From assembly GCA_019749855.1 (NCBI GenBank), contig JAIEPI010000115.1:1-44689 (forward strand): 44,689 nucleotides of DNA, read 5' to 3'. The notes beneath the pieces are model-generated. The model was given only the letters and a program-made list of their open reading frames with translations. It was not told where the DNA came from and made no database searches. This DNA comes from Rickettsiales bacterium. Lineage in GTDB: Bacteria > Pseudomonadota > Alphaproteobacteria > Rickettsiales > UBA998. Shown here one piece after another: positions 1 through 44,689 of this stretch (positions within the stretch are counted from its first letter, which is position 1; every line of letters begins with the position of its first letter). The position numbers and the translations under genes are program-made.

Positions 1-9
1 TCGCGGTGA

Positions 10-462
10 AACCCAGCGAATGAGATTCCACATCGATCCTGCTTTGTCGTTGGTACCGGACGCCCGGGCACCGCCGGCACATGGTACGCCGTGCCTAATC
101 GCAACGTGCCCGACAGCCGCATCTCGGGTGCGGGCTTTACCATGATGAGCGTGCAAATTGGTGCGGAGAATGATACCCGTTGGTTTAGCGGCAATTACGC
201 GACCATTTTAGTGTTTGGTGGCAATAGCGGTAACCAGGAAACCTACATACCTGTTCTTACTGCAGAAGAAGCCTTTAATATCGACGAAAAAATGGATGAT
301 GGCAAACCCGGCATCGGCACCGTACGTGGCTTTAAGTTCAATCTGTGCGTCAATCCTGACTCCGCGAGCACCGCAGCGCAAAAGCAGGCAGCTACCTATG
401 ACCGAACGCTGGCAAGTCGCAATTGCTCGCTCATTTTCTCGCTGGCCGGTGACCCGGGCTGA
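10..462 (+). CDS. C-terminal portion of a pilin-like paralog (truncated, frameshifted or alternative start)
   Basis: The frame is open from nt 10, after a TGA at 7-9. There is no ATG before the GTG at 91 and no prepilin leader is visible. C-terminal EEAFNIDEKMDDGKPGIGTV parallels EEAWKIDTKLDDGKPGTGIV of the next gene. Confidence 0.4.
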   Translation, partial: NPANEIPHRSCFVVGTGRPGTAGTWYAVPNRNVPDSRISGAGFTMMSVQIGAENDTRWFSGNYATILVFGGNSGNQETYIPVLTAEEAFNIDEKMDDGKPGIGTVRGFKFNLCVNPDSASTAAQKQAATYDRTLASRNCSLIFSLAGDPG

Positions 463-613
463 CCCTTAAGCGTTGCATGTTGGCAATATCTTTTAAGGTC
501 ATCTCATGACATCTCAATGAGTGTAAAAGACAACATATTAATAATTGTTTTACCAATGAAGCCTAAGATGAACTTTAGGTAAGATGAATTTTAGGTATTT
601 GTGAGATTTCATA

Positions 614-1402
614 ATGAAAAATAAAGGCTTCAGTTTATTAGAACTCTCCATTGTTCTGGTTATCATTGGCTTGCTGGCCAGCGGGGTTATGGTAGGGCAA
701 AGTCTGGTGAAAGCGGCAGAGATAAGAAGTGTGATGGCAGACATGGATAAACTTCAGACTGCAATCTACACGTTTCGCGAAAAATACATGGCTATTCCGG
801 GCGATATGCGCAATGCAACTGCTTTCTGGGGATTTGCTGCAGGAACCACCGGCAATGATGCCGCCTGTCAGAACACGTATTCAACCAATGCGCGAACTTG
901 CAATGGCAATGGGGACGGGAGAATCGAACACAACGCCGTAAATTGGGGAGAACGCTTCCGTGCTTTACAGCATTTAGCCAATGCGGGTTTACTTGAAGGT
1001 TCATATACGGGACGGGATGGCTCTGCAACGCCTGGGGACCCACTTGATGCAAATTTCACTATTGCCGATGTTAATGTTCCAAGTTGCAAAAAAGCAGGCT
1101 GTCTCTTACGTTTAGAAAATAAGCCTACGACCGTCGGCGATGTTAACTGGTATGATTCTCCCTCATTCAACTACATTATTGCTGGAACCGCAAGTGCAGT
1201 TGCCAATACATTCAAGCCTGAAGAAGCCTGGAAAATTGACACCAAGCTGGATGATGGAAAGCCCGGGACTGGGATAGTGTTTGTCAATAAGCCAGGCGGA
1301 ACGTGGGCACCTTTGTGTGCCACCACGGATGTCAGTGCCACGGCAGCATACAACCTGACTCATACGAGCGAGGCCTGCGAAGTGATTTTAGCTCTAAGAT
1401 GA
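614..1402 (+). CDS. prepilin-type N-terminal cleavage/methylation domain protein (type IV pilin / pseudopilin-like)
   Basis: The N-terminus MKNKGFSLLELSIVLVIIGLLA carries the classic G|FxLxE leader and hydrophobic helix. The ATG is preceded by an AT-rich leader. Confidence 0.8.
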   Translation: MKNKGFSLLELSIVLVIIGLLASGVMVGQSLVKAAEIRSVMADMDKLQTAIYTFREKYMAIPGDMRNATAFWGFAAGTTGNDAACQNTYSTNARTCNGNGDGRIEHNAVNWGERFRALQHLANAGLLEGSYTGRDGSATPGDPLDANFTIADVNVPSCKKAGCLLRLENKPTTVGDVNWYDSPSFNYIIAGTASAVANTFKPEEAWKIDTKLDDGKPGTGIVFVNKPGGTWAPLCATTDVSATAAYNLTHTSEACEVILALR

Positions 1403-1524
1403 GTTGTCGTTATCAAACCTGCTTCGATTTTTTAAATCACAAGTTGATGCCGTCACTGGCAAAAATACCTATTGCCTCAATCGCCAAACTCTATCGCTTT
1501 TTCAAGGGCTCCCAGAAGAAGCAT

Positions 1525-2112
1525 TTACGAGCGACTTTTGACCAAAATTTTGTAATAAATGCTTCTGCCACCATTCGTATCGCATTTTGCCAGTGACTCA
1601 GCGTAAGTCACTGAAATGCTTGAGGCCTCGATTTTTTTGCCCGCACGGATTGAGCTAATTTCAGCTTCTGACAGCTCAACGTTAAATAATGATTTAGCCG
1701 CACTGCTCACTTCATTTTGTAGTAATTCTTTCATTTCATTCAGGCGAGGAATTAAGGCTGGCTCTACATCCAGCCTGCCTTTTCCCCACCACTCATTGCC
1801 ATTGCACAGCGTTGTCGTAAAATCCATTTGCCTCACCAGTTCTGTGGCATCTAAAACCGCATCCATAGTAGCGCTACCAGACGTAAATTTATCGGCTCTT
1901 GCATAGACCTTAATAAAGATATCCGCCTCAGGTTTCGCGTAAGTGAGATAAGGGCCAGGGCCACTGAGCTTGAAATGATTGGCTAACACATAATCATGCA
2001 CCTGCCCGACCGTGATCGCGGTGGACGAGCGCGCGAAGGCGTATGAATGTAAGCCCACGACTATCAAGGCAACCAGCCCAGCCCGTTTCAATCGTGCGAC
2101 ATGACTCAACAT
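1525..2112 (-). CDS. hypothetical secreted protein
   Basis: 195-aa ORF with a signal-peptide-like N-terminus (LKRAGLVALIVVGLHSYAFA). No recognisable catalytic motif. Confidence 0.5.
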   Translation of the reverse strand: MLSHVARLKRAGLVALIVVGLHSYAFARSSTAITVGQVHDYVLANHFKLSGPGPYLTYAKPEADIFIKVYARADKFTSGSATMDAVLDATELVRQMDFTTTLCNGNEWWGKGRLDVEPALIPRLNEMKELLQNEVSSAAKSLFNVELSEAEISSIRAGKKIEASSISVTYAESLAKCDTNGGRSIYYKILVKSRS

Positions 2113-2446
2113 GCGACATCTCCTGTTGAATTACGAAGTTTCTGCGGTCTTTAGCTGACATTGCGAAAATCATCAGCAGCAGCATACGAATTGCTTTGAG
2201 AAATTACACCTAGTTATAAAAGAACGGGTGGAGCTTCACAAGCCCCCGCCTGCTATGGAGGGTAAAACCTTATGGTGGATAATGCTCATGCAACCTTGGC
2301 GGCTTTTCAAAATAGTTGCAGATTATTGTATTATAATCATTTATTCTCAAAATTCGGCGTCAGTGAATAAATAACGTCATAAAAGCTTCTGCAAAATTAA
2401 AACATTAACATGCTATCATAATGTAGGATTATGAAGGGGTTCAACC

Positions 2447-3874
2447 ATGCCCACCATATCAGGTAAAGCTGCAGAAGCTGCATTTAGGGCATTGCGTCAG
2501 GCAGCAATAGAGCGCATCCGTTTTTTTCAAGAGGCGTTGGCAGAGCGTGGTATTCTTGCGCGTGTTGGTGCAGAGCTGGAATTCTTTCCCCTTAACCAAA
2601 AGGGGGTGCCGCAAGATGATTTGCTGGATGCAAAGAAACTTACTGCCGCTTTACAGAGTGTGGCTACCATTGAAAGGGTGCATCAAGAAACCATTGCCAG
2701 CCGTGCACAATATGAATTAGTCACTGGTTTAAACCGACATAAAAGCGGCACAACTATCCATGACTCCAGTCCCCTTGCGGCAGCTGAAACCGTAGATGCT
2801 TTCAAACATGCGTTGCTTAGAAATGCTAAACGCCTAGGGCTAAGTGGTGTCGCTTTCAAAGCGCGAATGCAAGCAGGTACCGCATTACAAAATAGCGGAT
2901 TACATGTGAATTTAAGTCTGTGGGATGGTGCAGGACGAAGCAACCTATTTTATCAACATTTTAAGCCAACGACGGATTTAGAGCGACATGTCGTAGACTC
3001 CATGATTCAAACTCATGCTACTTCTGTCCCAGCTTATTTTCCTTTCGCCGATTCTTATGAGCGCATTGCCGCAAGCGCCAGGGGCACGATAACGAACCCT
3101 GATTTTGCTATGGCTATCAGTTCTGCTGTCCCTACGCGGGCAGGCTATATGGCCAATAAAGGCACGACGCTGGTCAATGCCTATAACGTGCTTAAATCGG
3201 CTATAAGGGGGGAACCAGAAATAGGTTCAATTGCAGGAAGGCACGGGGATTTACTTCATAAGCCGCTTGGGCTATTGGAAGGTCTCGCGTTTCCGGGGCG
3301 TCGCTCATCCATGATTGGTTGGGAAAAGCCTTCTCAATATAGGCTTGAAAGCAGATTGGCAGGTGCTGACGCAGACCCATATATTGCAATTGCGGCAGAT
3401 TTAGCCTCAGCTTATGAAGCTGTTACCCACCATGTCAGACCTTTTGTACATGGTATGATAATAAATTCTACAACCGAAAAGCTTATAAATGCTGGCGAGA
3501 AAAGTTGGGTGGTGACAAGACATCAAGGGCCATTTGATTCCTTGCCGCTCGCACTCAATAGTACGGTTGGGCATCAGGCTTTTGCAAGTAATGCAAGAAT
3601 GCGAGCATTGCTCGGTGAAGATTTGTTTCACGGCATTACCGCCACTACGAGGCCAATAGGTATTGACCTGGCCACAAAAGAAGCAGTTGAAGAATCAACA
3701 AATCATTTCCAAAGGATGGTGCGCGGGCATAGAGGAAATGACTATGACAAAACCACCATTACCGATGGTATACAAGAGGCATTTGATGCTACGCCGCGAT
3801 CTGTAGTAAATGAAAAGGGTAAGACTAAATGGACTGAGCGGATTGGAAGCAATCTTGGCAAAAGCAGATATTAA
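2447..3874 (+). CDS. glutamine synthetase catalytic-domain family protein (divergent)
   Basis: GS-like motifs appear in order: GAELEFFPL, SGLHVNLSLWD, DSYERI (compare NSYKRL) and ESRLAGADADPYIAIAADLA (compare E.R...NPYL). RBS gaagggg lies upstream of the ATG. Confidence 0.6.
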   Translation: MPTISGKAAEAAFRALRQAAIERIRFFQEALAERGILARVGAELEFFPLNQKGVPQDDLLDAKKLTAALQSVATIERVHQETIASRAQYELVTGLNRHKSGTTIHDSSPLAAAETVDAFKHALLRNAKRLGLSGVAFKARMQAGTALQNSGLHVNLSLWDGAGRSNLFYQHFKPTTDLERHVVDSMIQTHATSVPAYFPFADSYERIAASARGTITNPDFAMAISSAVPTRAGYMANKGTTLVNAYNVLKSAIRGEPEIGSIAGRHGDLLHKPLGLLEGLAFPGRRSSMIGWEKPSQYRLESRLAGADADPYIAIAADLASAYEAVTHHVRPFVHGMIINSTTEKLINAGEKSWVVTRHQGPFDSLPLALNSTVGHQAFASNARMRALLGEDLFHGITATTRPIGIDLATKEAVEESTNHFQRMVRGHRGNDYDKTTITDGIQEAFDATPRSVVNEKGKTKWTERIGSNLGKSRY

Positions 3875-4100
3875 TATTTTTACACGGCGGAATCAGCAGC
3901 AGCAGCATATGAAATTTTAGCATCAACACCAACGTTGGCGCTAGCGTACAACACGAGCGCAAAGAAACCTCGAAGCGAATTTGGGGTTTATTGAACGACG
4001 GGCACAAAGCGTTAAGCCACAATATACCGGGCCTTGTTTGCTTTATGTGGGCCAATCCATTGAAGGGCTTTCCGATATAGGTGAGCATACTGTAATCCGC

Positions 4101-4724
4101 TTATGCCAAGGCAAATCGTTGCAACGACGATAACTCCAACGTATCTCCAACTTTCTTCTGCAACTGTGGAATCACTTCTTTCTCAAACCAGAGATTTTTC
4201 TTAAGCCATATATTATTGCGCGGGCTGGGGTGCGGCAGAACCAGCATTTGCGGCCAGTATTCCTTCCATGCGCGCACGGTTTCGGTGAGATTTTCTTTTC
4301 GCCTCTCACCCAAATGCCAATCCAAAGCGTATTGCCCAAGGATCAGAGTTAGTTCGATATTCGGCAATTGCGCGAGGAGTTTGTTACGCCATGCCGGCGC
4401 ACATTCCGGACGGGGCGGAAGGTCGCCTGATTTCCCCGTACCGGGATAGCAAAAACCCATTGGCAGAATGGCAATCTTCTCCGCGTCATAAAATATTTCT
4501 CTGCTCACGCCCACCCATGCACGCAGCCTATCGCCGCTCGGGTCATTAAACGGAATGCCGGTCTCATGAACGCGCACCCCAGGTGCTTGTCCTGCAATTA
4601 AAATTTTTGCCTTGGGATTGAATTGGAACACCGGTCGTGGCCCAAGCGGTAGGTGCTCCGCGCAGATGGTGCAAGCGTTGATTTCGCTCATGAGTCGTGA
4701 TGTGGTGGCACGTTGTTTTTTCAT
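4101..4724 (-). CDS. uracil-DNA glycosylase superfamily protein
   Basis: GQAPG motif A and HPSPRN motif B are present at typical UDG family 4/5-like spacing. The start could alternatively be the internal Met at 4691. Confidence 0.75.
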   Translation of the reverse strand: MKKQRATTSRLMSEINACTICAEHLPLGPRPVFQFNPKAKILIAGQAPGVRVHETGIPFNDPSGDRLRAWVGVSREIFYDAEKIAILPMGFCYPGTGKSGDLPPRPECAPAWRNKLLAQLPNIELTLILGQYALDWHLGERRKENLTETVRAWKEYWPQMLVLPHPSPRNNIWLKKNLWFEKEVIPQLQKKVGDTLELSSLQRFALA

Positions 4725-4757
4725 AAAAGGCGTATCTCCAGACTACTTTGTGTGAGG

Positions 4758-4783
4758 AACAGGCGCTTATCATAGCGCCTGTT
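4758..4783. terminator. 10-bp GC-rich hairpin between the YHS gene stop and the UDG gene start
   Basis: aacaggcgct-tatcat-agcgcctgtt. No clear T-run follows on either strand. Confidence 0.3.
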
Positions 4784-4795
4784 TCCCAGCAAAGA

Positions 4796-5251
4796 TTAAA
4801 GTTCTGAAGGCGCTTTATTGTGGATTTGCGTCCAGTTGGCGTCAGCTTTTTTGATGTTACCCGGAATATCTTTTACCCAGATATTAGACACTTCGCGGCT
4901 TAAATTCAAATAGAGCTTGCCATCCACGATTTTCCATACAGTAGGATCGGAGATGAACTTTTTATTTTCGACAACACCGTAAGCACACCAGCCATTATAT
5001 TGTGGCAGGTATTTTTCCGGGTTGGCTTCAAAGGTTTTTTTATGCTCATCGCTGGCGAATAGATAGTTGACACCATCATTAACGACCACATGGTCGCCGT
5101 TGCCTTTAACGGGCTTGCCGTCGGTGAAATAACCGACAACATCGTAGCCTTGAACGCCTACGGTGCTATGCTCCACTTCAGCGGCGAATGCCATCGAAGG
5201 GAGTAAGACGAGAGCCGCAATGGCCCCAATCAGCTTTGTTTTTATGCTCAT
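4796..5251 (-). CDS. YHS domain-containing periplasmic protein
   Basis: Signal peptide, then GYDVVGYF...G....V...GV.YLFASDEHKKTFEANPEKYLPQYNGWCAYG, typical of the YHS-domain family. Confidence 0.7.
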   Translation of the reverse strand: MSIKTKLIGAIAALVLLPSMAFAAEVEHSTVGVQGYDVVGYFTDGKPVKGNGDHVVVNDGVNYLFASDEHKKTFEANPEKYLPQYNGWCAYGVVENKKFISDPTVWKIVDGKLYLNLSREVSNIWVKDIPGNIKKADANWTQIHNKAPSEL

Positions 5252-5510
5252 AAGATTCTCCTGTAAGTGTTTAATTTTATTGAAGATGTTAACAACACGA
5301 AGCTACGCATCGCCCGGTTTCTCCTTTCACCGCTTACGGGCACATGGCGTGCCGATAATTCCAAAATTTGCCTCTCAATTACTTCCATTAGGCTTTGGTG
5401 CGGCGGGCAATATGACGCCTGCGCGGAATGGTTACTGTTAAACCGCATCAATATTCCATATGTATTTGATCGCTTCAGAAAATTCGCACAGCAGCATACC
5501 TGCCTACCGG

Positions 5511-5542
5511 GCGCTTGCTGCGTTGCAAACGCTAAATTCGCA
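5511..5542. repeat. 32-nt intergenic repeat, identical to 18381-18412
   Basis: Exact 32-mer match. It contains the small hairpin gcgtt-gca-aacgc. Confidence 0.8.
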
Positions 5543-5637
5543 AGGCTTATTCAAGCTTTTTGTCGAACCGGATTTGGGAGTTGGTTGAGAGTCAAAAAGT
5601 GTTAGGCAAAATAATAGTTAATAGCATGCAGCCTCAC

Positions 5638-6300
5638 TTAACTCAGCCCTCTATCATCCCGGCCCCATAGGCTGTAAGGAATTTTGGCTAATTGCTGGTT
5701 GGAATACTTTTCAATTCCTGTAATATTTTTTCCTATCCAATCCGGAAGGTTATCAGGAATTTTATCAGTCTCAATTTCAGCAGTCACCAATCCAGTATTT
5801 TTTCCCTGAAATACATCAACTTCCCACTTTTTTCCTTCAATATCTAGCACATGACGAATCTTTGCCAAAGAATGCGGACAATGCGTAATAAGTTTCAAGG
5901 CGCTATCTTTGGAAATAGGAAATTCAAGTTCACGGCGGCTGGCAATATTCTCTGTTTTGGCTTTGATTGTTAGAACGTAGTGGCCATCACTGTTACGAAT
6001 ACGCGCTTCAGTTCCCTCATCAATAATAATTTCTCCGTGTTCATTGGTAATTTTTCGTAAGTTATCTACGCCGAAAGCTTCCAAAACATCCTGTGGAATT
6101 GGCAGTATCGTTTCTTGACCTGAAAAATTTACTGTAATGGCTGCTGACGCACCGTTAATTTTTAAATTCAGCGGCGCAATCTCATCATCTGTTTTTGGGA
6201 AGTAATGTTGAGTGATATTTTTTACAGCTGAAGGAGCAATTGCTTTCCAGTCATCATTTTTTACTAAGAATTTATATTCCGTCTCTAAATCACCGCTCAT
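5638..6300 (-). CDS. CYTH (triphosphate tunnel metalloenzyme) domain protein
   Basis: N-terminal ExExK signature (ETEYKFLV), plus later acidic strands ELEFP and TAEIE. The ATG overlaps the upstream gene's stop as TAATG. Confidence 0.6.
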   Translation of the reverse strand: MSGDLETEYKFLVKNDDWKAIAPSAVKNITQHYFPKTDDEIAPLNLKINGASAAITVNFSGQETILPIPQDVLEAFGVDNLRKITNEHGEIIIDEGTEARIRNSDGHYVLTIKAKTENIASRRELEFPISKDSALKLITHCPHSLAKIRHVLDIEGKKWEVDVFQGKNTGLVTAEIETDKIPDNLPDWIGKNITGIEKYSNQQLAKIPYSLWGRDDRGLS

Positions 6301-7658
6301 TAAGACACCTCTCTTAATGAAGTTACCTTGTTTAGATTTGCCAAAAGAGCTTTTTGTGCAGGATTATTTTGGCTTAGATATGCAGGAAGCCCCGCCGAGC
6401 CATTTTCGGCACTAATAGTTTGAAGACGAGCCTCGTCGCGTCCGATGACTTCTCCTGCAGCAGCGAACCCAAGCTGTGCTTTTTGCGCTTCCGGCAGGCC
6501 TACTACTTGCCCTAACAAATAGCCGCCAGCAAAGGCATCACCGCCGCCAACGGTGTTGACTATTCCGTGTGGTGGTCTTGGCGGCACATATTGTTCTGAA
6601 ATGCCTTGATTGCTAACGACACGCACGCCGTGTTTTCCATTTGTCACTACAAATGTCACGGGTGGAATTTTATCTTTGCAGTAGGTTGTATGCGCATACG
6701 TAAAAGCGGCATCGTTTGCTGCAAACTTATCTGCCATATAAGCTGGATCAGCTTGCTTGGCTTTTTCCAATGCCTCGCCTTCTAAACCATTCCATTTGGC
6801 CTCGTGCGGCTTACGCCACTCGGTATCCATACGCATTAGTCGTCTGAATTCACCCGTGTTAGCGGAAATAATGACGGGTGCCACCTTGCTGGCTCGTTCT
6901 AATGCTGATTTCAGGTCGTCTGATTCAGCAATAGGTTGTGCGCCTGCAGTTAGAACAATTGTCGGACGTTTGCTTGGCTCTTCACCTGCCGCTTCTACTT
7001 TTTTAAGCAAAACATCAAGAAAGTCATTATATTTGCCTGAATATTTCATATACCCGCCAAGCATTACCATTTTAGTTTGGCTTAAATCCATTTCTTTGAG
7101 TTGCTCCAGTGCGCCGTCTAATGTCCTGTCACACGAATCTTGAAAACTAGGGGATGCAACGATAATACGATCTCCGTCCACAGGAATAATGTGCGCCGTC
7201 ATGGTGCGGCCTGCGGGCGTGGCATGAGCAATGAGTCCTTCCAGAGATTTCTGGAAAACGTGGCCAGCTTCGTCATCGCCGACAGCCGTTAGGAATGTGC
7301 CGCTGCCGATCAAGGCCTTATTATTGGTTTTTGCGTTTGCCATAAGATAAAAGCTATTCGCCAACGCGCCGCCTGCTTCAATCGTTCGTGGTTTGCCAAG
7401 AATCTGGTTACGAATTGACTCTGCCTTCTCGCGTTCAGTATCGCCGGTTGCAGTCAAATGATTGTCACCTGCAAATGCGAGCAGTTTTGCGTCAAATTCT
7501 TCTGCGCTTACCAGAATATTCTCACCTTTGCGTGGAGGGTTTTCGGGCTTCAAAGAACGCAAAAAACTGTCACGCAGGCTCGCGTTTGCATTCTTCTCAT
7601 CGTAAATATAGTCCGTGACTGCGGTTTCAATACCGATAACAGCGGGTGAATGTGTCAT
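6300..7658 (-). CDS. PfkB-family carbohydrate/nucleoside kinase (adenosine-kinase-like, long form)
   Basis: C-terminal PfkB signature NTVGGGDAFAGGYLLG. I prefer the ATG at 7658 (MTHSPAVIGIE), preceded by AGGAAAG, over the TTG at 7724 given in the ORF track. Confidence 0.8.
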   Translation of the reverse strand: MTHSPAVIGIETAVTDYIYDEKNANASLRDSFLRSLKPENPPRKGENILVSAEEFDAKLLAFAGDNHLTATGDTEREKAESIRNQILGKPRTIEAGGALANSFYLMANAKTNNKALIGSGTFLTAVGDDEAGHVFQKSLEGLIAHATPAGRTMTAHIIPVDGDRIIVASPSFQDSCDRTLDGALEQLKEMDLSQTKMVMLGGYMKYSGKYNDFLDVLLKKVEAAGEEPSKRPTIVLTAGAQPIAESDDLKSALERASKVAPVIISANTGEFRRLMRMDTEWRKPHEAKWNGLEGEALEKAKQADPAYMADKFAANDAAFTYAHTTYCKDKIPPVTFVVTNGKHGVRVVSNQGISEQYVPPRPPHGIVNTVGGGDAFAGGYLLGQVVGLPEAQKAQLGFAAAGEVIGRDEARLQTISAENGSAGLPAYLSQNNPAQKALLANLNKVTSLREVS

Positions 7659-7878
7659 TTTGCTTTCCTGTATAAAAATCTTCGGAACTAAATGCTTCAA
7701 TTTAGGATAAGGCAGATAAAACAAGCTACTCTATTGTATTTATTAAGCTTTCAATATCAACCCCAAAAATGGGTATCAATCGCTCACCGAAAGTTAGAAC
7801 CAGAGCCAACTCAGGCTCCCACGCGGAAAAACTTCGAAGCGGATTTTGGAGTTTATTGAACATCAAAATTCCATAGAA

Positions 7879-8637
7879 TTATTTAGAAGAAATGATCTTT
7901 TGTTCTGTACTAAAGGCAATCAAAGTATTCGTTAAAAATGCAAGATCAAAATCTACATGCCCTTTTTCGGGTAGATAAATGGAGCGTTTTGGCGCGTTTG
8001 CTTTTTCAAAAAGCATTTTACCCAAACGAATAGGCACAATGGTATCTTTCTCGCCGTGAAAAAGCAGTAATGGGACATGCACTTTAGAAATCTTACTCAA
8101 AGAATCAAAATGGTCCTTAAGCAGCCAATGCGTCGGTATCCATGGATATTTATCTGCAGCAACTGCATCCACAGACGTGTAGGGCGATTGCAACACTAAT
8201 GCAGCTGTAGGAAATTCTGTTGCCATTTGAACGGCGACGCCGGTACCTATGGATTCACCATAAATGATAATATCATGCGGTTTCAGTGCGGTTTTTGTAG
8301 ATGCATACTCCATCGTCGCGCGTGCATCCTGATAAAACCCCTCTTCCGAAGGACGACCTTCACTACTGCCATAACCCCGATAGCTAAGTGCTAAAATTCC
8401 GAATCCCGCATCCGAAAGCAATTTATAATAATGCGCACGTCCGCCCAGATGACCGCCATTGCCATGAAAATAAACTATGGTTGGGTAACCGGCGCGCGCT
8501 TTACGATGCCACACCTGTACATGCGTGCCGTCTGCGCTCTGTAAGTGCAGATCTTCAAAATCTTGCAATCCGTAGATAGTCGGCGCCTGAATGTTAGTCT
8601 GCGGTCTGTAGAGAAGATGACGTTGAGCCGCCCACAT
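7879..8637 (-). CDS. alpha/beta hydrolase (BEM46/S9-like)
   Basis: HGNGGH oxyanion region, GESIGTG nucleophile elbow, and a downstream GEKD...GH triad pattern. Confidence 0.8.
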   Translation of the reverse strand: MWAAQRHLLYRPQTNIQAPTIYGLQDFEDLHLQSADGTHVQVWHRKARAGYPTIVYFHGNGGHLGGRAHYYKLLSDAGFGILALSYRGYGSSEGRPSEEGFYQDARATMEYASTKTALKPHDIIIYGESIGTGVAVQMATEFPTAALVLQSPYTSVDAVAADKYPWIPTHWLLKDHFDSLSKISKVHVPLLLFHGEKDTIVPIRLGKMLFEKANAPKRSIYLPEKGHVDFDLAFLTNTLIAFSTEQKIISSK

Positions 8638-9276
8638 GAGTAGAAGTGGGGAAGGTGCCCCGGTTGAATATCTTAATATAAAAGTGGCAGAACTGTTTTA
8701 TGAGGCAACCGGAGCATTACGGAAATTAAATCGTGACATTTACACACAGCACCCTTTCGAAACACAAGCGCGTTATTTGGCAAATTCTGTGTGTAGCAAT
8801 ATTGGCGAACGCCTGAAAAGCCGGGAGCTCTAGAGCGCATGAGAGCACCACTTATCCCAGCGTTCTGTCACGCTACTGCATGATACCCGCAAAAGACCCA
8901 TGACTTTTTACTTGCTCATTCCCTGCCTGTGGATATGATGGTTAATTGCGCGCTATGCTTGCGCACTATCGTCGCACTCCGCTCGCAGTTACCCTTATCT
9001 CCACAGGAACCACAACCATAAGTGGTGGTATAAATATGGAACGGGTTGATTGTAACGGACCTTAAATTACCCCGGTTGCTGGTCTAGACGATGGGGTGCA
9101 GCTCTCATTACCATTATCCGAATAATAAGATTCACAGACGCTTATCCCACTGTAGCAAATAAATTCTTGCCTTCAAGTTTCAAAAATGGTGTCGGGCGCT
9201 TAATGAAACTTAGAACCAGCGCCAAGTCAGGCTCCCAAGCAGAATTGAACCACTTTTGAATATACCACTTCCAAAG

Positions 9277-9294
9277 TGGTGACCCCGGTCGAAC
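9277..9294. repeat. degenerate att core copy (left end of island 1)
   Basis: 16/18 identity to the 18-mer at 18344-18361 and 18515-18532. Confidence 0.45.
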
Positions 9295-9928
9295 ATAACG
9301 CCATAATACTCCGAAAGCTTGTACGGCCTTTTCTCAAATTCTTCACAGGCCTAAATCCCGATTCCAATTAGACAAGGTATGAAAAAACCCGTAGGGCTGT
9401 CACTTTGGCTATTATTGCCCAGTGCCACCTATCCCTAGTCCATCTGAAAAGAAGTAGAACCGAAATGATTACGGTGGATAAAAAAATTCCTGTACCAAGT
9501 GTCATTCAAAACCGTCGCTGTTTTCTTAGCCACTCCCAAGGCATAGTAAACTTTCACTGCCATACGCCAGCCGCTTGTTTCTTGCCCTGATTTTCTGCCT
9601 TGCGTAGCGCATGGAGTAGTGCCGGTAATTCACGGCAATCCAGCCAAGCCTGACGCCCCAAGCTGCTAGTTGAGATTGTGTCGCCCATTACCTAGGCTAT
9701 CACGCTCTTGCCGCATGACGGCTGACCGCTGCGATAAGGTGAATCGACAGATTGATCTTCTACGAGACTTCTTGACGGAGTTTTCATTCCAAACCCTACC
9801 TCGAGGCAAGGTGGATATGGTGAAGACTCGAGAAAAATGCAAATGATTACCAGAACTATGAACAGCGATGCCTTGTGCTGTCTTTTGCAGGGGGCAAGCT
9901 AAAGGGAAGAAAATGATAAGGTTTGCGC

Positions 9929-10312
9929 TCAGTTTTCAGCCAGAGTCTTAATCAGTGCTGCAATCCGCTGACGCTGGCTAGAGGACTGAATGCGTCGGTA
10001 GTCCCGACAAAGCTCAAGCACTTGCCGATCCCCTATCGCCACATCGCCTTGCTCCTCATCACCATGAGCTGACAAATAAAGCTCACTGGCTTTGGACGGC
10101 AATCCTTCAAAAAAATGAGAGACAGAAACACCCAGATTTTGGCACAGCTGATACAGCTGTCCCGCACTGATACGATTGAGCCCTTTTTCATACTTCTGTA
10201 CCTGTTGGAAAGAAAACCCCATTATTTTCCCTACATCCTTTTGAGTCAGGCCTCGTTGCAGGCGCATCTGACGCATTTTCTCCCCGATGGACAAGTCAAG
10301 ATAGTCAGTCAC
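9929..10312 (-). CDS. XRE-family HTH transcriptional regulator
   Basis: LTQKDVGKIMGFSFQQVQKYEKGLNRISAGQLYQLCQNLGVSVSHFF is a Cro/C1-type HTH. It is a paralog of the 15946-16317 gene. Confidence 0.8.
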   Translation of the reverse strand: MTDYLDLSIGEKMRQMRLQRGLTQKDVGKIMGFSFQQVQKYEKGLNRISAGQLYQLCQNLGVSVSHFFEGLPSKASELYLSAHGDEEQGDVAIGDRQVLELCRDYRRIQSSSQRQRIAALIKTLAEN

Positions 10313-10503
10313 AAAGTTCTCTTAATGGTTGCAAGGCTTTAGTTTAATTCTAAGTAAAGCAAAAACTTAAATTACGGTCAAGGAACAATCTAAAGACAAT
10401 CCCATTCACTTATAAATTGAGTTATTCACCTTAGAGCAGGCCTTATCTTGTCACTTCCGTGGCAGGGCTTCAAGTTAAGCCCAACCGTCATTCAGGAGGC
10501 TTT

Positions 10504-11145
10504 ATGTCACTTTCCCTGCTTTCTACTCCCCGTCATGCGCCGACTTTGAGTGAATTTCGTATTGCTGAGCCGGAAGAAGTCATCATTGAGCCTACCAACC
10601 GCATGGAATACCTGCATCAGTATTTTTTCATCCGTGAATACATCTACAGCCGTGATCTTGGGCTGGAAAATTTTTCCGGAGCTGAGGATGCCATTGATCA
10701 GTACAGCCATTTCATTGTCGCCCGTAAGGGAGAATTCTGTTTTGGCGGGGCACGCTTGACCATTTCGTATGCGGACACACCAAGTATTTTACCTCTCGAG
10801 CACGATGAATTCCGCATTTCCAAACTATTTCCTAGACTCGCTGGAGTGACCTATTGCGAACTTGGTCGCACCGCCTTATTGCCAGCTTATCGCAGTGGTG
10901 AGCACCTAAATGCCATTTTTGCCGCAGCTATTGATTTGGCGATCAACGAGGGATGCAAAGTTTTCCTAGGCGCTTCCCCACGCGTCGTAGCACGGCGTTT
11001 TTGCACTGCCTTTCGTCAGCATGGTTATCCCGCCATGGTGCATCCCACTTTGGCTGTTCCCAAGCAAGCCGTGCATGAAGGTATCGATCTTAGTTTTCTG
11101 ATAGGTAGCCTCGATCCTTCCTGCGATCTCCAGCAGTTTCTTTGA
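10504..11145 (+). CDS. GNAT-fold N-acyltransferase, LuxI/FeeM/OlsB-like (putative N-acyl amino acid or autoinducer-type synthase)
   Basis: The ATG at 10504 is preceded by AGGAGG. The pattern FIREYIYSRDLG...EDAIDQYSHFIVARKG..FGGARL resembles the acyl-transferring GNAT subfamily. This is a tentative family call. Confidence 0.45.
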   Translation: MSLSLLSTPRHAPTLSEFRIAEPEEVIIEPTNRMEYLHQYFFIREYIYSRDLGLENFSGAEDAIDQYSHFIVARKGEFCFGGARLTISYADTPSILPLEHDEFRISKLFPRLAGVTYCELGRTALLPAYRSGEHLNAIFAAAIDLAINEGCKVFLGASPRVVARRFCTAFRQHGYPAMVHPTLAVPKQAVHEGIDLSFLIGSLDPSCDLQQFL

Positions 11146-11176
11146 TTCACCCCCCACCTTGTTAAGGAGAATTGTT

Positions 11177-11812
11177 ATGCTTACCGCCTCACATTCACGC
11201 CCCGTGACAGATGATGTCATGGCCCTGCTAGATCTCTTTCCTAAAAAAGCCGCTGATGCCTTGCGTGAGCCTTTTCGCGCTATTGATTTGGTGCAATACC
11301 AGAACTTCCTGAAAATGATGTATTATTATACGTTGGACAGTGAAAACAAGCTGCAGTTCGCTGCTGACCGTAGTGATACCGAGGAACTACGTGACTATTA
11401 TCTTCAAATGAAAAAAGAAGAAACGCGTCATTACCTCCTGGCACAGGCAGATTACGAAGCTTTTGGTGGAACAATTGATACAAACTTTAAACCAGATGTC
11501 GTACAGGCGTTTGATGACTTCTGGTACAGTTTGGGACAGTCGGACGCGGCCGAATTTGCCGCAGCCTTGTATGTGTTTGAATCCATCGCCTCTCTGTTGC
11601 GTGAGGACATCAAAGAAACCTTGCTGCGCCTCGGTGTCATCGGCAAGCAGTCACGCTGGCTTCGGGTGCATGTGCAGGCTGATGAGGAGCACGGTGCCGA
11701 AGCGCGAGAAATTTGCGCTACTTACAACTCACGTCATCCACAGGCAATGCTGGCTGCTGCTCAGGGTGCTGTGGATAAATGGGTCGCTGTCTTTCAAGAC
11801 TCTATTGCCTAA
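11177..11812 (+). CDS. heme-oxygenase-like fold / iron-containing redox enzyme family protein (putative diiron oxidase)
   Basis: The ATG at 11177 follows AAGGAG. The protein is all-helical, with two ExxH-type motifs (EETRH, DEEHG) and additional conserved Glu residues (VFESIA). Tentative. Confidence 0.4.
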   Translation: MLTASHSRPVTDDVMALLDLFPKKAADALREPFRAIDLVQYQNFLKMMYYYTLDSENKLQFAADRSDTEELRDYYLQMKKEETRHYLLAQADYEAFGGTIDTNFKPDVVQAFDDFWYSLGQSDAAEFAAALYVFESIASLLREDIKETLLRLGVIGKQSRWLRVHVQADEEHGAEAREICATYNSRHPQAMLAAAQGAVDKWVAVFQDSIA

Positions 11813-11889
11813 AATGAAACAGCTTTAATATTGTCGGTTGCATAAATATGGGATAAATCTCTCCACATCTGCAACCGACAATAAGCATA

Positions 11890-13839
11890 ATGCGAAAGCT
11901 ATTCTACTTCCATCTCTTGGTTTTCCCTAGCCTTGCGCTCGGTAATGACCTTCCCACGTCAGACTTTCTGTCGTTACGGGAGCTATCTAATGTTAAGGTC
12001 TACACGGCGTCTCGTCAGTCTGAGGACCCCATGGCCTCGCCTTCTTCGGTCTATGTGATTACTGACGAGGATTTGCGCCAGATGGGTGTGACACACCTGG
12101 CCGATGCTTTGCGTACAGTTCCAGGTCTGCACGTTGCTAAAGCAAGCAACAACCAATGGGTTGTTAGCGCGCGCGGCTTTAGCGAGCAATTCTCGAATAA
12201 GCTTCTGGTTCTGATGGACGGCATGCCCGTTTATTCCACGATTTATTCCGGCGTGTTATGGGACCAGCAGGATCTGGTGCTGGAAGACATCAAACAAATT
12301 GAAATCATTCGTGGCCCCGGGGCTACTTTATGGGGCGTAAATGCCGTTAACGGTGTCATTAATATCGTCACCAAAAATGCTGAGGAAACACAGGGCACTT
12401 ATGTCAAAGCCACCACTGGTTCGCATTACCCCGCGATCATCGAGGCGCGGCACGGGCAGAAGTTAAAAGCGGGTGGGTATGGGCGCACCTATGCCAAGCT
12501 GCGCCGTGAGGAGAGCATCCCAGGCGGTGCCACACATGCTGGCGATCACGGATGGACCCAAGGCGTCGGAGGCTTCCGTTATGATCAGGAGTTCAGCTTT
12601 AATAACAAAATGATTTTACAAGGCCGCGGCTATCAGGCGAAAGAACGCTCCGATTATCGGTTTCCCACTTTGCAGGCACCGTTTGTAAGTGAGCAGACAC
12701 GAGAGGAGCGCTCGCGCGGATTCTCTCTACAGGGCAAATGGCAATACGGTGTAAGTGAGGTCTCCGATCTTCAACTACATGGTTATGTGGATTATTTTCA
12801 CCGTGACTATGCTGGTGCAAAATTTGACGTGACCACCGCGAGTTTAGAGACACAACAAGATTGGCAAATCAATGAGCGTAACAACCTAATCTGGGGAGGC
12901 GGCTACACTGGTGTGCATGATACTATTGCCGGAACAGACTGGCTTTACTATAGCCCAGAGTCACGTAATACCCAGTTCGTGAATGTGTTTACTCAGGAGA
13001 CAATGCAGTTACTTCCCGAAGTTCTGGCTCTGACTCTGGGTGCGAAGGTTGAGAGTAGTACCTACACAGATCTGGAGATTCAGCCCAGTGCCAAGCTCGC
13101 CTACCGTGTCCATAAAAACGATACACTCTGGGCATCTGTCTCGCGCGCTGTACGCAGCCCAAGCCGCGGATCATTTGACGTGCGGGTCAATCTGCGCGGT
13201 ACTCCTCGGGGCTATATCACTCAGGTGGGCGACAGGCAGTTTCAGTCAGAAGTCATGACCGCTTACGAGGTGGGATACAAAGCCAATCTGACTCCCCGCC
13301 TCTATAGCGATATTACAGCCTTTCATCAAACATATGAGGATTTACGTACCTTTTCTCCAGACGCTCCGTTTGGCAACATCGCCCTCCCCCTGAGGGTGGG
13401 TAATGGAGGCACAGCAACGAGCCAGGGGATTGAGATTGCCACGGATTATACGGTGAATGACCGGATGCGCCTTTGGGCAGGTTATTCGCTTTTGCAGCTT
13501 GATTTTAATCTGGCTAACAATGTGGTTGATCCAACATTTCTTAATGACGAAAGACGCTCTCCGCAGCAACAGGCCTCGCTACGTCTTAGCTATCGTTTGA
13601 CTCCGGATGTCTCCCTCAACAGCTCGCTTTACTTTGTCGATGCATTGCCGGCGAATCAGATCCCCGGCTATACCAAACTTGACAGTAATGTTCGCTGGCA
13701 ACTCGCCGATGGCATTACCGCTATCCTTGCTGGTGAAAACCTGCTCGACGATCGCCATCCGGAATTCAGCGCACCACTTTACAGTTATTCCAGTGAAATT
13801 CCCATGAATGTTTATGCCTCTGTTGAGCTTAGATTTTAA
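11890..13839 (+). CDS. TonB-dependent outer-membrane receptor
   Basis: Signal peptide, plug-domain motifs (SVYVITDEDLRQMG, ALRTVPGLHV, MDGMPVY, IEIIRGPG) and the terminal aromatic residue ...VELRF. Confidence 0.9.
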   Translation: MRKLFYFHLLVFPSLALGNDLPTSDFLSLRELSNVKVYTASRQSEDPMASPSSVYVITDEDLRQMGVTHLADALRTVPGLHVAKASNNQWVVSARGFSEQFSNKLLVLMDGMPVYSTIYSGVLWDQQDLVLEDIKQIEIIRGPGATLWGVNAVNGVINIVTKNAEETQGTYVKATTGSHYPAIIEARHGQKLKAGGYGRTYAKLRREESIPGGATHAGDHGWTQGVGGFRYDQEFSFNNKMILQGRGYQAKERSDYRFPTLQAPFVSEQTREERSRGFSLQGKWQYGVSEVSDLQLHGYVDYFHRDYAGAKFDVTTASLETQQDWQINERNNLIWGGGYTGVHDTIAGTDWLYYSPESRNTQFVNVFTQETMQLLPEVLALTLGAKVESSTYTDLEIQPSAKLAYRVHKNDTLWASVSRAVRSPSRGSFDVRVNLRGTPRGYITQVGDRQFQSEVMTAYEVGYKANLTPRLYSDITAFHQTYEDLRTFSPDAPFGNIALPLRVGNGGTATSQGIEIATDYTVNDRMRLWAGYSLLQLDFNLANNVVDPTFLNDERRSPQQQASLRLSYRLTPDVSLNSSLYFVDALPANQIPGYTKLDSNVRWQLADGITAILAGENLLDDRHPEFSAPLYSYSSEIPMNVYASVELRF

Positions 13840-14372
13840 TGAAATGGCGATGGTTAATAATCATTCTGCTTGGCAGTTTGATAAAGCTTCCCTATGCAGC
13901 CGCAGACCCATTGAAATTTACCTCGAGTAAGGAGCGTCAATTGATTATCAAAGCTAGCTATCTATATAATCTGACGCACTATGTTCGATGGCCAGAACCC
14001 CTCAAGCCTCGTCTGGAAGTTTGCCTACCGCAGCATGCCGCCCTTCAGCCATTTATGACTGGCTTGCAGAGGAAGAAGGTTAATGAGGCGACATTTTCCA
14101 TTCGCACCACTGCCTTTACTCGCCAAGATCTCATGGCGTGTGACCTAATCTATTTTGATGCCACCTCGCCCCTGCGTGTGCTAAATCCCCTCTCAGAGCG
14201 ACCTGTACTTACCGTTGGGGAGGGCTCGGATTTTCTGGCCTTGGGCGGCATGCTTTCTTTTCAGGAAACCAACGGACGGATTGCCCTCAGCATCAACCTT
14301 CAGGCCACACGCAAAGCTGGACTGGAGGTCAGTCCCAGTTTACTGGAAATTGCATATAGGGTGATTCAATGA
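13839..14372 (+). CDS. YfiR-like (DUF4154) periplasmic protein
   Basis: Signal peptide plus the KASYLYNLTHYVRWP motif. TAATG overlap with the receptor stop and ATGA overlap with the next gene. Confidence 0.7.
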   Translation: MKWRWLIIILLGSLIKLPYAAADPLKFTSSKERQLIIKASYLYNLTHYVRWPEPLKPRLEVCLPQHAALQPFMTGLQRKKVNEATFSIRTTAFTRQDLMACDLIYFDATSPLRVLNPLSERPVLTVGEGSDFLALGGMLSFQETNGRIALSINLQATRKAGLEVSPSLLEIAYRVIQ

Positions 14373-15931
14373 AGTTTCTTGAAACATGCTCTTTCCGCGC
14401 TCATATTCGTCTGGCATTACTGCTGGCCAGTGCTGCCACTGTCGGCTTAACGGCAATCGGTCTGATTGGGATGGGGGCACAAACCCTGCTCAAAGACACC
14501 CAAGACGAACTGGCAATGAGCGCCAAACTCTTGGGAGATCGCTCTGCTGCGGCCCTTGCTTTTGACAATAAAAACTTTGCCACCACCACGCTGGAGGTTC
14601 TTCTCCAGAATCCTGCCGTAGAGGTTGCCTGCCTGTTTGATGCTCAAGGCAAGCTCTTTACAAATTACCTAAAGCCCGAGATCAAGGATCACTCAGCGGG
14701 ATGCCAGCCCTGGCGCACGGAGGCTCTCAAGCAGCAAACGTCCAGCCGCTATGAAGGCGGGCGTATAATCGTCTCCCAGCTGATTTTTATGAACGAAGAA
14801 GGTGTTAGTGTGGATATGGTGGGCACCCTGATTATCGTCGCCAGCCCGATTCGCCTGCAGAGCTTTATTTACCAGCAAACCATCACAGGGTTAATGGTCG
14901 TGGCCGTTGCCATGCTTTTGGCATGGCTGCTCTCCTTAGCTTTAGAAAAGCGGATATCCCATCCCGTGATGCAATTGGTCGAGGTGGCGCAGCGTATTCA
15001 TGAGCGCAAGGATTACTGCTTGCAAAGCGAGCCACTGCTGAAAAATGAGCTGGGTATTCTACTGGTCGCCTTTAAGGATTTGCTACGAGAGCGTGATGCC
15101 GCCCATGCCCACCTGCTGGAGCGCAGCATGGAGGTAGAGCATGTCTACCGCCTAAGCAAAAGTCGCCTGAAAGAGGCTAAACGAGCCTTCGACAAGCCCC
15201 TACATTCCCTGCGTGGTTGCTATGCTATATTTCAGGGCAGGGTCATGGGACATACTTTGCATGATGGCTATTTGCAGTTTCTCGATGATGTGCAAAATGA
15301 CATGGAAACCCATGACATGATGCTGGAATCTGCTTTAACACTCACCGAACTCTACGAAACTGCTTTGAAGCACAATAAAGCTTCCTTGTCGCTTGTGACG
15401 GTTTTGCAAACCTGTTTCAAAAAAGTGCCTCCCGCCCAGCTGCAATTACAGCTTCCACCCCAAGTGGTCAGTCAGGATCCCCGTCTCCTTGTCTACAGTG
15501 CCACGTTTGAGAAGATGCTGGAAATGTTTGTTGGCTATTATCAGCTGTGCCGCGAACAACAACCCTTACCGCTTTTTTTGGAAGCCGAGATCTTACAGAC
15601 TCCCTCACGTCTTTGCCTGCGTCTGCTGATTCGTGTACAGTCGAAAAGTCCACGCAGTGACAATTTGGAGCAGCTGATCCGGCAGGTCAAAAAAGGTGAT
15701 CTAGATTTTTCTGCAGCCGGGAATGATCCTTATGAACCCCAACAGGGAAATCTTATTTTGGAACAGATGGGTTCGGAGGCAGAAGAATATAAATTCCTGA
15801 TCGACAGCATGTCATATCTGGGCGCCTCCAATAAGATCATTGTGTCCTCTGATGTGCAGCTTTGTGCGCTGGAAGCGACTCTGGATTTAAGCTCCTGCCT
15901 ACAAAGGAACGATCAGCTTGTAAAACTGTAA
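14369..15931 (+). CDS. membrane sensor with HAMP domain and degenerate histidine-kinase-like C-terminus
   Basis: Two TM segments flank a periplasmic/extracytoplasmic region, followed by a HAMP-like segment after TM2 and an H-box-like PLHSLRG. No clear N/G1/G2 ATPase boxes were seen. Confidence 0.55.
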   Translation: MKFLETCSFRAHIRLALLLASAATVGLTAIGLIGMGAQTLLKDTQDELAMSAKLLGDRSAAALAFDNKNFATTTLEVLLQNPAVEVACLFDAQGKLFTNYLKPEIKDHSAGCQPWRTEALKQQTSSRYEGGRIIVSQLIFMNEEGVSVDMVGTLIIVASPIRLQSFIYQQTITGLMVVAVAMLLAWLLSLALEKRISHPVMQLVEVAQRIHERKDYCLQSEPLLKNELGILLVAFKDLLRERDAAHAHLLERSMEVEHVYRLSKSRLKEAKRAFDKPLHSLRGCYAIFQGRVMGHTLHDGYLQFLDDVQNDMETHDMMLESALTLTELYETALKHNKASLSLVTVLQTCFKKVPPAQLQLQLPPQVVSQDPRLLVYSATFEKMLEMFVGYYQLCREQQPLPLFLEAEILQTPSRLCLRLLIRVQSKSPRSDNLEQLIRQVKKGDLDFSAAGNDPYEPQQGNLILEQMGSEAEEYKFLIDSMSYLGASNKIIVSSDVQLCALEATLDLSSCLQRNDQLVKL

Positions 15932-15945
15932 CACGGGAGGATAGC

Positions 15946-16317
15946 ATGACGGGACGCGAAGTTATTGAAGTGGACAGCATCATTGGGCGCAACATTGAGC
16001 GCCGCAGACGGCAACTGTCTATGACCCAGCAGGCAGTTGGCAAGAAACTTGGGGTCACACATCAACAGATTTACCGTTATGAAACCGGACAAAGTCGAAT
16101 CCCCAGTGACAAAATCTATCTCTTGGCACAAGCGCTGCGTATGCCAGTGAGTGATCTATTCGCTGGACTGGAACATACAGGCCCCAAGGGTGTCTCCAGA
16201 ACGTCCTGCGATACGGAACACCTGACCCAGAGCCTTCTTCATTCCTACAGCAGTATAAAGGACCGCTCTTTGCAATCTTGCCTGGTGCAACTGACCGGCA
16301 TGATTGCGCGGATGTAG
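15946..16317 (+). CDS. XRE-family HTH transcriptional regulator
   Basis: The ATG at 15946 follows GGGAGG. MTQQAVGKKLGVTHQQIYRYETGQSRIPSDKIYLLAQALRMPVSDLF. Confidence 0.8.
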   Translation: MTGREVIEVDSIIGRNIERRRRQLSMTQQAVGKKLGVTHQQIYRYETGQSRIPSDKIYLLAQALRMPVSDLFAGLEHTGPKGVSRTSCDTEHLTQSLLHSYSSIKDRSLQSCLVQLTGMIARM

Positions 16318-16952
16318 AATTCACTGCCCATTAACAAATATGCCCAATGTAATGCCGTCACCAGCAGGCCGAGCTGTACGCAAAGGCCGGTAGTTTTACT
16401 TTCTTTTGATGCCACTTCATCGACCTCAATTGCGAGCGAAAGAGCTCGTTCAATTTCGTCTTTTAAATCATTGCCTGCAACTATATTGAATTTCTTCAAA
16501 TTTAATTGATGCCCAACCAAAAGATTGGTGCATTGTGAAAAAGTCCAATACCGCTTACGCAAGCAACTAGCGTAATCTCGGTCTATCCAGCCACAATCTT
16601 CGGTTTTCAGCTCTTCCTTATGTTTGCAAACGTAATCAATAAATGAATCTGACAGCCAGTAATTTAACTTGCCGTCATATGCCCATTGAGCAACCGATTT
16701 TGGATGCAAATATTGATTATTCGATCCATCCTCTGGCCGTTGAGCCTCCATTATCAAGATATTTTCAAGGTAAGAGACGTTTTCAGTCCACCGGTCAAAT
16801 CTCAATTCGTATTTCCAAGGTGATTCTTCATATAGCACTTCTAGGGTGACTCGCTCTTTAGGGTCTGTTCCAAGCAAAAGCATTGCGGCTTCCTTTTTAT
16901 GCCACAAACTCTTTTTGAACCACTTATCTAGGCACTCGGTGTAGTGCATCAC
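16245..16952 (-). CDS. hypothetical protein co-transcribed with integrase
   Basis: 235-aa ORF whose ATG overlaps the integrase stop (ATGA). Its 3' end overlaps the convergent XRE gene by 73 nt, so one of the two C-termini is uncertain. Confidence 0.45.
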   Translation of the reverse strand: MMHYTECLDKWFKKSLWHKKEAAMLLLGTDPKERVTLEVLYEESPWKYELRFDRWTENVSYLENILIMEAQRPEDGSNNQYLHPKSVAQWAYDGKLNYWLSDSFIDYVCKHKEELKTEDCGWIDRDYASCLRKRYWTFSQCTNLLVGHQLNLKKFNIVAGNDLKDEIERALSLAIEVDEVASKESKTTGLCVQLGLLVTALHWAYLLMGSEFYIRAIMPVSCTRQDCKERSFILL

Positions 16953-18019
16953 CCAAAAATCCTTTCATTCATCCGCGCTACCACTTGGCTTGTATGGGCC
17001 TCGGAAAGATGCGCGTAGCGTTTCACCATTTGCAGCGTTTTATGGCCCAGCACCTCGGCAATCTCGGCCAGTGATGCGCCATTCATGGCGAGGTAAGAGG
17101 CGGCAGAATGGCGAAGGTCATGGAAATGAAAATCTTCAATCTCCGCTTCCACCAGCGCGTTATCAAATGCCTTGCGGATGCTGGCAGGTTTGTTGCCTGC
17201 ACGGTTCGGGAATACCAGTTCCGTATCAGTTCGGCGGCTGTTCTCATGTATCCGCATGGTCTCCAACGCATGACCGGTCAGCGGCAAAACGCGTCGCTCG
17301 CCGTTTTTGGTTTCATGCAGGGTGATGACGCCGCGTCGAAAATCCACATCTGCCCATTTCAAGCCCAGGATCTCGCCAAGCCTCGCCCCTGTGGAAAGCG
17401 CCACCACCACCACGGTATAAAGATACGGGCTGCGCGTATTTTCACGGCAAATTTTTAGCAGTGCCACTCGTTCCGCATCCGAGAGAAAACGCACCCGCCC
17501 TCCTGCTTCACGGGGCCGTGACACTTTGCGAACTGGGTTATCCTCCAGCCAGCCCCATTCTTTGACAGCGATGGTGAACGCATGCGACAGGGCGGCAAGG
17601 TAACGATTGACGCTGGCTGGGCTTCGGCGTTTTGTTTCAGTTATCATCATGCGGCCAAGTTCATCGCGCTTCTCGGCAATGAGGGAGGGTGTCACATCGC
17701 AAAGGGTGTAGGCTCCGAGCTGGGCCTTCCACCAGTCCAGTTGCGCCCCCTGCTGTTCAGCAAAGCCCTTGCTACGGCTTTTGGCAGGCAGCACATCCCG
17801 CTTGTAGCGTTCTATCAGGTCAGCCAGCGTGTGCTTACGGGCTTGTGAGGTTTTGAAATAGCGGCCCTCACGAATGGCGGCTTCCGTTTGCTGTGCCCAG
17901 CGTTGCGCGTCCGTCTTGCGGGTAAAGCTGGCCGTTTGAGGTGGAGAACCCTTCAGCCTGACTTTAACGCGGAAGCTGGTTTCTCCGCTATCTGTCTTGC
18001 GTGTTTCAATCGTTGCCAT
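16949..18019 (-). CDS. int: tyrosine recombinase / phage-type integrase
   Basis: C-terminal catalytic region ...GARLGEIL...HDLRHSAASYLAMNGASLAEIAEVLGHKTLQMVKRYAHL (R..H.R..H/Y pattern). Confidence 0.9.
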   Translation of the reverse strand: MATIETRKTDSGETSFRVKVRLKGSPPQTASFTRKTDAQRWAQQTEAAIREGRYFKTSQARKHTLADLIERYKRDVLPAKSRSKGFAEQQGAQLDWWKAQLGAYTLCDVTPSLIAEKRDELGRMMITETKRRSPASVNRYLAALSHAFTIAVKEWGWLEDNPVRKVSRPREAGGRVRFLSDAERVALLKICRENTRSPYLYTVVVVALSTGARLGEILGLKWADVDFRRGVITLHETKNGERRVLPLTGHALETMRIHENSRRTDTELVFPNRAGNKPASIRKAFDNALVEAEIEDFHFHDLRHSAASYLAMNGASLAEIAEVLGHKTLQMVKRYAHLSEAHTSQVVARMNERIFG

Positions 18020-18150
18020 GCGCTGCCCCTGATAATGGAATAGACGCTACAACAAACAACCGCTATTGGCAACACATGATAGACAATCTTGTGCCTTCTT
18101 TATAAAGTTGATTCTTTTTCAAGTTATAAGCTTTCTGTGTCTGACTCCAT

Positions 18151-18286
18151 GGGACACTAAAGGGACAATCTCGGGACAGTAAAGGGACACTTCCCCACTT
18201 AAGTGACTTCTTTCGGTTAGCTGGAATTTACTGGGAAAAGCTGCAGGAAGTGATGGCCAAGTGTCCCGCCAGTGTCCCATGGACAA
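18151..18286. promoter_or_regulatory. cluster of GGGACA arm-type repeats between integrase and att core
   Basis: GGGACA occurs at 18151, 18162, 18173 and 18184 with 11-nt phasing. Inverted TGTCCC copies occur at 18262 and 18273. Confidence 0.55.
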
Positions 18287-18343
18287 AAAAATGGCCCCAA
18301 TTCTTAGTTGGGGCACTTTCTGAATTATTCATATATTTGAGAG

Positions 18344-18361
18344 TGGTGCCCCCGGTCGGAC
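18344..18361. repeat. att core copy (right end of island 1), identical to the tRNA-Leu 3' end
   Basis: tggtgcccccggtcggac is repeated exactly at 18515-18532. Confidence 0.7.
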
Positions 18362-18380
18362 GTACTCGCGGCGCGCATGC

Positions 18381-18412
18381 GCGCTTGCTGCGTTGCAAAC
18401 GCTAAATTCGCA
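18381..18412. repeat. 32-nt intergenic repeat, identical to 5511-5542
   Basis: gcgcttgctgcgttgcaaacgctaaattcgca is identical at both loci. Partial similarity continues about 40 nt further (..agcttatt..gtcgaacc). Confidence 0.8.
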
Positions 18413-18479
18413 CATCACTACGTTCATGCTCATTAAGCTTATTGTCGAACCTTCGGCTCTCGCTCGCCGCGGACAAATA

Positions 18480-18517
18480 CCATAGGATGAGGGGGCAAAT
18501 GCCCCCTCATCCTATGG
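18480..18517 (-). terminator. rho-independent terminator of the tRNA-Leu gene
   Basis: 16-18 bp perfect stem ccataggatgaggggg / ccccctcatcctatgg. On the minus strand it starts in the CCA end and is followed by TATTTGT. Confidence 0.6.
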
Positions 18518-18572
18518 TGCCCCCGGTCGGACTCGAACCGACACATCCTTACGGATACAAGATTTTGAGTCA
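18515..18572 (-). pseudogene. tRNA-Leu(CAA) 3' half (anticodon loop to CCA), 5' half missing
   Basis: The reverse complement reads CTCAAAA loop, TCTTG, long variable arm ATCC-GTAA-GGAT, T arm GTCGG-TTCGAGT-CCGAC, acceptor CGGGGGC-A-CCA. No D arm or 5' acceptor strand follows. Confidence 0.75.
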
Positions 18573-18692
18573 TATTTGAGGGCGTTACTACTGGTTGCTT
18601 TATATCCCCATATAACGCTATGAGGCAAGGATTTTCAAGTCATTCACGAAAGCGGTCATTACTATCGTTCCCTACCATTTAGCATGAATTCC

Positions 18693-18724
18693 TACCCACC
18701 GTGCCGACTATGTGCCGACCAGAA
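18693..18724. repeat. conserved element-end block with tandem GTGCCGAC sites
   Basis: tacccaccgtgccgactatgtgccgaccagaa matches 21086-21117 at 31 of 32 positions. It contains GTGCCGAC-TAT-GTGCCGAC. Confidence 0.7.
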
Positions 18725-19060
18725 AAATGGTATTTTCGGCAGATGCAAATAAGATTCTCAGTCATACGCGTCTACCAGCCGAAACTATAATAACGGAGAT
18801 AAAAACGTCTTCTTATTATAGTTTAAGTGTCAAAAGGTATAATAAGCCAGTGCATGAATCATGTAAAAGTGATGCGCGTGGTGCCTATGCCGTTATCACT
18901 TCCAAAGGCAAAAAACTCCGTCGCGCTATATAGCCGTTACCGAGATGCCGTACGCACGCATTTTTTATAATATGAATGAGAAAGAAATGGGTATTCTTAC
19001 AAAATTGCTGGAAAAAAATACGCAATGGGGCGGACATAATATGACCGCCCCATTGCCATA

Positions 19061-19612
19061 TTATGCAGCTTTACGTGTTTGAACAATCGGGAAGTCAATT
19101 TCCGTTTTTGCTACTTCATTGATGTAATTTGTCCAAGTGTTGAGGGCAACATGCTGCACGATTTCTATCACTTGTGCATCATCATAGCCTGCTTCTTTCA
19201 CTGCTTTTACATCTGCATCGCTAACATGACCACGCTCCTCCGCTACTTTTACGGCAAACTTCACTGCGGCAGCAGCTTTGAGGTCGTTTGATGTACCGTT
19301 GCGGTTGGCGTCGATTTCATTATCATCTAGCTTAGCGAGGTTTTTGCCAAGATAGGTGTGCGCCGAGAGGCAGTAATTGCAGCCATTCACTTCAGCAACA
19401 GCGAGTGCAATGCGTTCGCGGGTGGCAGCAGGCAAAACACCTTTGCTGAGTGCACCTGACATTCCGAGATAGCCTTCCAAAGCCGCTGGACTGTTGGATA
19501 CCAACCTGAACAAGTTAGGAACTGAGCCGAGCATTTTGTGAACGGCTTGAAGAAACGATTGTGAAGCGGCAGGTGCGGCTTCAACGGTAGCTGGGGTTGG
19601 AATACGTGACAT
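19061..19612 (-). CDS. carboxymuconolactone decarboxylase / AhpD-like family protein
   Basis: The ATG at 19612 follows AAAGGAG. It carries the AhpD-core motif EVNGCNYCLSAH (CxxC..H). Confidence 0.75.
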   Translation of the reverse strand: MSRIPTPATVEAAPAASQSFLQAVHKMLGSVPNLFRLVSNSPAALEGYLGMSGALSKGVLPAATRERIALAVAEVNGCNYCLSAHTYLGKNLAKLDDNEIDANRNGTSNDLKAAAAVKFAVKVAEERGHVSDADVKAVKEAGYDDAQVIEIVQHVALNTWTNYINEVAKTEIDFPIVQTRKAA

Positions 19613-19671
19613 GGTAAACTCCTTTGATTCATTGTTAAACGTGACCTTAAAGAGGGGCACATCTTTAATAT

Positions 19672-19718
19672 ACAGACCTGTCTATATGTTGGCAAGTAAA
19701 AAGTAGACAGACTTGTCT
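19672..19718. promoter_or_regulatory. two palindromic operator candidates in the AhpD-like/TetR divergent intergenic region
   Basis: ACAGACCTGTCT (19672-19683) and ACAGACTTGTCT (19707-19718), with arms CAGAC/GTCTG. Confidence 0.5.
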
Positions 19719-19756
19719 GTTTGTGTTATGGTAGAGGTATTAAAACTGGAATATTT

Positions 19757-20380
19757 ATGATAATCAATGCTTTAAAAGACGGTACAGATTTGCGCCACCG
19801 CGATCCTAAGGAGCTGCCTGTACGTGAAAAAATACTGAGAAGCGCGGTCATTCTATTTAATCGTCATGGTGTGCATACCACGGGGATCGATACCATTATC
19901 GCCGATTCCGGTGCTGCAAAAATGTCTTTTTATAAGCATTACCCCTCAAAAGGCAAGCTGGTACTAGAGTATCTGCGTTATAAAGACCTGTTTTGGTTCG
20001 CGGGCTTGAAAAAATATACCGATGATATATCCCTCACTCCGAAAGATAGGCTGCTTGGTATATTTGATTTTTTCAAAGACTGGTTTTCAGAACCTGATTT
20101 TCGTGGCTGTCCCTTCATCAAAGGTCTTTCTGAATTTGATGCTGGTTATGATACAGAAGTGCTGGAATGTATTGGATCGCATTTTTCCAAAACCCAACAG
20201 ATTGTGCATGAACGCCTCTCTGATCTATATGGGGAGACAAACGCCACATCGCTCACCCCTAAATTTATGAGCTTAATTGCTGGTGCGACCATCGTCGCAC
20301 AAGCGACAGGAGCTCCAGAAATTGCAGGGGTAAATAAAGAAATCGCAGAAACCTTGCTTGCCCAATATCAAATAAATTAG
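19757..20380 (+). CDS. TetR/AcrR-family transcriptional regulator
   Basis: N-terminal [47 protein letters not shown] prefer the ATG at 19757. Confidence 0.85.
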
Positions 20381-20391
20381 AGAGAATCTTT

Positions 20392-20856
20392 ATGTCGCGT
20401 CCGCCACTACCACCATTTAATCACGAAACCGCCACGCAAAAAACGCGTATGGCTGAGGATGGTTGGAACAGCCGCGATCCAGCGCGTGTTGCCCTTGCCT
20501 ATACAGCCGATAGCCAGTGGCGCAACCGAAGCGAATTTTTGCAAGGCCGCGAGGCTATCGAAAAATTCCTCACCGCCAAATGGCAGCGCGAGCAGCAATA
20601 TCGATTGGTGAAAGAACTCTGGGCATTCACTGGCAATCATATCGCTGTGCGCTTTCAATACGAGTGGCATGACGATAAGGGGAAGTGGTGGCGCTCCTAC
20701 GGTAACGAGCAATGGGAATTCGCCGAAAATGGCTTGATGCAACGCCGCGAAGCCAGCATCAATGACGTGGCCATCACCGAAGCAGACCGCAAATTTCGCT
20801 GGCCGCTTGGCATTCGTCCGGATAATCATCCTGGTTTAGCGCCACAACCTTTATAG
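20392..20856 (+). CDS. DUF1348 (NTF2/SnoaL-like) family protein
   Basis: PPF..ETA..K.R.AED.WNSRDP..V...YT.DS.WRNR.EF..GR..I..FL..KW..E..YRL.KELW is the pattern characteristic of this family, as I recall it. Confidence 0.65.
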
Positions 20857-20908
20857 GTTATCACGGCAACTTACAGGTGGTTTTAGCACTTACGCGTGAT
20901 TATCTATT

Positions 20909-20964
20909 TGGTGCCCCTGGCCCGACTCGAACGGGCACATCCGAAGATACTGCATTTTGAGTCA
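20909..20964 (-). pseudogene. second, sequence-distinct tRNA-Leu(CAA) 3' half
   Basis: The reverse complement reads CTCAAAA loop, TGCAG, variable arm ATC-TTCG-GAT, T arm GCCCG-TTCGAGT-CGGGC, acceptor CAGGGGC-A-CCA. The upstream sequence cannot pair with TGCAG, so the 5' half is absent. Confidence 0.75.
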
Positions 20965-21085
20965 GACACGGAAGCGCCCTGTTAGTTCACTATAAATCCA
21001 CACAAATTCCTATAATGCAAGATTTTTCAAGGTGTTCCGTTGGAGGGGGTATTACTACAAGTCCACATGGTTCAAGAGAGGTTTT

Positions 21086-21117
21086 TACCCACCGTGCCTA
21101 CTATGTGCCGACCAGAA
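21086..21117. repeat. conserved element-end block with tandem GTGCC(T/G)AC sites
   Basis: 31/32 identity with 18693-18724. It lies 68 nt from the integrase stop. Confidence 0.7.
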
Positions 21118-21184
21118 GACGAATGAGAGTTTCCAAATCTAATTTTGTTCGCACAAGATTTTTGCTCTGATGTGTCTACCAGAC

Positions 21185-22459
21185 TCACTTTTTCATGTTT
21201 TCTCGACGTTCCTCCAAGTTCACTACCACGTCATCTTTTTTCTGCAAAATGTCGTTTATCTTCGTACCCACTGCATCAGAAATTTGCTTCCTATGCGAAT
21301 CGACAAGGTGAGAATAACGCTTCGTGGTTTGCGGTGTCAAATGCCCTAAGAGCTGACCGATTTCTTCCAGCGTTAAGCCGGCCATAATAGCGAACGATGC
21401 AAACGCATGGCGCAGATCATGCTTCCGCAGGTTTGCCAGACCAGCTCGTTTCAGGATACGATGCCACATCTCGTTTGGTGGCGAATGATGCCTGCCGAGC
21501 TTTTCTTGCACCCCGACGAAGTAGCCTGGGAACAAATACGGATTGCCTACTACTCGCTCCAGCTTCTCAATTTCGGCCATCGCCAACGGTGAAAGGTTGA
21601 TTTTCTTTTTCCCCGTTTTGGAATCTGGAAGGTCTAAGGTATTTTCCTCATAGTTGATGTATTCCCATTTTGCGGTCAGCAACTCGCCTTGGCGCGCGCC
21701 AGTGTAAATCAACATACGGAAGAAAATCATCATGCTGCGTTCTTCGGTCTTATCCTCCTCGCACTGGTTGATGGTTTCAATCAGCTTGCGAAGTTCGCTT
21801 TCATTCAGATAGCGGTCGCGCTTATTCTCCTTGTAGCGTTTGATGCCAAGGCACGGATTGCTATTAGGCTCACGGATACCCCAATCCTCGCAAACACTCA
21901 TCATGTGCGAAAGGCAGGCAAGCGCACGGTTGGCGGTTATAGGTGTTTTATGCAACTTGCCATGCCACTCCTGAACATCTTTGCGCATAATATCTTCCAT
22001 CGCATGATTTCTGAAATGCGGCATAATCAGCGTTCTTAGCACCTCTTTTTTGCCTTTAACGGTGGAAGGCTTATTGTGGTGAGTGATATATTCATTCACG
22101 TAGCGTTCCTTGAAATCCTTGAGCAAAGTTTTGCCACGCTCAATTTCTCGCTTGTCGGCAGGATCATCACCCAATGCAATTTTGGCGTAATACTCTTTTG
22201 CCATTACCTTTGCTTGCTCGGGTGTAAGCGCACCATGCTTGCCAATCTTAATGCGTTTTTTGGGCGCATCACGACCGCCAGCTCCTTGCCGATAATCCAG
22301 CACGTAGATTTTAGAGCCGCTTGGCTCAATCTTAACTGAGAATCCTGGTATGTCAGAATCGTAAATATGATAGCGCCTATCCAGAATTGCGGCATTATCA
22401 ACAATGGATTTGGTTAGCTTCTGCTTCTTCGGTTGGTTGGTTGTGGTAGTGTTTTCCAT
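21185..22459 (-). CDS. int: P4-type tyrosine integrase with N-terminal arm-binding (DUF4102-like) domain
   Basis: N-terminal RYHIYDSDIPGFSVKIEPSGSKIYVLDYR and C-terminal HDLRHAFASFAIMAGLTLEEIGQLLGHLTPQTTKRYSHL. Confidence 0.9.
   Translation of the reverse strand: MENTTTTNQPKKQKLTKSIVDNAAILDRRYHIYDSDIPGFSVKIEPSGSKIYVLDYRQGAGGRDAPKKRIKIGKHGALTPEQAKVMAKEYYAKIALGDDPADKREIERGKTLLKDFKERYVNEYITHHNKPSTVKGKKEVLRTLIMPHFRNHAMEDIMRKDVQEWHGKLHKTPITANRALACLSHMMSVCEDWGIREPNSNPCLGIKRYKENKRDRYLNESELRKLIETINQCEEDKTEERSMMIFFRMLIYTGARQGELLTAKWEYINYEENTLDLPDSKTGKKKINLSPLAMAEIEKLERVVGNPYLFPGYFVGVQEKLGRHHSPPNEMWHRILKRAGLANLRKHDLRHAFASFAIMAGLTLEEIGQLLGHLTPQTTKRYSHLVDSHRKQISDAVGTKINDILQKKDDVVVNLEERRENMKK
22439..22450 (-). 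promoter_or_regulatory. 12-mer box ACTACCACAACC (inside integrase codons 4-7)
   Basis: Exact copy. It begins 6 nt after the ATG. Confidence 0.8.
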
Positions 22460-22477
22460 TTTGTGCCCCCTATGTTC

Positions 22478-22654
22478 CTATAATTCCTTTCGATTGATGT
22501 AATCTCGGTTCAGTTTGCCAAGGCTGTCCGTATGGTCGCGCAGGCGGATTTCTTGGTCGATGACCACTGCCGCCAACGTGCCTTCGTGCTGCTCCTTGAG
22601 AGCGCGTAACTCCTTCGTCGAACTCTCAAGGATTTTCTTCGTTAAATCGGTCAT
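22478..22654 (-). CDS. small coiled-coil protein (58 aa), not in the ORF track
   Basis: Hand-translated as MTDLTKKILESSTKELRALKEQHEGTLAAVVIDQEIRLRDHTDSLGKLNRDYINRKEL. The ATG overlaps the ATPase stop (ATGA), and the ORF ends 18 nt before the integrase ATG. Confidence 0.4.
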   Translation of the reverse strand: MTDLTKKILESSTKELRALKEQHEGTLAAVVIDQEIRLRDHTDSLGKLNRDYINRKEL

Positions 22655-24324
22655 GCTCTTAGCGCCTCCTGCGCAGCTGGTGGGTTGAATGGCTGCACCA
22701 CGCCTTCGATGACTGAATAGGTCTGACCAGTGCCGCGCGCGGACAAGTCAGGTGCATTTTCCTCTGGGCGTTTTGCCATGCACACCAGCGCAGGAATTCC
22801 TGTGGAGGTGACCATCGCCATCATTCCGGCACGGTTGCGGCGGTCATTGATTTCGTCAATGTCATCAATCACCAGCAATTCAGAACGGTCAGCCATTGCG
22901 ATTGCTGCCTGCAGAACAATGCGAACCGCATAGCGAGCTGATCGGGAAAGCAAGCTGTAGTGCCTTTGCCCACGCCAGATTTCTAAATCATTGTCTAGCC
23001 AGATATGCTCGCAGCCATAAGCCACGCTCAAAGGTTTCAGCACCTCTTCACAGAATTTTGTTATCTGCTGGTCGAGCTTTATCTTGCGAACACCGCTTTG
23101 ACCAAGTGCTGCCACCAGCTCCTTTTGCGTCAGGATGCGCTCATAAAGCTGCTGAGATTTATGGAAGGCATTGAAATCATCTAGCCTGCGTTCGGCTTTG
23201 GCGTAGGCGGTGCGCATGGCTTCTACGTCCACAGTCGCACCTCCCGTGCCGAGACTTTCCAATTTTTCTTTCGCTTTCTCAACCTCTGTGAGCTGGTGCT
23301 GTGCCAGTGTAACTTCATCACGAAGGCGGGTTACTTCGGCTATTTGAGTTTTCAGCTCTGCGCCAAGCTCGAAATATCTTTCCTTGATGCGCTCATCGAC
23401 CGTTTCTGCTTGGGTCAATTTTCGCTCCTGATTAAGCATGAGCTGTGAACCACAATCAGGGCAAACAAGCGGCTCATCGCCACTATAACCAAGCGCATTC
23501 AGGTCTTTCGTTAGGTCGGCATACTTGGTTTCTGCCGTTTGCAATTCTGCTTTTGCATCGGAAAGTCGCTTTTCATATTCTGGCAATCTATCCACCAAAG
23601 CCTTTGCCTGAGTGCGGTCAAATGCCGCTGCACCTTGAACTTTCAGCGAATCTTCCAGCTCCTTTTTTGCTTCGGCATAAGCAACCTCAAGGTCAGTGCG
23701 CTCGGCACGTTCCAAATCCATTTCCCAAGTAGCAGGTCGCCAGTTGCCGGCAGATGATACATTCCACTTGGTTTCGCCTGTGGCGTTTTTCCATTGCCCT
23801 GTCAGATCTGCTTCATCGGATTTTGCCGAGGCGTGAGCTTCATCCCAGCCTGATTCCTGAATCTGCTTCCAAATATCTGGCAACTGGTGGTCAAGGCTTT
23901 TTGGCAATTTCACCTTGAGGTCATCAAGCGTGGGATTGGCTTTGAGCAGACTGATAAAATAGGCAACCTTCTCGGTATTGCTCAAACTGAAAATGCTTTT
24001 AAGCCCAACGGCAAACTCAGATGCCTGAACAGGTTTGCCCTGTCCGTTAATCTTACATTCTGCAAGCGGCCAAGAAATCGCAGTGGCAACGTCATCACGC
24101 CCAAGCTCAACTTTGCCGCTCTTGGCGCCATCATGCACCAGCATTTTGGCATCCTTCTTTGCTATATGGCGTGGCAATGGCTGTTGTGCTGCTGCAAGTG
24201 CTACTGCCTGCGCGATGCTGGATTTGCCATTTTCATTTTCGCCCACCAATAGCGCCACTGGCGCAATGGAAAAGCTGGCTTCTTTTATTTTCCTGAAATT
24301 GTTTATGTTTACGGTGATAGTCAT
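22651..24324 (-). CDS. Rad50/SbcC-like AAA ATPase with central coiled coil and CxxC hook
   Basis: Walker A GENENGKSS at the N-terminus, a long heptad-rich middle with CPDCGS near its centre, and Walker B LLVIDDIDE near the C-terminus. Confidence 0.7.
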   Translation of the reverse strand: MTITVNINNFRKIKEASFSIAPVALLVGENENGKSSIAQAVALAAAQQPLPRHIAKKDAKMLVHDGAKSGKVELGRDDVATAISWPLAECKINGQGKPVQASEFAVGLKSIFSLSNTEKVAYFISLLKANPTLDDLKVKLPKSLDHQLPDIWKQIQESGWDEAHASAKSDEADLTGQWKNATGETKWNVSSAGNWRPATWEMDLERAERTDLEVAYAEAKKELEDSLKVQGAAAFDRTQAKALVDRLPEYEKRLSDAKAELQTAETKYADLTKDLNALGYSGDEPLVCPDCGSQLMLNQERKLTQAETVDERIKERYFELGAELKTQIAEVTRLRDEVTLAQHQLTEVEKAKEKLESLGTGGATVDVEAMRTAYAKAERRLDDFNAFHKSQQLYERILTQKELVAALGQSGVRKIKLDQQITKFCEEVLKPLSVAYGCEHIWLDNDLEIWRGQRHYSLLSRSARYAVRIVLQAAIAMADRSELLVIDDIDEINDRRNRAGMMAMVTSTGIPALVCMAKRPEENAPDLSARGTGQTYSVIEGVVQPFNPPAAQEALRA

Positions 24325-24326
24325 AG

Positions 24327-25361
24327 TTAAAATCCTCCTGTGTCGTGTTGGTTAAAAGATGCGGGGTGTCCTGGCGGTGGGCCATCCATCGTTTGATTCG
24401 GCTTTGGCACAGAATTCTTTGCAGCGAGCGGCTGAGGCTGCTTTTTGTCATTCAGGTTAATGCTTGGCAGCGGCTTTTCGCTTTCGCTCGGTGCTGGCAA
24501 TGCTGTGGCAGAAACCACCGCATCCAGCTCTGCACTATCTTTGATGAAAGCGATGCTGCGCAGATCGAGCTTGCCGATTTCCGAGAAATCATCGAGCTGG
24601 GCTGCACGTTTCATCTGTGTGGTAAGCGGCAATTGCTTGCAGGCTTGCTTGATGGATGATTTCATGCACATCGGCTTCGCCCATTTCACCCATGCGGTGT
24701 CGGCAAAGAGCTTTTCAGCCTTGAGTTTTTCCTTAGCGTCATTGCCAGCCGCTGCAATGGCATCACGCAAATAGCGGTAGGTATCGGAGCTTTCCCGAAT
24801 CTTAATCAGGTCACCGCGCGGCACAACAATCGGGATTTTTACATTCGGATTTTCCGTGAACATCACCACGCAATACGAGGCAATGATATTATCAAAATCC
24901 GCATCATCGGTTTCGCGCTCTAAAGACGGTTCATGCGTTAAAAACGCTTGCCCACTGTCATACTTAAAGGATTCGCCACGGTAGATGACGTTAGTGGTTA
25001 TCGCAAAAATGCTTGGCGATTGATAGGACAGATAGAGAAATCCTCGGTTGCCAATCTGGAACGTGCATTCCATTTTTGTTTTCCAAGTGTTTGTTTCCTT
25101 GTCTTTGAAGTTGCGCTTGCGCGGGATAAGAAAAGCCTGCTGGAGCGGCGTGTTAGGCTCCAAGCCAAGTGATGCCGCTGCCATAAATGCACCAAGCACT
25201 GTTTCAGGTTCGCAGTGCTTCAAATCAGGGCTTTTATCGAGGCAGTTCACCGCCAGATTCAGCATCCTGTCGGGTGTCATATATTCAGGCACTACTTTTT
25301 CCAGTGCCTTCTTCGTTGCTGGTTTATTCAGCAGGTCGAAAATCGTTAGGTTCTTTTCCAT
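24327..25361 (-). CDS. recT: RecT-family single-strand annealing protein
   Basis: AASLGLEPNTPLQQAFLIPRK ... FQIGNRGFLYLSYQS ... VIYRGESFKYD fits the RecT pattern. The gene is tightly packed between the nuclease and the ATPase. Confidence 0.7.
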   Translation of the reverse strand: MEKNLTIFDLLNKPATKKALEKVVPEYMTPDRMLNLAVNCLDKSPDLKHCEPETVLGAFMAAASLGLEPNTPLQQAFLIPRKRNFKDKETNTWKTKMECTFQIGNRGFLYLSYQSPSIFAITTNVIYRGESFKYDSGQAFLTHEPSLERETDDADFDNIIASYCVVMFTENPNVKIPIVVPRGDLIKIRESSDTYRYLRDAIAAAGNDAKEKLKAEKLFADTAWVKWAKPMCMKSSIKQACKQLPLTTQMKRAAQLDDFSEIGKLDLRSIAFIKDSAELDAVVSATALPAPSESEKPLPSINLNDKKQPQPLAAKNSVPKPNQTMDGPPPGHPASFNQHDTGGF

Positions 25362-25363
25362 TT

Positions 25364-26176
25364 TTACTCTCCTTTGTTTTTATGTTCGCGGCAAAACTCT
25401 GTTCCCCACACTGGGCAGAATCGGTCAGAACAAAGCATTGACTGCGGGTTGGCGATAAATGACGTGGGGTCACCTGTTTCTCGGTATTCCGCCACATCAC
25501 GCTTGAGTCCTTTCAGGATGCCGCGCGCGGCGTTCATCGCCACGTCCACGTCATAATGATAGGTTTCTGGTTCTGGCTCGCGCTTGCGCGGCAGATAATC
25601 TTCAATGATGCTTTCAACCGTGCGGCCATGTGCCATGCACAGCATTCCGTATGCGCCGTATTGCGAGATATGGGCGCGGCTCGCTGCACCAGTTTTTAGG
25701 TCACGGATAGTAACCAGTTCACGAACATCGAATTTTCCTGACAGCACATAGCCATCACCGATATTGGCTTCCAGCCTGATTTCTACTTCAACAGGCTGAA
25801 TGCCTGGGGCAACTTTCAGGCGGTAAATATTCACCAGTGTTTTGAGCTGTAGCTCGGCGCGGTCATAGGTCGGCGTGGTGGAATCATAAACAATGCCTTC
25901 CATGTTTTGAATCGTGTGGAAGGTTTCAAACGCCATATCCATTGCCTCGGACGCATTGCCGAGTGAACCGTCTTTGATTTTTTGCGACAGCGAAAAGTTG
26001 GCGGCTTCATGGGTGCTTGTGCCAAGCGCAGCACCAACTCCTTGCGATGTTTCCCTAAACGTATAGCCCTGCGCAGCCAATTCTTCCCAAAGCAGCTTTG
26101 CCCCCGTGCGACGAGCACAATCAGCGTATGAAGGCAGGCTCGATGACCTGATGACGATTGGTTTAGTAGTGGGCAT
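25364..26176 (-). CDS. PD-(D/E)XK nuclease, Cas4/RecB-like with Cys cluster
   Basis: D...DLK motif (FDVRELVTIRDLKTG), one N-terminal Cys (YADCARR) and a C-terminal CSDRFCPVWGTEFC, as in 4Fe-4S Cas4/AddB-type nucleases. Confidence 0.6.
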   Translation of the reverse strand: MPTTKPIVIRSSSLPSYADCARRTGAKLLWEELAAQGYTFRETSQGVGAALGTSTHEAANFSLSQKIKDGSLGNASEAMDMAFETFHTIQNMEGIVYDSTTPTYDRAELQLKTLVNIYRLKVAPGIQPVEVEIRLEANIGDGYVLSGKFDVRELVTIRDLKTGAASRAHISQYGAYGMLCMAHGRTVESIIEDYLPRKREPEPETYHYDVDVAMNAARGILKGLKRDVAEYRETGDPTSFIANPQSMLCSDRFCPVWGTEFCREHKNKGE

Positions 26177-26717
26177 AGCGCGGCGGCCTCCTATGCCTTT
26201 TCTTTTTTGGCTTAGGCATCCTTTCGTTATGCCAAGCCAAAATGTTCTGCCTGTTTGCGCCTTGGCAAACAGCGATTACCTGTTGGCAACGCTCAATGCC
26301 GAACAAGCCAATATGACAGTGTTCCTTGATATTCTCGATGCCAAGCCGTTCACCAAGCCATGAATAAACAGCGTTTCGATATCGCTTGCGGATTTGCGCG
26401 TGTAGGTTTTCCTCATCACGTCCCCACAGCGGATCGAGCGCATTATGCGCGGCAATTCTCCATCGCTTTGTTTCTGCATCCGCAGGGATACCCAGCGGTT
26501 TACCGTCAGGATGCGCCCCGTGTGTGGCACGGCAGCTTGGAAAGTTGATGCAGCCATAAAACGGACGATTGTATTTATGGCTCTCACGCAGAACCATCTC
26601 ACCGCCACACTCTGGGCAATCAAGGACGGTGGATAATGGGTAAATGTCAGCCAGCCGCGGGCGGGTGACAAAGTGAGTTTGTACGGCGGTTACCATCCAG
26701 ACCTCCCAACATTGCAT
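26163..26717 (-). CDS. zinc-finger protein (topoisomerase-type C4 finger)
   Basis: CPECGGEMVLRE...YGCINFPSCRATHG. Confidence 0.55.
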   Translation of the reverse strand: MQCWEVWMVTAVQTHFVTRPRLADIYPLSTVLDCPECGGEMVLRESHKYNRPFYGCINFPSCRATHGAHPDGKPLGIPADAETKRWRIAAHNALDPLWGRDEENLHAQIRKRYRNAVYSWLGERLGIENIKEHCHIGLFGIERCQQVIAVCQGANRQNILAWHNERMPKPKKKRHRRPPRYAHY

Positions 26718-27040
26718 AATTGATGTGCGGATAATGTGGCGGCGGAGCGGTATTCTCTCGCATCGCGCTCGCGTTCTTCGTTCCAGCTGTCGAGCTCATC
26801 TATCAGATCATCATGGAAGGTGATGGACACGGTTTTGCCGGTGGCATCTATCTCGTGGCAGTATGCGCCAAAGTATTGAAAGCCGTGCCTGCGCCAGCCA
26901 TGAGCATAATCATCCAGTTCCTGCATGGCGTCGTCATAGGAAGCGCAAGCCTCGCTTTCAATTCTGACCTCACGGCTGGGCTTGCCCGTAACTGGGTGCT
27001 TCGTAGTTTTTTCCCAAGCATTAAACCAAAGTTGCGGCAT
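26690..27040 (-). CDS. hypothetical protein
   Basis: 116-aa ORF in the leftward operon. It overlaps its neighbours by about 20-28 nt. Confidence 0.45.
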   Translation of the reverse strand: MPQLWFNAWEKTTKHPVTGKPSREVRIESEACASYDDAMQELDDYAHGWRRHGFQYFGAYCHEIDATGKTVSITFHDDLIDELDSWNEERERDAREYRSAATLSAHQLCNVGRSGW

Positions 27041-27209
27041 AGAAGCCTCCTTCTGGTTCTTCGCTGAAACGCTGCCGTTGTCCGTTCAACTCGTGCAGAA
27101 TTTCATCGTCAGCAATAACGTGCCGACCTCGTATCTCTAATTTGCCGAAATGCAGTGGTGCATCGGCGCAGTTATCCTCATCGGAAAATGCGTGTTTCCC
27201 TCTCGTCAT
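27021..27209 (-). CDS. hypothetical small protein, first gene of the leftward operon
   Basis: 62-aa ORF preceded by GAGG and the 12-mer-box leader. Confidence 0.4.
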   Translation of the reverse strand: MTRGKHAFSDEDNCADAPLHFGKLEIRGRHVIADDEILHELNGQRQRFSEEPEGGFYAATLV

Positions 27210-27232
27210 AGTTAGCCTCGTGGTCTTTTGGT

Positions 27233-27244
27233 GGTTGTGGTAGC
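27233..27244 (-). promoter_or_regulatory. 12-mer box variant GCTACCACAACC
   Basis: 11/12 match, 23 nt upstream of the ATG at 27209. Confidence 0.75.
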
Positions 27245-27261
27245 TTCATATCATTTATACA

Positions 27262-27278
27262 GTAGCTTTGTTAGCTAC
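27262..27278. promoter_or_regulatory. operator candidate GTAGCT-N5-AGCTAC overlapping the leftward promoter
   Basis: Perfect inverted repeat gtagctttgttagctac between the repressor gene and the leftward operon. Related half-degenerate copies lie at 28415-28431 and 28443-28459. Confidence 0.55.
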
Positions 27279-27386
27279 TTGTAACATTGCAGGTATGCTA
27301 AAATACGTCAAGCGAAATCGACCTCCGCGCACGAAAAATCGCCGCGCAAAGCCGCGCACACTCAAGAGCTTAGGGGAGTAAGGGGA

Positions 27387-28304
27387 TTAAGGCTGAATCG
27401 TTACAGCCAGCTTTGCCGCGTTAGAAAGCGCACTTTCTTCAACGCTTCCATCCAGCAAAGAATGCAGGCGATACTTGCCACGCTGATGGCTGCGCTCCAC
27501 AAGGCGCAGGCTCACTCTTCCATCTGGAAAGGTGACAATGCAGGTGGCATCAAGGCAATCATCTGGCACACCTTGCTTTGATTCATTATAGAAAACTACG
27601 ATTCCATCTTTTGCATACGGATGAACGGTTGGACCTTTCATCTCAACGGCTCGGCCGTGTTTCTCATCAATGCCTGCGGGCGCCTCAATGGTCTTTCTAT
27701 CTTCCTCGGCATATAGAAGCACCTGACCGTTCTTGAGCGAGAAGTAGCCAACGATCGGCACTCCATCGGAACTGCCTTTTTGGGAAAGGAAAGCCTGAAA
27801 CCTCGGCGAAAAATTATACTTGTAATAACTGCGGAGCTTTTCCAGTTGCTTCATCTGCAAGCCCTGCGGCTTTTTGTCATTAAACAGGCGGCTGATCGTG
27901 GTTTCGTCAATGCCCGCATTGCGTCCTAAATCAACACGATAGATACCTTTCGCCAAAGCCAAATCGGTTATGTATTGCTTGCAGAACTTGGCGTGCTGGC
28001 TGATCTTCGCCTTGTCCTCGTCCATATTGTAAATCAGGTTGGTGGCAAAGCCGGGCTCCAGACCGTAGGCTTTATACAGCAGGAAAACCACTCGCTCTGA
28101 AAGCGTGCGGTCGCCTGGGCGAGTTTGCGCATCATTATAGAACTGGCGCAGTGTTTCCTTGCCCACTGGCTTGCCGCCATACTTATCCGCCAGCAGGTTG
28201 CAGGCTTCGGTCATTTGCAGAAAGTTATCTCCAAAGCGCGACTGAATATCATCCAGCCAGCTCTTTTGTGCGTGTCGAAGTTTCTTTGTATCAAGTTGTG
28301 TCAT
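27387..28304 (-). CDS. CI/LexA-like repressor (HTH plus S24-like C-terminal domain with substituted catalytic residues)
   Basis: HTH around GIDETTISRLFND. The C-terminal segment VEMKGPTVHPYAKDGIVVF parallels V.GDSM.P.I.DGD, but with GPT in place of GDS. Confidence 0.6.
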   Translation of the reverse strand: MTQLDTKKLRHAQKSWLDDIQSRFGDNFLQMTEACNLLADKYGGKPVGKETLRQFYNDAQTRPGDRTLSERVVFLLYKAYGLEPGFATNLIYNMDEDKAKISQHAKFCKQYITDLALAKGIYRVDLGRNAGIDETTISRLFNDKKPQGLQMKQLEKLRSYYKYNFSPRFQAFLSQKGSSDGVPIVGYFSLKNGQVLLYAEEDRKTIEAPAGIDEKHGRAVEMKGPTVHPYAKDGIVVFYNESKQGVPDDCLDATCIVTFPDGRVSLRLVERSHQRGKYRLHSLLDGSVEESALSNAAKLAVTIQP

Positions 28305-28414
28305 TTTGCGTCTTTGCTAAGTCCGTAATAAAAAAAGTTTTCACCATCGCTTCCGATGATTCCCTACAGAATACTACACCTTCGTTAACGCTGCAAGTTT
28401 ATACTTGACTAATT

Positions 28415-28459
28415 GTAGCTTGGTTGGCATCTTTGCAATATACCAGCTAACAAACCTAC
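28415..28459. promoter_or_regulatory. two operator-like sites in the divergent repressor/rightward intergenic region
   Basis: gtagcttggttggcatc and ccagctaacaaacctac both resemble the 27262 palindrome. Possible rightward promoter TTGTAG-17-CAATAT. Confidence 0.45.
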
Positions 28460-28470
28460 AAGGATAAGCT

Positions 28471-28923
28471 ATGCGCACTACCACAACCAACCACATCCCT
28501 AAAAACGTCACCCGTCTTGAAAAAGAGGTTTATGCAAGCCTGAAACGGCGAGCACGCTTCGTTGGACTTACCATCGACGAACTATGCCGAAGAGCAAAAA
28601 TCGCCCCTTCGACATTTTCCCGCTGGGTAAACGGTCATCACAGCGGGCTAATTTTCACCATTGGTCAAATGGATGAAATCCTCACCAAGCTCGAAGCCGA
28701 GAAGTTTCATACGCTTGAAAAACGCATTCACGCCTGTGAACTGACAATCTCTGGCGCGTGCAGTGAGGTGGATATCCCCGTCCTCGACTATATCCGCTGG
28801 ATTCGCAAAGAGCTTTCCCCCGATTACGGAAAGCTGGCCGAGCTGGAGCGTTTCTTGTCAGAGCTTGAGGAAGCATCTGAGGCAGATCAACCTTCTGAAC
28901 CTGAAAAAATATGCGGGAGGTAG
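28471..28923 (+). CDS. hypothetical early protein (possible HTH, Cro/CII position)
   Basis: AAGGA RBS. LTIDELCRRAKIAPSTFSRWVNG is HTH-like. Codons 3-6 are encoded by the 12-mer box. Confidence 0.5.
   Translation: MRTTTTNHIPKNVTRLEKEVYASLKRRARFVGLTIDELCRRAKIAPSTFSRWVNGHHSGLIFTIGQMDEILTKLEAEKFHTLEKRIHACELTISGACSEVDIPVLDYIRWIRKELSPDYGKLAELERFLSELEEASEADQPSEPEKICGR
28477..28488 (+). promoter_or_regulatory. 12-mer box ACTACCACAACC (plus strand, codons 3-6 of the 28471 gene)
   Basis: Exact copy, and the only plus-strand one. It is in sense with its gene. Confidence 0.8.
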
Positions 28924-28926
28924 ATT

Positions 28927-29259
28927 ATGCGAAACAAACAGGAACTGGAAAACTTCATATCTGAAAGTGTCCGTGAGCAACTTAAACAGCAAGGTTATGG
29001 TGAGTCCTATCTTACGCCCGACCAATTATCTGACCGCTGGAAGGTGACGCCGAAAGCCCTCGAAAAATGGCGGCTGGAAGGCAAGCCCCCCATCTACATG
29101 AAGGTGCAAGCCAGCAAGAAAGCCATCATCCGCTATCCGCTACAAGGCGAAAATGGCGTGCTGGATGTGGAGCAAAAATGGCTGCGCAGCTCCACCAGTG
29201 ACACTGGCACAAATTGTTCAACTTTTAACGTCCCGGCAAAGAGCCTGGCTAACACCTAA
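28927..29259 (+). CDS. small DNA-binding protein, AlpA/excisionase-like HTH
   Basis: LTPDQLSDRWKVTPKALEKWRLEGKPPIYMKV resembles MerR/AlpA-type HTH proteins. Confidence 0.45.
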   Translation: MRNKQELENFISESVREQLKQQGYGESYLTPDQLSDRWKVTPKALEKWRLEGKPPIYMKVQASKKAIIRYPLQGENGVLDVEQKWLRSSTSDTGTNCSTFNVPAKSLANT

Positions 29260-29277
29260 CCTAACGGAGGGGGCACT

Positions 29278-30417
29278 ATGCGAACCTACGGCAAGGTTAA
29301 AATAGCCTTTTGGGAAGACGAAAAAATCAGAGGATTGCAAGATGCGCCAAAACTACTGGCGCTATATTGCTTAACTGGTGAGCATAGCAATGCCATTGGC
29401 TGCTTCCGCTTGCCCATTGGCTACATTGAAACGGATCTGCGCTGGGACAAAGACAAAGCCCAATCAGCACTGACAGAGCTCATCGAAGCGGGATTCATTA
29501 TTTACGACGATGAAACCAACTATCTGCTCATGCCGCGCTACCTTGAGCATAACCCCATCGAAAATTCCCGCGTCGGCAAGATGTGCGTCCAGCTCATCAA
29601 TAATACCATGCGCTCACATAAAATATTCCCCGCGCTATGGCGAGCGCTTCAACATCAGAAAAATCGCTTTTCCATCAAAGATGATAACTTTTGGAATCCA
29701 GAATGGGACGTGCTCTATAAAAAACTATGCGTCGGCAATTATACCGTATCAGCAAAAGACAGCGGCAAGCAGCATACCCTATCGGATACCGTATCCGATA
29801 CAGTATCAGATACCCTATCGCATACCGTATCAGATACCGTATATTCAAAATCAGAGGTCACATCTAAAAATGGCGGAAATCCTCAACAATATACCGTATC
29901 CGATACCCTATCCGATACGGTAGGCGGCAGTGTGCAGGACTTTGCTCCCCCTGAACCTGAACCCCAACCAAAACCGAAACCAGAAAATAGAGATGATGAG
30001 GTCACGCGCCCGCGCACGACCCCTGTAGAAATCATCAGGGCTTTTGACGAAGCAATCGTTGAAGTGTTTGGCGAACAGCTTGCGCGACCTTGGCCGCATG
30101 GCGAAGACGCAATGATTGCCGCACAATTCATCGCGGCCGGAGCTGATCGTGAGCTGTGCCGGCAGGTTTTTCTCAAGCAGCTGCATTCCCATCACCGCAA
30201 AGGCAAGCACCCCATTGGCAGCTTGGCTTATTTCCGCACGGCCATTCCCGACGCGGTGAAAGACCGAACATTCTACCAACAAAACCCAATAACGGAGGTC
30301 AATCATGACGGAACCAAACCTGATGCAAGCCGACAATATGCGCCCCGCGCGCGCAGCGGTCATGACGCTTTCACTGAAGCCTTGGTTGAAGTCGTACACG
30401 AGCGCGAACGAGATTGA
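29278..30417 (+). CDS. replication-initiator-like protein with internal iterons
   Basis: GGAGGGGG RBS. The position after the immunity region, plus tandem 12-bp repeats inside the ORF followed by a Pro/Glu-rich linker, is analogous to lambda O. The function is inferred from organisation only. Confidence 0.45.
   Translation: MRTYGKVKIAFWEDEKIRGLQDAPKLLALYCLTGEHSNAIGCFRLPIGYIETDLRWDKDKAQSALTELIEAGFIIYDDETNYLLMPRYLEHNPIENSRVGKMCVQLINNTMRSHKIFPALWRALQHQKNRFSIKDDNFWNPEWDVLYKKLCVGNYTVSAKDSGKQHTLSDTVSDTVSDTLSHTVSDTVYSKSEVTSKNGGNPQQYTVSDTLSDTVGGSVQDFAPPEPEPQPKPKPENRDDEVTRPRTTPVEIIRAFDEAIVEVFGEQLARPWPHGEDAMIAAQFIAAGADRELCRQVFLKQLHSHHRKGKHPIGSLAYFRTAIPDAVKDRTFYQQNPITEVNHDGTKPDASRQYAPRARSGHDAFTEALVEVVHERERD
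29774..29920. repeat. 12-bp iterons ATACC(G/C)TATC(C/A)G, 6 tandem plus about 2.5 tandem copies
   Basis: Units start at 29774, 29786, 29798, 29810, 29822 and 29834, and again at 29891, 29903 and 29915. They are translated as (S/H)DT(V/L) repeats. Confidence 0.7.
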
Positions 30418-31153
30418 TTGGCTTTGCAAGCATCCGCTCACCGCTACTGGCGCCATAGACCATCGCCGTGCTGAAGGTTACCAGAGCCGACAAATCCGAC
30501 CTGTGCCAGTCATCGCCAGAAATAGCGAACGCTACATTGAGCTGATTGATGCGGTTGAGCACGTCAGGCTTTTAGCCGTACCCGCAACGCCTGCAGAAGC
30601 TGGCTTTGAACTCAAGCGGCTTTCGGTCTGGTGTCCGATGGGCCATCGTGATTCCCGCGATTTCAAAATTATGATTCACGATGCCTTGACCGACCTCGCG
30701 GAGTTTCCACCCGACTTATTGCAAAAAGCCTGCGCCATTTACCGCAATGACCCAGACCCGCGCTGCGATTTCTTCCCGCGTCCTGGGAGGCTGAAAGCTC
30801 TGGTGGCGGATGACTTGCGCGAGCGTAAGCAACTGCTTTTCCGACTTGAACGCCTGCTGGCGGTTGCCAATGAGCCGCCAAAATTACCCCCGCCGATTAC
30901 CTTGGTTGAGCTGGAGCAGCAGGCTCTTAACTCGCTCGAAGTCGAAGCAATGATGGCGCAGATCAGCGGCAGAACCTACACGCCACTTTCACCTGAGGAA
31001 TTCCAAGCCGAGCATTTGCGACGCACCGAAAAGAAAATTCAGGAAGCGGTCAACGAGCAACATCTGAGCCCTGACATGGCGGAGCGGATGCTGCAAGCCC
31101 TGCGTGAAATTACTAACCACCAAACGGAAAAAGCCCATGAAAAAACCGCATGA
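30305..31153 (+). CDS. hypothetical protein (replication-module position)
   Basis: 282-aa ORF overlapping the end of the preceding gene in another frame. No recognisable motif. Confidence 0.45.
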   Translation: MTEPNLMQADNMRPARAAVMTLSLKPWLKSYTSANEIDWLCKHPLTATGAIDHRRAEGYQSRQIRPVPVIARNSERYIELIDAVEHVRLLAVPATPAEAGFELKRLSVWCPMGHRDSRDFKIMIHDALTDLAEFPPDLLQKACAIYRNDPDPRCDFFPRPGRLKALVADDLRERKQLLFRLERLLAVANEPPKLPPPITLVELEQQALNSLEVEAMMAQISGRTYTPLSPEEFQAEHLRRTEKKIQEAVNEQHLSPDMAERMLQALREITNHQTEKAHEKTA

Positions 31154-31799
31154 CCCTAAAAAACAAGCGGATTTTCTTGCCATCACCCACAAGAAAATTA
31201 ACCGCAAACTCCCAAAACAGGGCTTTGAATCTGACCTCGGTTCGCCAGAGCTGGAAAATCATCACGTCCTGAAAGTCGAGTTTGTCGATGCGGAAGGCAA
31301 TTACGCTGACCAAAACAAAGGCCGTAAACGTGTTCGCAACATCACCCAAACGACACTGGATTACTGCAAAGCCTATGCTCTTATCAGCGAAGACCAGCAC
31401 AAAGCCGGCGAGCAACTTTATTCCGATTGCTATTATGGCGGCATGGTTCCGCGGGCGATCGCAACCTTAATGGATGGATTGCCCCGCACTGGCGGCTCTG
31501 GCAGATTCTCTGGTTTTGCCGAAGGGCGCATCGATGCGCAGCGCAGATATTCTCGCATCCGTCAGGCTTTAATGAAACGCCATATCGACAAAGAGCGCGG
31601 CATCACATTTTGGGAAGTTGCCTACCAAGTCAGCATTACTGGCATTCCGATTGATGAGCTGGAAAAATGGACAGAGTGGCCGAGGCGGTCAGGCAAGAAA
31701 CTCATCGGATTGGTGCTGGATGCTGTTTACGAAGTCTATGATGACATCCACAGTGAGCAGCGTCGGAAACAAAAACGCTATCACACCATTCGTGATTAG
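31137..31799 (+). CDS. hypothetical protein
   Basis: I prefer the ATG at 31137 (MKKPHDPKK). It is preceded by ACTAACCACCAAACGGAAAAAG, a degenerate version of the box-plus-CA-rich leader. Confidence 0.45.
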   Translation: MKKPHDPKKQADFLAITHKKINRKLPKQGFESDLGSPELENHHVLKVEFVDAEGNYADQNKGRKRVRNITQTTLDYCKAYALISEDQHKAGEQLYSDCYYGGMVPRAIATLMDGLPRTGGSGRFSGFAEGRIDAQRRYSRIRQALMKRHIDKERGITFWEVAYQVSITGIPIDELEKWTEWPRRSGKKLIGLVLDAVYEVYDDIHSEQRRKQKRYHTIRD

Positions 31800-33731
31800 C
31801 TACGCAGCATCCTGCACGGCGGCAATATTTTCTGGTCGCGGCCATGCCTGCAACGCGAGACCGAACAAGTGTTTGCCGCGTTTCGTGATAGCATCTTCAT
31901 TCCAACCATCAACGTTCAAGAAATAACGGTTTAAGGCCAGTGCGGAATGTTTCAATAATTTCTCACGCTTATCGGTAAAACCTTCATTACCAAAGCTGGA
32001 ATTAAGCGACTGCATGATGAGCGTCAGGTTACCAAAGCTATGCAGCAACTGCTTGCGGTTATGGATTTTGCCGTAAATACCATCTTCTTCCTGTTCCTGA
32101 TACCATTGCGAATCAGCTTCTTCCCATTCTTGCTTGCTAATTGCACGACCATCTAGCGGCCAATTCTCAAACCAACTGAACGGCATAAAATGCTCAACGG
32201 ACAGCGCAGAATTAATCGTCACATCTTCGCTGAATTTGCTGCGGTCTTGATTTTCCAGCACTTGCAGAATTCCATTTACGGCGTAAGTGCCGAGTTCACT
32301 ATAAACGGCACGTTCAAGCCATGCTTTCTCAAATTCACCATCTGAAGGCCATGCGTTAATTTCAGAGGTGTATGATGTAAGCAGAGCTTGCAGGCTGGCG
32401 CGGTTCACGCCCATTTCCCGCAGCTTCCTCGTCATTGCAACAAAGGTCTTATTGTAGCTTTTCTGCGTTTTATTGCAGATAAGGCGGCGTATCAGGTAGG
32501 AATCCAAATCTTTATACACACCAGCACGTTCTTCCTCACCCAAATTGCCTTCCAGCTCGATGAGCATGATGAGCGGGTAAATCGCGGTAATATCCCAACG
32601 GCGCAAGCGCTTTGCGAATTCTGAAAGTACGGTATCCTCTTTGCCGTGAGTCAGGATTTCATAAACCTTGCTGGCGCGTTTAATATCTTCCAGCTCCTCA
32701 GTGACGGAAGCAAACGGCTCATCGTTGATAATCCAACCTTTGTAATCAGGAAAAATCTTATCAAAGCGTACTTCTGCACCGCTTTTGTAAAGGAGGTAGT
32801 TGTAGAAGAAGAACACCAGACGCTCTTCCGTCATACGGCCTTGCTTGACCTTGCTGCTCCAGAACGGTGTTTCCATTTCTTCCCAATGCGTATCGTACAG
32901 AGAATCCATGTCTAGCTCAGACTTATCAGCTCGCATAAAAATGTAATTGCGTATCAGATCTGCCGAGGTGAGTGGTGTGCCGCGTCCGTTCAACGTTTCA
33001 AAAATCATCTGCGGATCATCTTTGTCTAGCAGCTGAATCTCAACGATTTTTAGGTCATTCATTAACGCCTGATAGACATAATTCAGCACCTTGGCTGCAT
33101 CGAGTGGTTCATCATTCTCAGCCGTAACGCTTACGATTTCTTTCACGAACGCGCTGATCGTATCTTCAAAAAATAGGTATGCGCCTAAAACATTATTTTC
33201 GCGCATCTTGTTTTTGCGGTCACTTTTGTTGCCTTGGATATTCCATGCCTGATGCTTTTTAATGAATTCATCAAACGGCGTATTCAATGCTTCCTGGAAT
33301 GTTTCTTGGTCAAAGCGAGTCGGCCAGAGCTTGAATCGCTCCACTTCATTATTCACTGAACGGTACTGATTAAACAGGCAGCCCGTAATGTCCTCTGCCA
33401 GAGCTTCAACTTCATAGCGCCTGCATACTTCACGAAGAGCTGCGAGTACCAATTGCACCGTTGTCATGCGCTGTTGTCCGTCGATGACGGTAAAAGCCGG
33501 AATACTTTGCGTATTCGTTGGTAGGCGTTTATGCGCCAGCACAACAGAACCCATGAAGTGCGGATGCGCCTGCTGGCCGTTCATCCTGTCCACGGCTTTA
33601 TCGCGAATGTCATCCCATAGCGGCTGCCATTGATTCTTCTCATCCCAAACGTAATGACGCTGGAAGATAGGCACAATGTAGCGGATTTTCCGCTCAAACA
33701 ACTCGCTTATAGTTCTTGGGTCTGACTGCAT
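31800..33731 (-). CDS. GmrSD-type DUF262/DUF1524 protein (type IV restriction-like)
   Basis: N-terminal IPIFQRHYVW and DGQQR (VIDGQQRMTT) are DUF262/ParB-like NTPase motifs. The C-terminal SVEHFMP region is of the DUF1524 His-Me finger type. Confidence 0.8.
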   Translation of the reverse strand: MQSDPRTISELFERKIRYIVPIFQRHYVWDEKNQWQPLWDDIRDKAVDRMNGQQAHPHFMGSVVLAHKRLPTNTQSIPAFTVIDGQQRMTTVQLVLAALREVCRRYEVEALAEDITGCLFNQYRSVNNEVERFKLWPTRFDQETFQEALNTPFDEFIKKHQAWNIQGNKSDRKNKMRENNVLGAYLFFEDTISAFVKEIVSVTAENDEPLDAAKVLNYVYQALMNDLKIVEIQLLDKDDPQMIFETLNGRGTPLTSADLIRNYIFMRADKSELDMDSLYDTHWEEMETPFWSSKVKQGRMTEERLVFFFYNYLLYKSGAEVRFDKIFPDYKGWIINDEPFASVTEELEDIKRASKVYEILTHGKEDTVLSEFAKRLRRWDITAIYPLIMLIELEGNLGEEERAGVYKDLDSYLIRRLICNKTQKSYNKTFVAMTRKLREMGVNRASLQALLTSYTSEINAWPSDGEFEKAWLERAVYSELGTYAVNGILQVLENQDRSKFSEDVTINSALSVEHFMPFSWFENWPLDGRAISKQEWEEADSQWYQEQEEDGIYGKIHNRKQLLHSFGNLTLIMQSLNSSFGNEGFTDKREKLLKHSALALNRYFLNVDGWNEDAITKRGKHLFGLALQAWPRPENIAAVQDAA

Positions 33732-33779
33732 ATTTTTCCTCTCCTTGTTTTTATTATTCGATTATTTGCATAGTTGCCA

Positions 33780-34904
33780 CTAATCACTTTCCAGTTCATC
33801 CAGATATTTTTTGAATTTGAAGCTCTGGTTGCGCTGCTTCCCATCTTCGGGCTGCAAAATTCCTATTTCCACGAATTTATCCACGAGCTTCTTTGCCGGC
33901 GGGTAAGTGGTTTCAATTGCTTCTGCCACGTCATTGATGGTCATTACTGGATTATGGCAGAGGCTATCGAGCAGCTTTAAGCCTTTCACGCGGTTGCGGC
34001 CAAGCGCAGCCTCGATGCGTTCCGAGCTTTCACGAATGAGTGTATCCACCCGCCACGCGCGGGTAACCACATCATCAGCAGATTCCTTCACGCCACGGAG
34101 AAAATACTTAATCCAGCCCTCATAGTCAGCCTTCACGCGCACGGCATCGAGCCTGCTGTAATACTCGCTGCGGAATTTCTTGAAGTAAAAGGACGGATAC
34201 AAAATCGGCTCTTTCAACAGTCCGTATTCCAACATCATCAGCACAATCAGCAAACGACCAATACGGCCATTGCCATCTAAAAATGGGTGGATGGTTTCAA
34301 ACTGGACGTGCGCAAGCCCAACGCGGATAAGCGGCTCACAGGTGCTATCTTCGTTAATGAATTTCTCAAGGTCACGAATCAGATCAGGCACATAATTCGC
34401 AGGAGGCGGTACGAGCTTGCCGACGAACACAGGAACTTTGCGGAACTCGCCTGGGGCTTTAGTCTGTCCCCGCGCGCCAGCCAGCAAAACTTGGTGACTC
34501 TCCCTGATGACACGATTCGTTAGTGGCAACCCCTGTTCACGAACCATATTCAGGGCATGATTAACCGCATCGAGGTAATTCAACACATCCTCAACATTTC
34601 GGTTTTCACGCATTTTCTTGCGAGCATTAAACTCAAGCACTTCGGTCAGCGTGGTGTAGATGCCTTCAATTTCACTGGAAAGCACGGCTTCCTTCGCAAC
34701 ATACACGTCAATGAATTGTCGTTTGCTGGGGATGCGGGTTCCCACCTCGTCGAGCCGCCCCAAGCTCTGCATAGCTTCGCCATAGAGCGAGATCATCTCT
34801 GCATCCATCTGGAAGGCTGGCTCCGGTGGCAGAGGTTTCGGCACGAAATGCTCGTGTTCTCCAAATTTCTCGTAATGCCCGCTGCGGCTTGCTTGTGTCG
34901 TCAT
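33780..34904 (-). CDS. Fic-family protein (class II, N-terminal inhibitory helix)
   Basis: Canonical HPFLDGNGRIGR Fic motif, SSEIEG matching the (S/T)xxxE(G/N) inhibitory motif upstream, and a C-terminal wHTH-like region. Confidence 0.9.
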   Translation of the reverse strand: MTTQASRSGHYEKFGEHEHFVPKPLPPEPAFQMDAEMISLYGEAMQSLGRLDEVGTRIPSKRQFIDVYVAKEAVLSSEIEGIYTTLTEVLEFNARKKMRENRNVEDVLNYLDAVNHALNMVREQGLPLTNRVIRESHQVLLAGARGQTKAPGEFRKVPVFVGKLVPPPANYVPDLIRDLEKFINEDSTCEPLIRVGLAHVQFETIHPFLDGNGRIGRLLIVLMMLEYGLLKEPILYPSFYFKKFRSEYYSRLDAVRVKADYEGWIKYFLRGVKESADDVVTRAWRVDTLIRESSERIEAALGRNRVKGLKLLDSLCHNPVMTINDVAEAIETTYPPAKKLVDKFVEIGILQPEDGKQRNQSFKFKKYLDELESD

Positions 34905-34915
34905 TTTAGTCCTCG

Positions 34916-34958
34916 AAAGTATAATAAGGATGGCTTTTTGGGTTCGTTATTATACTTT
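34916..34958. promoter_or_regulatory. 12-bp inverted repeat in the fic 5' region
   Basis: aaagtataataa (34916-34927) and ttattatacttt (34947-34958). The distal arm contains a minus-strand TATAAT. Confidence 0.4.
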
Positions 34959-35159
34959 ACACCGATTATCATATAATAACAAGAGATATTGTTATATCAT
35001 AAGCCGACAAAGCTATAATAACAGTGGCTATGTGGTCACATATTATACCTTTGCTCGCCTTGAATCTTTGCAAACTTGCTAAGTTACTGAAATACTGAAA
35101 AAATATCTTGCATAGCGTCACGGCATAATGTAATGTTTTCACATAATCGAAAAATTACG

Positions 35160-35187
35160 TCCCAGCCACCGAGCTGGGATTTTTTTT
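35160..35187 (+). terminator. rho-independent terminator with no upstream plus-strand ORF
   Basis: tcccagc-caccga-gctggga followed by T8. Confidence 0.65.
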
Positions 35188-35230
35188 GCCCACACGGAAT
35201 AAATGAATTTCGTATCCCTAAAAATCCCTA

Positions 35231-35313
35231 GTTTTACCCTGTTTTTACCCATTTTCACCTCGAAATGAGGTCAAAAAGTGGTGTTTTTACCTTTTTGGGA
35301 CTAGGTCAAAAAA
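35231..35313. repeat. cluster of T4-5(C)ACC repeats just downstream of the first parB-like gene (candidate centromere/iteron site)
   Basis: Direct copies at 35232, 35242 and 35252 (10-bp phasing) and at 35284. Inverted GGTCAAAAA copies at 35269 and 35304. Confidence 0.45.
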
Positions 35314-35439
35314 TCGCACCTAATGATTGAAAGCCTTGATAATCCTAGCTTTGGAAGAAAATTTGCCCGCGCTTTCATCATAAATGAATCTCTAAAAAAA
35401 AGAGGTCAGATAGCATTTACACCATCTGACCTCCCAAAT

Positions 35440-36465
35440 TTACGCTGCTTCAAGCACTTCTTCGGTAGCAACGGCTTCTTCGGTCGCATCATCAGCCACG
35501 CTCAACTCATCAAAGACTTTCTTCTGCGCTACAGGCTCAAGCAATTTCTTTTGCGCCATTGCCAAAACCTTGCCCATTGCACCCAGCTTATCGGCAATCG
35601 TGCTTGCACGGATACGGTCGATCTTCTTCACAATGTCCATTTCCCCATCCTTATTGAAAAAGCGGTTTAGGGTGAGCGCCATCGTGTCGATATGCTGCTC
35701 AAGACTTTTAAGAGCCCGCACTTCTTCTTCGGACAGCTTCACATCAGGAAACAATTCAGGCTGGTTGCCTGCATCGGCAAAAGTTTGAGCAACGGCTGCC
35801 AATTCGCTGCTGTCAACTTTACCGCTGCGGATCATGCGCCAGAATGGGTCTTGATATTCAGGAGCAACCTTTGAAAGGTAAAATGCCTGGGTGGGTGTCA
35901 ATATCCCTTGCTCCAAACAGATTTGATATTCAGGTTTCAAGTTCAACAGCGTCAGGCGGTCATGCACACGGAACGGCTGCAAGATGCCAACTGTTTCTGC
36001 TAACTGCTCTGGCGTTAAGTCAAAATCATCCATCGCCTTACGATATGCCCGCGCTTCTTCCAGAGGCGAAATATCAACACGCTGCAAATTCTCGATAATC
36101 ATCTGCGCGGTCAACGAGGCATCGGATAGTTGCTTGATGATGACTTGGACATTTTCCAGCTCAAGCAGTTTGCAAGCACGATAACGGCGTTCACCAGCAA
36201 CAATCATGTATTTGCCAGTGCCATCAGGTCTTACGACAATCGGGCTAATCAGACCTTGCACCTTAATCGACGCAGCAAGTTGGCGCAGTTCGGTTTCATC
36301 GAAATGCTTACGGGCTTGCTCATCGTTGGCATAAATCTGATTGAGAGGAAGCTGCTGCATCACATCGTTCGGCACGGCTTGGTGCAGACGAGTGACTTTC
36401 GCAGGCTTGGTTTTCTTAGCTTGTTTTGGTGACGTAGCTTTTTTCTTGGCGGTTGCTTTAGGCAT
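35440..36465 (-). CDS. ParB/Spo0J-family protein with canonical GERRxRA motif
   Basis: The ATG at 36465 follows AAGGAGAA. Lys-rich N-terminus, then LISPIVVRPDGTGKYMIVAGERRYRACKLL. The longer ORF-track start would translate the leader box. Confidence 0.8.
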   Translation of the reverse strand: MPKATAKKKATSPKQAKKTKPAKVTRLHQAVPNDVMQQLPLNQIYANDEQARKHFDETELRQLAASIKVQGLISPIVVRPDGTGKYMIVAGERRYRACKLLELENVQVIIKQLSDASLTAQMIIENLQRVDISPLEEARAYRKAMDDFDLTPEQLAETVGILQPFRVHDRLTLLNLKPEYQICLEQGILTPTQAFYLSKVAPEYQDPFWRMIRSGKVDSSELAAVAQTFADAGNQPELFPDVKLSEEEVRALKSLEQHIDTMALTLNRFFNKDGEMDIVKKIDRIRASTIADKLGAMGKVLAMAQKKLLEPVAQKKVFDELSVADDATEEAVATEEVLEAA

Positions 36466-36486
36466 AGGATTCTCCTTGGTTTTGGT

Positions 36487-36498
36487 GGTTGTGGTAGT
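36487..36498 (-). promoter_or_regulatory. 12-mer box ACTACCACAACC
   Basis: Exact copy, 21 nt upstream of the ATG at 36465. Confidence 0.8.
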
Positions 36499-36518
36499 GG
36501 GCTTTAGTGCCAATCCAA

Positions 36519-36551
36519 ATCCTATCCAAATGACCTTTACCGTCCACAAAA
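36519..36551 (-). promoter_or_regulatory. promoter TGGACG-16-TAGGAT with conserved upstream box TTTTGTGGACGGT
   Basis: The same architecture and spacing recur at 42572-42604 and 39642-39674. Confidence 0.5.
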
Positions 36552-36591
36552 TTCGACCTGCGAAACTAAAATAATTCGCATTAAATCAACA

Positions 36592-36633
36592 GCTTAAATA
36601 GAAAATGCGCTTTCCAGAAACCAGAAAGCGCAT
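36592..36633 (-). terminator. rho-independent terminator downstream of the DUF488 gene
   Basis: 10-bp stem atgcgctttc/gaaagcgcat. On the minus strand it is followed by TTTCTATTT. Confidence 0.55.
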
Positions 36634-36641
36634 TATACTAT

Positions 36642-36710
36642 GCGGCGACCTATAGAGGATGACACAGGTGCCCCCTTGTCAGCTGGGTGCAAGTCCCGGT
36701 AGCCGCTCCA
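36642..36710 (+). other. tRNA-like acceptor/T-arm minihelix ending in CCA (not a canonical tRNA)
   Basis: GCGGCGA pairs with TAGCCGC (6 of 7). T arm CTGGG-TGCAAGT-CCCGG, then T-CCA. Only 34 nt lie between the acceptor 5' strand and the T arm, forming one bulged hairpin. Confidence 0.3.
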
Positions 36711-37124
36711 TTATTCTTCAAACAAAGATGCTTGTTTTGATTTTGCCTTCGGCTTTTTAGCCACAACATACTCTGGCACTTTCACGCCGAGATGTTCTTC
36801 AAACCATTCGGCCACCATGCGGCGGTGACACCATTCGTCTGGTTGGATTGGGTCTTTCTCCCAACATAACAGCACAGGCTCATGACCTTTTGCCAGTTCG
36901 TGCAGGTGGTCATAAACTTTTTGCGGATTGAGCGGTTTAAGAATTTCGCGAAAATAGCGCTCACGAAATTTGGCTTCACAGCATTTATATTCTTCGCTGT
37001 TGAACCATGTGCCTGGGTTTAATGCTCGGTAAAGTCTGTAGCCTTCGCCAAGGTTGCGGGGGAATCCGCGAGAGATGATTATCCGACCGGAACCAGTATA
37101 GTTCCAGAAATTGCTGGTTTGCAT
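36711..37124 (-). CDS. DUF488-family protein
   Basis: ...HEPVLLCWEKDPIQPDEWCHRRMVAEWF matches the LLC.E.....CHR hallmark of DUF488 as I recall it. Confidence 0.6.
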   Translation of the reverse strand: MQTSNFWNYTGSGRIIISRGFPRNLGEGYRLYRALNPGTWFNSEEYKCCEAKFRERYFREILKPLNPQKVYDHLHELAKGHEPVLLCWEKDPIQPDEWCHRRMVAEWFEEHLGVKVPEYVVAKKPKAKSKQASLFEE

Positions 37125-37142
37125 ATTCGTCCTTTTTTTGGT

Positions 37143-37154
37143 GGTTGTGGTAGT
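37143..37154 (-). promoter_or_regulatory. 12-mer box ACTACCACAACC
   Basis: Exact copy, 18 nt upstream of the ATG at 37124. An extended -10 TGCTATAAT lies 6 nt upstream of the box. Confidence 0.8.
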
Positions 37155-37209
37155 GGCAAAATTATAGCAGGAACAAATTACAAATCCAGCAATTTCAGCA
37201 CCTTAACAA

Positions 37210-37632
37210 TCATTCACCACGGACTCTTTTCAGCAAAACATCGTTGTCATCTTGACTGCTGCGATACTCATAAAGTGGTTGGTCTGGATGCTCTTGTGCG
37301 ATGATGAGCTGGTCATAAGACACATACCTCAGCTTCTCATTTCCGCCAGAAGTCACCGAGAAAACTTCACCCGCTTCCAAGTGTTCGCACAGCTCTTTTG
37401 CAAACACATTCAGATCGGCATCAACCAGTTCATCTTCTTCCTCATCATGGATGCGAGGGTGAGCAAAAGGGTACATCTCATAACTGCCAAAGCCGACACT
37501 GCGCTCTGTTTCGTTTTCTACCCATACCTCAACATCATCACCGAAGTGGTATTTCGCAAACCATTCTTTGAATTTCTCAACGTCTTTAACCTTGAAAAAG
37601 TTTGAGCGAAGCGCTCCATACATATCTGCCAT
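37210..37632 (-). CDS. hypothetical acidic protein
   Basis: 140-aa ORF with an acidic run (HDEEEDELVDADL). No motif recognised. Confidence 0.5.
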   Translation of the reverse strand: MADMYGALRSNFFKVKDVEKFKEWFAKYHFGDDVEVWVENETERSVGFGSYEMYPFAHPRIHDEEEDELVDADLNVFAKELCEHLEAGEVFSVTSGGNEKLRYVSYDQLIIAQEHPDQPLYEYRSSQDDNDVLLKRVRGE

Positions 37633-37640
37633 AACTCCTC

Positions 37641-38057
37641 CTATGCCGCTTCGTGGTTAGCAAGGGTATGACCTTGAGCTTTCAAATTCCGCAGCCATTG
37701 GCTGAGAAACGCACTTTGCCTGTCTAGCTCTTTGGTACGGACGCGGTCATTCTCATCAATGCACTCGCGATAACCAAGGAAATCTTGCATCGCCATTGGC
37801 AAAGCCATCTTCTTTTCGAGGTCAAGCCAGATACGCATATCTGGGTCTGGCACTGAATCGCCGTTCTGCTTGTAGTAATGCGCCAGCGCAATATCCAAAC
37901 GGTTCGGGCGACGGTCGAGCGCGTCATAGTGTAAATCCATGAAGCCGCCTGCGGTGAGTTTGCCTGCATCGCCGGGTTTCATGTTCTCAATGTTTGGTAT
38001 GAGCGCAACGATGCGTTCATAGTTGGCTTTGAATTGTCTAATAGTCGTCATGTTCAT
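37641..38057 (-). CDS. hypothetical protein, DUF1249/YqiB-like pattern (tentative)
   Basis: N-terminal F.ANYERIVALIP and C-terminal FLSQWLRNL resemble the YqiB-type layout. It is a paralog of the next gene. Confidence 0.4.
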   Translation of the reverse strand: MNMTTIRQFKANYERIVALIPNIENMKPGDAGKLTAGGFMDLHYDALDRRPNRLDIALAHYYKQNGDSVPDPDMRIWLDLEKKMALPMAMQDFLGYRECIDENDRVRTKELDRQSAFLSQWLRNLKAQGHTLANHEAA

Positions 38058-38075
38058 GGGTAGCTCCTGTTTTGA

Positions 38076-38465
38076 TTAGTGGATTGTTGCGTTGTCATTG
38101 CCGGCAAGGATGCCAAGCCAATTCGTAAGTCGATTATTCATCACGTTCAGAATCTGCTCATTCACGCCCTTCTTTGGCTCGCGTGTGTGCGTCGTGCCTC
38201 GGCATTTGAACCAGATAGATTCTGGAATTGCTTTGCGCTCATGCAGATCGAGCTTCACGGTCATTTTGTGGTCGGGCAGCAATTCTTCGCCGTGCCGATA
38301 ATGAAAGCCGATTTCCAGACGCATCACGGATTGCCCGCGCTGCTTTACTTTGATGATGCCAGTCATCGGGCTGGTTGGAATCGTGACACAATCCTGCGCC
38401 GCACTTTCTGCAACCGCGGGGAATACACTTAGTATTCGTTCGTAATGTTCTTTGTAAATGCACAT
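38076..38465 (-). CDS. hypothetical protein, paralog of 37641-38057 (tentative DUF1249-like)
   Basis: N-terminal YKEHYERILSVFP and C-terminal RLTNWLGIL. It is preceded by the box leader and a TTTACA-16-TAGAAT promoter. Confidence 0.4.
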   Translation of the reverse strand: MCIYKEHYERILSVFPAVAESAAQDCVTIPTSPMTGIIKVKQRGQSVMRLEIGFHYRHGEELLPDHKMTVKLDLHERKAIPESIWFKCRGTTHTREPKKGVNEQILNVMNNRLTNWLGILAGNDNATIH

Positions 38466-38487
38466 AGTTTTTGCCTCTTGGTTTGGT

Positions 38488-38499
38488 GGTTGTGGTAGT
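38488..38499 (-). promoter_or_regulatory. 12-mer box ACTACCACAACC
   Basis: Exact copy, 22 nt upstream of the ATG at 38465. Confidence 0.8.
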
Positions 38500-38506
38500 G
38501 AAAATT

Positions 38507-38534
38507 ATTCTAGCTTTTTTACCTTTTATGTAAA
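38507..38534 (-). promoter_or_regulatory. sigma70-type promoter TTTACA-16-TAGAAT
   Basis: The -10 lies 7 nt upstream of the first A of the 12-mer box. Confidence 0.55.
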
Positions 38535-38580
38535 GGAAAATCGGAATAAATAACTATAAATATCAATAGCTTATACACCA

Positions 38581-39168
38581 TTAATCCGCCTTTCTCTTGG
38601 CGTTTTTTAACCGCTCTAAAACTGCTTCGTAATTGCGGAGGTGGGCAAAGCTCATCCAGTTGTTGCTTCCGCCTGTGTAATCGCGGCGGTGCTTGCATGA
38701 GCGGTAGAGAATTTGAAGGTCACTACCGCAACTTCCTTGCGCTAACTGCACATACAAATCATCGGTATGCAGAGTGACTTCACCGCTGACCGCGATGCCT
38801 GCCTTGTTGTTTCGCAGATCGAAACTGCCCTTGGCATAACCCAAATCGCAGGCAATTTGTTTTAGCAGTGCTTTGCCGCGTCTGTGGAATTGCTCCTTTG
38901 CTTCTGCATCGTATGCGACTGGGCGAGAGGCAACTTCAAGGAAGCTGCGCGCTAGTTTGTTTGCGCTTAGGCGGTCAACCTGACTATCAATCCATTTTTT
39001 GCAATCTGCCTCTGTATGCGCTTCCCACACACGCTGGCGGATATTGCTCATGTGATAGACGCTGAAATTCTGCGCCTCAAATTGCACGATGCGGTAGCCG
39101 CGATATTCCTCCTGAGGGAATTCAAGCACCGTCATATCTTGGTAGTGAGTTATCTGTCCTGGTTTCAT
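38581..39168 (-). CDS. hypothetical protein
   Basis: I prefer the ATG at 39168 (MKPGQITHY), preceded by AGGAGAA. No motif recognised. Confidence 0.5.
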   Translation of the reverse strand: MKPGQITHYQDMTVLEFPQEEYRGYRIVQFEAQNFSVYHMSNIRQRVWEAHTEADCKKWIDSQVDRLSANKLARSFLEVASRPVAYDAEAKEQFHRRGKALLKQIACDLGYAKGSFDLRNNKAGIAVSGEVTLHTDDLYVQLAQGSCGSDLQILYRSCKHRRDYTGGSNNWMSFAHLRNYEAVLERLKNAKRKAD

Positions 39169-39264
39169 AATCTGTTCTCCTGTTAATGTTTCAAATTCAG
39201 GCCGCAGTTTTCCACCCGCTGCTTTGGCGGCGGTCACAACGACTTATTGGTTGGGTGGGTTAGG

Positions 39265-39597
39265 CTATTTCCAGTCTGGCAAAGACACTTCTATGGTCTT
39301 GCCTTCTGGCACTGGCACTTTGCTAATCAGGTAGCCGAGGCGATTTACCCATCGGCATCCACTGGCTAGAAATGGCGGCTCGCCATCGTTATTATCCATC
39401 AGCGTCCAAATGCAGCGTGGGTCTTGCCTGACCACAAACTCATATTCTGCCCCGTAAGTTTCAAACAGGCAGCCGCGCTGATCGGCATCGTTTTCTGAAA
39501 TATAAACCCAGCCTGCACTGGGATTGAGATGATTATGCACGAGCGGAAACTGCTCGTTAAATTCATCCTCATTTAGCTGTATTAATTCCTCTGTCAT
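39265..39597 (-). CDS. hypothetical small acidic protein
   Basis: The ATG at 39597 follows AAAGGAGAG. The ORF-track extension would read through the leader. Confidence 0.5.
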   Translation of the reverse strand: MTEELIQLNEDEFNEQFPLVHNHLNPSAGWVYISENDADQRGCLFETYGAEYEFVVRQDPRCIWTLMDNNDGEPPFLASGCRWVNRLGYLISKVPVPEGKTIEVSLPDWK

Positions 39598-39623
39598 CGT
39601 TGCTCTCCTTTGGTTTGGTTGGT

Positions 39624-39635
39624 GGTTGTGGTAGT
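39624..39635 (-). promoter_or_regulatory. 12-mer box ACTACCACAACC
   Basis: Exact copy, 26 nt upstream of the ATG at 39597. Confidence 0.8.
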
Positions 39636-39641
39636 AAAAAC

Positions 39642-39674
39642 ATTCTAACTTTATGATAGTGACCGTCCACAAAA
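39642..39674 (-). promoter_or_regulatory. promoter TGGACG-16-TAGAAT with TTTTGTGGACGGT box
   Basis: The -10 lies 6 nt upstream of the 12-mer box. Confidence 0.55.
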
Positions 39675-39713
39675 ATCGGCAGAAAATCACTATAATTCAG
39701 CATATTATTTCCC

Positions 39714-40505
39714 TTAAAATTCAAACATAAACTGGGCGGTTTGCTGGGGTGGCGGCATAACAATTTGCGGTTCTGGCTCTGGTCGTGGCGGCAGTTCAAA
39801 AGCAGGCAACAGATTACCTGATACACCATGTCGCTGCATGAGCTTCCATTGCGGTGTTGAGCGTTTATCCCAATGCTCCATGCGCAACGTGTCACCATGA
39901 ATAACCACGCCTGGAAGTTCCAGCGCAGCCAACTGAAAATACGCCATGTTGAAACAGGTGCGGTTTATATCTATGGCTTGAAACAGCATCGTGCAGCGCG
40001 GATCATGCCCTTCATCGCGCAGGGCGTTTGCCGCCTCAATAACCATCACACCAGCACCGCAAGCGGGCTCTTGGAGGGTCACATAGCCTTTTGCCTTAAT
40101 AAGCTCTCCTAAGCCGCTCATTTGCATTTTTGCCATCATGCGGCTGATATTGCTGGGCGAGAAAAACTCACCATTGTGTTTATTGCTTATTTCCAGCTGC
40201 ATATACTGCTCGCCAAGGAAATCTTCCTGCGTACTGCGCAGCGCAATCACCGAGATGCCGTAAAGGGCAACAATCTGGTCAATTTCCTCTCGGTTATATT
40301 TCTTAATGGTCGAAAGATAGAGCTCTTCGATACGCTCATAATCTTCGTCTTTCTCCAGCAAGCCCAAATGATAGGGTTGCTGGTGGATTGTGCAGGCAGC
40401 AATTTCGATAAAATCACGAAATGCGTCATGCCAATTACGGCGATAACACAATTTATCAAAGGACGTGCGAAAGGCTTTGCCGCTGTCGGCAATGGATTTA
40501 TTCAT
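39714..40505 (-). CDS. N6-DNA-methylase-like SAM-binding protein lacking a visible catalytic (D/N)PP(F/Y/W) motif
   Basis: GEFFSPSNISRMMAKM (motif X-like), EPACGAGVMVIEA (motif I) and ...IHGDTL are present. The ORF then ends in a Pro-rich tail without NPPF/Y. Confidence 0.55.
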   Translation of the reverse strand: MNKSIADSGKAFRTSFDKLCYRRNWHDAFRDFIEIAACTIHQQPYHLGLLEKDEDYERIEELYLSTIKKYNREEIDQIVALYGISVIALRSTQEDFLGEQYMQLEISNKHNGEFFSPSNISRMMAKMQMSGLGELIKAKGYVTLQEPACGAGVMVIEAANALRDEGHDPRCTMLFQAIDINRTCFNMAYFQLAALELPGVVIHGDTLRMEHWDKRSTPQWKLMQRHGVSGNLLPAFELPPRPEPEPQIVMPPPQQTAQFMFEF

Positions 40506-40573
40506 AAAAACTCCGGTGGTTATTGCGCTTCTAAAAAATCAAGTCATAATGCGCCCACGGCCTCCTTATGGGA

Positions 40574-40585
40574 GGTTGTGGTAGT
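40574..40585 (-). promoter_or_regulatory. 12-mer box ACTACCACAACC
   Basis: Exact copy, 68 nt upstream of the ATG at 40505. It is followed by the small hairpin CCTCC-CATAA-GGAGG. Confidence 0.8.
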
Positions 40586-40614
40586 GCGCTTTGGGGTGGT
40601 ACTCTGGCGCCGGT

Positions 40615-40640
40615 GACGGAGGGTGTTAAAACCCTCCGTC
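40615..40640. terminator. 10-bp hairpin just after the large parB-like gene
   Basis: gacggagggt-gttaaa-accctccgtc. There is no T-run on the minus strand, so it may be a terminator, attenuator or processing site. Confidence 0.35.
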
Positions 40641-40649
40641 ATTTAATGA

Positions 40650-42521
40650 TTACGCCATGCCTTTCGGCAGCCACGTTTTCAGCTTGGCTTGTTGCTCCGG
40701 CGTAAACTGCGGCTGGTCAGGACTGGCAAATGCCCCATGCAGCACGGCAACCACATCACCTTTCGGCTTCTTGCCTTGTTCCTTTGCCCATGCTTCACCA
40801 AAGATATGCTCGCCAATTTCCAGCACATCCTTTTTGGTCACACGGTCAAAGAAGTTAGTCTGGCTCGGCCGCCAATGCTTCGCAACATCAACACCAAGAC
40901 GCTTAAACACCGCTTCGGCAACTGGTGAAGGCTTATCCTCGATTGACAACTGCGGCATGAGCGAGCGGGAAACACAGGCTGCAAATAATCGCTGCTTCAC
41001 CTCTAAGGACAACTCGCAGAAGGCTTTGAATTTCTCGCCTTCGTCCTTGATGTTCATCCATGCAAGCGGCAAGCTGGCAAAGAGTTTTTCTTCTTCACTG
41101 TGCAATGCCGTGCCTGTTTCATCCTCAGACACCATGAGATGCGGGAAGTGATAGTTTTCTGGCTTCACCCGCAGCCAGTCCTTGCCGTAGTAGTAGCTAT
41201 GAGCGGAATTGAGGCTGCGCAGGCACATCATGTAAACCGTTGCATCAAACGCCACTTCAAAGTTCTGCGCCATATACGGACGCTCGACTTGCAGGCGGTA
41301 GTTTTTCAGGCGGTCAACAAGTGCCTGGCTATAAGGCATCGTATGCTTGGCAGCATTGCTGATATTTGCCCCTTCGGTTTTTTCAGCAGACTTAGCGGCA
41401 GCTTTTTTATCATCGGGATGAATCATTCCCTCCAAGATTTCTGCCGTACCATTATGCTGAATGGTGATGACACAGCCCGACGAAGCACGCTCTTCTTCGG
41501 TAAAGCCTGAATATTCTGCCAATTTCGCTTCAAGCTCTTCCTGCTCCTTACGGAGTGCGTCAGCTGCATCGTCGTCATAATCCTCAGCAGCATCCATTTC
41601 TTCCATTTTGCTTTCCAGCACTTCTTGCTGTTTCAGCAATTTCTTTGGAATCTCGCCAATCTGATGCGGATAGAAGCGGCCATACTGCTGTTTATCTTCC
41701 CAGCCAAAATCAAGACGGACTTCAACCCATTTCCACTTTTCTTTCAGCGGCTCGGCTATCTTATTGAGCTTTTCCTCTGCTAATTCATGGAGCAGCTCCA
41801 GATCTTCGAGATAGAAAGAATCACGTTCACCGAATAAATCGGTGCGGAATGCGCCACCCGCTAATTTATAGGTATCGAGTCCGACAAATTTTGCCAGCTT
41901 GTCATCACCGCGCACCATCGTTTCTGTGAGTGCGCCGCGTATGGTGTTAGGCTGTCTGATTTGCCAGCTGTCTTTGAATTGCTTGAACACATCTTCTTGC
42001 TTGGCGTGGTCATCTGTAATGGTAAACGCCATCAGGCTTTCCAGCGACAACTCCTCATTGCGGTATGCCTTCATTAGTTTGGGCGACACACGACCAAGTT
42101 TTAAGCGCTGCTCTACGGTGATTTCTGCGACACCGAACCGAGCGGCAATATCGGCAATGGACATTTCATTCGACAGCTTTGCCCATGCTTCAAACTGATC
42201 GGCTGGGTGCATCTGTGAGCGCACAACGTTTTCGGCAAGGCTGATTTCCTCAGCCTTATCTTCTTCGACAATTTGGCAGTTCACTGCATGGGTTTTCGGC
42301 AGCTTTCCTTGCTTCTGCAATAAGTGCAGCGCAGTCAAGCGGCGACCACCAGCAACGACTTCAAATTTATTTTTCTCTTTCGTTTTGATGACGATGAGAT
42401 TTTCCAGCAAGCCGTGCGCGGCAATGCTGGAAGTGAGTTCATCCAAACCCTTCTTTGTGTCAGTTTTCCTGACGTTGAAGTGCTTGGAAACACTAAGGTT
42501 ACTTAACTGAATTGTTTGCAT
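40650..42521 (-). CDS. large ParB-N-domain protein (623 aa) of plasmid/ICE type
   Basis: The ATG at 42521 follows AAGGAGAA. LSVSKHFNVRK...LTSSIAAHGLLENLIVIK...FEVVAGGRRLTALHLL, followed by a long C-terminal extension with an acidic coiled region. Confidence 0.75.
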   Translation of the reverse strand: MQTIQLSNLSVSKHFNVRKTDTKKGLDELTSSIAAHGLLENLIVIKTKEKNKFEVVAGGRRLTALHLLQKQGKLPKTHAVNCQIVEEDKAEEISLAENVVRSQMHPADQFEAWAKLSNEMSIADIAARFGVAEITVEQRLKLGRVSPKLMKAYRNEELSLESLMAFTITDDHAKQEDVFKQFKDSWQIRQPNTIRGALTETMVRGDDKLAKFVGLDTYKLAGGAFRTDLFGERDSFYLEDLELLHELAEEKLNKIAEPLKEKWKWVEVRLDFGWEDKQQYGRFYPHQIGEIPKKLLKQQEVLESKMEEMDAAEDYDDDAADALRKEQEELEAKLAEYSGFTEEERASSGCVITIQHNGTAEILEGMIHPDDKKAAAKSAEKTEGANISNAAKHTMPYSQALVDRLKNYRLQVERPYMAQNFEVAFDATVYMMCLRSLNSAHSYYYGKDWLRVKPENYHFPHLMVSEDETGTALHSEEEKLFASLPLAWMNIKDEGEKFKAFCELSLEVKQRLFAACVSRSLMPQLSIEDKPSPVAEAVFKRLGVDVAKHWRPSQTNFFDRVTKKDVLEIGEHIFGEAWAKEQGKKPKGDVVAVLHGAFASPDQPQFTPEQQAKLKTWLPKGMA

Positions 42522-42539
42522 TTTGTTCTCCTTGGTTTT

Positions 42540-42551
42540 GGTTGTGGTAGT
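42540..42551 (-). promoter_or_regulatory. 12-mer box ACTACCACAACC
   Basis: Exact copy, 18 nt upstream of the ATG at 42521. Confidence 0.8.
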
Positions 42552-42571
42552 TGGCAATAGTGCCAATAAAA

Positions 42572-42604
42572 ATCCTATCCTAGTAACCTTGACCGTCCAC
42601 AAAA
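42572..42604 (-). promoter_or_regulatory. promoter TGGACG-16-TAGGAT with TTTTGTGGACGGT box; palindrome TTGGCA-N4-TGCCAA at 42551-42566
   Basis: By manual alignment, about 68 of 78 positions are identical with the region upstream of 35440-36465. Confidence 0.5.
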
Positions 42605-42659
42605 TTCGACCTGCAAACAAAAATAATTTTCAACGATAACAAAAGGTTGTAAGGTTGCC

Positions 42660-44012
42660 ATGTTCTACGGAGCCGTCCCTACAGAGTGCATCGAGCAGGT
42701 GTTCCGCATCATTGATTTCAGCGCATGGCAAAAAGCCTATGTGTGCTGCTCTGGCAGTTTCCGCATTGAGCGTGCGCTGAAAGCAAAATTTCCGCATCTG
42801 CAAGTCATCAGCAATGATGTGAGTTTGTATTCCTCTGCGGTCGGCTATCTCGCTTGCAACAAAGAATTCAACATCATGTTTGAAGGCGACCTGTCATTTA
42901 TTCAGGAGCGGCCAGACGTAAACAGCTTCTTTGAAAAAACAGCGGCATTGCTGGTTGCCTGCGATATGGCACGGTACGGCGGGCGCAAAAATGAATATGC
43001 CCGCAAGCATTTCAATTACTACGTTGAAAACTTTGAGCATTTCTTCAACAAGGCAAAAGACCGCCTTGACCGCATCATCCCTGAAATGCCACTGCAAGGC
43101 TATTTCGCTGGCGATTGGCGCACCCATGTCAAACACGCCATCGAGGAAGGCGCTGGCATCCTAGCGTTCCCGCCTTTCTTCAAAGGCGATTATGAAAGCC
43201 AGTTCAAATTTATCGACAACAACATCCACTGGCCTGCACCAGACTACGACATCTACGAGCCGAAAATGCTCGGCAAAATTATTGATGAAGTTGACGCATC
43301 AGGCGTGGACTATTGCATCCTATCTGATCAGCTCTTTGAACATCGCAAGCCCGTGCTGGAATATGTGACTGGGCGCAAAGTGCCGCATTACTGCTACGCT
43401 CGCACCGATAAATCCAGCGTGCGCCATATCTACAAAGCACCAGAGCCATTTGCCTATGACCCCATAACCCCAGCCAAGCTGACTGCCAAAAGTGAGGTTC
43501 AGGTTGTTCTTGCTGAAAGCCGCCACATGGATTTCATCAAAGACATCTACCTGCAAAAAACCATCATCCACACAAGCGGCGTGGCTAACTTTCTAATCTT
43601 CATCGATAAAATGTTGGTCGGCGGCATCATTTATTCCCTGCCGAAATTTCCAACTTTCGGACACAACACGATTTACCTGCTGTCGGATGTGACAATCAGC
43701 CGCGATGCAAAACTTTCCAAACTCATTGCCAAGCTCGCCACGTCCAAAACTCTGCTTTCGCTAGTCAGCAAAAAGCTCATCAGCCGAGTTGATTATGTGG
43801 TGACCACCGCACGGACGCATAACCCCGTTTCTATGAAATATCGGGGCATTTACGAAATGCTGAACCGACGTGAAGCTGACGACCCTGCGGAAGGGAACAT
43901 CATTAACTACGGCTCTGCCATGCGCGACGAAACTCCGCAAGAAATGTACTCCGCGTGGTACTGGCCTAACTATGGGAAAAAATATGTCGAGCAAAAACAA
44001 AAAAGCAAGTGA
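42660..44012 (+). CDS. methyltransferase-like protein (Dam/D12-like layout, degenerate FPPF motif) with unknown C-terminal domain
   Basis: VCCSGSF near residue 30 and AFPPFF near residue 172 mimic the motif I / motif IV spacing of alpha-class N6-adenine MTases. The residue before PP is Phe, not D/N/S. Confidence 0.4.
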   Translation: MFYGAVPTECIEQVFRIIDFSAWQKAYVCCSGSFRIERALKAKFPHLQVISNDVSLYSSAVGYLACNKEFNIMFEGDLSFIQERPDVNSFFEKTAALLVACDMARYGGRKNEYARKHFNYYVENFEHFFNKAKDRLDRIIPEMPLQGYFAGDWRTHVKHAIEEGAGILAFPPFFKGDYESQFKFIDNNIHWPAPDYDIYEPKMLGKIIDEVDASGVDYCILSDQLFEHRKPVLEYVTGRKVPHYCYARTDKSSVRHIYKAPEPFAYDPITPAKLTAKSEVQVVLAESRHMDFIKDIYLQKTIIHTSGVANFLIFIDKMLVGGIIYSLPKFPTFGHNTIYLLSDVTISRDAKLSKLIAKLATSKTLLSLVSKKLISRVDYVVTTARTHNPVSMKYRGIYEMLNRREADDPAEGNIINYGSAMRDETPQEMYSAWYWPNYGKKYVEQKQKSK

Positions 44013-44689
44013 GCAGCCTGAGGTTACTGAGGTTGCGGTTATCTCTATTCCAACGGAAATCCGCAAATACCGCTTCATCGAGCCTGAGCAAATTGCTTTC
44101 CCTGTGCCAGAAGCGGATGCAAGCCCAGACGATAGTGCTGTGCAGATCACCATCTGCTTTTCGGAAGTGCCGATATCGCTGCTTTCTACCTTGAGCGCCG
44201 AAGACAATGCGCGGTTTATGACCGCAGACCAGATGCGCAGGCTTTCTGGCAACATCAAGAAAGATGGCGGCGCAACAAGTGCCGTGCTTGTCTATCCTGA
44301 CCATGAAACCAAAAAGCTCGTCGTGCTTTCTGGCAATCACCGCGTCGAAGCCGCAGTGCTGGCGGGCGAAGTCACCATGCCTGTCATGGTCGTGCAGTGC
44401 TACCTGACACCAGAGCGCAGACTTGCATTGCAGCTTTCGCATAATGCCATCACGGGGCAAGATGACCCAAACATCCTCGGCAAGCTCTACGAAACGCTGA
44501 CGATGGAATACAAAGCCTATTCTGGTTTAACGGATGATTCATTCAATCTGCTGGAAAAGCTGAATATCGACAGCCTTGCGATCGGCACACCGCAATATGA
44601 AGAAATCGTGCTGCAATTTCTGCCGCAGGAAAAAGAAGCGTTCATGGCGTATCTGGAACGCTTGGGCAAACCCAACGAAAAGAAAACCT
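43984..44689 (+). CDS. ParB-like N-terminal domain protein, 3'-partial (runs off the window; not in the ORF track)
   Basis: Hand-translated open frame from the ATG at 43984 with no stop to 44689. It reads ...NARFMTADQMRRLSGNIKKDGGATSAVLVYPDHETKKLVVLSGNHRVEAAVLAG..., a ParB/sulfiredoxin-type motif. Confidence 0.6.
   Translation, partial: MSSKNKKASEQPEVTEVAVISIPTEIRKYRFIEPEQIAFPVPEADASPDDSAVQITICFSEVPISLLSTLSAEDNARFMTADQMRRLSGNIKKDGGATSAVLVYPDHETKKLVVLSGNHRVEAAVLAGEVTMPVMVVQCYLTPERRLALQLSHNAITGQDDPNILGKLYETLTMEYKAYSGLTDDSFNLLEKLNIDSLAIGTPQYEEIVLQFLPQEKEAFMAYLERLGKPNEKKT

What the first reader, a model, noticed from the sequence alone, without database searches (positions are those of the whole stretch)
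22439..42551. Element-wide sense-strand 12-mer ACTACCACAACC marking the 5' end of nine transcription units
ACTACCACAACC occurs eight times perfectly and once as GCTACCACAACC. The minus-strand copies are at 22439, 27233, 36487, 37143, 38488, 39624, 40574 and 42540; the plus-strand copy is at 28477. A given 12-mer is expected about 0.005 times in 2 x 44.7 kb (4^12 is about 1.7e7), so this is not chance.

Every copy is in the sense orientation of the adjacent gene, including the single plus-strand copy. In seven cases the box lies 18-68 nt upstream of the start codon. It is then followed by a G-poor C/A tract and the SD (ACTACCACAACCACCAAAACCAAGGAG..ATG). In two cases (the integrase and the 28471 gene) it starts 3-6 nt after the ATG and is translated as TTTT.

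At 37143, 38488 and 39624 a good -10 (TATAAT/TAGAAT) sits 6-7 nt upstream, so the box would be the first nucleotides of the mRNA. A degenerate version (ACTAACCACCAAAC) precedes the ATG at 31137. I did not see the box in the backbone, in island 1 or upstream of the GmrSD/Fic cargo.

The box is non-palindromic, strand-specific and position-flexible relative to the ATG. That argues for an RNA-level or transcription-coupled signal rather than a classical dimeric operator. Candidates are a binding site for an element-encoded RNA-binding regulator or antiterminator, a translational enhancer, or an sRNA/rRNA pairing site. A KorB-style global DNA operator or a module-boundary recombination sequence remain alternatives. 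I know of no described motif matching it.
Basis: seen in the sequence. Interest (0 to 1): 0.78.

Follow-up and report, generated by a model that had tools for sequence, protein, structure and literature searches.

The report
Prophage early-gene leader box
A 12-base sequence (ACTACCACAACC) sits, always in the sense direction, about 20 bases ahead of the start codon of the first gene of nearly every early operon of an integrated phage of an uncultured alphaproteobacterium. It is letter-perfect in relatives whose proteins are only about 60% identical, so it most likely tags the early messenger RNAs for a shared control of their translation that has not been identified.

Summary
There are 8 exact copies and 1 one-mismatch copy, all sense-oriented and all between 22439 and 42551, against 0.06 expected by chance.

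The "element" is a temperate tailed phage. Terminase, portal, capsid and tail genes follow the window end. The box occurs only in the roughly 21 kb of early, non-structural genes. None occurs in about 30 kb of late genes, at the repressor gene, or at the GmrSD/Fic cargo.

Three phage lineages keep the 11-nt core CTACCACAACC unchanged at 6-9 sites each, although their proteins are only 55-70% identical. An equally related sister clade has none.

The box tracks the translation start, not the promoter. It ends 18-26 nt before the ATG at 18 leader sites. The distance from the -10 element is 6-7, 9, 14, 20 or 38 nt, and at 6 or more intercistronic or intragenic sites there is no promoter at all.

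Several candidate partners are excluded or unsupported:
- the CI-type operator, which is a separate and variable palindrome;
- a ParB/KorB site, since one box-bearing lineage lacks the large ParB;
- pairing with E. coli rRNA, or with any phage-encoded antisense.

My best reading (about 0.45) is an RNA-level start-associated leader element, a counterpart of the mycobacteriophage SAS. The main rival (about 0.27) is an L5-type asymmetric "stoperator". The partner is unidentified.

The parts
22439..22450 (-). Box copy inside the integrase ORF (codons 4-7, TTTT), starting 6 nt after the ATG
   Evidence: The same nucleotides are kept at the integrase start in lineage B (L134 20878, L135 20887) although the flanking codons differ.
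27233..27244 (-). Box copy (G at position 1) in the leader of the first gene of the leftward early (PL-like) operon, 23 nt before the ATG
28477..28488 (+). The only plus-strand copy, inside the first gene of the rightward early operon (150-aa HTH protein), starting 3 nt after the ATG
36487..36498 (-). Box copy in the ParB leader, 21 nt before the ATG and 20 nt after the -10 TAGGAT
37143..37154 (-). Box copy in the DUF488 leader, 18 nt before the ATG and 6 nt after TGcTATAAT
38488..38499 (-). Box copy in the leader of the p129-DUF6908-p140 operon, 22 nt before the ATG and 7 nt after TTTACA-16-TAGAAT
39624..39635 (-). Box copy in the leader of the p111-p195 operon, 26 nt before the ATG and 6 nt after TGGACG-16-TAGAAT
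40574..40585 (-). Box copy in a conserved structured module between the large ParB gene and the methylase gene, 68 nt before the methylase ATG with no promoter upstream
42540..42551 (-). Box copy in the leader of the large ParB-like gene, 18 nt before the ATG and 20 nt after the -10 TAGGAT
40555..40640 (-). Module made of hairpin 1 (40615-40640), the conserved flank CAGAGTACCACCCCAAAGCGC (40586-40606), the box, and hairpin 2 (40555-40581), which pairs box bases CCAC..CC with GGAGG..GTGG
   Evidence: Present in all three box-bearing lineages and absent from box-less relatives. Folding z-scores are -4.6 to -8.1. Hairpin 2 is CCUCC/GGAGG in the window and CCUUCUG/CAGAAGG in L141. P(box unpaired) is 0.004 here, against 0.23-0.91 at the other copies.
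38507..38534 (-). Sigma-70-type promoter of the p129 operon
39642..39669 (-). Sigma-70-type promoter of the p111 operon. Its upstream part (CGATTTTTGTGGACGGTCA) is shared with the ParB, large ParB and p129 promoters
42551..42566 (-). Perfect 16-bp palindrome TTGGCACTATTGCCAA inserted between the -10 and the box. An imperfect copy lies at 36498-36513 before ParB
   Evidence: The L131 version TAGGCACTAAAGCCTA keeps the symmetry.
27262..27278 (-). 17-bp palindrome GTAGCTAACAAAGCTAC, the likely CI-type operator at PL. Imperfect copies lie at 28415-28431 and 28443-28459 (PR). It is distinct from the box
   Evidence: The half-site differs in each relative.
30271..30286 (+). Degenerate box (TTCTACCAACAAAACC) at the junction of the replication-initiator gene and the 282-aa gene. 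L134, L135 and L136 have the exact box here, overlapping the codons for YYHN(H/Q)
31112..31125 (+). Degenerate box ACTAACCACCAAAC, 11 nt before the ATG at 31137

Best explanation
The box is a start-associated leader element of the phage's early messenger RNAs. It is an 11-12-nt, G-free, unpaired stretch (A/G)CUACCACAACC placed in the ribosome-docking region of the first cistron of each early, non-structural transcription unit. It normally lies 5-14 nt upstream of the SD (18-26 nt before the AUG). Twice it lies just inside the ORF, at 3 or 6 nt after the ATG.

I infer that a sequence-specific partner reads it in the transcript. The partner could be a protein, a G/U-rich RNA, or the ribosome itself. 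This would set translation, and possibly stability, of all early units together.

Where the unit has its own promoter, the promoter is usually placed so that the transcript begins at box position 1, giving a minimal leader of box, C/A tract and SD. The structured copy at 40574, where a conserved hairpin sequesters the box, would be a regulated or competing version.

Shown: the anatomy, the orientation, the restriction to early genes, the letter-perfect conservation across diverged phages, and the coupling to the start codon rather than to the promoter.

Inferred: that the transcript rather than the DNA is read, the sign of the effect, and the identity of the partner.
For: 1. Every copy is sense-oriented: 9 of 9 in the window, and about 30 non-redundant copies in three lineages. 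Two independent opposite-strand copies sit at different genes (window 28477 on the plus strand, L134 12928 on the minus strand).
2. The box-to-ATG distance is 18-26 nt (mean 21, sd 2.9) and the box-to-SD distance 5-14 nt at 18 leader sites. The -10-to-box distance is 6-7 nt (9 sites), 9, 14, 20 (3 sites) or 38 nt, or there is no promoter (6 or more sites). Where 14 nt were inserted in the ParB and large ParB leaders, they went between the promoter and the box and left the box-to-SD spacing intact.
3. Some copies have no promoter at all: ParB in L141, L094 and L134, where a stop codon comes 2 nt before the box, and the p379/p282 junction in L134/L135.
4. Only first or uncoupled cistrons of early units carry the box. 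There is none in about 30 kb of late genes, or at the repressor, GmrSD, Fic or Dam/GNAT genes.
5. The box is predicted single-stranded in its leaders (P 0.23-0.91, against 0.005-0.13 for other 12-nt windows). It is sequestered by a hairpin in one module that is conserved in three lineages.
6. Synonymous positions of the TTTT codons in the integrase are unchanged between lineages whose SMC-like ATPase, encoded in the same leftward operon, is 57% identical. The selection is therefore on nucleotides.
7. The DNA-binding proteins of the early region do not co-vary with the box.
8. There is a close precedent: the SAS of Cluster K mycobacteriophages are 13 bp, asymmetric, in one orientation, next to start codons, confined to the non-structural half of the genome, absent from the host, and missing in one subcluster (PMC3203893, PMC12699233).
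Against: - No partner was found. There is no antisense in the phage and no significant complementarity to E. coli rRNA. The only ORF confined to box-bearing phages (p111) is acidic, has homologues in unrelated mobile elements without any box, and has no recognisable fold.
- Nine copies begin 6-7 nt after a -10 element. That is also the classic position of an operator over the transcription start.
- Intergenic spaces are short, so closeness to the ATG is partly forced.
- The C/A tract is a general feature of this phage's ribosome-binding regions and adds nothing specific to the box.
- Letter-perfect invariance over 11 nt is stricter than usual for protein-RNA or sRNA-target sites.
- The 40574 copy lies 68-130 nt from the next ATG.
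- There are no expression data.
Confidence: 0.45

Rival explanations
1. The box is a DNA-level asymmetric operator or "stoperator". A monomeric DNA-binding protein, from the phage or the host, binds the double-stranded box in one orientation. It blocks initiation where the box overlaps the transcription start, and blocks elongation at intercistronic and intragenic copies. This would silence all early units, as the L5/Cluster A mycobacteriophage repressor does.
For: - L5-type sites are 13 bp, asymmetric, and number more than 20 per genome. They lie at promoters and in short intergenic spaces, and their orientation is tied to the direction of transcription (PMC9283540).
- Here, nine copies in three lineages start 6-7 nt after a -10 element.
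- Genes expected to be on in a lysogen (repressor, GmrSD, Fic) lack the box.
- The ParB-cluster promoters look strong and carry no CI-type operator, so something else must silence them if they are silenced.
- The 305-aa repressor has two HTH regions and groups by clade with box presence.
Against: - The CI-type half-sites differ between the window (GTAGCT) and L134 (GTTACT) while the box is identical.
- The HTH150 recognition helices are the same in box-bearing and box-less phages.
- No DNA-binding protein of the early region co-varies with the box.
- Box-less sister phages have no replacement multi-copy site.
- The box keeps its spacing to the SD, not to the promoter.
- None occurs in about 30 kb of late genes, whereas stoperators are distributed across the L5 genome (PMC9283540).
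Confidence: 0.27
2. The box is a transcription-initiation element. It could be an initial transcribed sequence that fixes the start site and promoter escape. Or it could be a recognition element for RNA polymerase redirected by a phage factor (a "middle promoter"), with transcripts starting in or just after the box.
For: - The spacing after the -10 is 6-7 nt at nine copies, and position 1 is A or G.
- Phage-specific promoters are the class of site that is typically letter-perfect, asymmetric, sense-oriented, and sometimes embedded in upstream genes (own knowledge of T7-type and T4 late/middle promoters).
- This reading would explain copies that lack a sigma-70 promoter.
Against: - No RNA polymerase, sigma-like or NusG-like gene was found by Pfam among the 26 ORFs of the early region. 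In the late region, the families shown for the first 10 kb include none, and the remaining ORFs were read but not scanned.
- The integrase and HTH150 copies lie after the ATG, so transcripts starting there would lack the start codon.
- The spacing to the -10 is 9-38 nt at six copies.
Confidence: 0.1
3. The box is a module-boundary or linker sequence. The identical short sequence at the head of each cassette serves as microhomology for cassette exchange by the phage's own RecT/exonuclease, and has no role in expression.
For: - Gene content between consecutive boxes differs among lineages: p195 occurs only in A and A', different ORFs lie between boxes in B, and the ParB promoter is inserted upstream of the box in A only.
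- The phage encodes RecT and a PD-(D/E)XK nuclease.
Against: - Twelve base pairs is very short for RecT-type recombination (own knowledge).
- Similarity breakpoints are not confined to boxes. DUF6908 is 49% identical next to p129 at 84% within one operon, with no box between them.
- This does not explain the sense orientation relative to transcription on both strands, the fixed spacing to the SD, or the in-ORF copies kept at synonymous sites.
Confidence: 0.05

Closest known systems
Start-Associated Sequences (SAS; 5'-GGGATAGGAGCCC) of Cluster K mycobacteriophages (PMC3203893; still functionally untested in PMC12699233)
   Same: Both are short, asymmetric, near-invariant sequences present about 10-19 times per genome in essentially one orientation. 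Both lie next to start codons and are restricted to the non-structural half of a temperate siphovirus genome. Both are absent from the host and are conserved across subgroups in front of genes of different families. Both are missing in one subgroup (K8 there, the box-less clade here). In both cases the partner is unknown.
   Different: SAS contains the SD (AGGAG) and ends 3-7 bp before the start codon. The box contains no G, lies 5-14 nt upstream of a separate SD, and twice lies inside the ORF. About half of SAS have an upstream 17-bp inverted-repeat extension (ESAS). Here only two leaders carry a palindrome. The sequences are unrelated and the host phylum differs (Actinobacteria versus Alphaproteobacteria).
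Stoperators and operators of the L5/Cluster A mycobacteriophage repressor (PMC9283540)
   Same: Both are 12-13 bp asymmetric sites in many copies, found at a promoter and in short intergenic spaces. In both, orientation correlates strictly with the direction of transcription.
   Different: Stoperators are distributed across the L5 genome and are the binding sites of the immunity repressor. Here the immunity region has its own palindromic operators, the box is absent from about 30 kb of late genes, and no repressor co-varies with it.
Dispersed asymmetric 17-bp C1 operators of phage P1 (own knowledge)
   Same: An asymmetric site scattered over the genome at the heads of many early operons, read by a monomeric repressor.
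   Different: P1 operators overlap promoters and are degenerate. No C1-like protein was identified here. The box occurs without promoters.
C/A-rich elements in enterobacterial 5' UTRs that act as translational enhancers and are the targets of the G/U-rich region of GcvB sRNA; also CA-repeat enhancers downstream of start codons (own knowledge: Sharma et al. 2007; Martin-Farmer and Janssen 1999)
   Same: G-free C/A sequence inside or upstream of the ribosome-binding site, effective both upstream and downstream of the AUG. The same element serves many mRNAs.
   Different: Those elements are loosely defined by composition, whereas the box is an exact 11-mer. No G/U-rich partner RNA was found in the phage. 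GcvB is not known in Alphaproteobacteria.
T4 RegA translational repressor sites (own knowledge)
   Same: One phage factor acting on the ribosome-binding regions of many early mRNAs.
   Different: RegA sites are AU-rich, degenerate, and overlap the AUG. No RegA-like protein was found here.
ops element (GGCGGTAGNNTG) read by RfaH in the non-template strand (own knowledge)
   Same: A 12-nt, sense-strand-specific element in leaders at variable distance from the promoter.
   Different: ops occurs once per long operon and needs a NusG paralogue. No NusG or KOW protein was found among the ORFs scanned. The sequences are unrelated.

Membership tests
Start-associated sequences (phage SAS-type elements) | Short asymmetric sequence repeated many times in one orientation relative to genes | tested here: met
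   9 of 9 copies are sense-oriented in the window, and about 30 non-redundant copies in three lineages.
Start-associated sequences (phage SAS-type elements) | Fixed close position relative to the translation start | tested here: met
   The box ends 18-26 nt before the ATG (sd 2.9) at 18 sites, and two copies start 3-6 nt after the ATG. Exception: the structured copy at 40574.
Start-associated sequences (phage SAS-type elements) | Restricted to the non-structural part of the genome and absent from the host | tested here: met
   0 copies in about 30 kb of late genes and 0 in 21 kb of host flank. The whole host genome was not available.
Start-associated sequences (phage SAS-type elements) | Contains the Shine-Dalgarno core (as the Cluster K SAS does) | tested here: not met
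   The box has no G, and a separate SD follows 5-14 nt downstream. The box is therefore analogous to the Cluster K SAS and is not a member of that family.
L5-type stoperator system | The sites are bound by the prophage immunity repressor and co-vary with it | tested here: not met
   The immunity region has separate palindromic operators whose half-sites differ between the window and L134, while the box is identical. Binding itself is not testable here.
L5-type stoperator system | Sites distributed through the whole genome, including late operons | tested here: not met
   None in the late region.
L5-type stoperator system | Asymmetric site whose orientation follows transcription, at promoters and in intergenic spaces | tested here: met
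ParB/KorB-type operator (parS or OB) | Palindromic site, with presence tied to the cognate ParB/KorB | tested here: not met
   The box is not palindromic. Lineage B (L134/L135) has 8-9 boxes but no large ParB. The small ParB is more similar between the window and box-less phages (67-71%) than between the window and L134 (62%).
rRNA-complementary translational enhancer (epsilon or downstream-box type) | Significant complementarity to 16S rRNA | tested here: inconclusive
   Against E. coli 16S/23S the longest pairing is 7 and 6 nt. Shuffled boxes reach 7 nt or more in 322 of 500 trials (16S) and 6 nt or more in all 500 (23S). The rRNA of the real host could not be obtained.
sRNA target set with an element-encoded antisense | A complementary (G/U-rich) sequence encoded in the element | tested here: not met
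   No run of 9 or more pairs apart from the reverse strands of the boxes themselves, in the window phage, L121 or L134. A 10-nt complement lies in the host flank at 9006-9017, which is near the chance level.
RfaH/ops-type antitermination | An element-encoded or host NusG paralogue, and one site per long operon | tested here: not met
   No NusG or KOW domain among the 26 early-region ORFs scanned, and none among the families shown for the late genes of L121. Boxes occur before 1-3-gene units.
Known RNA families (Rfam 15) | Match to a curated covariance model | tested here: not met
   No hit at the gathering threshold in the window. No hit at E of 1 or less in 35300-42700.

The most novel reading that the evidence does not exclude
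The box is an "address label" on early phage mRNAs that is read independently of the SD. One possibility is base pairing with a variable, host-specific segment of the ribosomal RNA. Another is a dedicated RNA-binding factor. Either way the phage would gain a private channel for translating, or shutting off, all its early genes at once. The structured 40574 copy would act as a built-in competitor or sensor. If so, this would be the alphaproteobacterial counterpart of the still unexplained mycobacteriophage SAS, and would point to a general, undescribed layer of phage translational control.
Probability: 0.2. Interest if true: 0.8.

Novelty: new variant of a known kind. Interest (0 to 1): 0.6.

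Why it matters
Dispersed, letter-perfect start-associated sequences have been known in mycobacteriophages since 2011, and no function has been demonstrated for them. Finding an independent example makes it likely that such tags are a recurrent solution in temperate phages and not a curiosity of one cluster. This example has a different sequence, lies in a different position relative to the SD, and occurs in a different bacterial phylum.

This system has three practical advantages for study:
- The box is separate from the SD, so it can be mutated without destroying ribosome binding.
- It has natural box-less sister phages with the same genes.
- It has one copy embedded in a conserved hairpin.

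Together these give ready-made controls for deciding whether the RNA or the DNA is read, and for fishing out the partner. The exact 11-mer is also a handy marker for this phage group in metagenomes.

Tried and rejected
1. Searching public collections for the bare 15-mer returned mostly chance or coding hits: TTTT linkers of crAss-like phages and ...HWQPLPQPP C-termini. Only L094 was a relative. Longer box-plus-tract 18-mers hit only this phage group, plus three isolated single matches in unrelated contigs.

2. p111 (39265-39600) as the partner. It is the only ORF present in all box-bearing loci and absent from all box-less loci. However, its homologues sit in unrelated mobile elements with no box and no repeated leader motif. 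It is acidic (my count from the translation is about 19 D/E against 8 K/R). The AlphaFold model is confident (pLDDT 86), but it has no PDB fold match and no Pfam or PHROG hit. I dropped it as unlikely.

3. The 305-aa repressor as the partner. Its palindromic half-sites vary between phages that share the box.

4. HTH150 (the Cro-position protein with two HTH motifs) as the partner. Its recognition helices are invariant in box-bearing and box-less phages.

5. ParB proteins as the partner. See the membership test.

6. rRNA pairing. Complementarity to E. coli rRNA is at chance level.

7. Phage antisense RNA. None was found.

8. Rfam. Nothing was found.

9. Literature. The 12-mer appears only inside unrelated primers.

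10. Translation of the box as an N-terminal TTTT peptide at all sites. The reading frame is not consistent: the p111 leader and the L134 junction read YYHNH.

11. The crAss-like L006 family has GTACCCCAAAGGT directly before the box, next to a tRNA-Val gene. This resembles the flank of the 40574 module, but I judged it a coincidence of a search that selected for the 15-mer.

12. The metagenome scan with a ParB profile was too unspecific. Only 2 of 80 loci were relatives.

13. Sigma-54, sigma-32 and EcfG-type promoter readings of the 40574 flank and of the TTGGCAC palindrome. The spacings do not fit (by inspection).

Full report
OBSERVATION

Eight are perfect and one (27233) has G at position 1. 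Shuffled sequence gives 0.06. All nine lie between 22439 and 42551, and all are in the sense orientation of the adjacent gene. The distances to start codons, the two in-ORF copies read as TTTT, the three copies 6-7 nt after a -10 element, and the degenerate copy before the ATG at 31137 are all as described.

WHAT THE ELEMENT IS

Pfam and PHROG scans show a lambda-like layout.
- A tyrosine integrase lies at the left end (21185-22459).
- A leftward operon carries an SMC-like ATPase, RecT, a PD-(D/E)XK nuclease and a zinc-ribbon protein.
- A 305-aa repressor-like gene (27387-28304) sits next to a divergent rightward operon, which holds a 150-aa HTH protein, a DnaD-like replication initiator and DUF6456.
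- Two cargo genes follow (GmrSD, Fic).
- Then comes a leftward cluster of short units: ParB, DUF488, p129-DUF6908-p140, p111-p195, an N6 methylase, and a 623-aa ParB-like protein.

Looking up the last gene of the window (Dam-like/GNAT) in public assemblies gave near-identical contigs. In these the next genes are terminase, portal, Mu-F-like, capsid and tail genes. The element is therefore a temperate tailed phage. Its relatives sit in MAGs labelled Alphaproteobacteria or Rickettsiales. It has no close match in E. coli genomes or in plasmids.

DISTRIBUTION WITHIN THE PHAGE

The nine copies fall in the roughly 21 kb of early, non-structural genes. None was found in about 30 kb of late genes read in three steps from near-identical contigs. 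None occurs in the 21 kb of host flank. The repressor gene, GmrSD, Fic and the Dam/GNAT gene have no box. Nor do the internal genes of operons, most of which overlap or nearly abut the preceding gene.

CONSERVATION

Syntenic relatives fall into two groups.

Box-bearing phages:
- Lineage A: the window, L131, L121-127, L138 and L139.
- Lineage A': L141, L094 and L140.
- Lineage B: L134, L135 and L148.

B proteins are only 37-84% identical to the window's, mostly 55-70%. Even so, L134 has nine copies of the 11-nt core, seven of them the exact 12-mer, and all are sense-oriented. The copy at the integrase start has the same four threonine codons although the neighbouring codons differ.

Box-less phages: L132, L133 (the same contig as L143), L142 and L149 have none, and L136 has a single copy. 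They have the same genes at equal or higher identity (for example the PD-(D/E)XK nuclease is 76-77% identical, against 70% for L134). They have no replacement multi-copy motif. Their leaders at the same positions are C/A-rich or unrelated sequences. Some look like decayed boxes, for example AACAACCAC before p129 in L136.

Among 30 non-redundant copies collected by their exact 11-nt core, position 1 is A 26, G 3 and C 1. Searches allowing two mismatches add only one other variant. The background is negligible: 0 exact copies in 878 kb of unrelated ParB loci and 2 in 1.16 Mb of other phages. In IMG/VR, 18-mers of box plus tract hit only this phage group, plus three isolated single matches in unrelated contigs.

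The box is therefore under strong purifying selection in some lineages and dispensable in a sister clade. This is what one expects of a site that depends on a lineage-specific partner.

WHAT THE BOX IS TIED TO

I tabulated all non-redundant copies.
- Distance from the box to the start codon: 18-26 nt (mean 21, sd 2.9) at 18 leader sites.
- Distance from the box to the SD: 5-14 nt.
- Distance from the nearest -10-like hexamer to the box: 6-7 nt (nine sites), 9, 14, 20 (three sites) or 38 nt.
- At six or more sites there is no promoter.

Four cases are informative.

1. In the ParB and large ParB leaders, a 14-nt insertion containing a palindrome lies between the -10 and the box, so the box stays next to the SD.
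2. In L141, L094 and L134 the ParB box sits 2 nt after the stop codon of DUF488 with no room for a promoter. In lineage A a terminator and a promoter were inserted upstream of the same box.
3. The PL copy is 23-24 nt from the ATG in both the window and L134, but 9-38 nt and 14 nt from -10 candidates.
4. The two in-ORF copies start 3 and 6 nt after the ATG, which is still inside the region a 30S subunit covers.

The box thus follows the translation-initiation region and not the promoter.

The promoters themselves fit the alphaproteobacterial housekeeping consensus TTGACGS-N17-GCTANAWC as I recall it for Caulobacter (own knowledge). An example is TGGACGG...GTTAGAAT. Where a unit has its own promoter, the transcript usually begins at box position 1. 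This agrees with position 1 being a purine and not part of the invariant core.

RNA PROPERTIES

When the transcript is taken to start at the box, the 12 nt are predicted unpaired with probability 0.23-0.91. Other 12-nt windows of the same RNAs give 0.005-0.13. This is partly a consequence of the G-free composition.

The C/A-rich tract between box and SD is not specific to the box. Late genes without a box have the same AACCAA...GGAG leaders, whereas host genes mostly do not.

The copy at 40574 is different. In all three box-bearing lineages it is embedded in a module made of a strong hairpin, the conserved flank CAGRGWACCACCCC..GCGY, the box, and a second hairpin. The second hairpin pairs box bases CCAC..CC with GGAGG..GTGG in the window and with CAGAAGG.UGUGG in L141. 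Folding z-scores are -4.6 to -8.1, and the box is predicted to be sequestered (P 0.004). The module lies after different genes in different lineages and is absent from box-less phages. With only three sequence types the covariation is thin.

SEARCH FOR THE PARTNER

- The immunity region has its own 17-bp palindrome at PL (27262-27278) and imperfect copies at PR. The half-site differs in each phage (GTAGCT, GTTACT, GTAATT, GTAACT) while the box is the same in the window and L134. The box is therefore not the CI-type operator.
- The recognition helices of the 150-aa HTH protein are identical in box-bearing and box-less phages.
- Lineage B lacks the large ParB, and the small ParB does not co-vary.
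- The only ORF confined to box-bearing loci is p111. It is acidic. Its homologues occur in relaxase-bearing elements and other phages that have no box and no repeated leader motif. It has no Pfam, PHROG, PDB-sequence or fold match, despite a confident model.
- No late-region gene distinguishes the two groups in the parts available.
- No sequence able to pair with 9 or more nt of the box exists in the phage, apart from the opposite strands of the boxes.
- E. coli 16S and 23S rRNA pair with at most 7 and 6 nt, as shuffled boxes do. The real host's rRNA could not be obtained.
- Rfam and the literature library hold nothing on this sequence.

The partner remains unknown. The apparent co-variation amounts to a single loss event, so it has little power.

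INTERPRETATION

I rank the explanations as follows.

1. RNA-level start-associated leader element (0.45). It accounts for the sense orientation on both strands and for the constant spacing to the SD and ATG against a variable or absent promoter. It also accounts for the promoter-less intercistronic copies, the two copies just inside ORFs, the restriction to uncoupled first cistrons of early units, the single-stranded context, and the sequestering hairpin at 40574. Whether it enhances or represses cannot be told. C/A-rich elements are known both as enhancers and as sRNA targets, upstream and downstream of the AUG (own knowledge).

2. L5-type asymmetric operator or stoperator (0.27). The anatomy of such sites is very similar (PMC9283540), and nine copies sit where an operator over the transcription start would. 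However, the immunity operators are separate, no DNA-binding protein co-varies, late operons have none, and the spacing argument favours the ribosome-binding region.

3. Initiation element or phage-specific promoter (0.10). The in-ORF copies and the lack of any polymerase or sigma-like gene argue against it.

4. Recombination linker (0.05).

COMPARISON WITH WHAT IS KNOWN

The nearest described phenomenon is the Start-Associated Sequence of Cluster K mycobacteriophages (PMC3203893).
- It is 13 bp, asymmetric and in one orientation.
- It lies next to start codons.
- It is confined to the non-structural half of the genome and absent from the host.
- It is conserved in front of unrelated genes.
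- It is lacking in one subcluster.
- Its function was still untested in 2025 (PMC12699233).

The box is not a member of that family. The sequence is unrelated, it does not contain the SD, and the host phylum differs. It is the same kind of thing. I therefore rate it a new variant of a known kind, not categorically new, with moderate-to-good interest because the known kind is itself unexplained.

Noticed in passing
window 42551-42566 and 36498-36513 (minus strand): A perfect 16-bp palindrome TTGGCACTATTGCCAA (imperfect before ParB, and TAGGCACTAAAGCCTA in L131) is inserted between the -10 and the box in the leaders of the two ParB-family genes only. It could be a ParB autoregulatory site (parS-like) or a 5'-terminal RNA hairpin.
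   Followed up: partly
window 40555-40640 (minus strand); L141 7774-8003; L134 4188-4417: A conserved structured module (hairpin, CAGRGWACCACCCC..GCGY, box, hairpin) is found only in box-bearing phages and lies after different genes in different lineages. L134 has a second copy of the CAGGGTACCACCCC flank without a box. It could be a 3'-UTR-derived RNA, an attenuator, or a competitor for the box partner.
   Followed up: partly
window 27262-27278, 28415-28459; L132-L136 immunity regions: The CI-type operator half-sites differ from phage to phage (GTAGCT, GTTACT, GTAATT, GTAACT) around otherwise conserved PL/PR promoters. This looks like a neat natural series of immunity specificities. The 305-aa repressor has two HTH regions and an S24-like C-terminal domain, with GPTVHP where LexA-type proteins have G(D/S)SM.
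   Followed up: partly
window 9006-9017 (minus strand), within an ORF-free stretch of about 8840-9405: The host flank contains GGTTGTGGTTCC. Together with the preceding T it can pair with 10 nt of the box plus the following A (ACCACAACCA), and it lies in a 560-nt region without ORFs. About 0.3-1.4 such matches are expected by chance. Only one other contig of the same organism was found, so conservation could not be judged.
   Followed up: partly
window 31800-34904: GmrSD (type IV restriction) and a Fic/DOC protein with a weak C-terminal wHTH match (E 0.004, below the Pfam cut-off) are inserted between the replication module and ParB. GmrSD is seen in the window and in one near-identical metagenome contig (L122), and Fic in lineages A and A'. 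These are typical prophage defence cargo with their own box-less leaders.
   Followed up: no
window 35440-44012: The early cluster combines ParB, DUF488 (rhodanese-phosphatase superfamily), DUF6908 and its paralogue p129, an N6 methylase, a 623-aa ParB-like protein, and a Dam-like/GNAT fusion. This looks like a DNA-modification or anti-restriction arsenal, each part with its own strong promoter.
   Followed up: no
window 39265-39600 (minus strand); P0001-P0052: p111 belongs to a family of about 50 clusters of small acidic proteins found in phages and relaxase-bearing elements, next to methylases and DUF932. The AlphaFold model is confident, has no PDB neighbour, and has invariant N23, FETY46-49, W65 and NRxGY86-90. 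It may be an anti-defence protein.
   Followed up: partly
L006, L014, L025, L086, L092, L110, L120 (IMG/VR, crAss-like, low G+C): An unrelated phage family carries GATAGTACCCCAAAGGT-ACTACCACAACC in a non-coding spot, 16 nt from a tRNA-Val gene on the other strand in some contigs. The flank resembles that of the 40574 module. I judged it coincidental but did not test it.
   Followed up: partly
window 30271-30286; L134 12928, L136 12546: At the junction of the replication-initiator gene and the next gene, the box overlaps codons for a conserved peptide (F/Y)Y(Q/H/N)N(Q/H/N)P. A near-box therefore exists there for coding reasons in all relatives, and only some have the exact box. This shows how a box could arise from pre-existing sequence.
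   Followed up: partly
phage leaders in general (window 21-44.7 kb; L121 late genes): Most genes of this phage, late ones included, have G-poor AACCAA-type tracts directly upstream of the SD, whereas the host genes in the window mostly do not. This appears to be a phage-wide ribosome-binding-site style.
   Followed up: partly

What the first reader, a model, noticed from the sequence alone, without database searches (positions are those of the whole stretch)
35440..44689. Establishment-type module: three ParB-domain proteins, two crippled methyltransferase-like proteins and a run of small unknowns
Within 9 kb there are three ParB-N-domain proteins with different arginine-patch motifs:
- GERRYRA in the 341-aa protein
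- GGRRLTA in the 623-aa protein
- GNHRVEA in the 3'-partial ORF at 43984, which the ORF track missed

They are interleaved with DUF488, two paralogous DUF1249-like proteins, two acidic small proteins and two methyltransferase-like proteins. This gene content resembles the leading or establishment regions of conjugative plasmids and ICEs. In such regions, large ParB-like proteins, orphan methylases and anti-restriction or anti-defence genes cluster and are expressed first on entry.

Here the module is attached to a lambda-like int/recombination/immunity/replication region. All its operons carry the 12-mer box. The unknown small proteins (37210-37632, 37641-38057, 38076-38465, 38581-39168, 39265-39597) are therefore candidate anti-defence or establishment factors. 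The combination of phage-like early genes with a plasmid-like ParB module is unusual.
Basis: partly seen in the sequence, partly recalled or inferred. Interest (0 to 1): 0.65.

Follow-up and report, generated by a model that had tools for sequence, protein, structure and literature searches.

The report
Prophage early module with plasmid-type ParB
This stretch is the early/late junction of an integrated phage: a widespread but unstudied phage gene set (a Dam-like/GNAT enzyme with its own ParB partner) has been split by an insert carrying a ParB-like protein otherwise typical of the first-entering region of conjugative plasmids.

Summary
All the described genes are present, but they are not one module and not part of a plasmid or ICE.

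**Setting.** Exact-match contigs show terminase, portal and MuF head genes directly after the window end. This is an integrated temperate phage.

**Layer A, a conserved phage core.**
- It consists of an orphan canonical ParB (341 aa) and DUF488 on the minus strand. These face a Dam-like/GNAT fusion (450 aa) and a degenerate ParB (305 aa), which overlap each other and the terminase genes.
- The Dam-like/GNAT gene is followed by the ParB-305 gene in 72 of 72 viral contigs with enough downstream sequence, and also in Gordonia and Mycobacterium phages.
- Its FPPF motif is conserved across the family. It is not decay.

**Layer B, a lineage-specific insert.**
- The 623-aa ParB is a full-length homologue of F-plasmid HerB/YfjB.
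- Next to it lie a truncated HsdM-like protein without motif IV and five small proteins.
- Two of the small proteins gave confident models with no known fold.
- Six minus-strand units share a sigma-70-type promoter and leader box with the early promoters. The plus-strand operon lacks it.

**Verdict.** The plasmid resemblance is real homology for two genes. An anti-defence role remains untested. Interest is moderate to high. Novelty: a new variant of a known kind.

The parts
35400..35435 (-). Intrinsic-terminator-like hairpin plus T-run ending the ParB-341 unit
   Evidence: 16-bp stem, 6 G-C pairs, T-run
35440..36465 (-). Orphan canonical ParB (341 aa; ParB_N + HTH_ParB; GERRYRA, ENLQR). It has no ParA partner and no ParA-binding motif. 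It is part of the conserved phage core (layer A).
   Evidence: Spo0J 1.8e-32; TIGR00180, 130 bits. A ParB341-like gene lies upstream on the opposite strand in 14 of 32 unrelated DAM-GNAT loci.
36484..36595 (-). Promoter/leader cassette of the ParB-341 gene (GTGGAC-17-TAGGAT, degenerate palindrome, box CTACCACAACCACC at 36484-36497). It is 77% identical over 110 nt to the cassette upstream of the 623-aa ParB.
   Evidence: (family D4)
36604..36634 (-). Terminator-like hairpin after DUF488
36711..37124 (-). DUF488 protein (137 aa, DUF488-N3a subclade), part of the conserved core. Its own promoter (TATAAT) and box lie at 37140-37153.
   Evidence: (phrog_2450). A DUF488 gene lies divergent within 1 kb of the DAM-GNAT gene in 29 of 54 unrelated loci.
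37210..37632 (-). Acidic 140-aa protein (pI 4.55) of unknown function. The fold is confidently predicted but has no solved relative.
   Evidence: 63 metagenomic relatives, none named; pLDDT 91.6; best PDB E 0.38; no plasmid hit
37641..38057 (-). DUF6908 protein (138 aa)
   Evidence: 4.4e-21; only 4 plasmid records
38076..38465 (-). 129-aa weak paralogue of the DUF6908 protein. It is the first gene of a three-gene unit. Promoter TTTACA-16-TAGAAT at 38507-38534 and box at 38485-38498.
38581..39168 (-). 195-aa protein. Its C-terminal domain of about 120 aa is widespread as a stand-alone protein. It has no Pfam match and no solved fold relative.
   Evidence: pLDDT 83; best PDB E 0.064
39265..39597 (-). 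Acidic 110-aa protein (pI 4.36) of unknown function. Promoter TGGACG-16-TAGAAT at 39642-39669 and box at 39621-39634.
39714..40505 (-). Truncated HsdM-like protein (263 aa). It has the N-terminal helical part, motif X and motif I (EPACGAG) up to GDTLR, and no motif IV. The length is conserved (phrog_5696). It is common on conjugative plasmids. The box lies at 40571-40584, after the hairpin at 40614-40641.
40650..42521 (-). HerB/YfjB-family ParB-CTPase (623 aa): ParB NTD (GGRRLTA, ENVVR) + HTH + D3 + D4
   Evidence: (phrog_7783 full length, 6e-75)
42537..42648 (-). Promoter/leader cassette of the HerB-like gene, with the box at 42537-42550. A perfect palindrome TTGGCA-N4-TGCCAA lies at 42551-42566, between the -10 element and the box.
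   Evidence: arms kept and spacer changed in L016
42660..44012 (+). Dam-like + GNAT-like fusion (450 aa; CSGSF, D53, FPPF, SMKYRG). It is the first gene of the plus-strand packaging operon.
   Evidence: (phrog_7858)
43984..44689 (+). 5' part (235 codons) of a 305-aa degenerate ParB-like protein (GNHRVEA, no box III). It overlaps the preceding gene by 29 nt and is its invariable partner. In exact-match contigs it is followed by a TerS-like 130-aa gene and TerL.
   Evidence: (72 of 72)

Best explanation
The region is the junction between the early and late regions of an integrated temperate tailed phage. It is built from two layers.

**Layer A: a conserved phage gene set around the start of the packaging operon**
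- An orphan canonical ParB and a DUF488 protein are read leftward.
- A Dam-like/GNAT fusion and its dedicated degenerate ParB are read rightward. They overlap each other and TerS/TerL by 29-34 nt.
- Inferred function: a ParB-assisted enzyme acting on phage DNA (modification or protection) that is made with the packaging proteins.

**Layer B: a lineage-specific insert between DUF488 and the Dam-like gene**
- It holds a full-length HerB/YfjB-family ParB-CTPase, a truncated HsdM-like SAM-binding protein and five small proteins.
- The insert and the two leftward layer-A genes together form six short units that carry the leader box; four have a recognisable sigma-70-type promoter, one (DUF488) a -10 element only, and one (the HsdM-like gene) no recognisable promoter. 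The PL- and PR-type early promoters share this box.
- Inferred function: host RNA polymerase reads these units as soon as the DNA is accessible. The HerB-like clamp then loads on DNA with CTP and alters host or phage DNA transactions. The neighbouring proteins act as establishment or counter-defence accessories.
- This is the phage counterpart of a plasmid leading region.

**Shown versus inferred**
- Shown: gene content, homologies, synteny statistics, promoter/leader geometry.
- Inferred: timing of expression and every biochemical activity.
For: **Phage context**
- Terminase_6N, portal (DUF4055), Phage_Mu_F and capsid genes directly follow in six exact-match contigs.
- Integrase, RecT, a PD-(D/E)XK nuclease, a repressor-type gene and a DnaD-like replication gene lie upstream.
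- Chromosomal genes lie to the left.

**Layer A**
- At least 563 IMG/VR stretches encode DAM-GNAT relatives.
- A ParB-305 homologue lies directly downstream on the same strand in 72 of 72 loci with enough sequence.
- DUF488 lies divergent within 1 kb in 29 of 54 unrelated loci and upstream in 23 of 32. A canonical ParB lies upstream in 14 of 32. A HerB-like gene is present in 0 of 32.
- The same gene pair occurs in Gordonia phage Clawz (gp29/gp30) and Mycobacterium phage Jeon (gp68/gp69).
- Conserved motifs are CSGxF, D53, FPP[FT][YFW] and SMKYRG.
- There are 794 representative clusters.
- Precedents: a phage ParB is the required activator of a DNA-modifying dioxygenase on double-stranded DNA (PMC13229309). 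ParB-DUF488-HTH fusions bind CTP (PMC12704722).

**Layer B**
- HerB homology covers the full length.
- HerB function is described in PMC13370423.
- Plasmid distribution of the two plasmid-type genes.
- Relatives carry other plasmid/ICE-typical domains at the same place: DUF4942, DUF7007, DUF1281_C and DUF6927.
- Gene content varies between relatives.

**Regulation**
- Nine box copies against 0.2 expected, all sense-oriented.
- Where a promoter is recognisable the spacing is fixed: the -10 element, then 7-8 nt, then the box; upstream of the two ParB genes about 21 nt, holding the palindrome, separate them.
- L016 keeps the box although its flanks diverge. L030 keeps a variant with the same geometry.
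- The late region has none.
Against: - No expression data exist. The promoters lack the operator-like motif seen at PL/PR, so they might be constitutively active in the lysogen rather than 'early'.
- One box copy, upstream of the HsdM-like gene, follows a hairpin and has no recognisable promoter. The box may therefore act at the RNA level.
- The HTH recognition residues of HerB (R168, R172) are not conserved, so the DNA targets are unknown.
- No small protein resembles any known anti-defence protein.
- The Dam-like/GNAT family has no detectable sequence relative among solved structures and no similarity to Mu Mom. Its chemistry is a guess.
- In the actinophages the pair is not next to a terminase. 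The link to packaging may be positional only.
Confidence: 0.6

Rival explanations
1. The whole stretch is one cooperative DNA-modification or anti-restriction pathway. The ParBs load on phage DNA. The HsdM-like protein, DUF488 and the Dam-like/GNAT enzyme build one hypermodified base. The small proteins are pathway subunits.
For: - ParB, methylase-like and DUF488 genes co-occur.
- ParB-methyltransferase and ParB-DUF488 fusions exist (PMC12704722).
- A ParB-dependent DNA dioxygenase is known (PMC13229309).
Against: - The HerB-like gene, the HsdM-like gene and the small ORFs are absent from 32 of 32 unrelated loci that keep the DAM-GNAT/ParB-305/DUF488 core.
- The two parts are on opposite strands and regulated differently, one with the box and one without.
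- The HsdM-like protein lacks the catalytic motif.
Confidence: 0.12
2. The Dam-like/GNAT protein and ParB-305 are late proteins packed into the capsid and injected with the DNA, like the P1 Dar/Ddr proteins. They would protect incoming DNA in cis rather than modify it before packaging.
For: - They are the first genes of the packaging operon, with overlapping reading frames.
- ParB-like domains encoded beside late genes have been predicted to be virion-delivered (PMC5512222, section 'Novel ParB-like DNases').
- A MuF-family head protein is encoded just downstream.
Against: - There is no fusion to MuF or to other capsid-targeting domains.
- In Mycobacterium phage Jeon the pair lies far from the structural genes.
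- No proteomic data exist.
Confidence: 0.15
3. The ParB genes form a partition or maintenance module of a phage that can also live as a plasmid (a phage-plasmid).
For: - The 341-aa protein is a canonical ParB with a TIGR00180 domain hit.
- A few DAM-GNAT relatives lie on non-mobilizable plasmids.
Against: - There is no ParA: no KGGxGK[ST] motif in any reading frame.
- None of the three ParBs has a ParA-binding motif.
- No parS-like site was found.
- A tyrosine integrase and flanking chromosomal genes are present.
Confidence: 0.05
4. The minus-strand genes are lysogenic-conversion or superinfection-defence cargo. They would be expressed from the prophage to protect the host against other phages or plasmids.
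For: - The promoters look constitutive and lack the PL/PR operator motif.
- They sit next to true defence cargo, GmrSD and Fic.
- Osa-like ParB proteins inhibit incoming elements (cited in PMC13370423 and PMC5512222).
Against: - PADLOC gives only domain-level hits.
- HerB homologues act for the incoming element rather than against it (PMC13370423).
- The same leader box marks the recombination and replication operons, which are not lysogen-expressed functions.
Confidence: 0.08

Closest known systems
HerB (YfjB) of the F plasmid leading region (PMC13370423, bioRxiv July 2026)
   Same: - The 623-aa protein has the same four-domain architecture and aligns end to end with HerB.
- The box II arginine and the box III glutamate needed for CTP binding and hydrolysis are present.
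- It has no ParA partner.
- It is encoded by a mobile element beside orphan methylase-like and small unknown genes.
   Different: - It is encoded in an integrated phage, not next to oriT, ssb or psiB.
- It is preceded by a double-stranded sigma-70-type promoter with a leader box, not by a single-strand Frpo promoter.
- The HTH contact residues differ.
- The HerB survey found only 3 phage homologues, all in cyanophages, against 426 on plasmids.
ParB-dependent phage T-dioxygenases (5mYOX176/ParB176; PMC13229309)
   Same: A DNA-acting enzyme gene is invariably paired with a dedicated, divergent ParB-like gene in phages. That ParB also lacks an obvious canonical DNA-binding set-up and has a degenerate nucleotide pocket.
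   Different: The enzyme here is a Dam-like/GNAT fusion, not a 2OG dioxygenase. No activity has been shown. A DUF488 gene is an additional frequent neighbour.
ParB-methyltransferase fusions and orphan methylases of plasmid leading regions and prophages (PMC12704722; PMC11541004)
   Same: ParB-fold and methylase-fold modules are associated on mobile elements and are proposed to have anti-restriction roles.
   Different: The modules here are separate genes. The HsdM-like protein has no catalytic motif IV. The Dam-like domain carries F-P-P in place of D-P-P-Y.
Canonical ParABS / KorB-type ParB regulators
   Same: The 341-aa protein has the standard ParB_N + HTH core with GERRYRA and ENxxR.
   Different: It has no ParA, no ParA-binding motif and no recognisable parS. 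It is monocistronic with its own promoter and terminator.

Membership tests
HerB/YfjB family | Four domains (ParB NTD, HTH DBD, D3, D4), each covered at 80% or more | tested here: met
   - BLASTP aligns residues 3-598 with HerB residues 37-620, E 3e-38.
- An 8-sequence alignment has invariant residues through to the C-terminal W..P motif.
HerB/YfjB family | CTP-pocket residues (box II arginine = HerB R94; box III glutamate = E130) | tested here: met
   GGRRLTA at residue 58 and ENVVR at residue 97 align with HerB GGRRLAA and TENGHR. This is sequence evidence only; binding was not measured.
HerB/YfjB family | Leading-region location with zygotic induction from a single-strand promoter | tested here: not met
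   The gene lies in a prophage between replication and packaging genes. It is preceded by a GTGGAC-17-TAGGAT promoter.
HerB/YfjB family | Binds the host chromosome and reprograms transcription | not testable with these tools
   This needs ChIP-seq and RNA-seq.
ParABS partition system | Adjacent ParA ATPase, ParA-binding motif in ParB, parS site | tested here: not met
   - No deviant Walker A motif in any of the six reading frames.
- No [LFI]G[KR]G[LFI] motif in any of the three ParBs.
- No parS within 3 mismatches.
Gamma-class N6-adenine methyltransferase (HsdM type) | Motif I (SAM binding) and motif IV (N/D-P-P-Y/F) | tested here: not met
   Motif I (EPACGAG) is present. The alignment to HsdM stops at GDTLR and no [NDS]PP[YFW] occurs. 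The short length is conserved in the family (phrog_5696 and plasmid homologues of about 250-270 aa).
Dam (D12-class) adenine methyltransferase | Catalytic D-P-P-Y | tested here: not met
   The motif is FPPF at residue 170. Across 35 family members this position is F in 28, S in 3, Y in 2, A in 1 and I in 1, and never D or N. The protein does match Pfam DAM-like-phage1 at 7e-52.
Conjugative leading region | Proximity to oriT/relaxase/T4SS, with ssb, psiB and ardA-type genes | tested here: not met
   No such genes occur in the window or within 10 kb downstream.
Known anti-restriction proteins (ArdA, ArdB/KlcA, ArdC, Ocr-type DNA mimics) | Sequence or fold similarity | tested here: not met
   - The small ORFs have no Pfam, PHROG, NCBIfam or PADLOC hits to these families.
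- Models of the 140-aa and 195-aa proteins have no significant PDB match.
- The 110-, 129- and 138-aa proteins were tested by sequence only.
Mu Mom-type DNA acyl-modification enzyme | Homology to Mom | tested here: not met
   hhalign of the family profile against Mom gave probability 0.4%.
Known anti-phage defence systems (PADLOC) | Match to a system-specific protein model | tested here: not met
   Only generic ParB-domain or methylase-domain hits were found.

The most novel reading that the evidence does not exclude
The Dam-like/GNAT fusion, its obligate degenerate ParB partner and the frequently adjacent DUF488 protein form a widespread, uncharacterised phage system. It would install a new post-replicative DNA modification, for example an acyl or aminoacyl group on adenine. 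In this reading the Dam-like domain is retooled (F-P-P) to flip and hold the base, the GNAT-like domain performs the transfer, and the ParB acts as the DNA-loading activator.
Probability: 0.2. Interest if true: 0.8.

Novelty: new variant of a known kind. Interest (0 to 1): 0.6.

Why it matters
**HerB in a phage**
- HerB was described in 2026 as a plasmid factor that reprograms the recipient cell just after conjugation.
- Its authors found almost no phage homologues and left their meaning open.
- This window holds a full-length family member in a proteobacterial prophage lineage. It has its own strong promoter and is co-marked with the early operons.
- It therefore gives a tractable system to ask whether phages use the same host-takeover clamp.

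**An unstudied phage gene triad**
- The analysis also exposes a Dam-like/GNAT + ParB + DUF488 triad that is very common in viral contigs.
- The triad has no assigned function.
- It fits the emerging theme of ParB-fold proteins as partners of DNA-modifying enzymes.

Tried and rejected
**Searches that found nothing or little**
- Near-identity DNA searches against phages, plasmids and E. coli found nothing.
- A canonical parS search found nothing.
- The TTGGCA-N4-TGCCAA palindrome has only one perfect copy. Copies with 2 or fewer mismatches are about twice the number expected by chance (9 against 4.1; 3 of 100 shuffles reach 9). It is noted but not claimed as an operator.
- PADLOC gave no defence-system assignment.
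- NCBIfam added only generic ParB and HsdM hits.

**Structure and homology tests**
- Fold searches with high-confidence models of the 140-aa and 195-aa proteins gave no meaningful PDB match.
- In the viral structure library the 140-aa model matched only two uncharacterised phage proteins.
- The idea that the 263-aa and 110-aa proteins are two halves of a split methylase (EPPF at residue 73 of the 110-aa protein) was dropped. Only 35 residues follow that motif, and the two genes have separate promoters.
- The F-plasmid 227-aa methylase is unrelated to the 263-aa protein.
- The Dam-like/GNAT family profile shows no similarity to Mu Mom or to any PDB sequence.

**Literature and technical limits**
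- Literature searches for DUF6908 and DUF488-N3 returned nothing.
- The 35-sequence DAM-GNAT alignment was too diverse for locus scanning. A 12-sequence subset worked.

Full report

Yes. The minus strand of 35440-42521 carries nine genes, listed here from the low to the high coordinate:
- a 341-aa ParB (ParB_N 1e-28, HTH_ParB 1.6e-14);
- a DUF488 protein;
- a 140-aa acidic protein;
- a DUF6908 protein;
- its weak 129-aa paralogue (BLASTP 6e-8);
- a 195-aa protein;
- a 110-aa acidic protein;
- a 263-aa N6_Mtase-like protein;
- a 623-aa ParB-domain protein.

The plus strand carries a 450-aa protein, followed by an ORF that runs off the window. The two small acidic proteins have pI 4.55 and 4.36.

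The third ParB assignment is the weakest. Pfam ParB_N reaches only E 0.14. Several PHROG ParB profiles hit at 1e-9 to 1e-5, and its own family phrog_7405 hits at 2e-53. A Caulobacter ParB alignment places GNHRVEA on GERRWRA.

**2. What element is this?**

I looked up contigs that encode exactly the 450-aa protein. This returned six metagenomic contigs of up to 77 kb that extend beyond the window. After the 305-aa ParB-like gene come:
- a 130-aa gene with a weak TerS hit;
- a Terminase_6N large subunit;
- a DUF4055 portal;
- a Phage_Mu_F head protein;
- capsid-region genes.

Upstream in the window lie a tyrosine integrase, an SMC-like ATPase, RecT, a PD-(D/E)XK nuclease, a 305-aa gene flanked by divergent promoters, a DnaD-like replication gene with internal iterons, and then GmrSD and Fic cargo. 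Further left are ordinary chromosomal genes such as a TonB receptor, YfiR and a pilin.

This is therefore an integrated temperate tailed phage. It is not a plasmid or ICE. The second half of that criterion, 'routine phage functions', is not met.

**3. The region is a composite: layer A**

The Dam-like/GNAT family was scanned through IMG/VR. At least 563 stretches encode relatives, and the best 80 loci were fetched. I compared the window's proteins to these loci.
- A ParB-305 homologue lies directly downstream on the same strand in 72 of 72 loci with at least 3 kb of downstream sequence.
- Outside the window's own lineage, a DUF488 gene lies divergently within 1 kb upstream in 29 of 54 loci. 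It lies somewhere upstream on the opposite strand in 23 of 32 loci with enough sequence.
- A canonical ParB like the 341-aa protein lies upstream in 14 of 32.
- A HerB-like gene is found in 0 of 32.

The same enzyme-ParB pair, with overlapping reading frames, is present in cultured actinophages. Examples are Gordonia phage Clawz gp29/gp30 ('ParB-like nuclease domain protein') and Mycobacterium phage Jeon gp68/gp69. Only 10 of 72,556 plasmid records carry the enzyme, mostly non-mobilizable ones.

The core ParB-341 / DUF488 <> Dam-like-GNAT / ParB-305 (/TerS/TerL) is therefore an old, phage-typical neighbourhood. In the window, the enzyme, ParB-305, the 130-aa gene and TerL overlap by 29-34 nt. 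That is the signature of one translationally coupled operon.

**4. The region is a composite: layer B**

The genes between DUF488 and the Dam-like gene occur only in the window's lineage (L072-L078). They are the 623-aa ParB, the 263-aa protein and the 110-, 195-, 129-, 138- and 140-aa proteins.

*The 623-aa protein.*
- It aligns end to end with the F-plasmid leading-region protein YfjB/HerB (26% identity, residues 3-598 against 37-620, E 3e-38).
- In an eight-sequence alignment with roseobacter, Martelella and Ralstonia plasmid proteins, it keeps invariant residues across all four HerB domains.
- tblastn finds at least 5000 plasmid records, 272 of them covering 80% or more of the protein. It finds only 15 weak phage records.

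*What is known about HerB.* It was characterised in a July 2026 preprint (PMC13370423).
- It is zygotically induced.
- It binds CTP through box II and box III.
- It dimerises through a novel D4 domain.
- It forms nucleoid foci.
- It reprograms host transcription and lowers the cost of plasmid acquisition.
- The authors' survey found 426 plasmid homologues and only 3 phage homologues, all in cyanophages, 'functional significance unclear'.

*Comparison of residues.* The box II arginines and the box III glutamate are conserved here. Of the three HerB HTH contact residues, R168 and R172 are not conserved and K175 is.

*The 263-aa protein.*
- It aligns to HsdM from motif X through motif I to GDTLR. 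It ends before motif IV.
- This short form is a conserved family: phrog_5696 matches full length.
- It has 2139 plasmid records, 1480 of them conjugative.
- One example is a 273-aa gene near DUF1281 and ArdA on a Yersinia plasmid. Another is a gene about 0.8 kb from a HerB-family gene on a Ralstonia plasmid.

*The other small proteins.*
- DUF6908 has 4 plasmid hits and the 140-aa protein has none.
- More distant phage relatives carry other plasmid/ICE-typical domains at the same place: DUF4942, DUF7007, DUF1281_C and DUF6927.

It sits inside a variable accessory slot.

**5. How unusual is a phage HerB?**

A profile-guided scan found 45 IMG/VR loci with HerB-like genes. Eight belong to this lineage. 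I scanned 137 neighbouring ORFs of 15 other loci against Pfam. The result was a mixture of two kinds of neighbours.
- Prophage-type: four Peptidase_S24 repressors, three DUF5131, D12 methylases, DnaB and DUF3799.
- Conjugative: MobA, TrwC, T4SS coupling protein, PsiA, SSB, ArdC-N and RepA_C.

Some 'viral' contigs are therefore conjugative elements, while others look like real prophage early regions. Phage-borne HerB is rare but not unique to this lineage.

**6. Regulation**

The 14-mer CTACCACAACCACC occurs nine times with 2 or fewer mismatches, against 0.2 expected by chance. All copies are in the sense orientation of the downstream gene.
- Six copies precede the minus-strand units: ParB-623, the 263-aa gene, the 110-aa gene, the 129-aa gene, DUF488 and ParB-341.
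- One copy precedes the leftward recombination operon and one lies at the start of the rightward replication operon.
- One copy lies in the first codons of the integrase gene.
- None lies upstream of the Dam-like gene or in 11 kb of late region.

For three units the geometry is the -10 element (TAGAAT or TATAAT), then 7-8 nt, then the box, then 15-23 nt containing a Shine-Dalgarno sequence, then ATG; a -35 element is recognisable for two of these three (the 129-aa and 110-aa units). The box therefore lies at the start of the transcript. The two ParB genes share a longer 110-nt cassette that is 77% identical.

The box is kept in L016 although its flanks differ. L030 (55% HerB identity) has TTGACGG-17-TAGGAT/TAGAAT followed by AACCACAAAACCAA at the same position.

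The operator-like AGCTAACAAASCTAC is found exactly only at the PL/PR-type region. The copy before the 263-aa gene follows a hairpin and has no visible promoter, so an RNA-level role cannot be excluded.

My reading is a duplicated strong promoter with an unstructured CA-rich leader. It would mark genes read by host RNA polymerase. The timing is inferred and has not been shown.

**7. Are the methylase-like proteins 'crippled'?**

For the 263-aa protein the answer is yes in the sense of lacking the catalytic motif. The truncation is an inherited family trait, however.

For the Dam-like/GNAT protein the answer is no. Evidence from 35 members down to 23% identity:
- Motif I-like C-S-G-x-F, an invariant aspartate (D53) and F-P-P-[FT]-[YFW] are all conserved.
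- The D/N position is F in 28 of 35 members and is never D or N.
- The GNAT-like half has an invariant S-M-K-Y-R-G.

The family has 794 representative clusters at 50% identity. It has no sequence relative in the PDB, even with a profile. It shows no similarity to Mu Mom. This is a stable, divergent enzyme or binding module of unknown chemistry.

**8. The small unknowns**

None hits Pfam beyond DUF6908. None has any PHROG with a function, any NCBIfam model or any PADLOC model.
- The 140-aa protein gave a high-confidence model (pLDDT 91.6) with no PDB match (best E 0.38, TM below 0.3). It matched only two uncharacterised phage proteins in BFVD.
- The 195-aa protein (pLDDT 83) also has no PDB match. 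Its C-terminal domain is widespread as a stand-alone protein of about 120 aa.
- The 110-, 129- and 138-aa proteins have no PDB sequence relatives.

No ArdA, ArdB/KlcA, ArdC or Ocr-like signal exists. The anti-defence idea is neither supported nor excluded.

**9. Mechanism proposed**

*Layer B (inferred).* On entry or induction, host RNA polymerase reads the boxed units. The HerB-like dimer binds CTP, loads on DNA and spreads or bridges, as shown for F HerB. This would change host (or phage) DNA transactions to favour establishment. The truncated HsdM-like protein and the small proteins act as accessories. A plausible specific role for the HsdM-like protein is SAM binding or interference with Type I complexes.

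*Layer A (inferred).* The Dam-like/GNAT enzyme acts on phage DNA with ParB-305 as loader or activator. Two precedents support this: the ParB-dependent T-dioxygenases, where ParB is needed specifically on double-stranded DNA (PMC13229309), and the ParB-methylase and ParB-DUF488 fusions (PMC12704722). DUF488 and the orphan canonical ParB are frequent further partners.

*Rivals.* I considered four alternatives, scored in the structured fields:
- a single integrated modification pathway;
- Dar-like virion-delivered proteins;
- a partition module;
- lysogen-expressed defence.

**10. Verdict**

The closest known relative is HerB/YfjB. Membership by architecture and pocket residues is met, while the leading-region context is not.

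Novelty: a new variant of a known kind. It is a plasmid-type establishment ParB with companions, inserted into a conserved and uncharacterised phage Dam-like/GNAT-ParB-DUF488 neighbourhood.

Noticed in passing
window 29774-29935: Eight iteron-like repeats spaced 12 nt apart (ATACCNTATCNG) lie inside the DnaD-like replication gene 29278-30417. This is probably the phage replication origin, as in lambda O.
   Followed up: no
window 27262-27276 (-) and 28445-28459 (+): Exact copies of AGCTAACAAA[G/C]CTAC flank the 305-aa gene 27387-28304, between divergent promoters. They are probably repressor operators. The motif is absent from the ParB-module promoters.
   Followed up: partly
window 31800-34904: GmrSD (a Type IV restriction enzyme whose N-terminal domain is itself a ParB/Srx fold) and a Fic protein are variable cargo. 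GmrSD is missing from several otherwise near-identical relatives (L001, L003, L004, L016, L017).
   Followed up: partly
window 42551-42566: A perfect palindrome TTGGCA-N4-TGCCAA lies between the -10 element and the leader box of the HerB-like gene. In L016 the arms are kept and the spacer has changed. A degenerate copy lies upstream of the 341-aa ParB (36498-36513). It may be a ParB autoregulatory site.
   Followed up: partly
window 22436-22449 and 28478-28491: Two box copies (variant CTACCACAACCAAC) lie inside the first codons of the integrase gene and of the 150-aa HTH gene. Both are read in the same frame as Thr-Thr-Thr-Thr-Asn.
   Followed up: no
window 40530-40584: Upstream of the 263-aa gene the box follows the terminator-like hairpin of the HerB-like gene and has no visible promoter. 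It is followed by AGGAGG and a two-codon mini-ORF (ATG ACT TGA).
   Followed up: no
window 16245-18019: A second tyrosine integrase (356 aa) and an overlapping 235-aa gene lie about 3 kb left of the prophage integrase. This may be a remnant of another element at the same locus.
   Followed up: no
L030 6079-6130, 7924-7976, 10582-10633, 11717-11768: A relative with 55% HerB identity uses a variant promoter/leader cassette (TTGACGGTAAGGT ... TAGGAT/TAGAAT ... AACCACAAAACCAA) in front of several units. The CA-rich leader is a lineage trait that drifts in sequence but keeps its position.
   Followed up: partly
L033-L068 (IMG/VR contigs): Several contigs filed as viral that carry HerB-like genes also encode relaxases, a T4SS coupling protein, PsiA, SSB and ArdC-N. 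They are conjugative elements rather than phages.
   Followed up: partly
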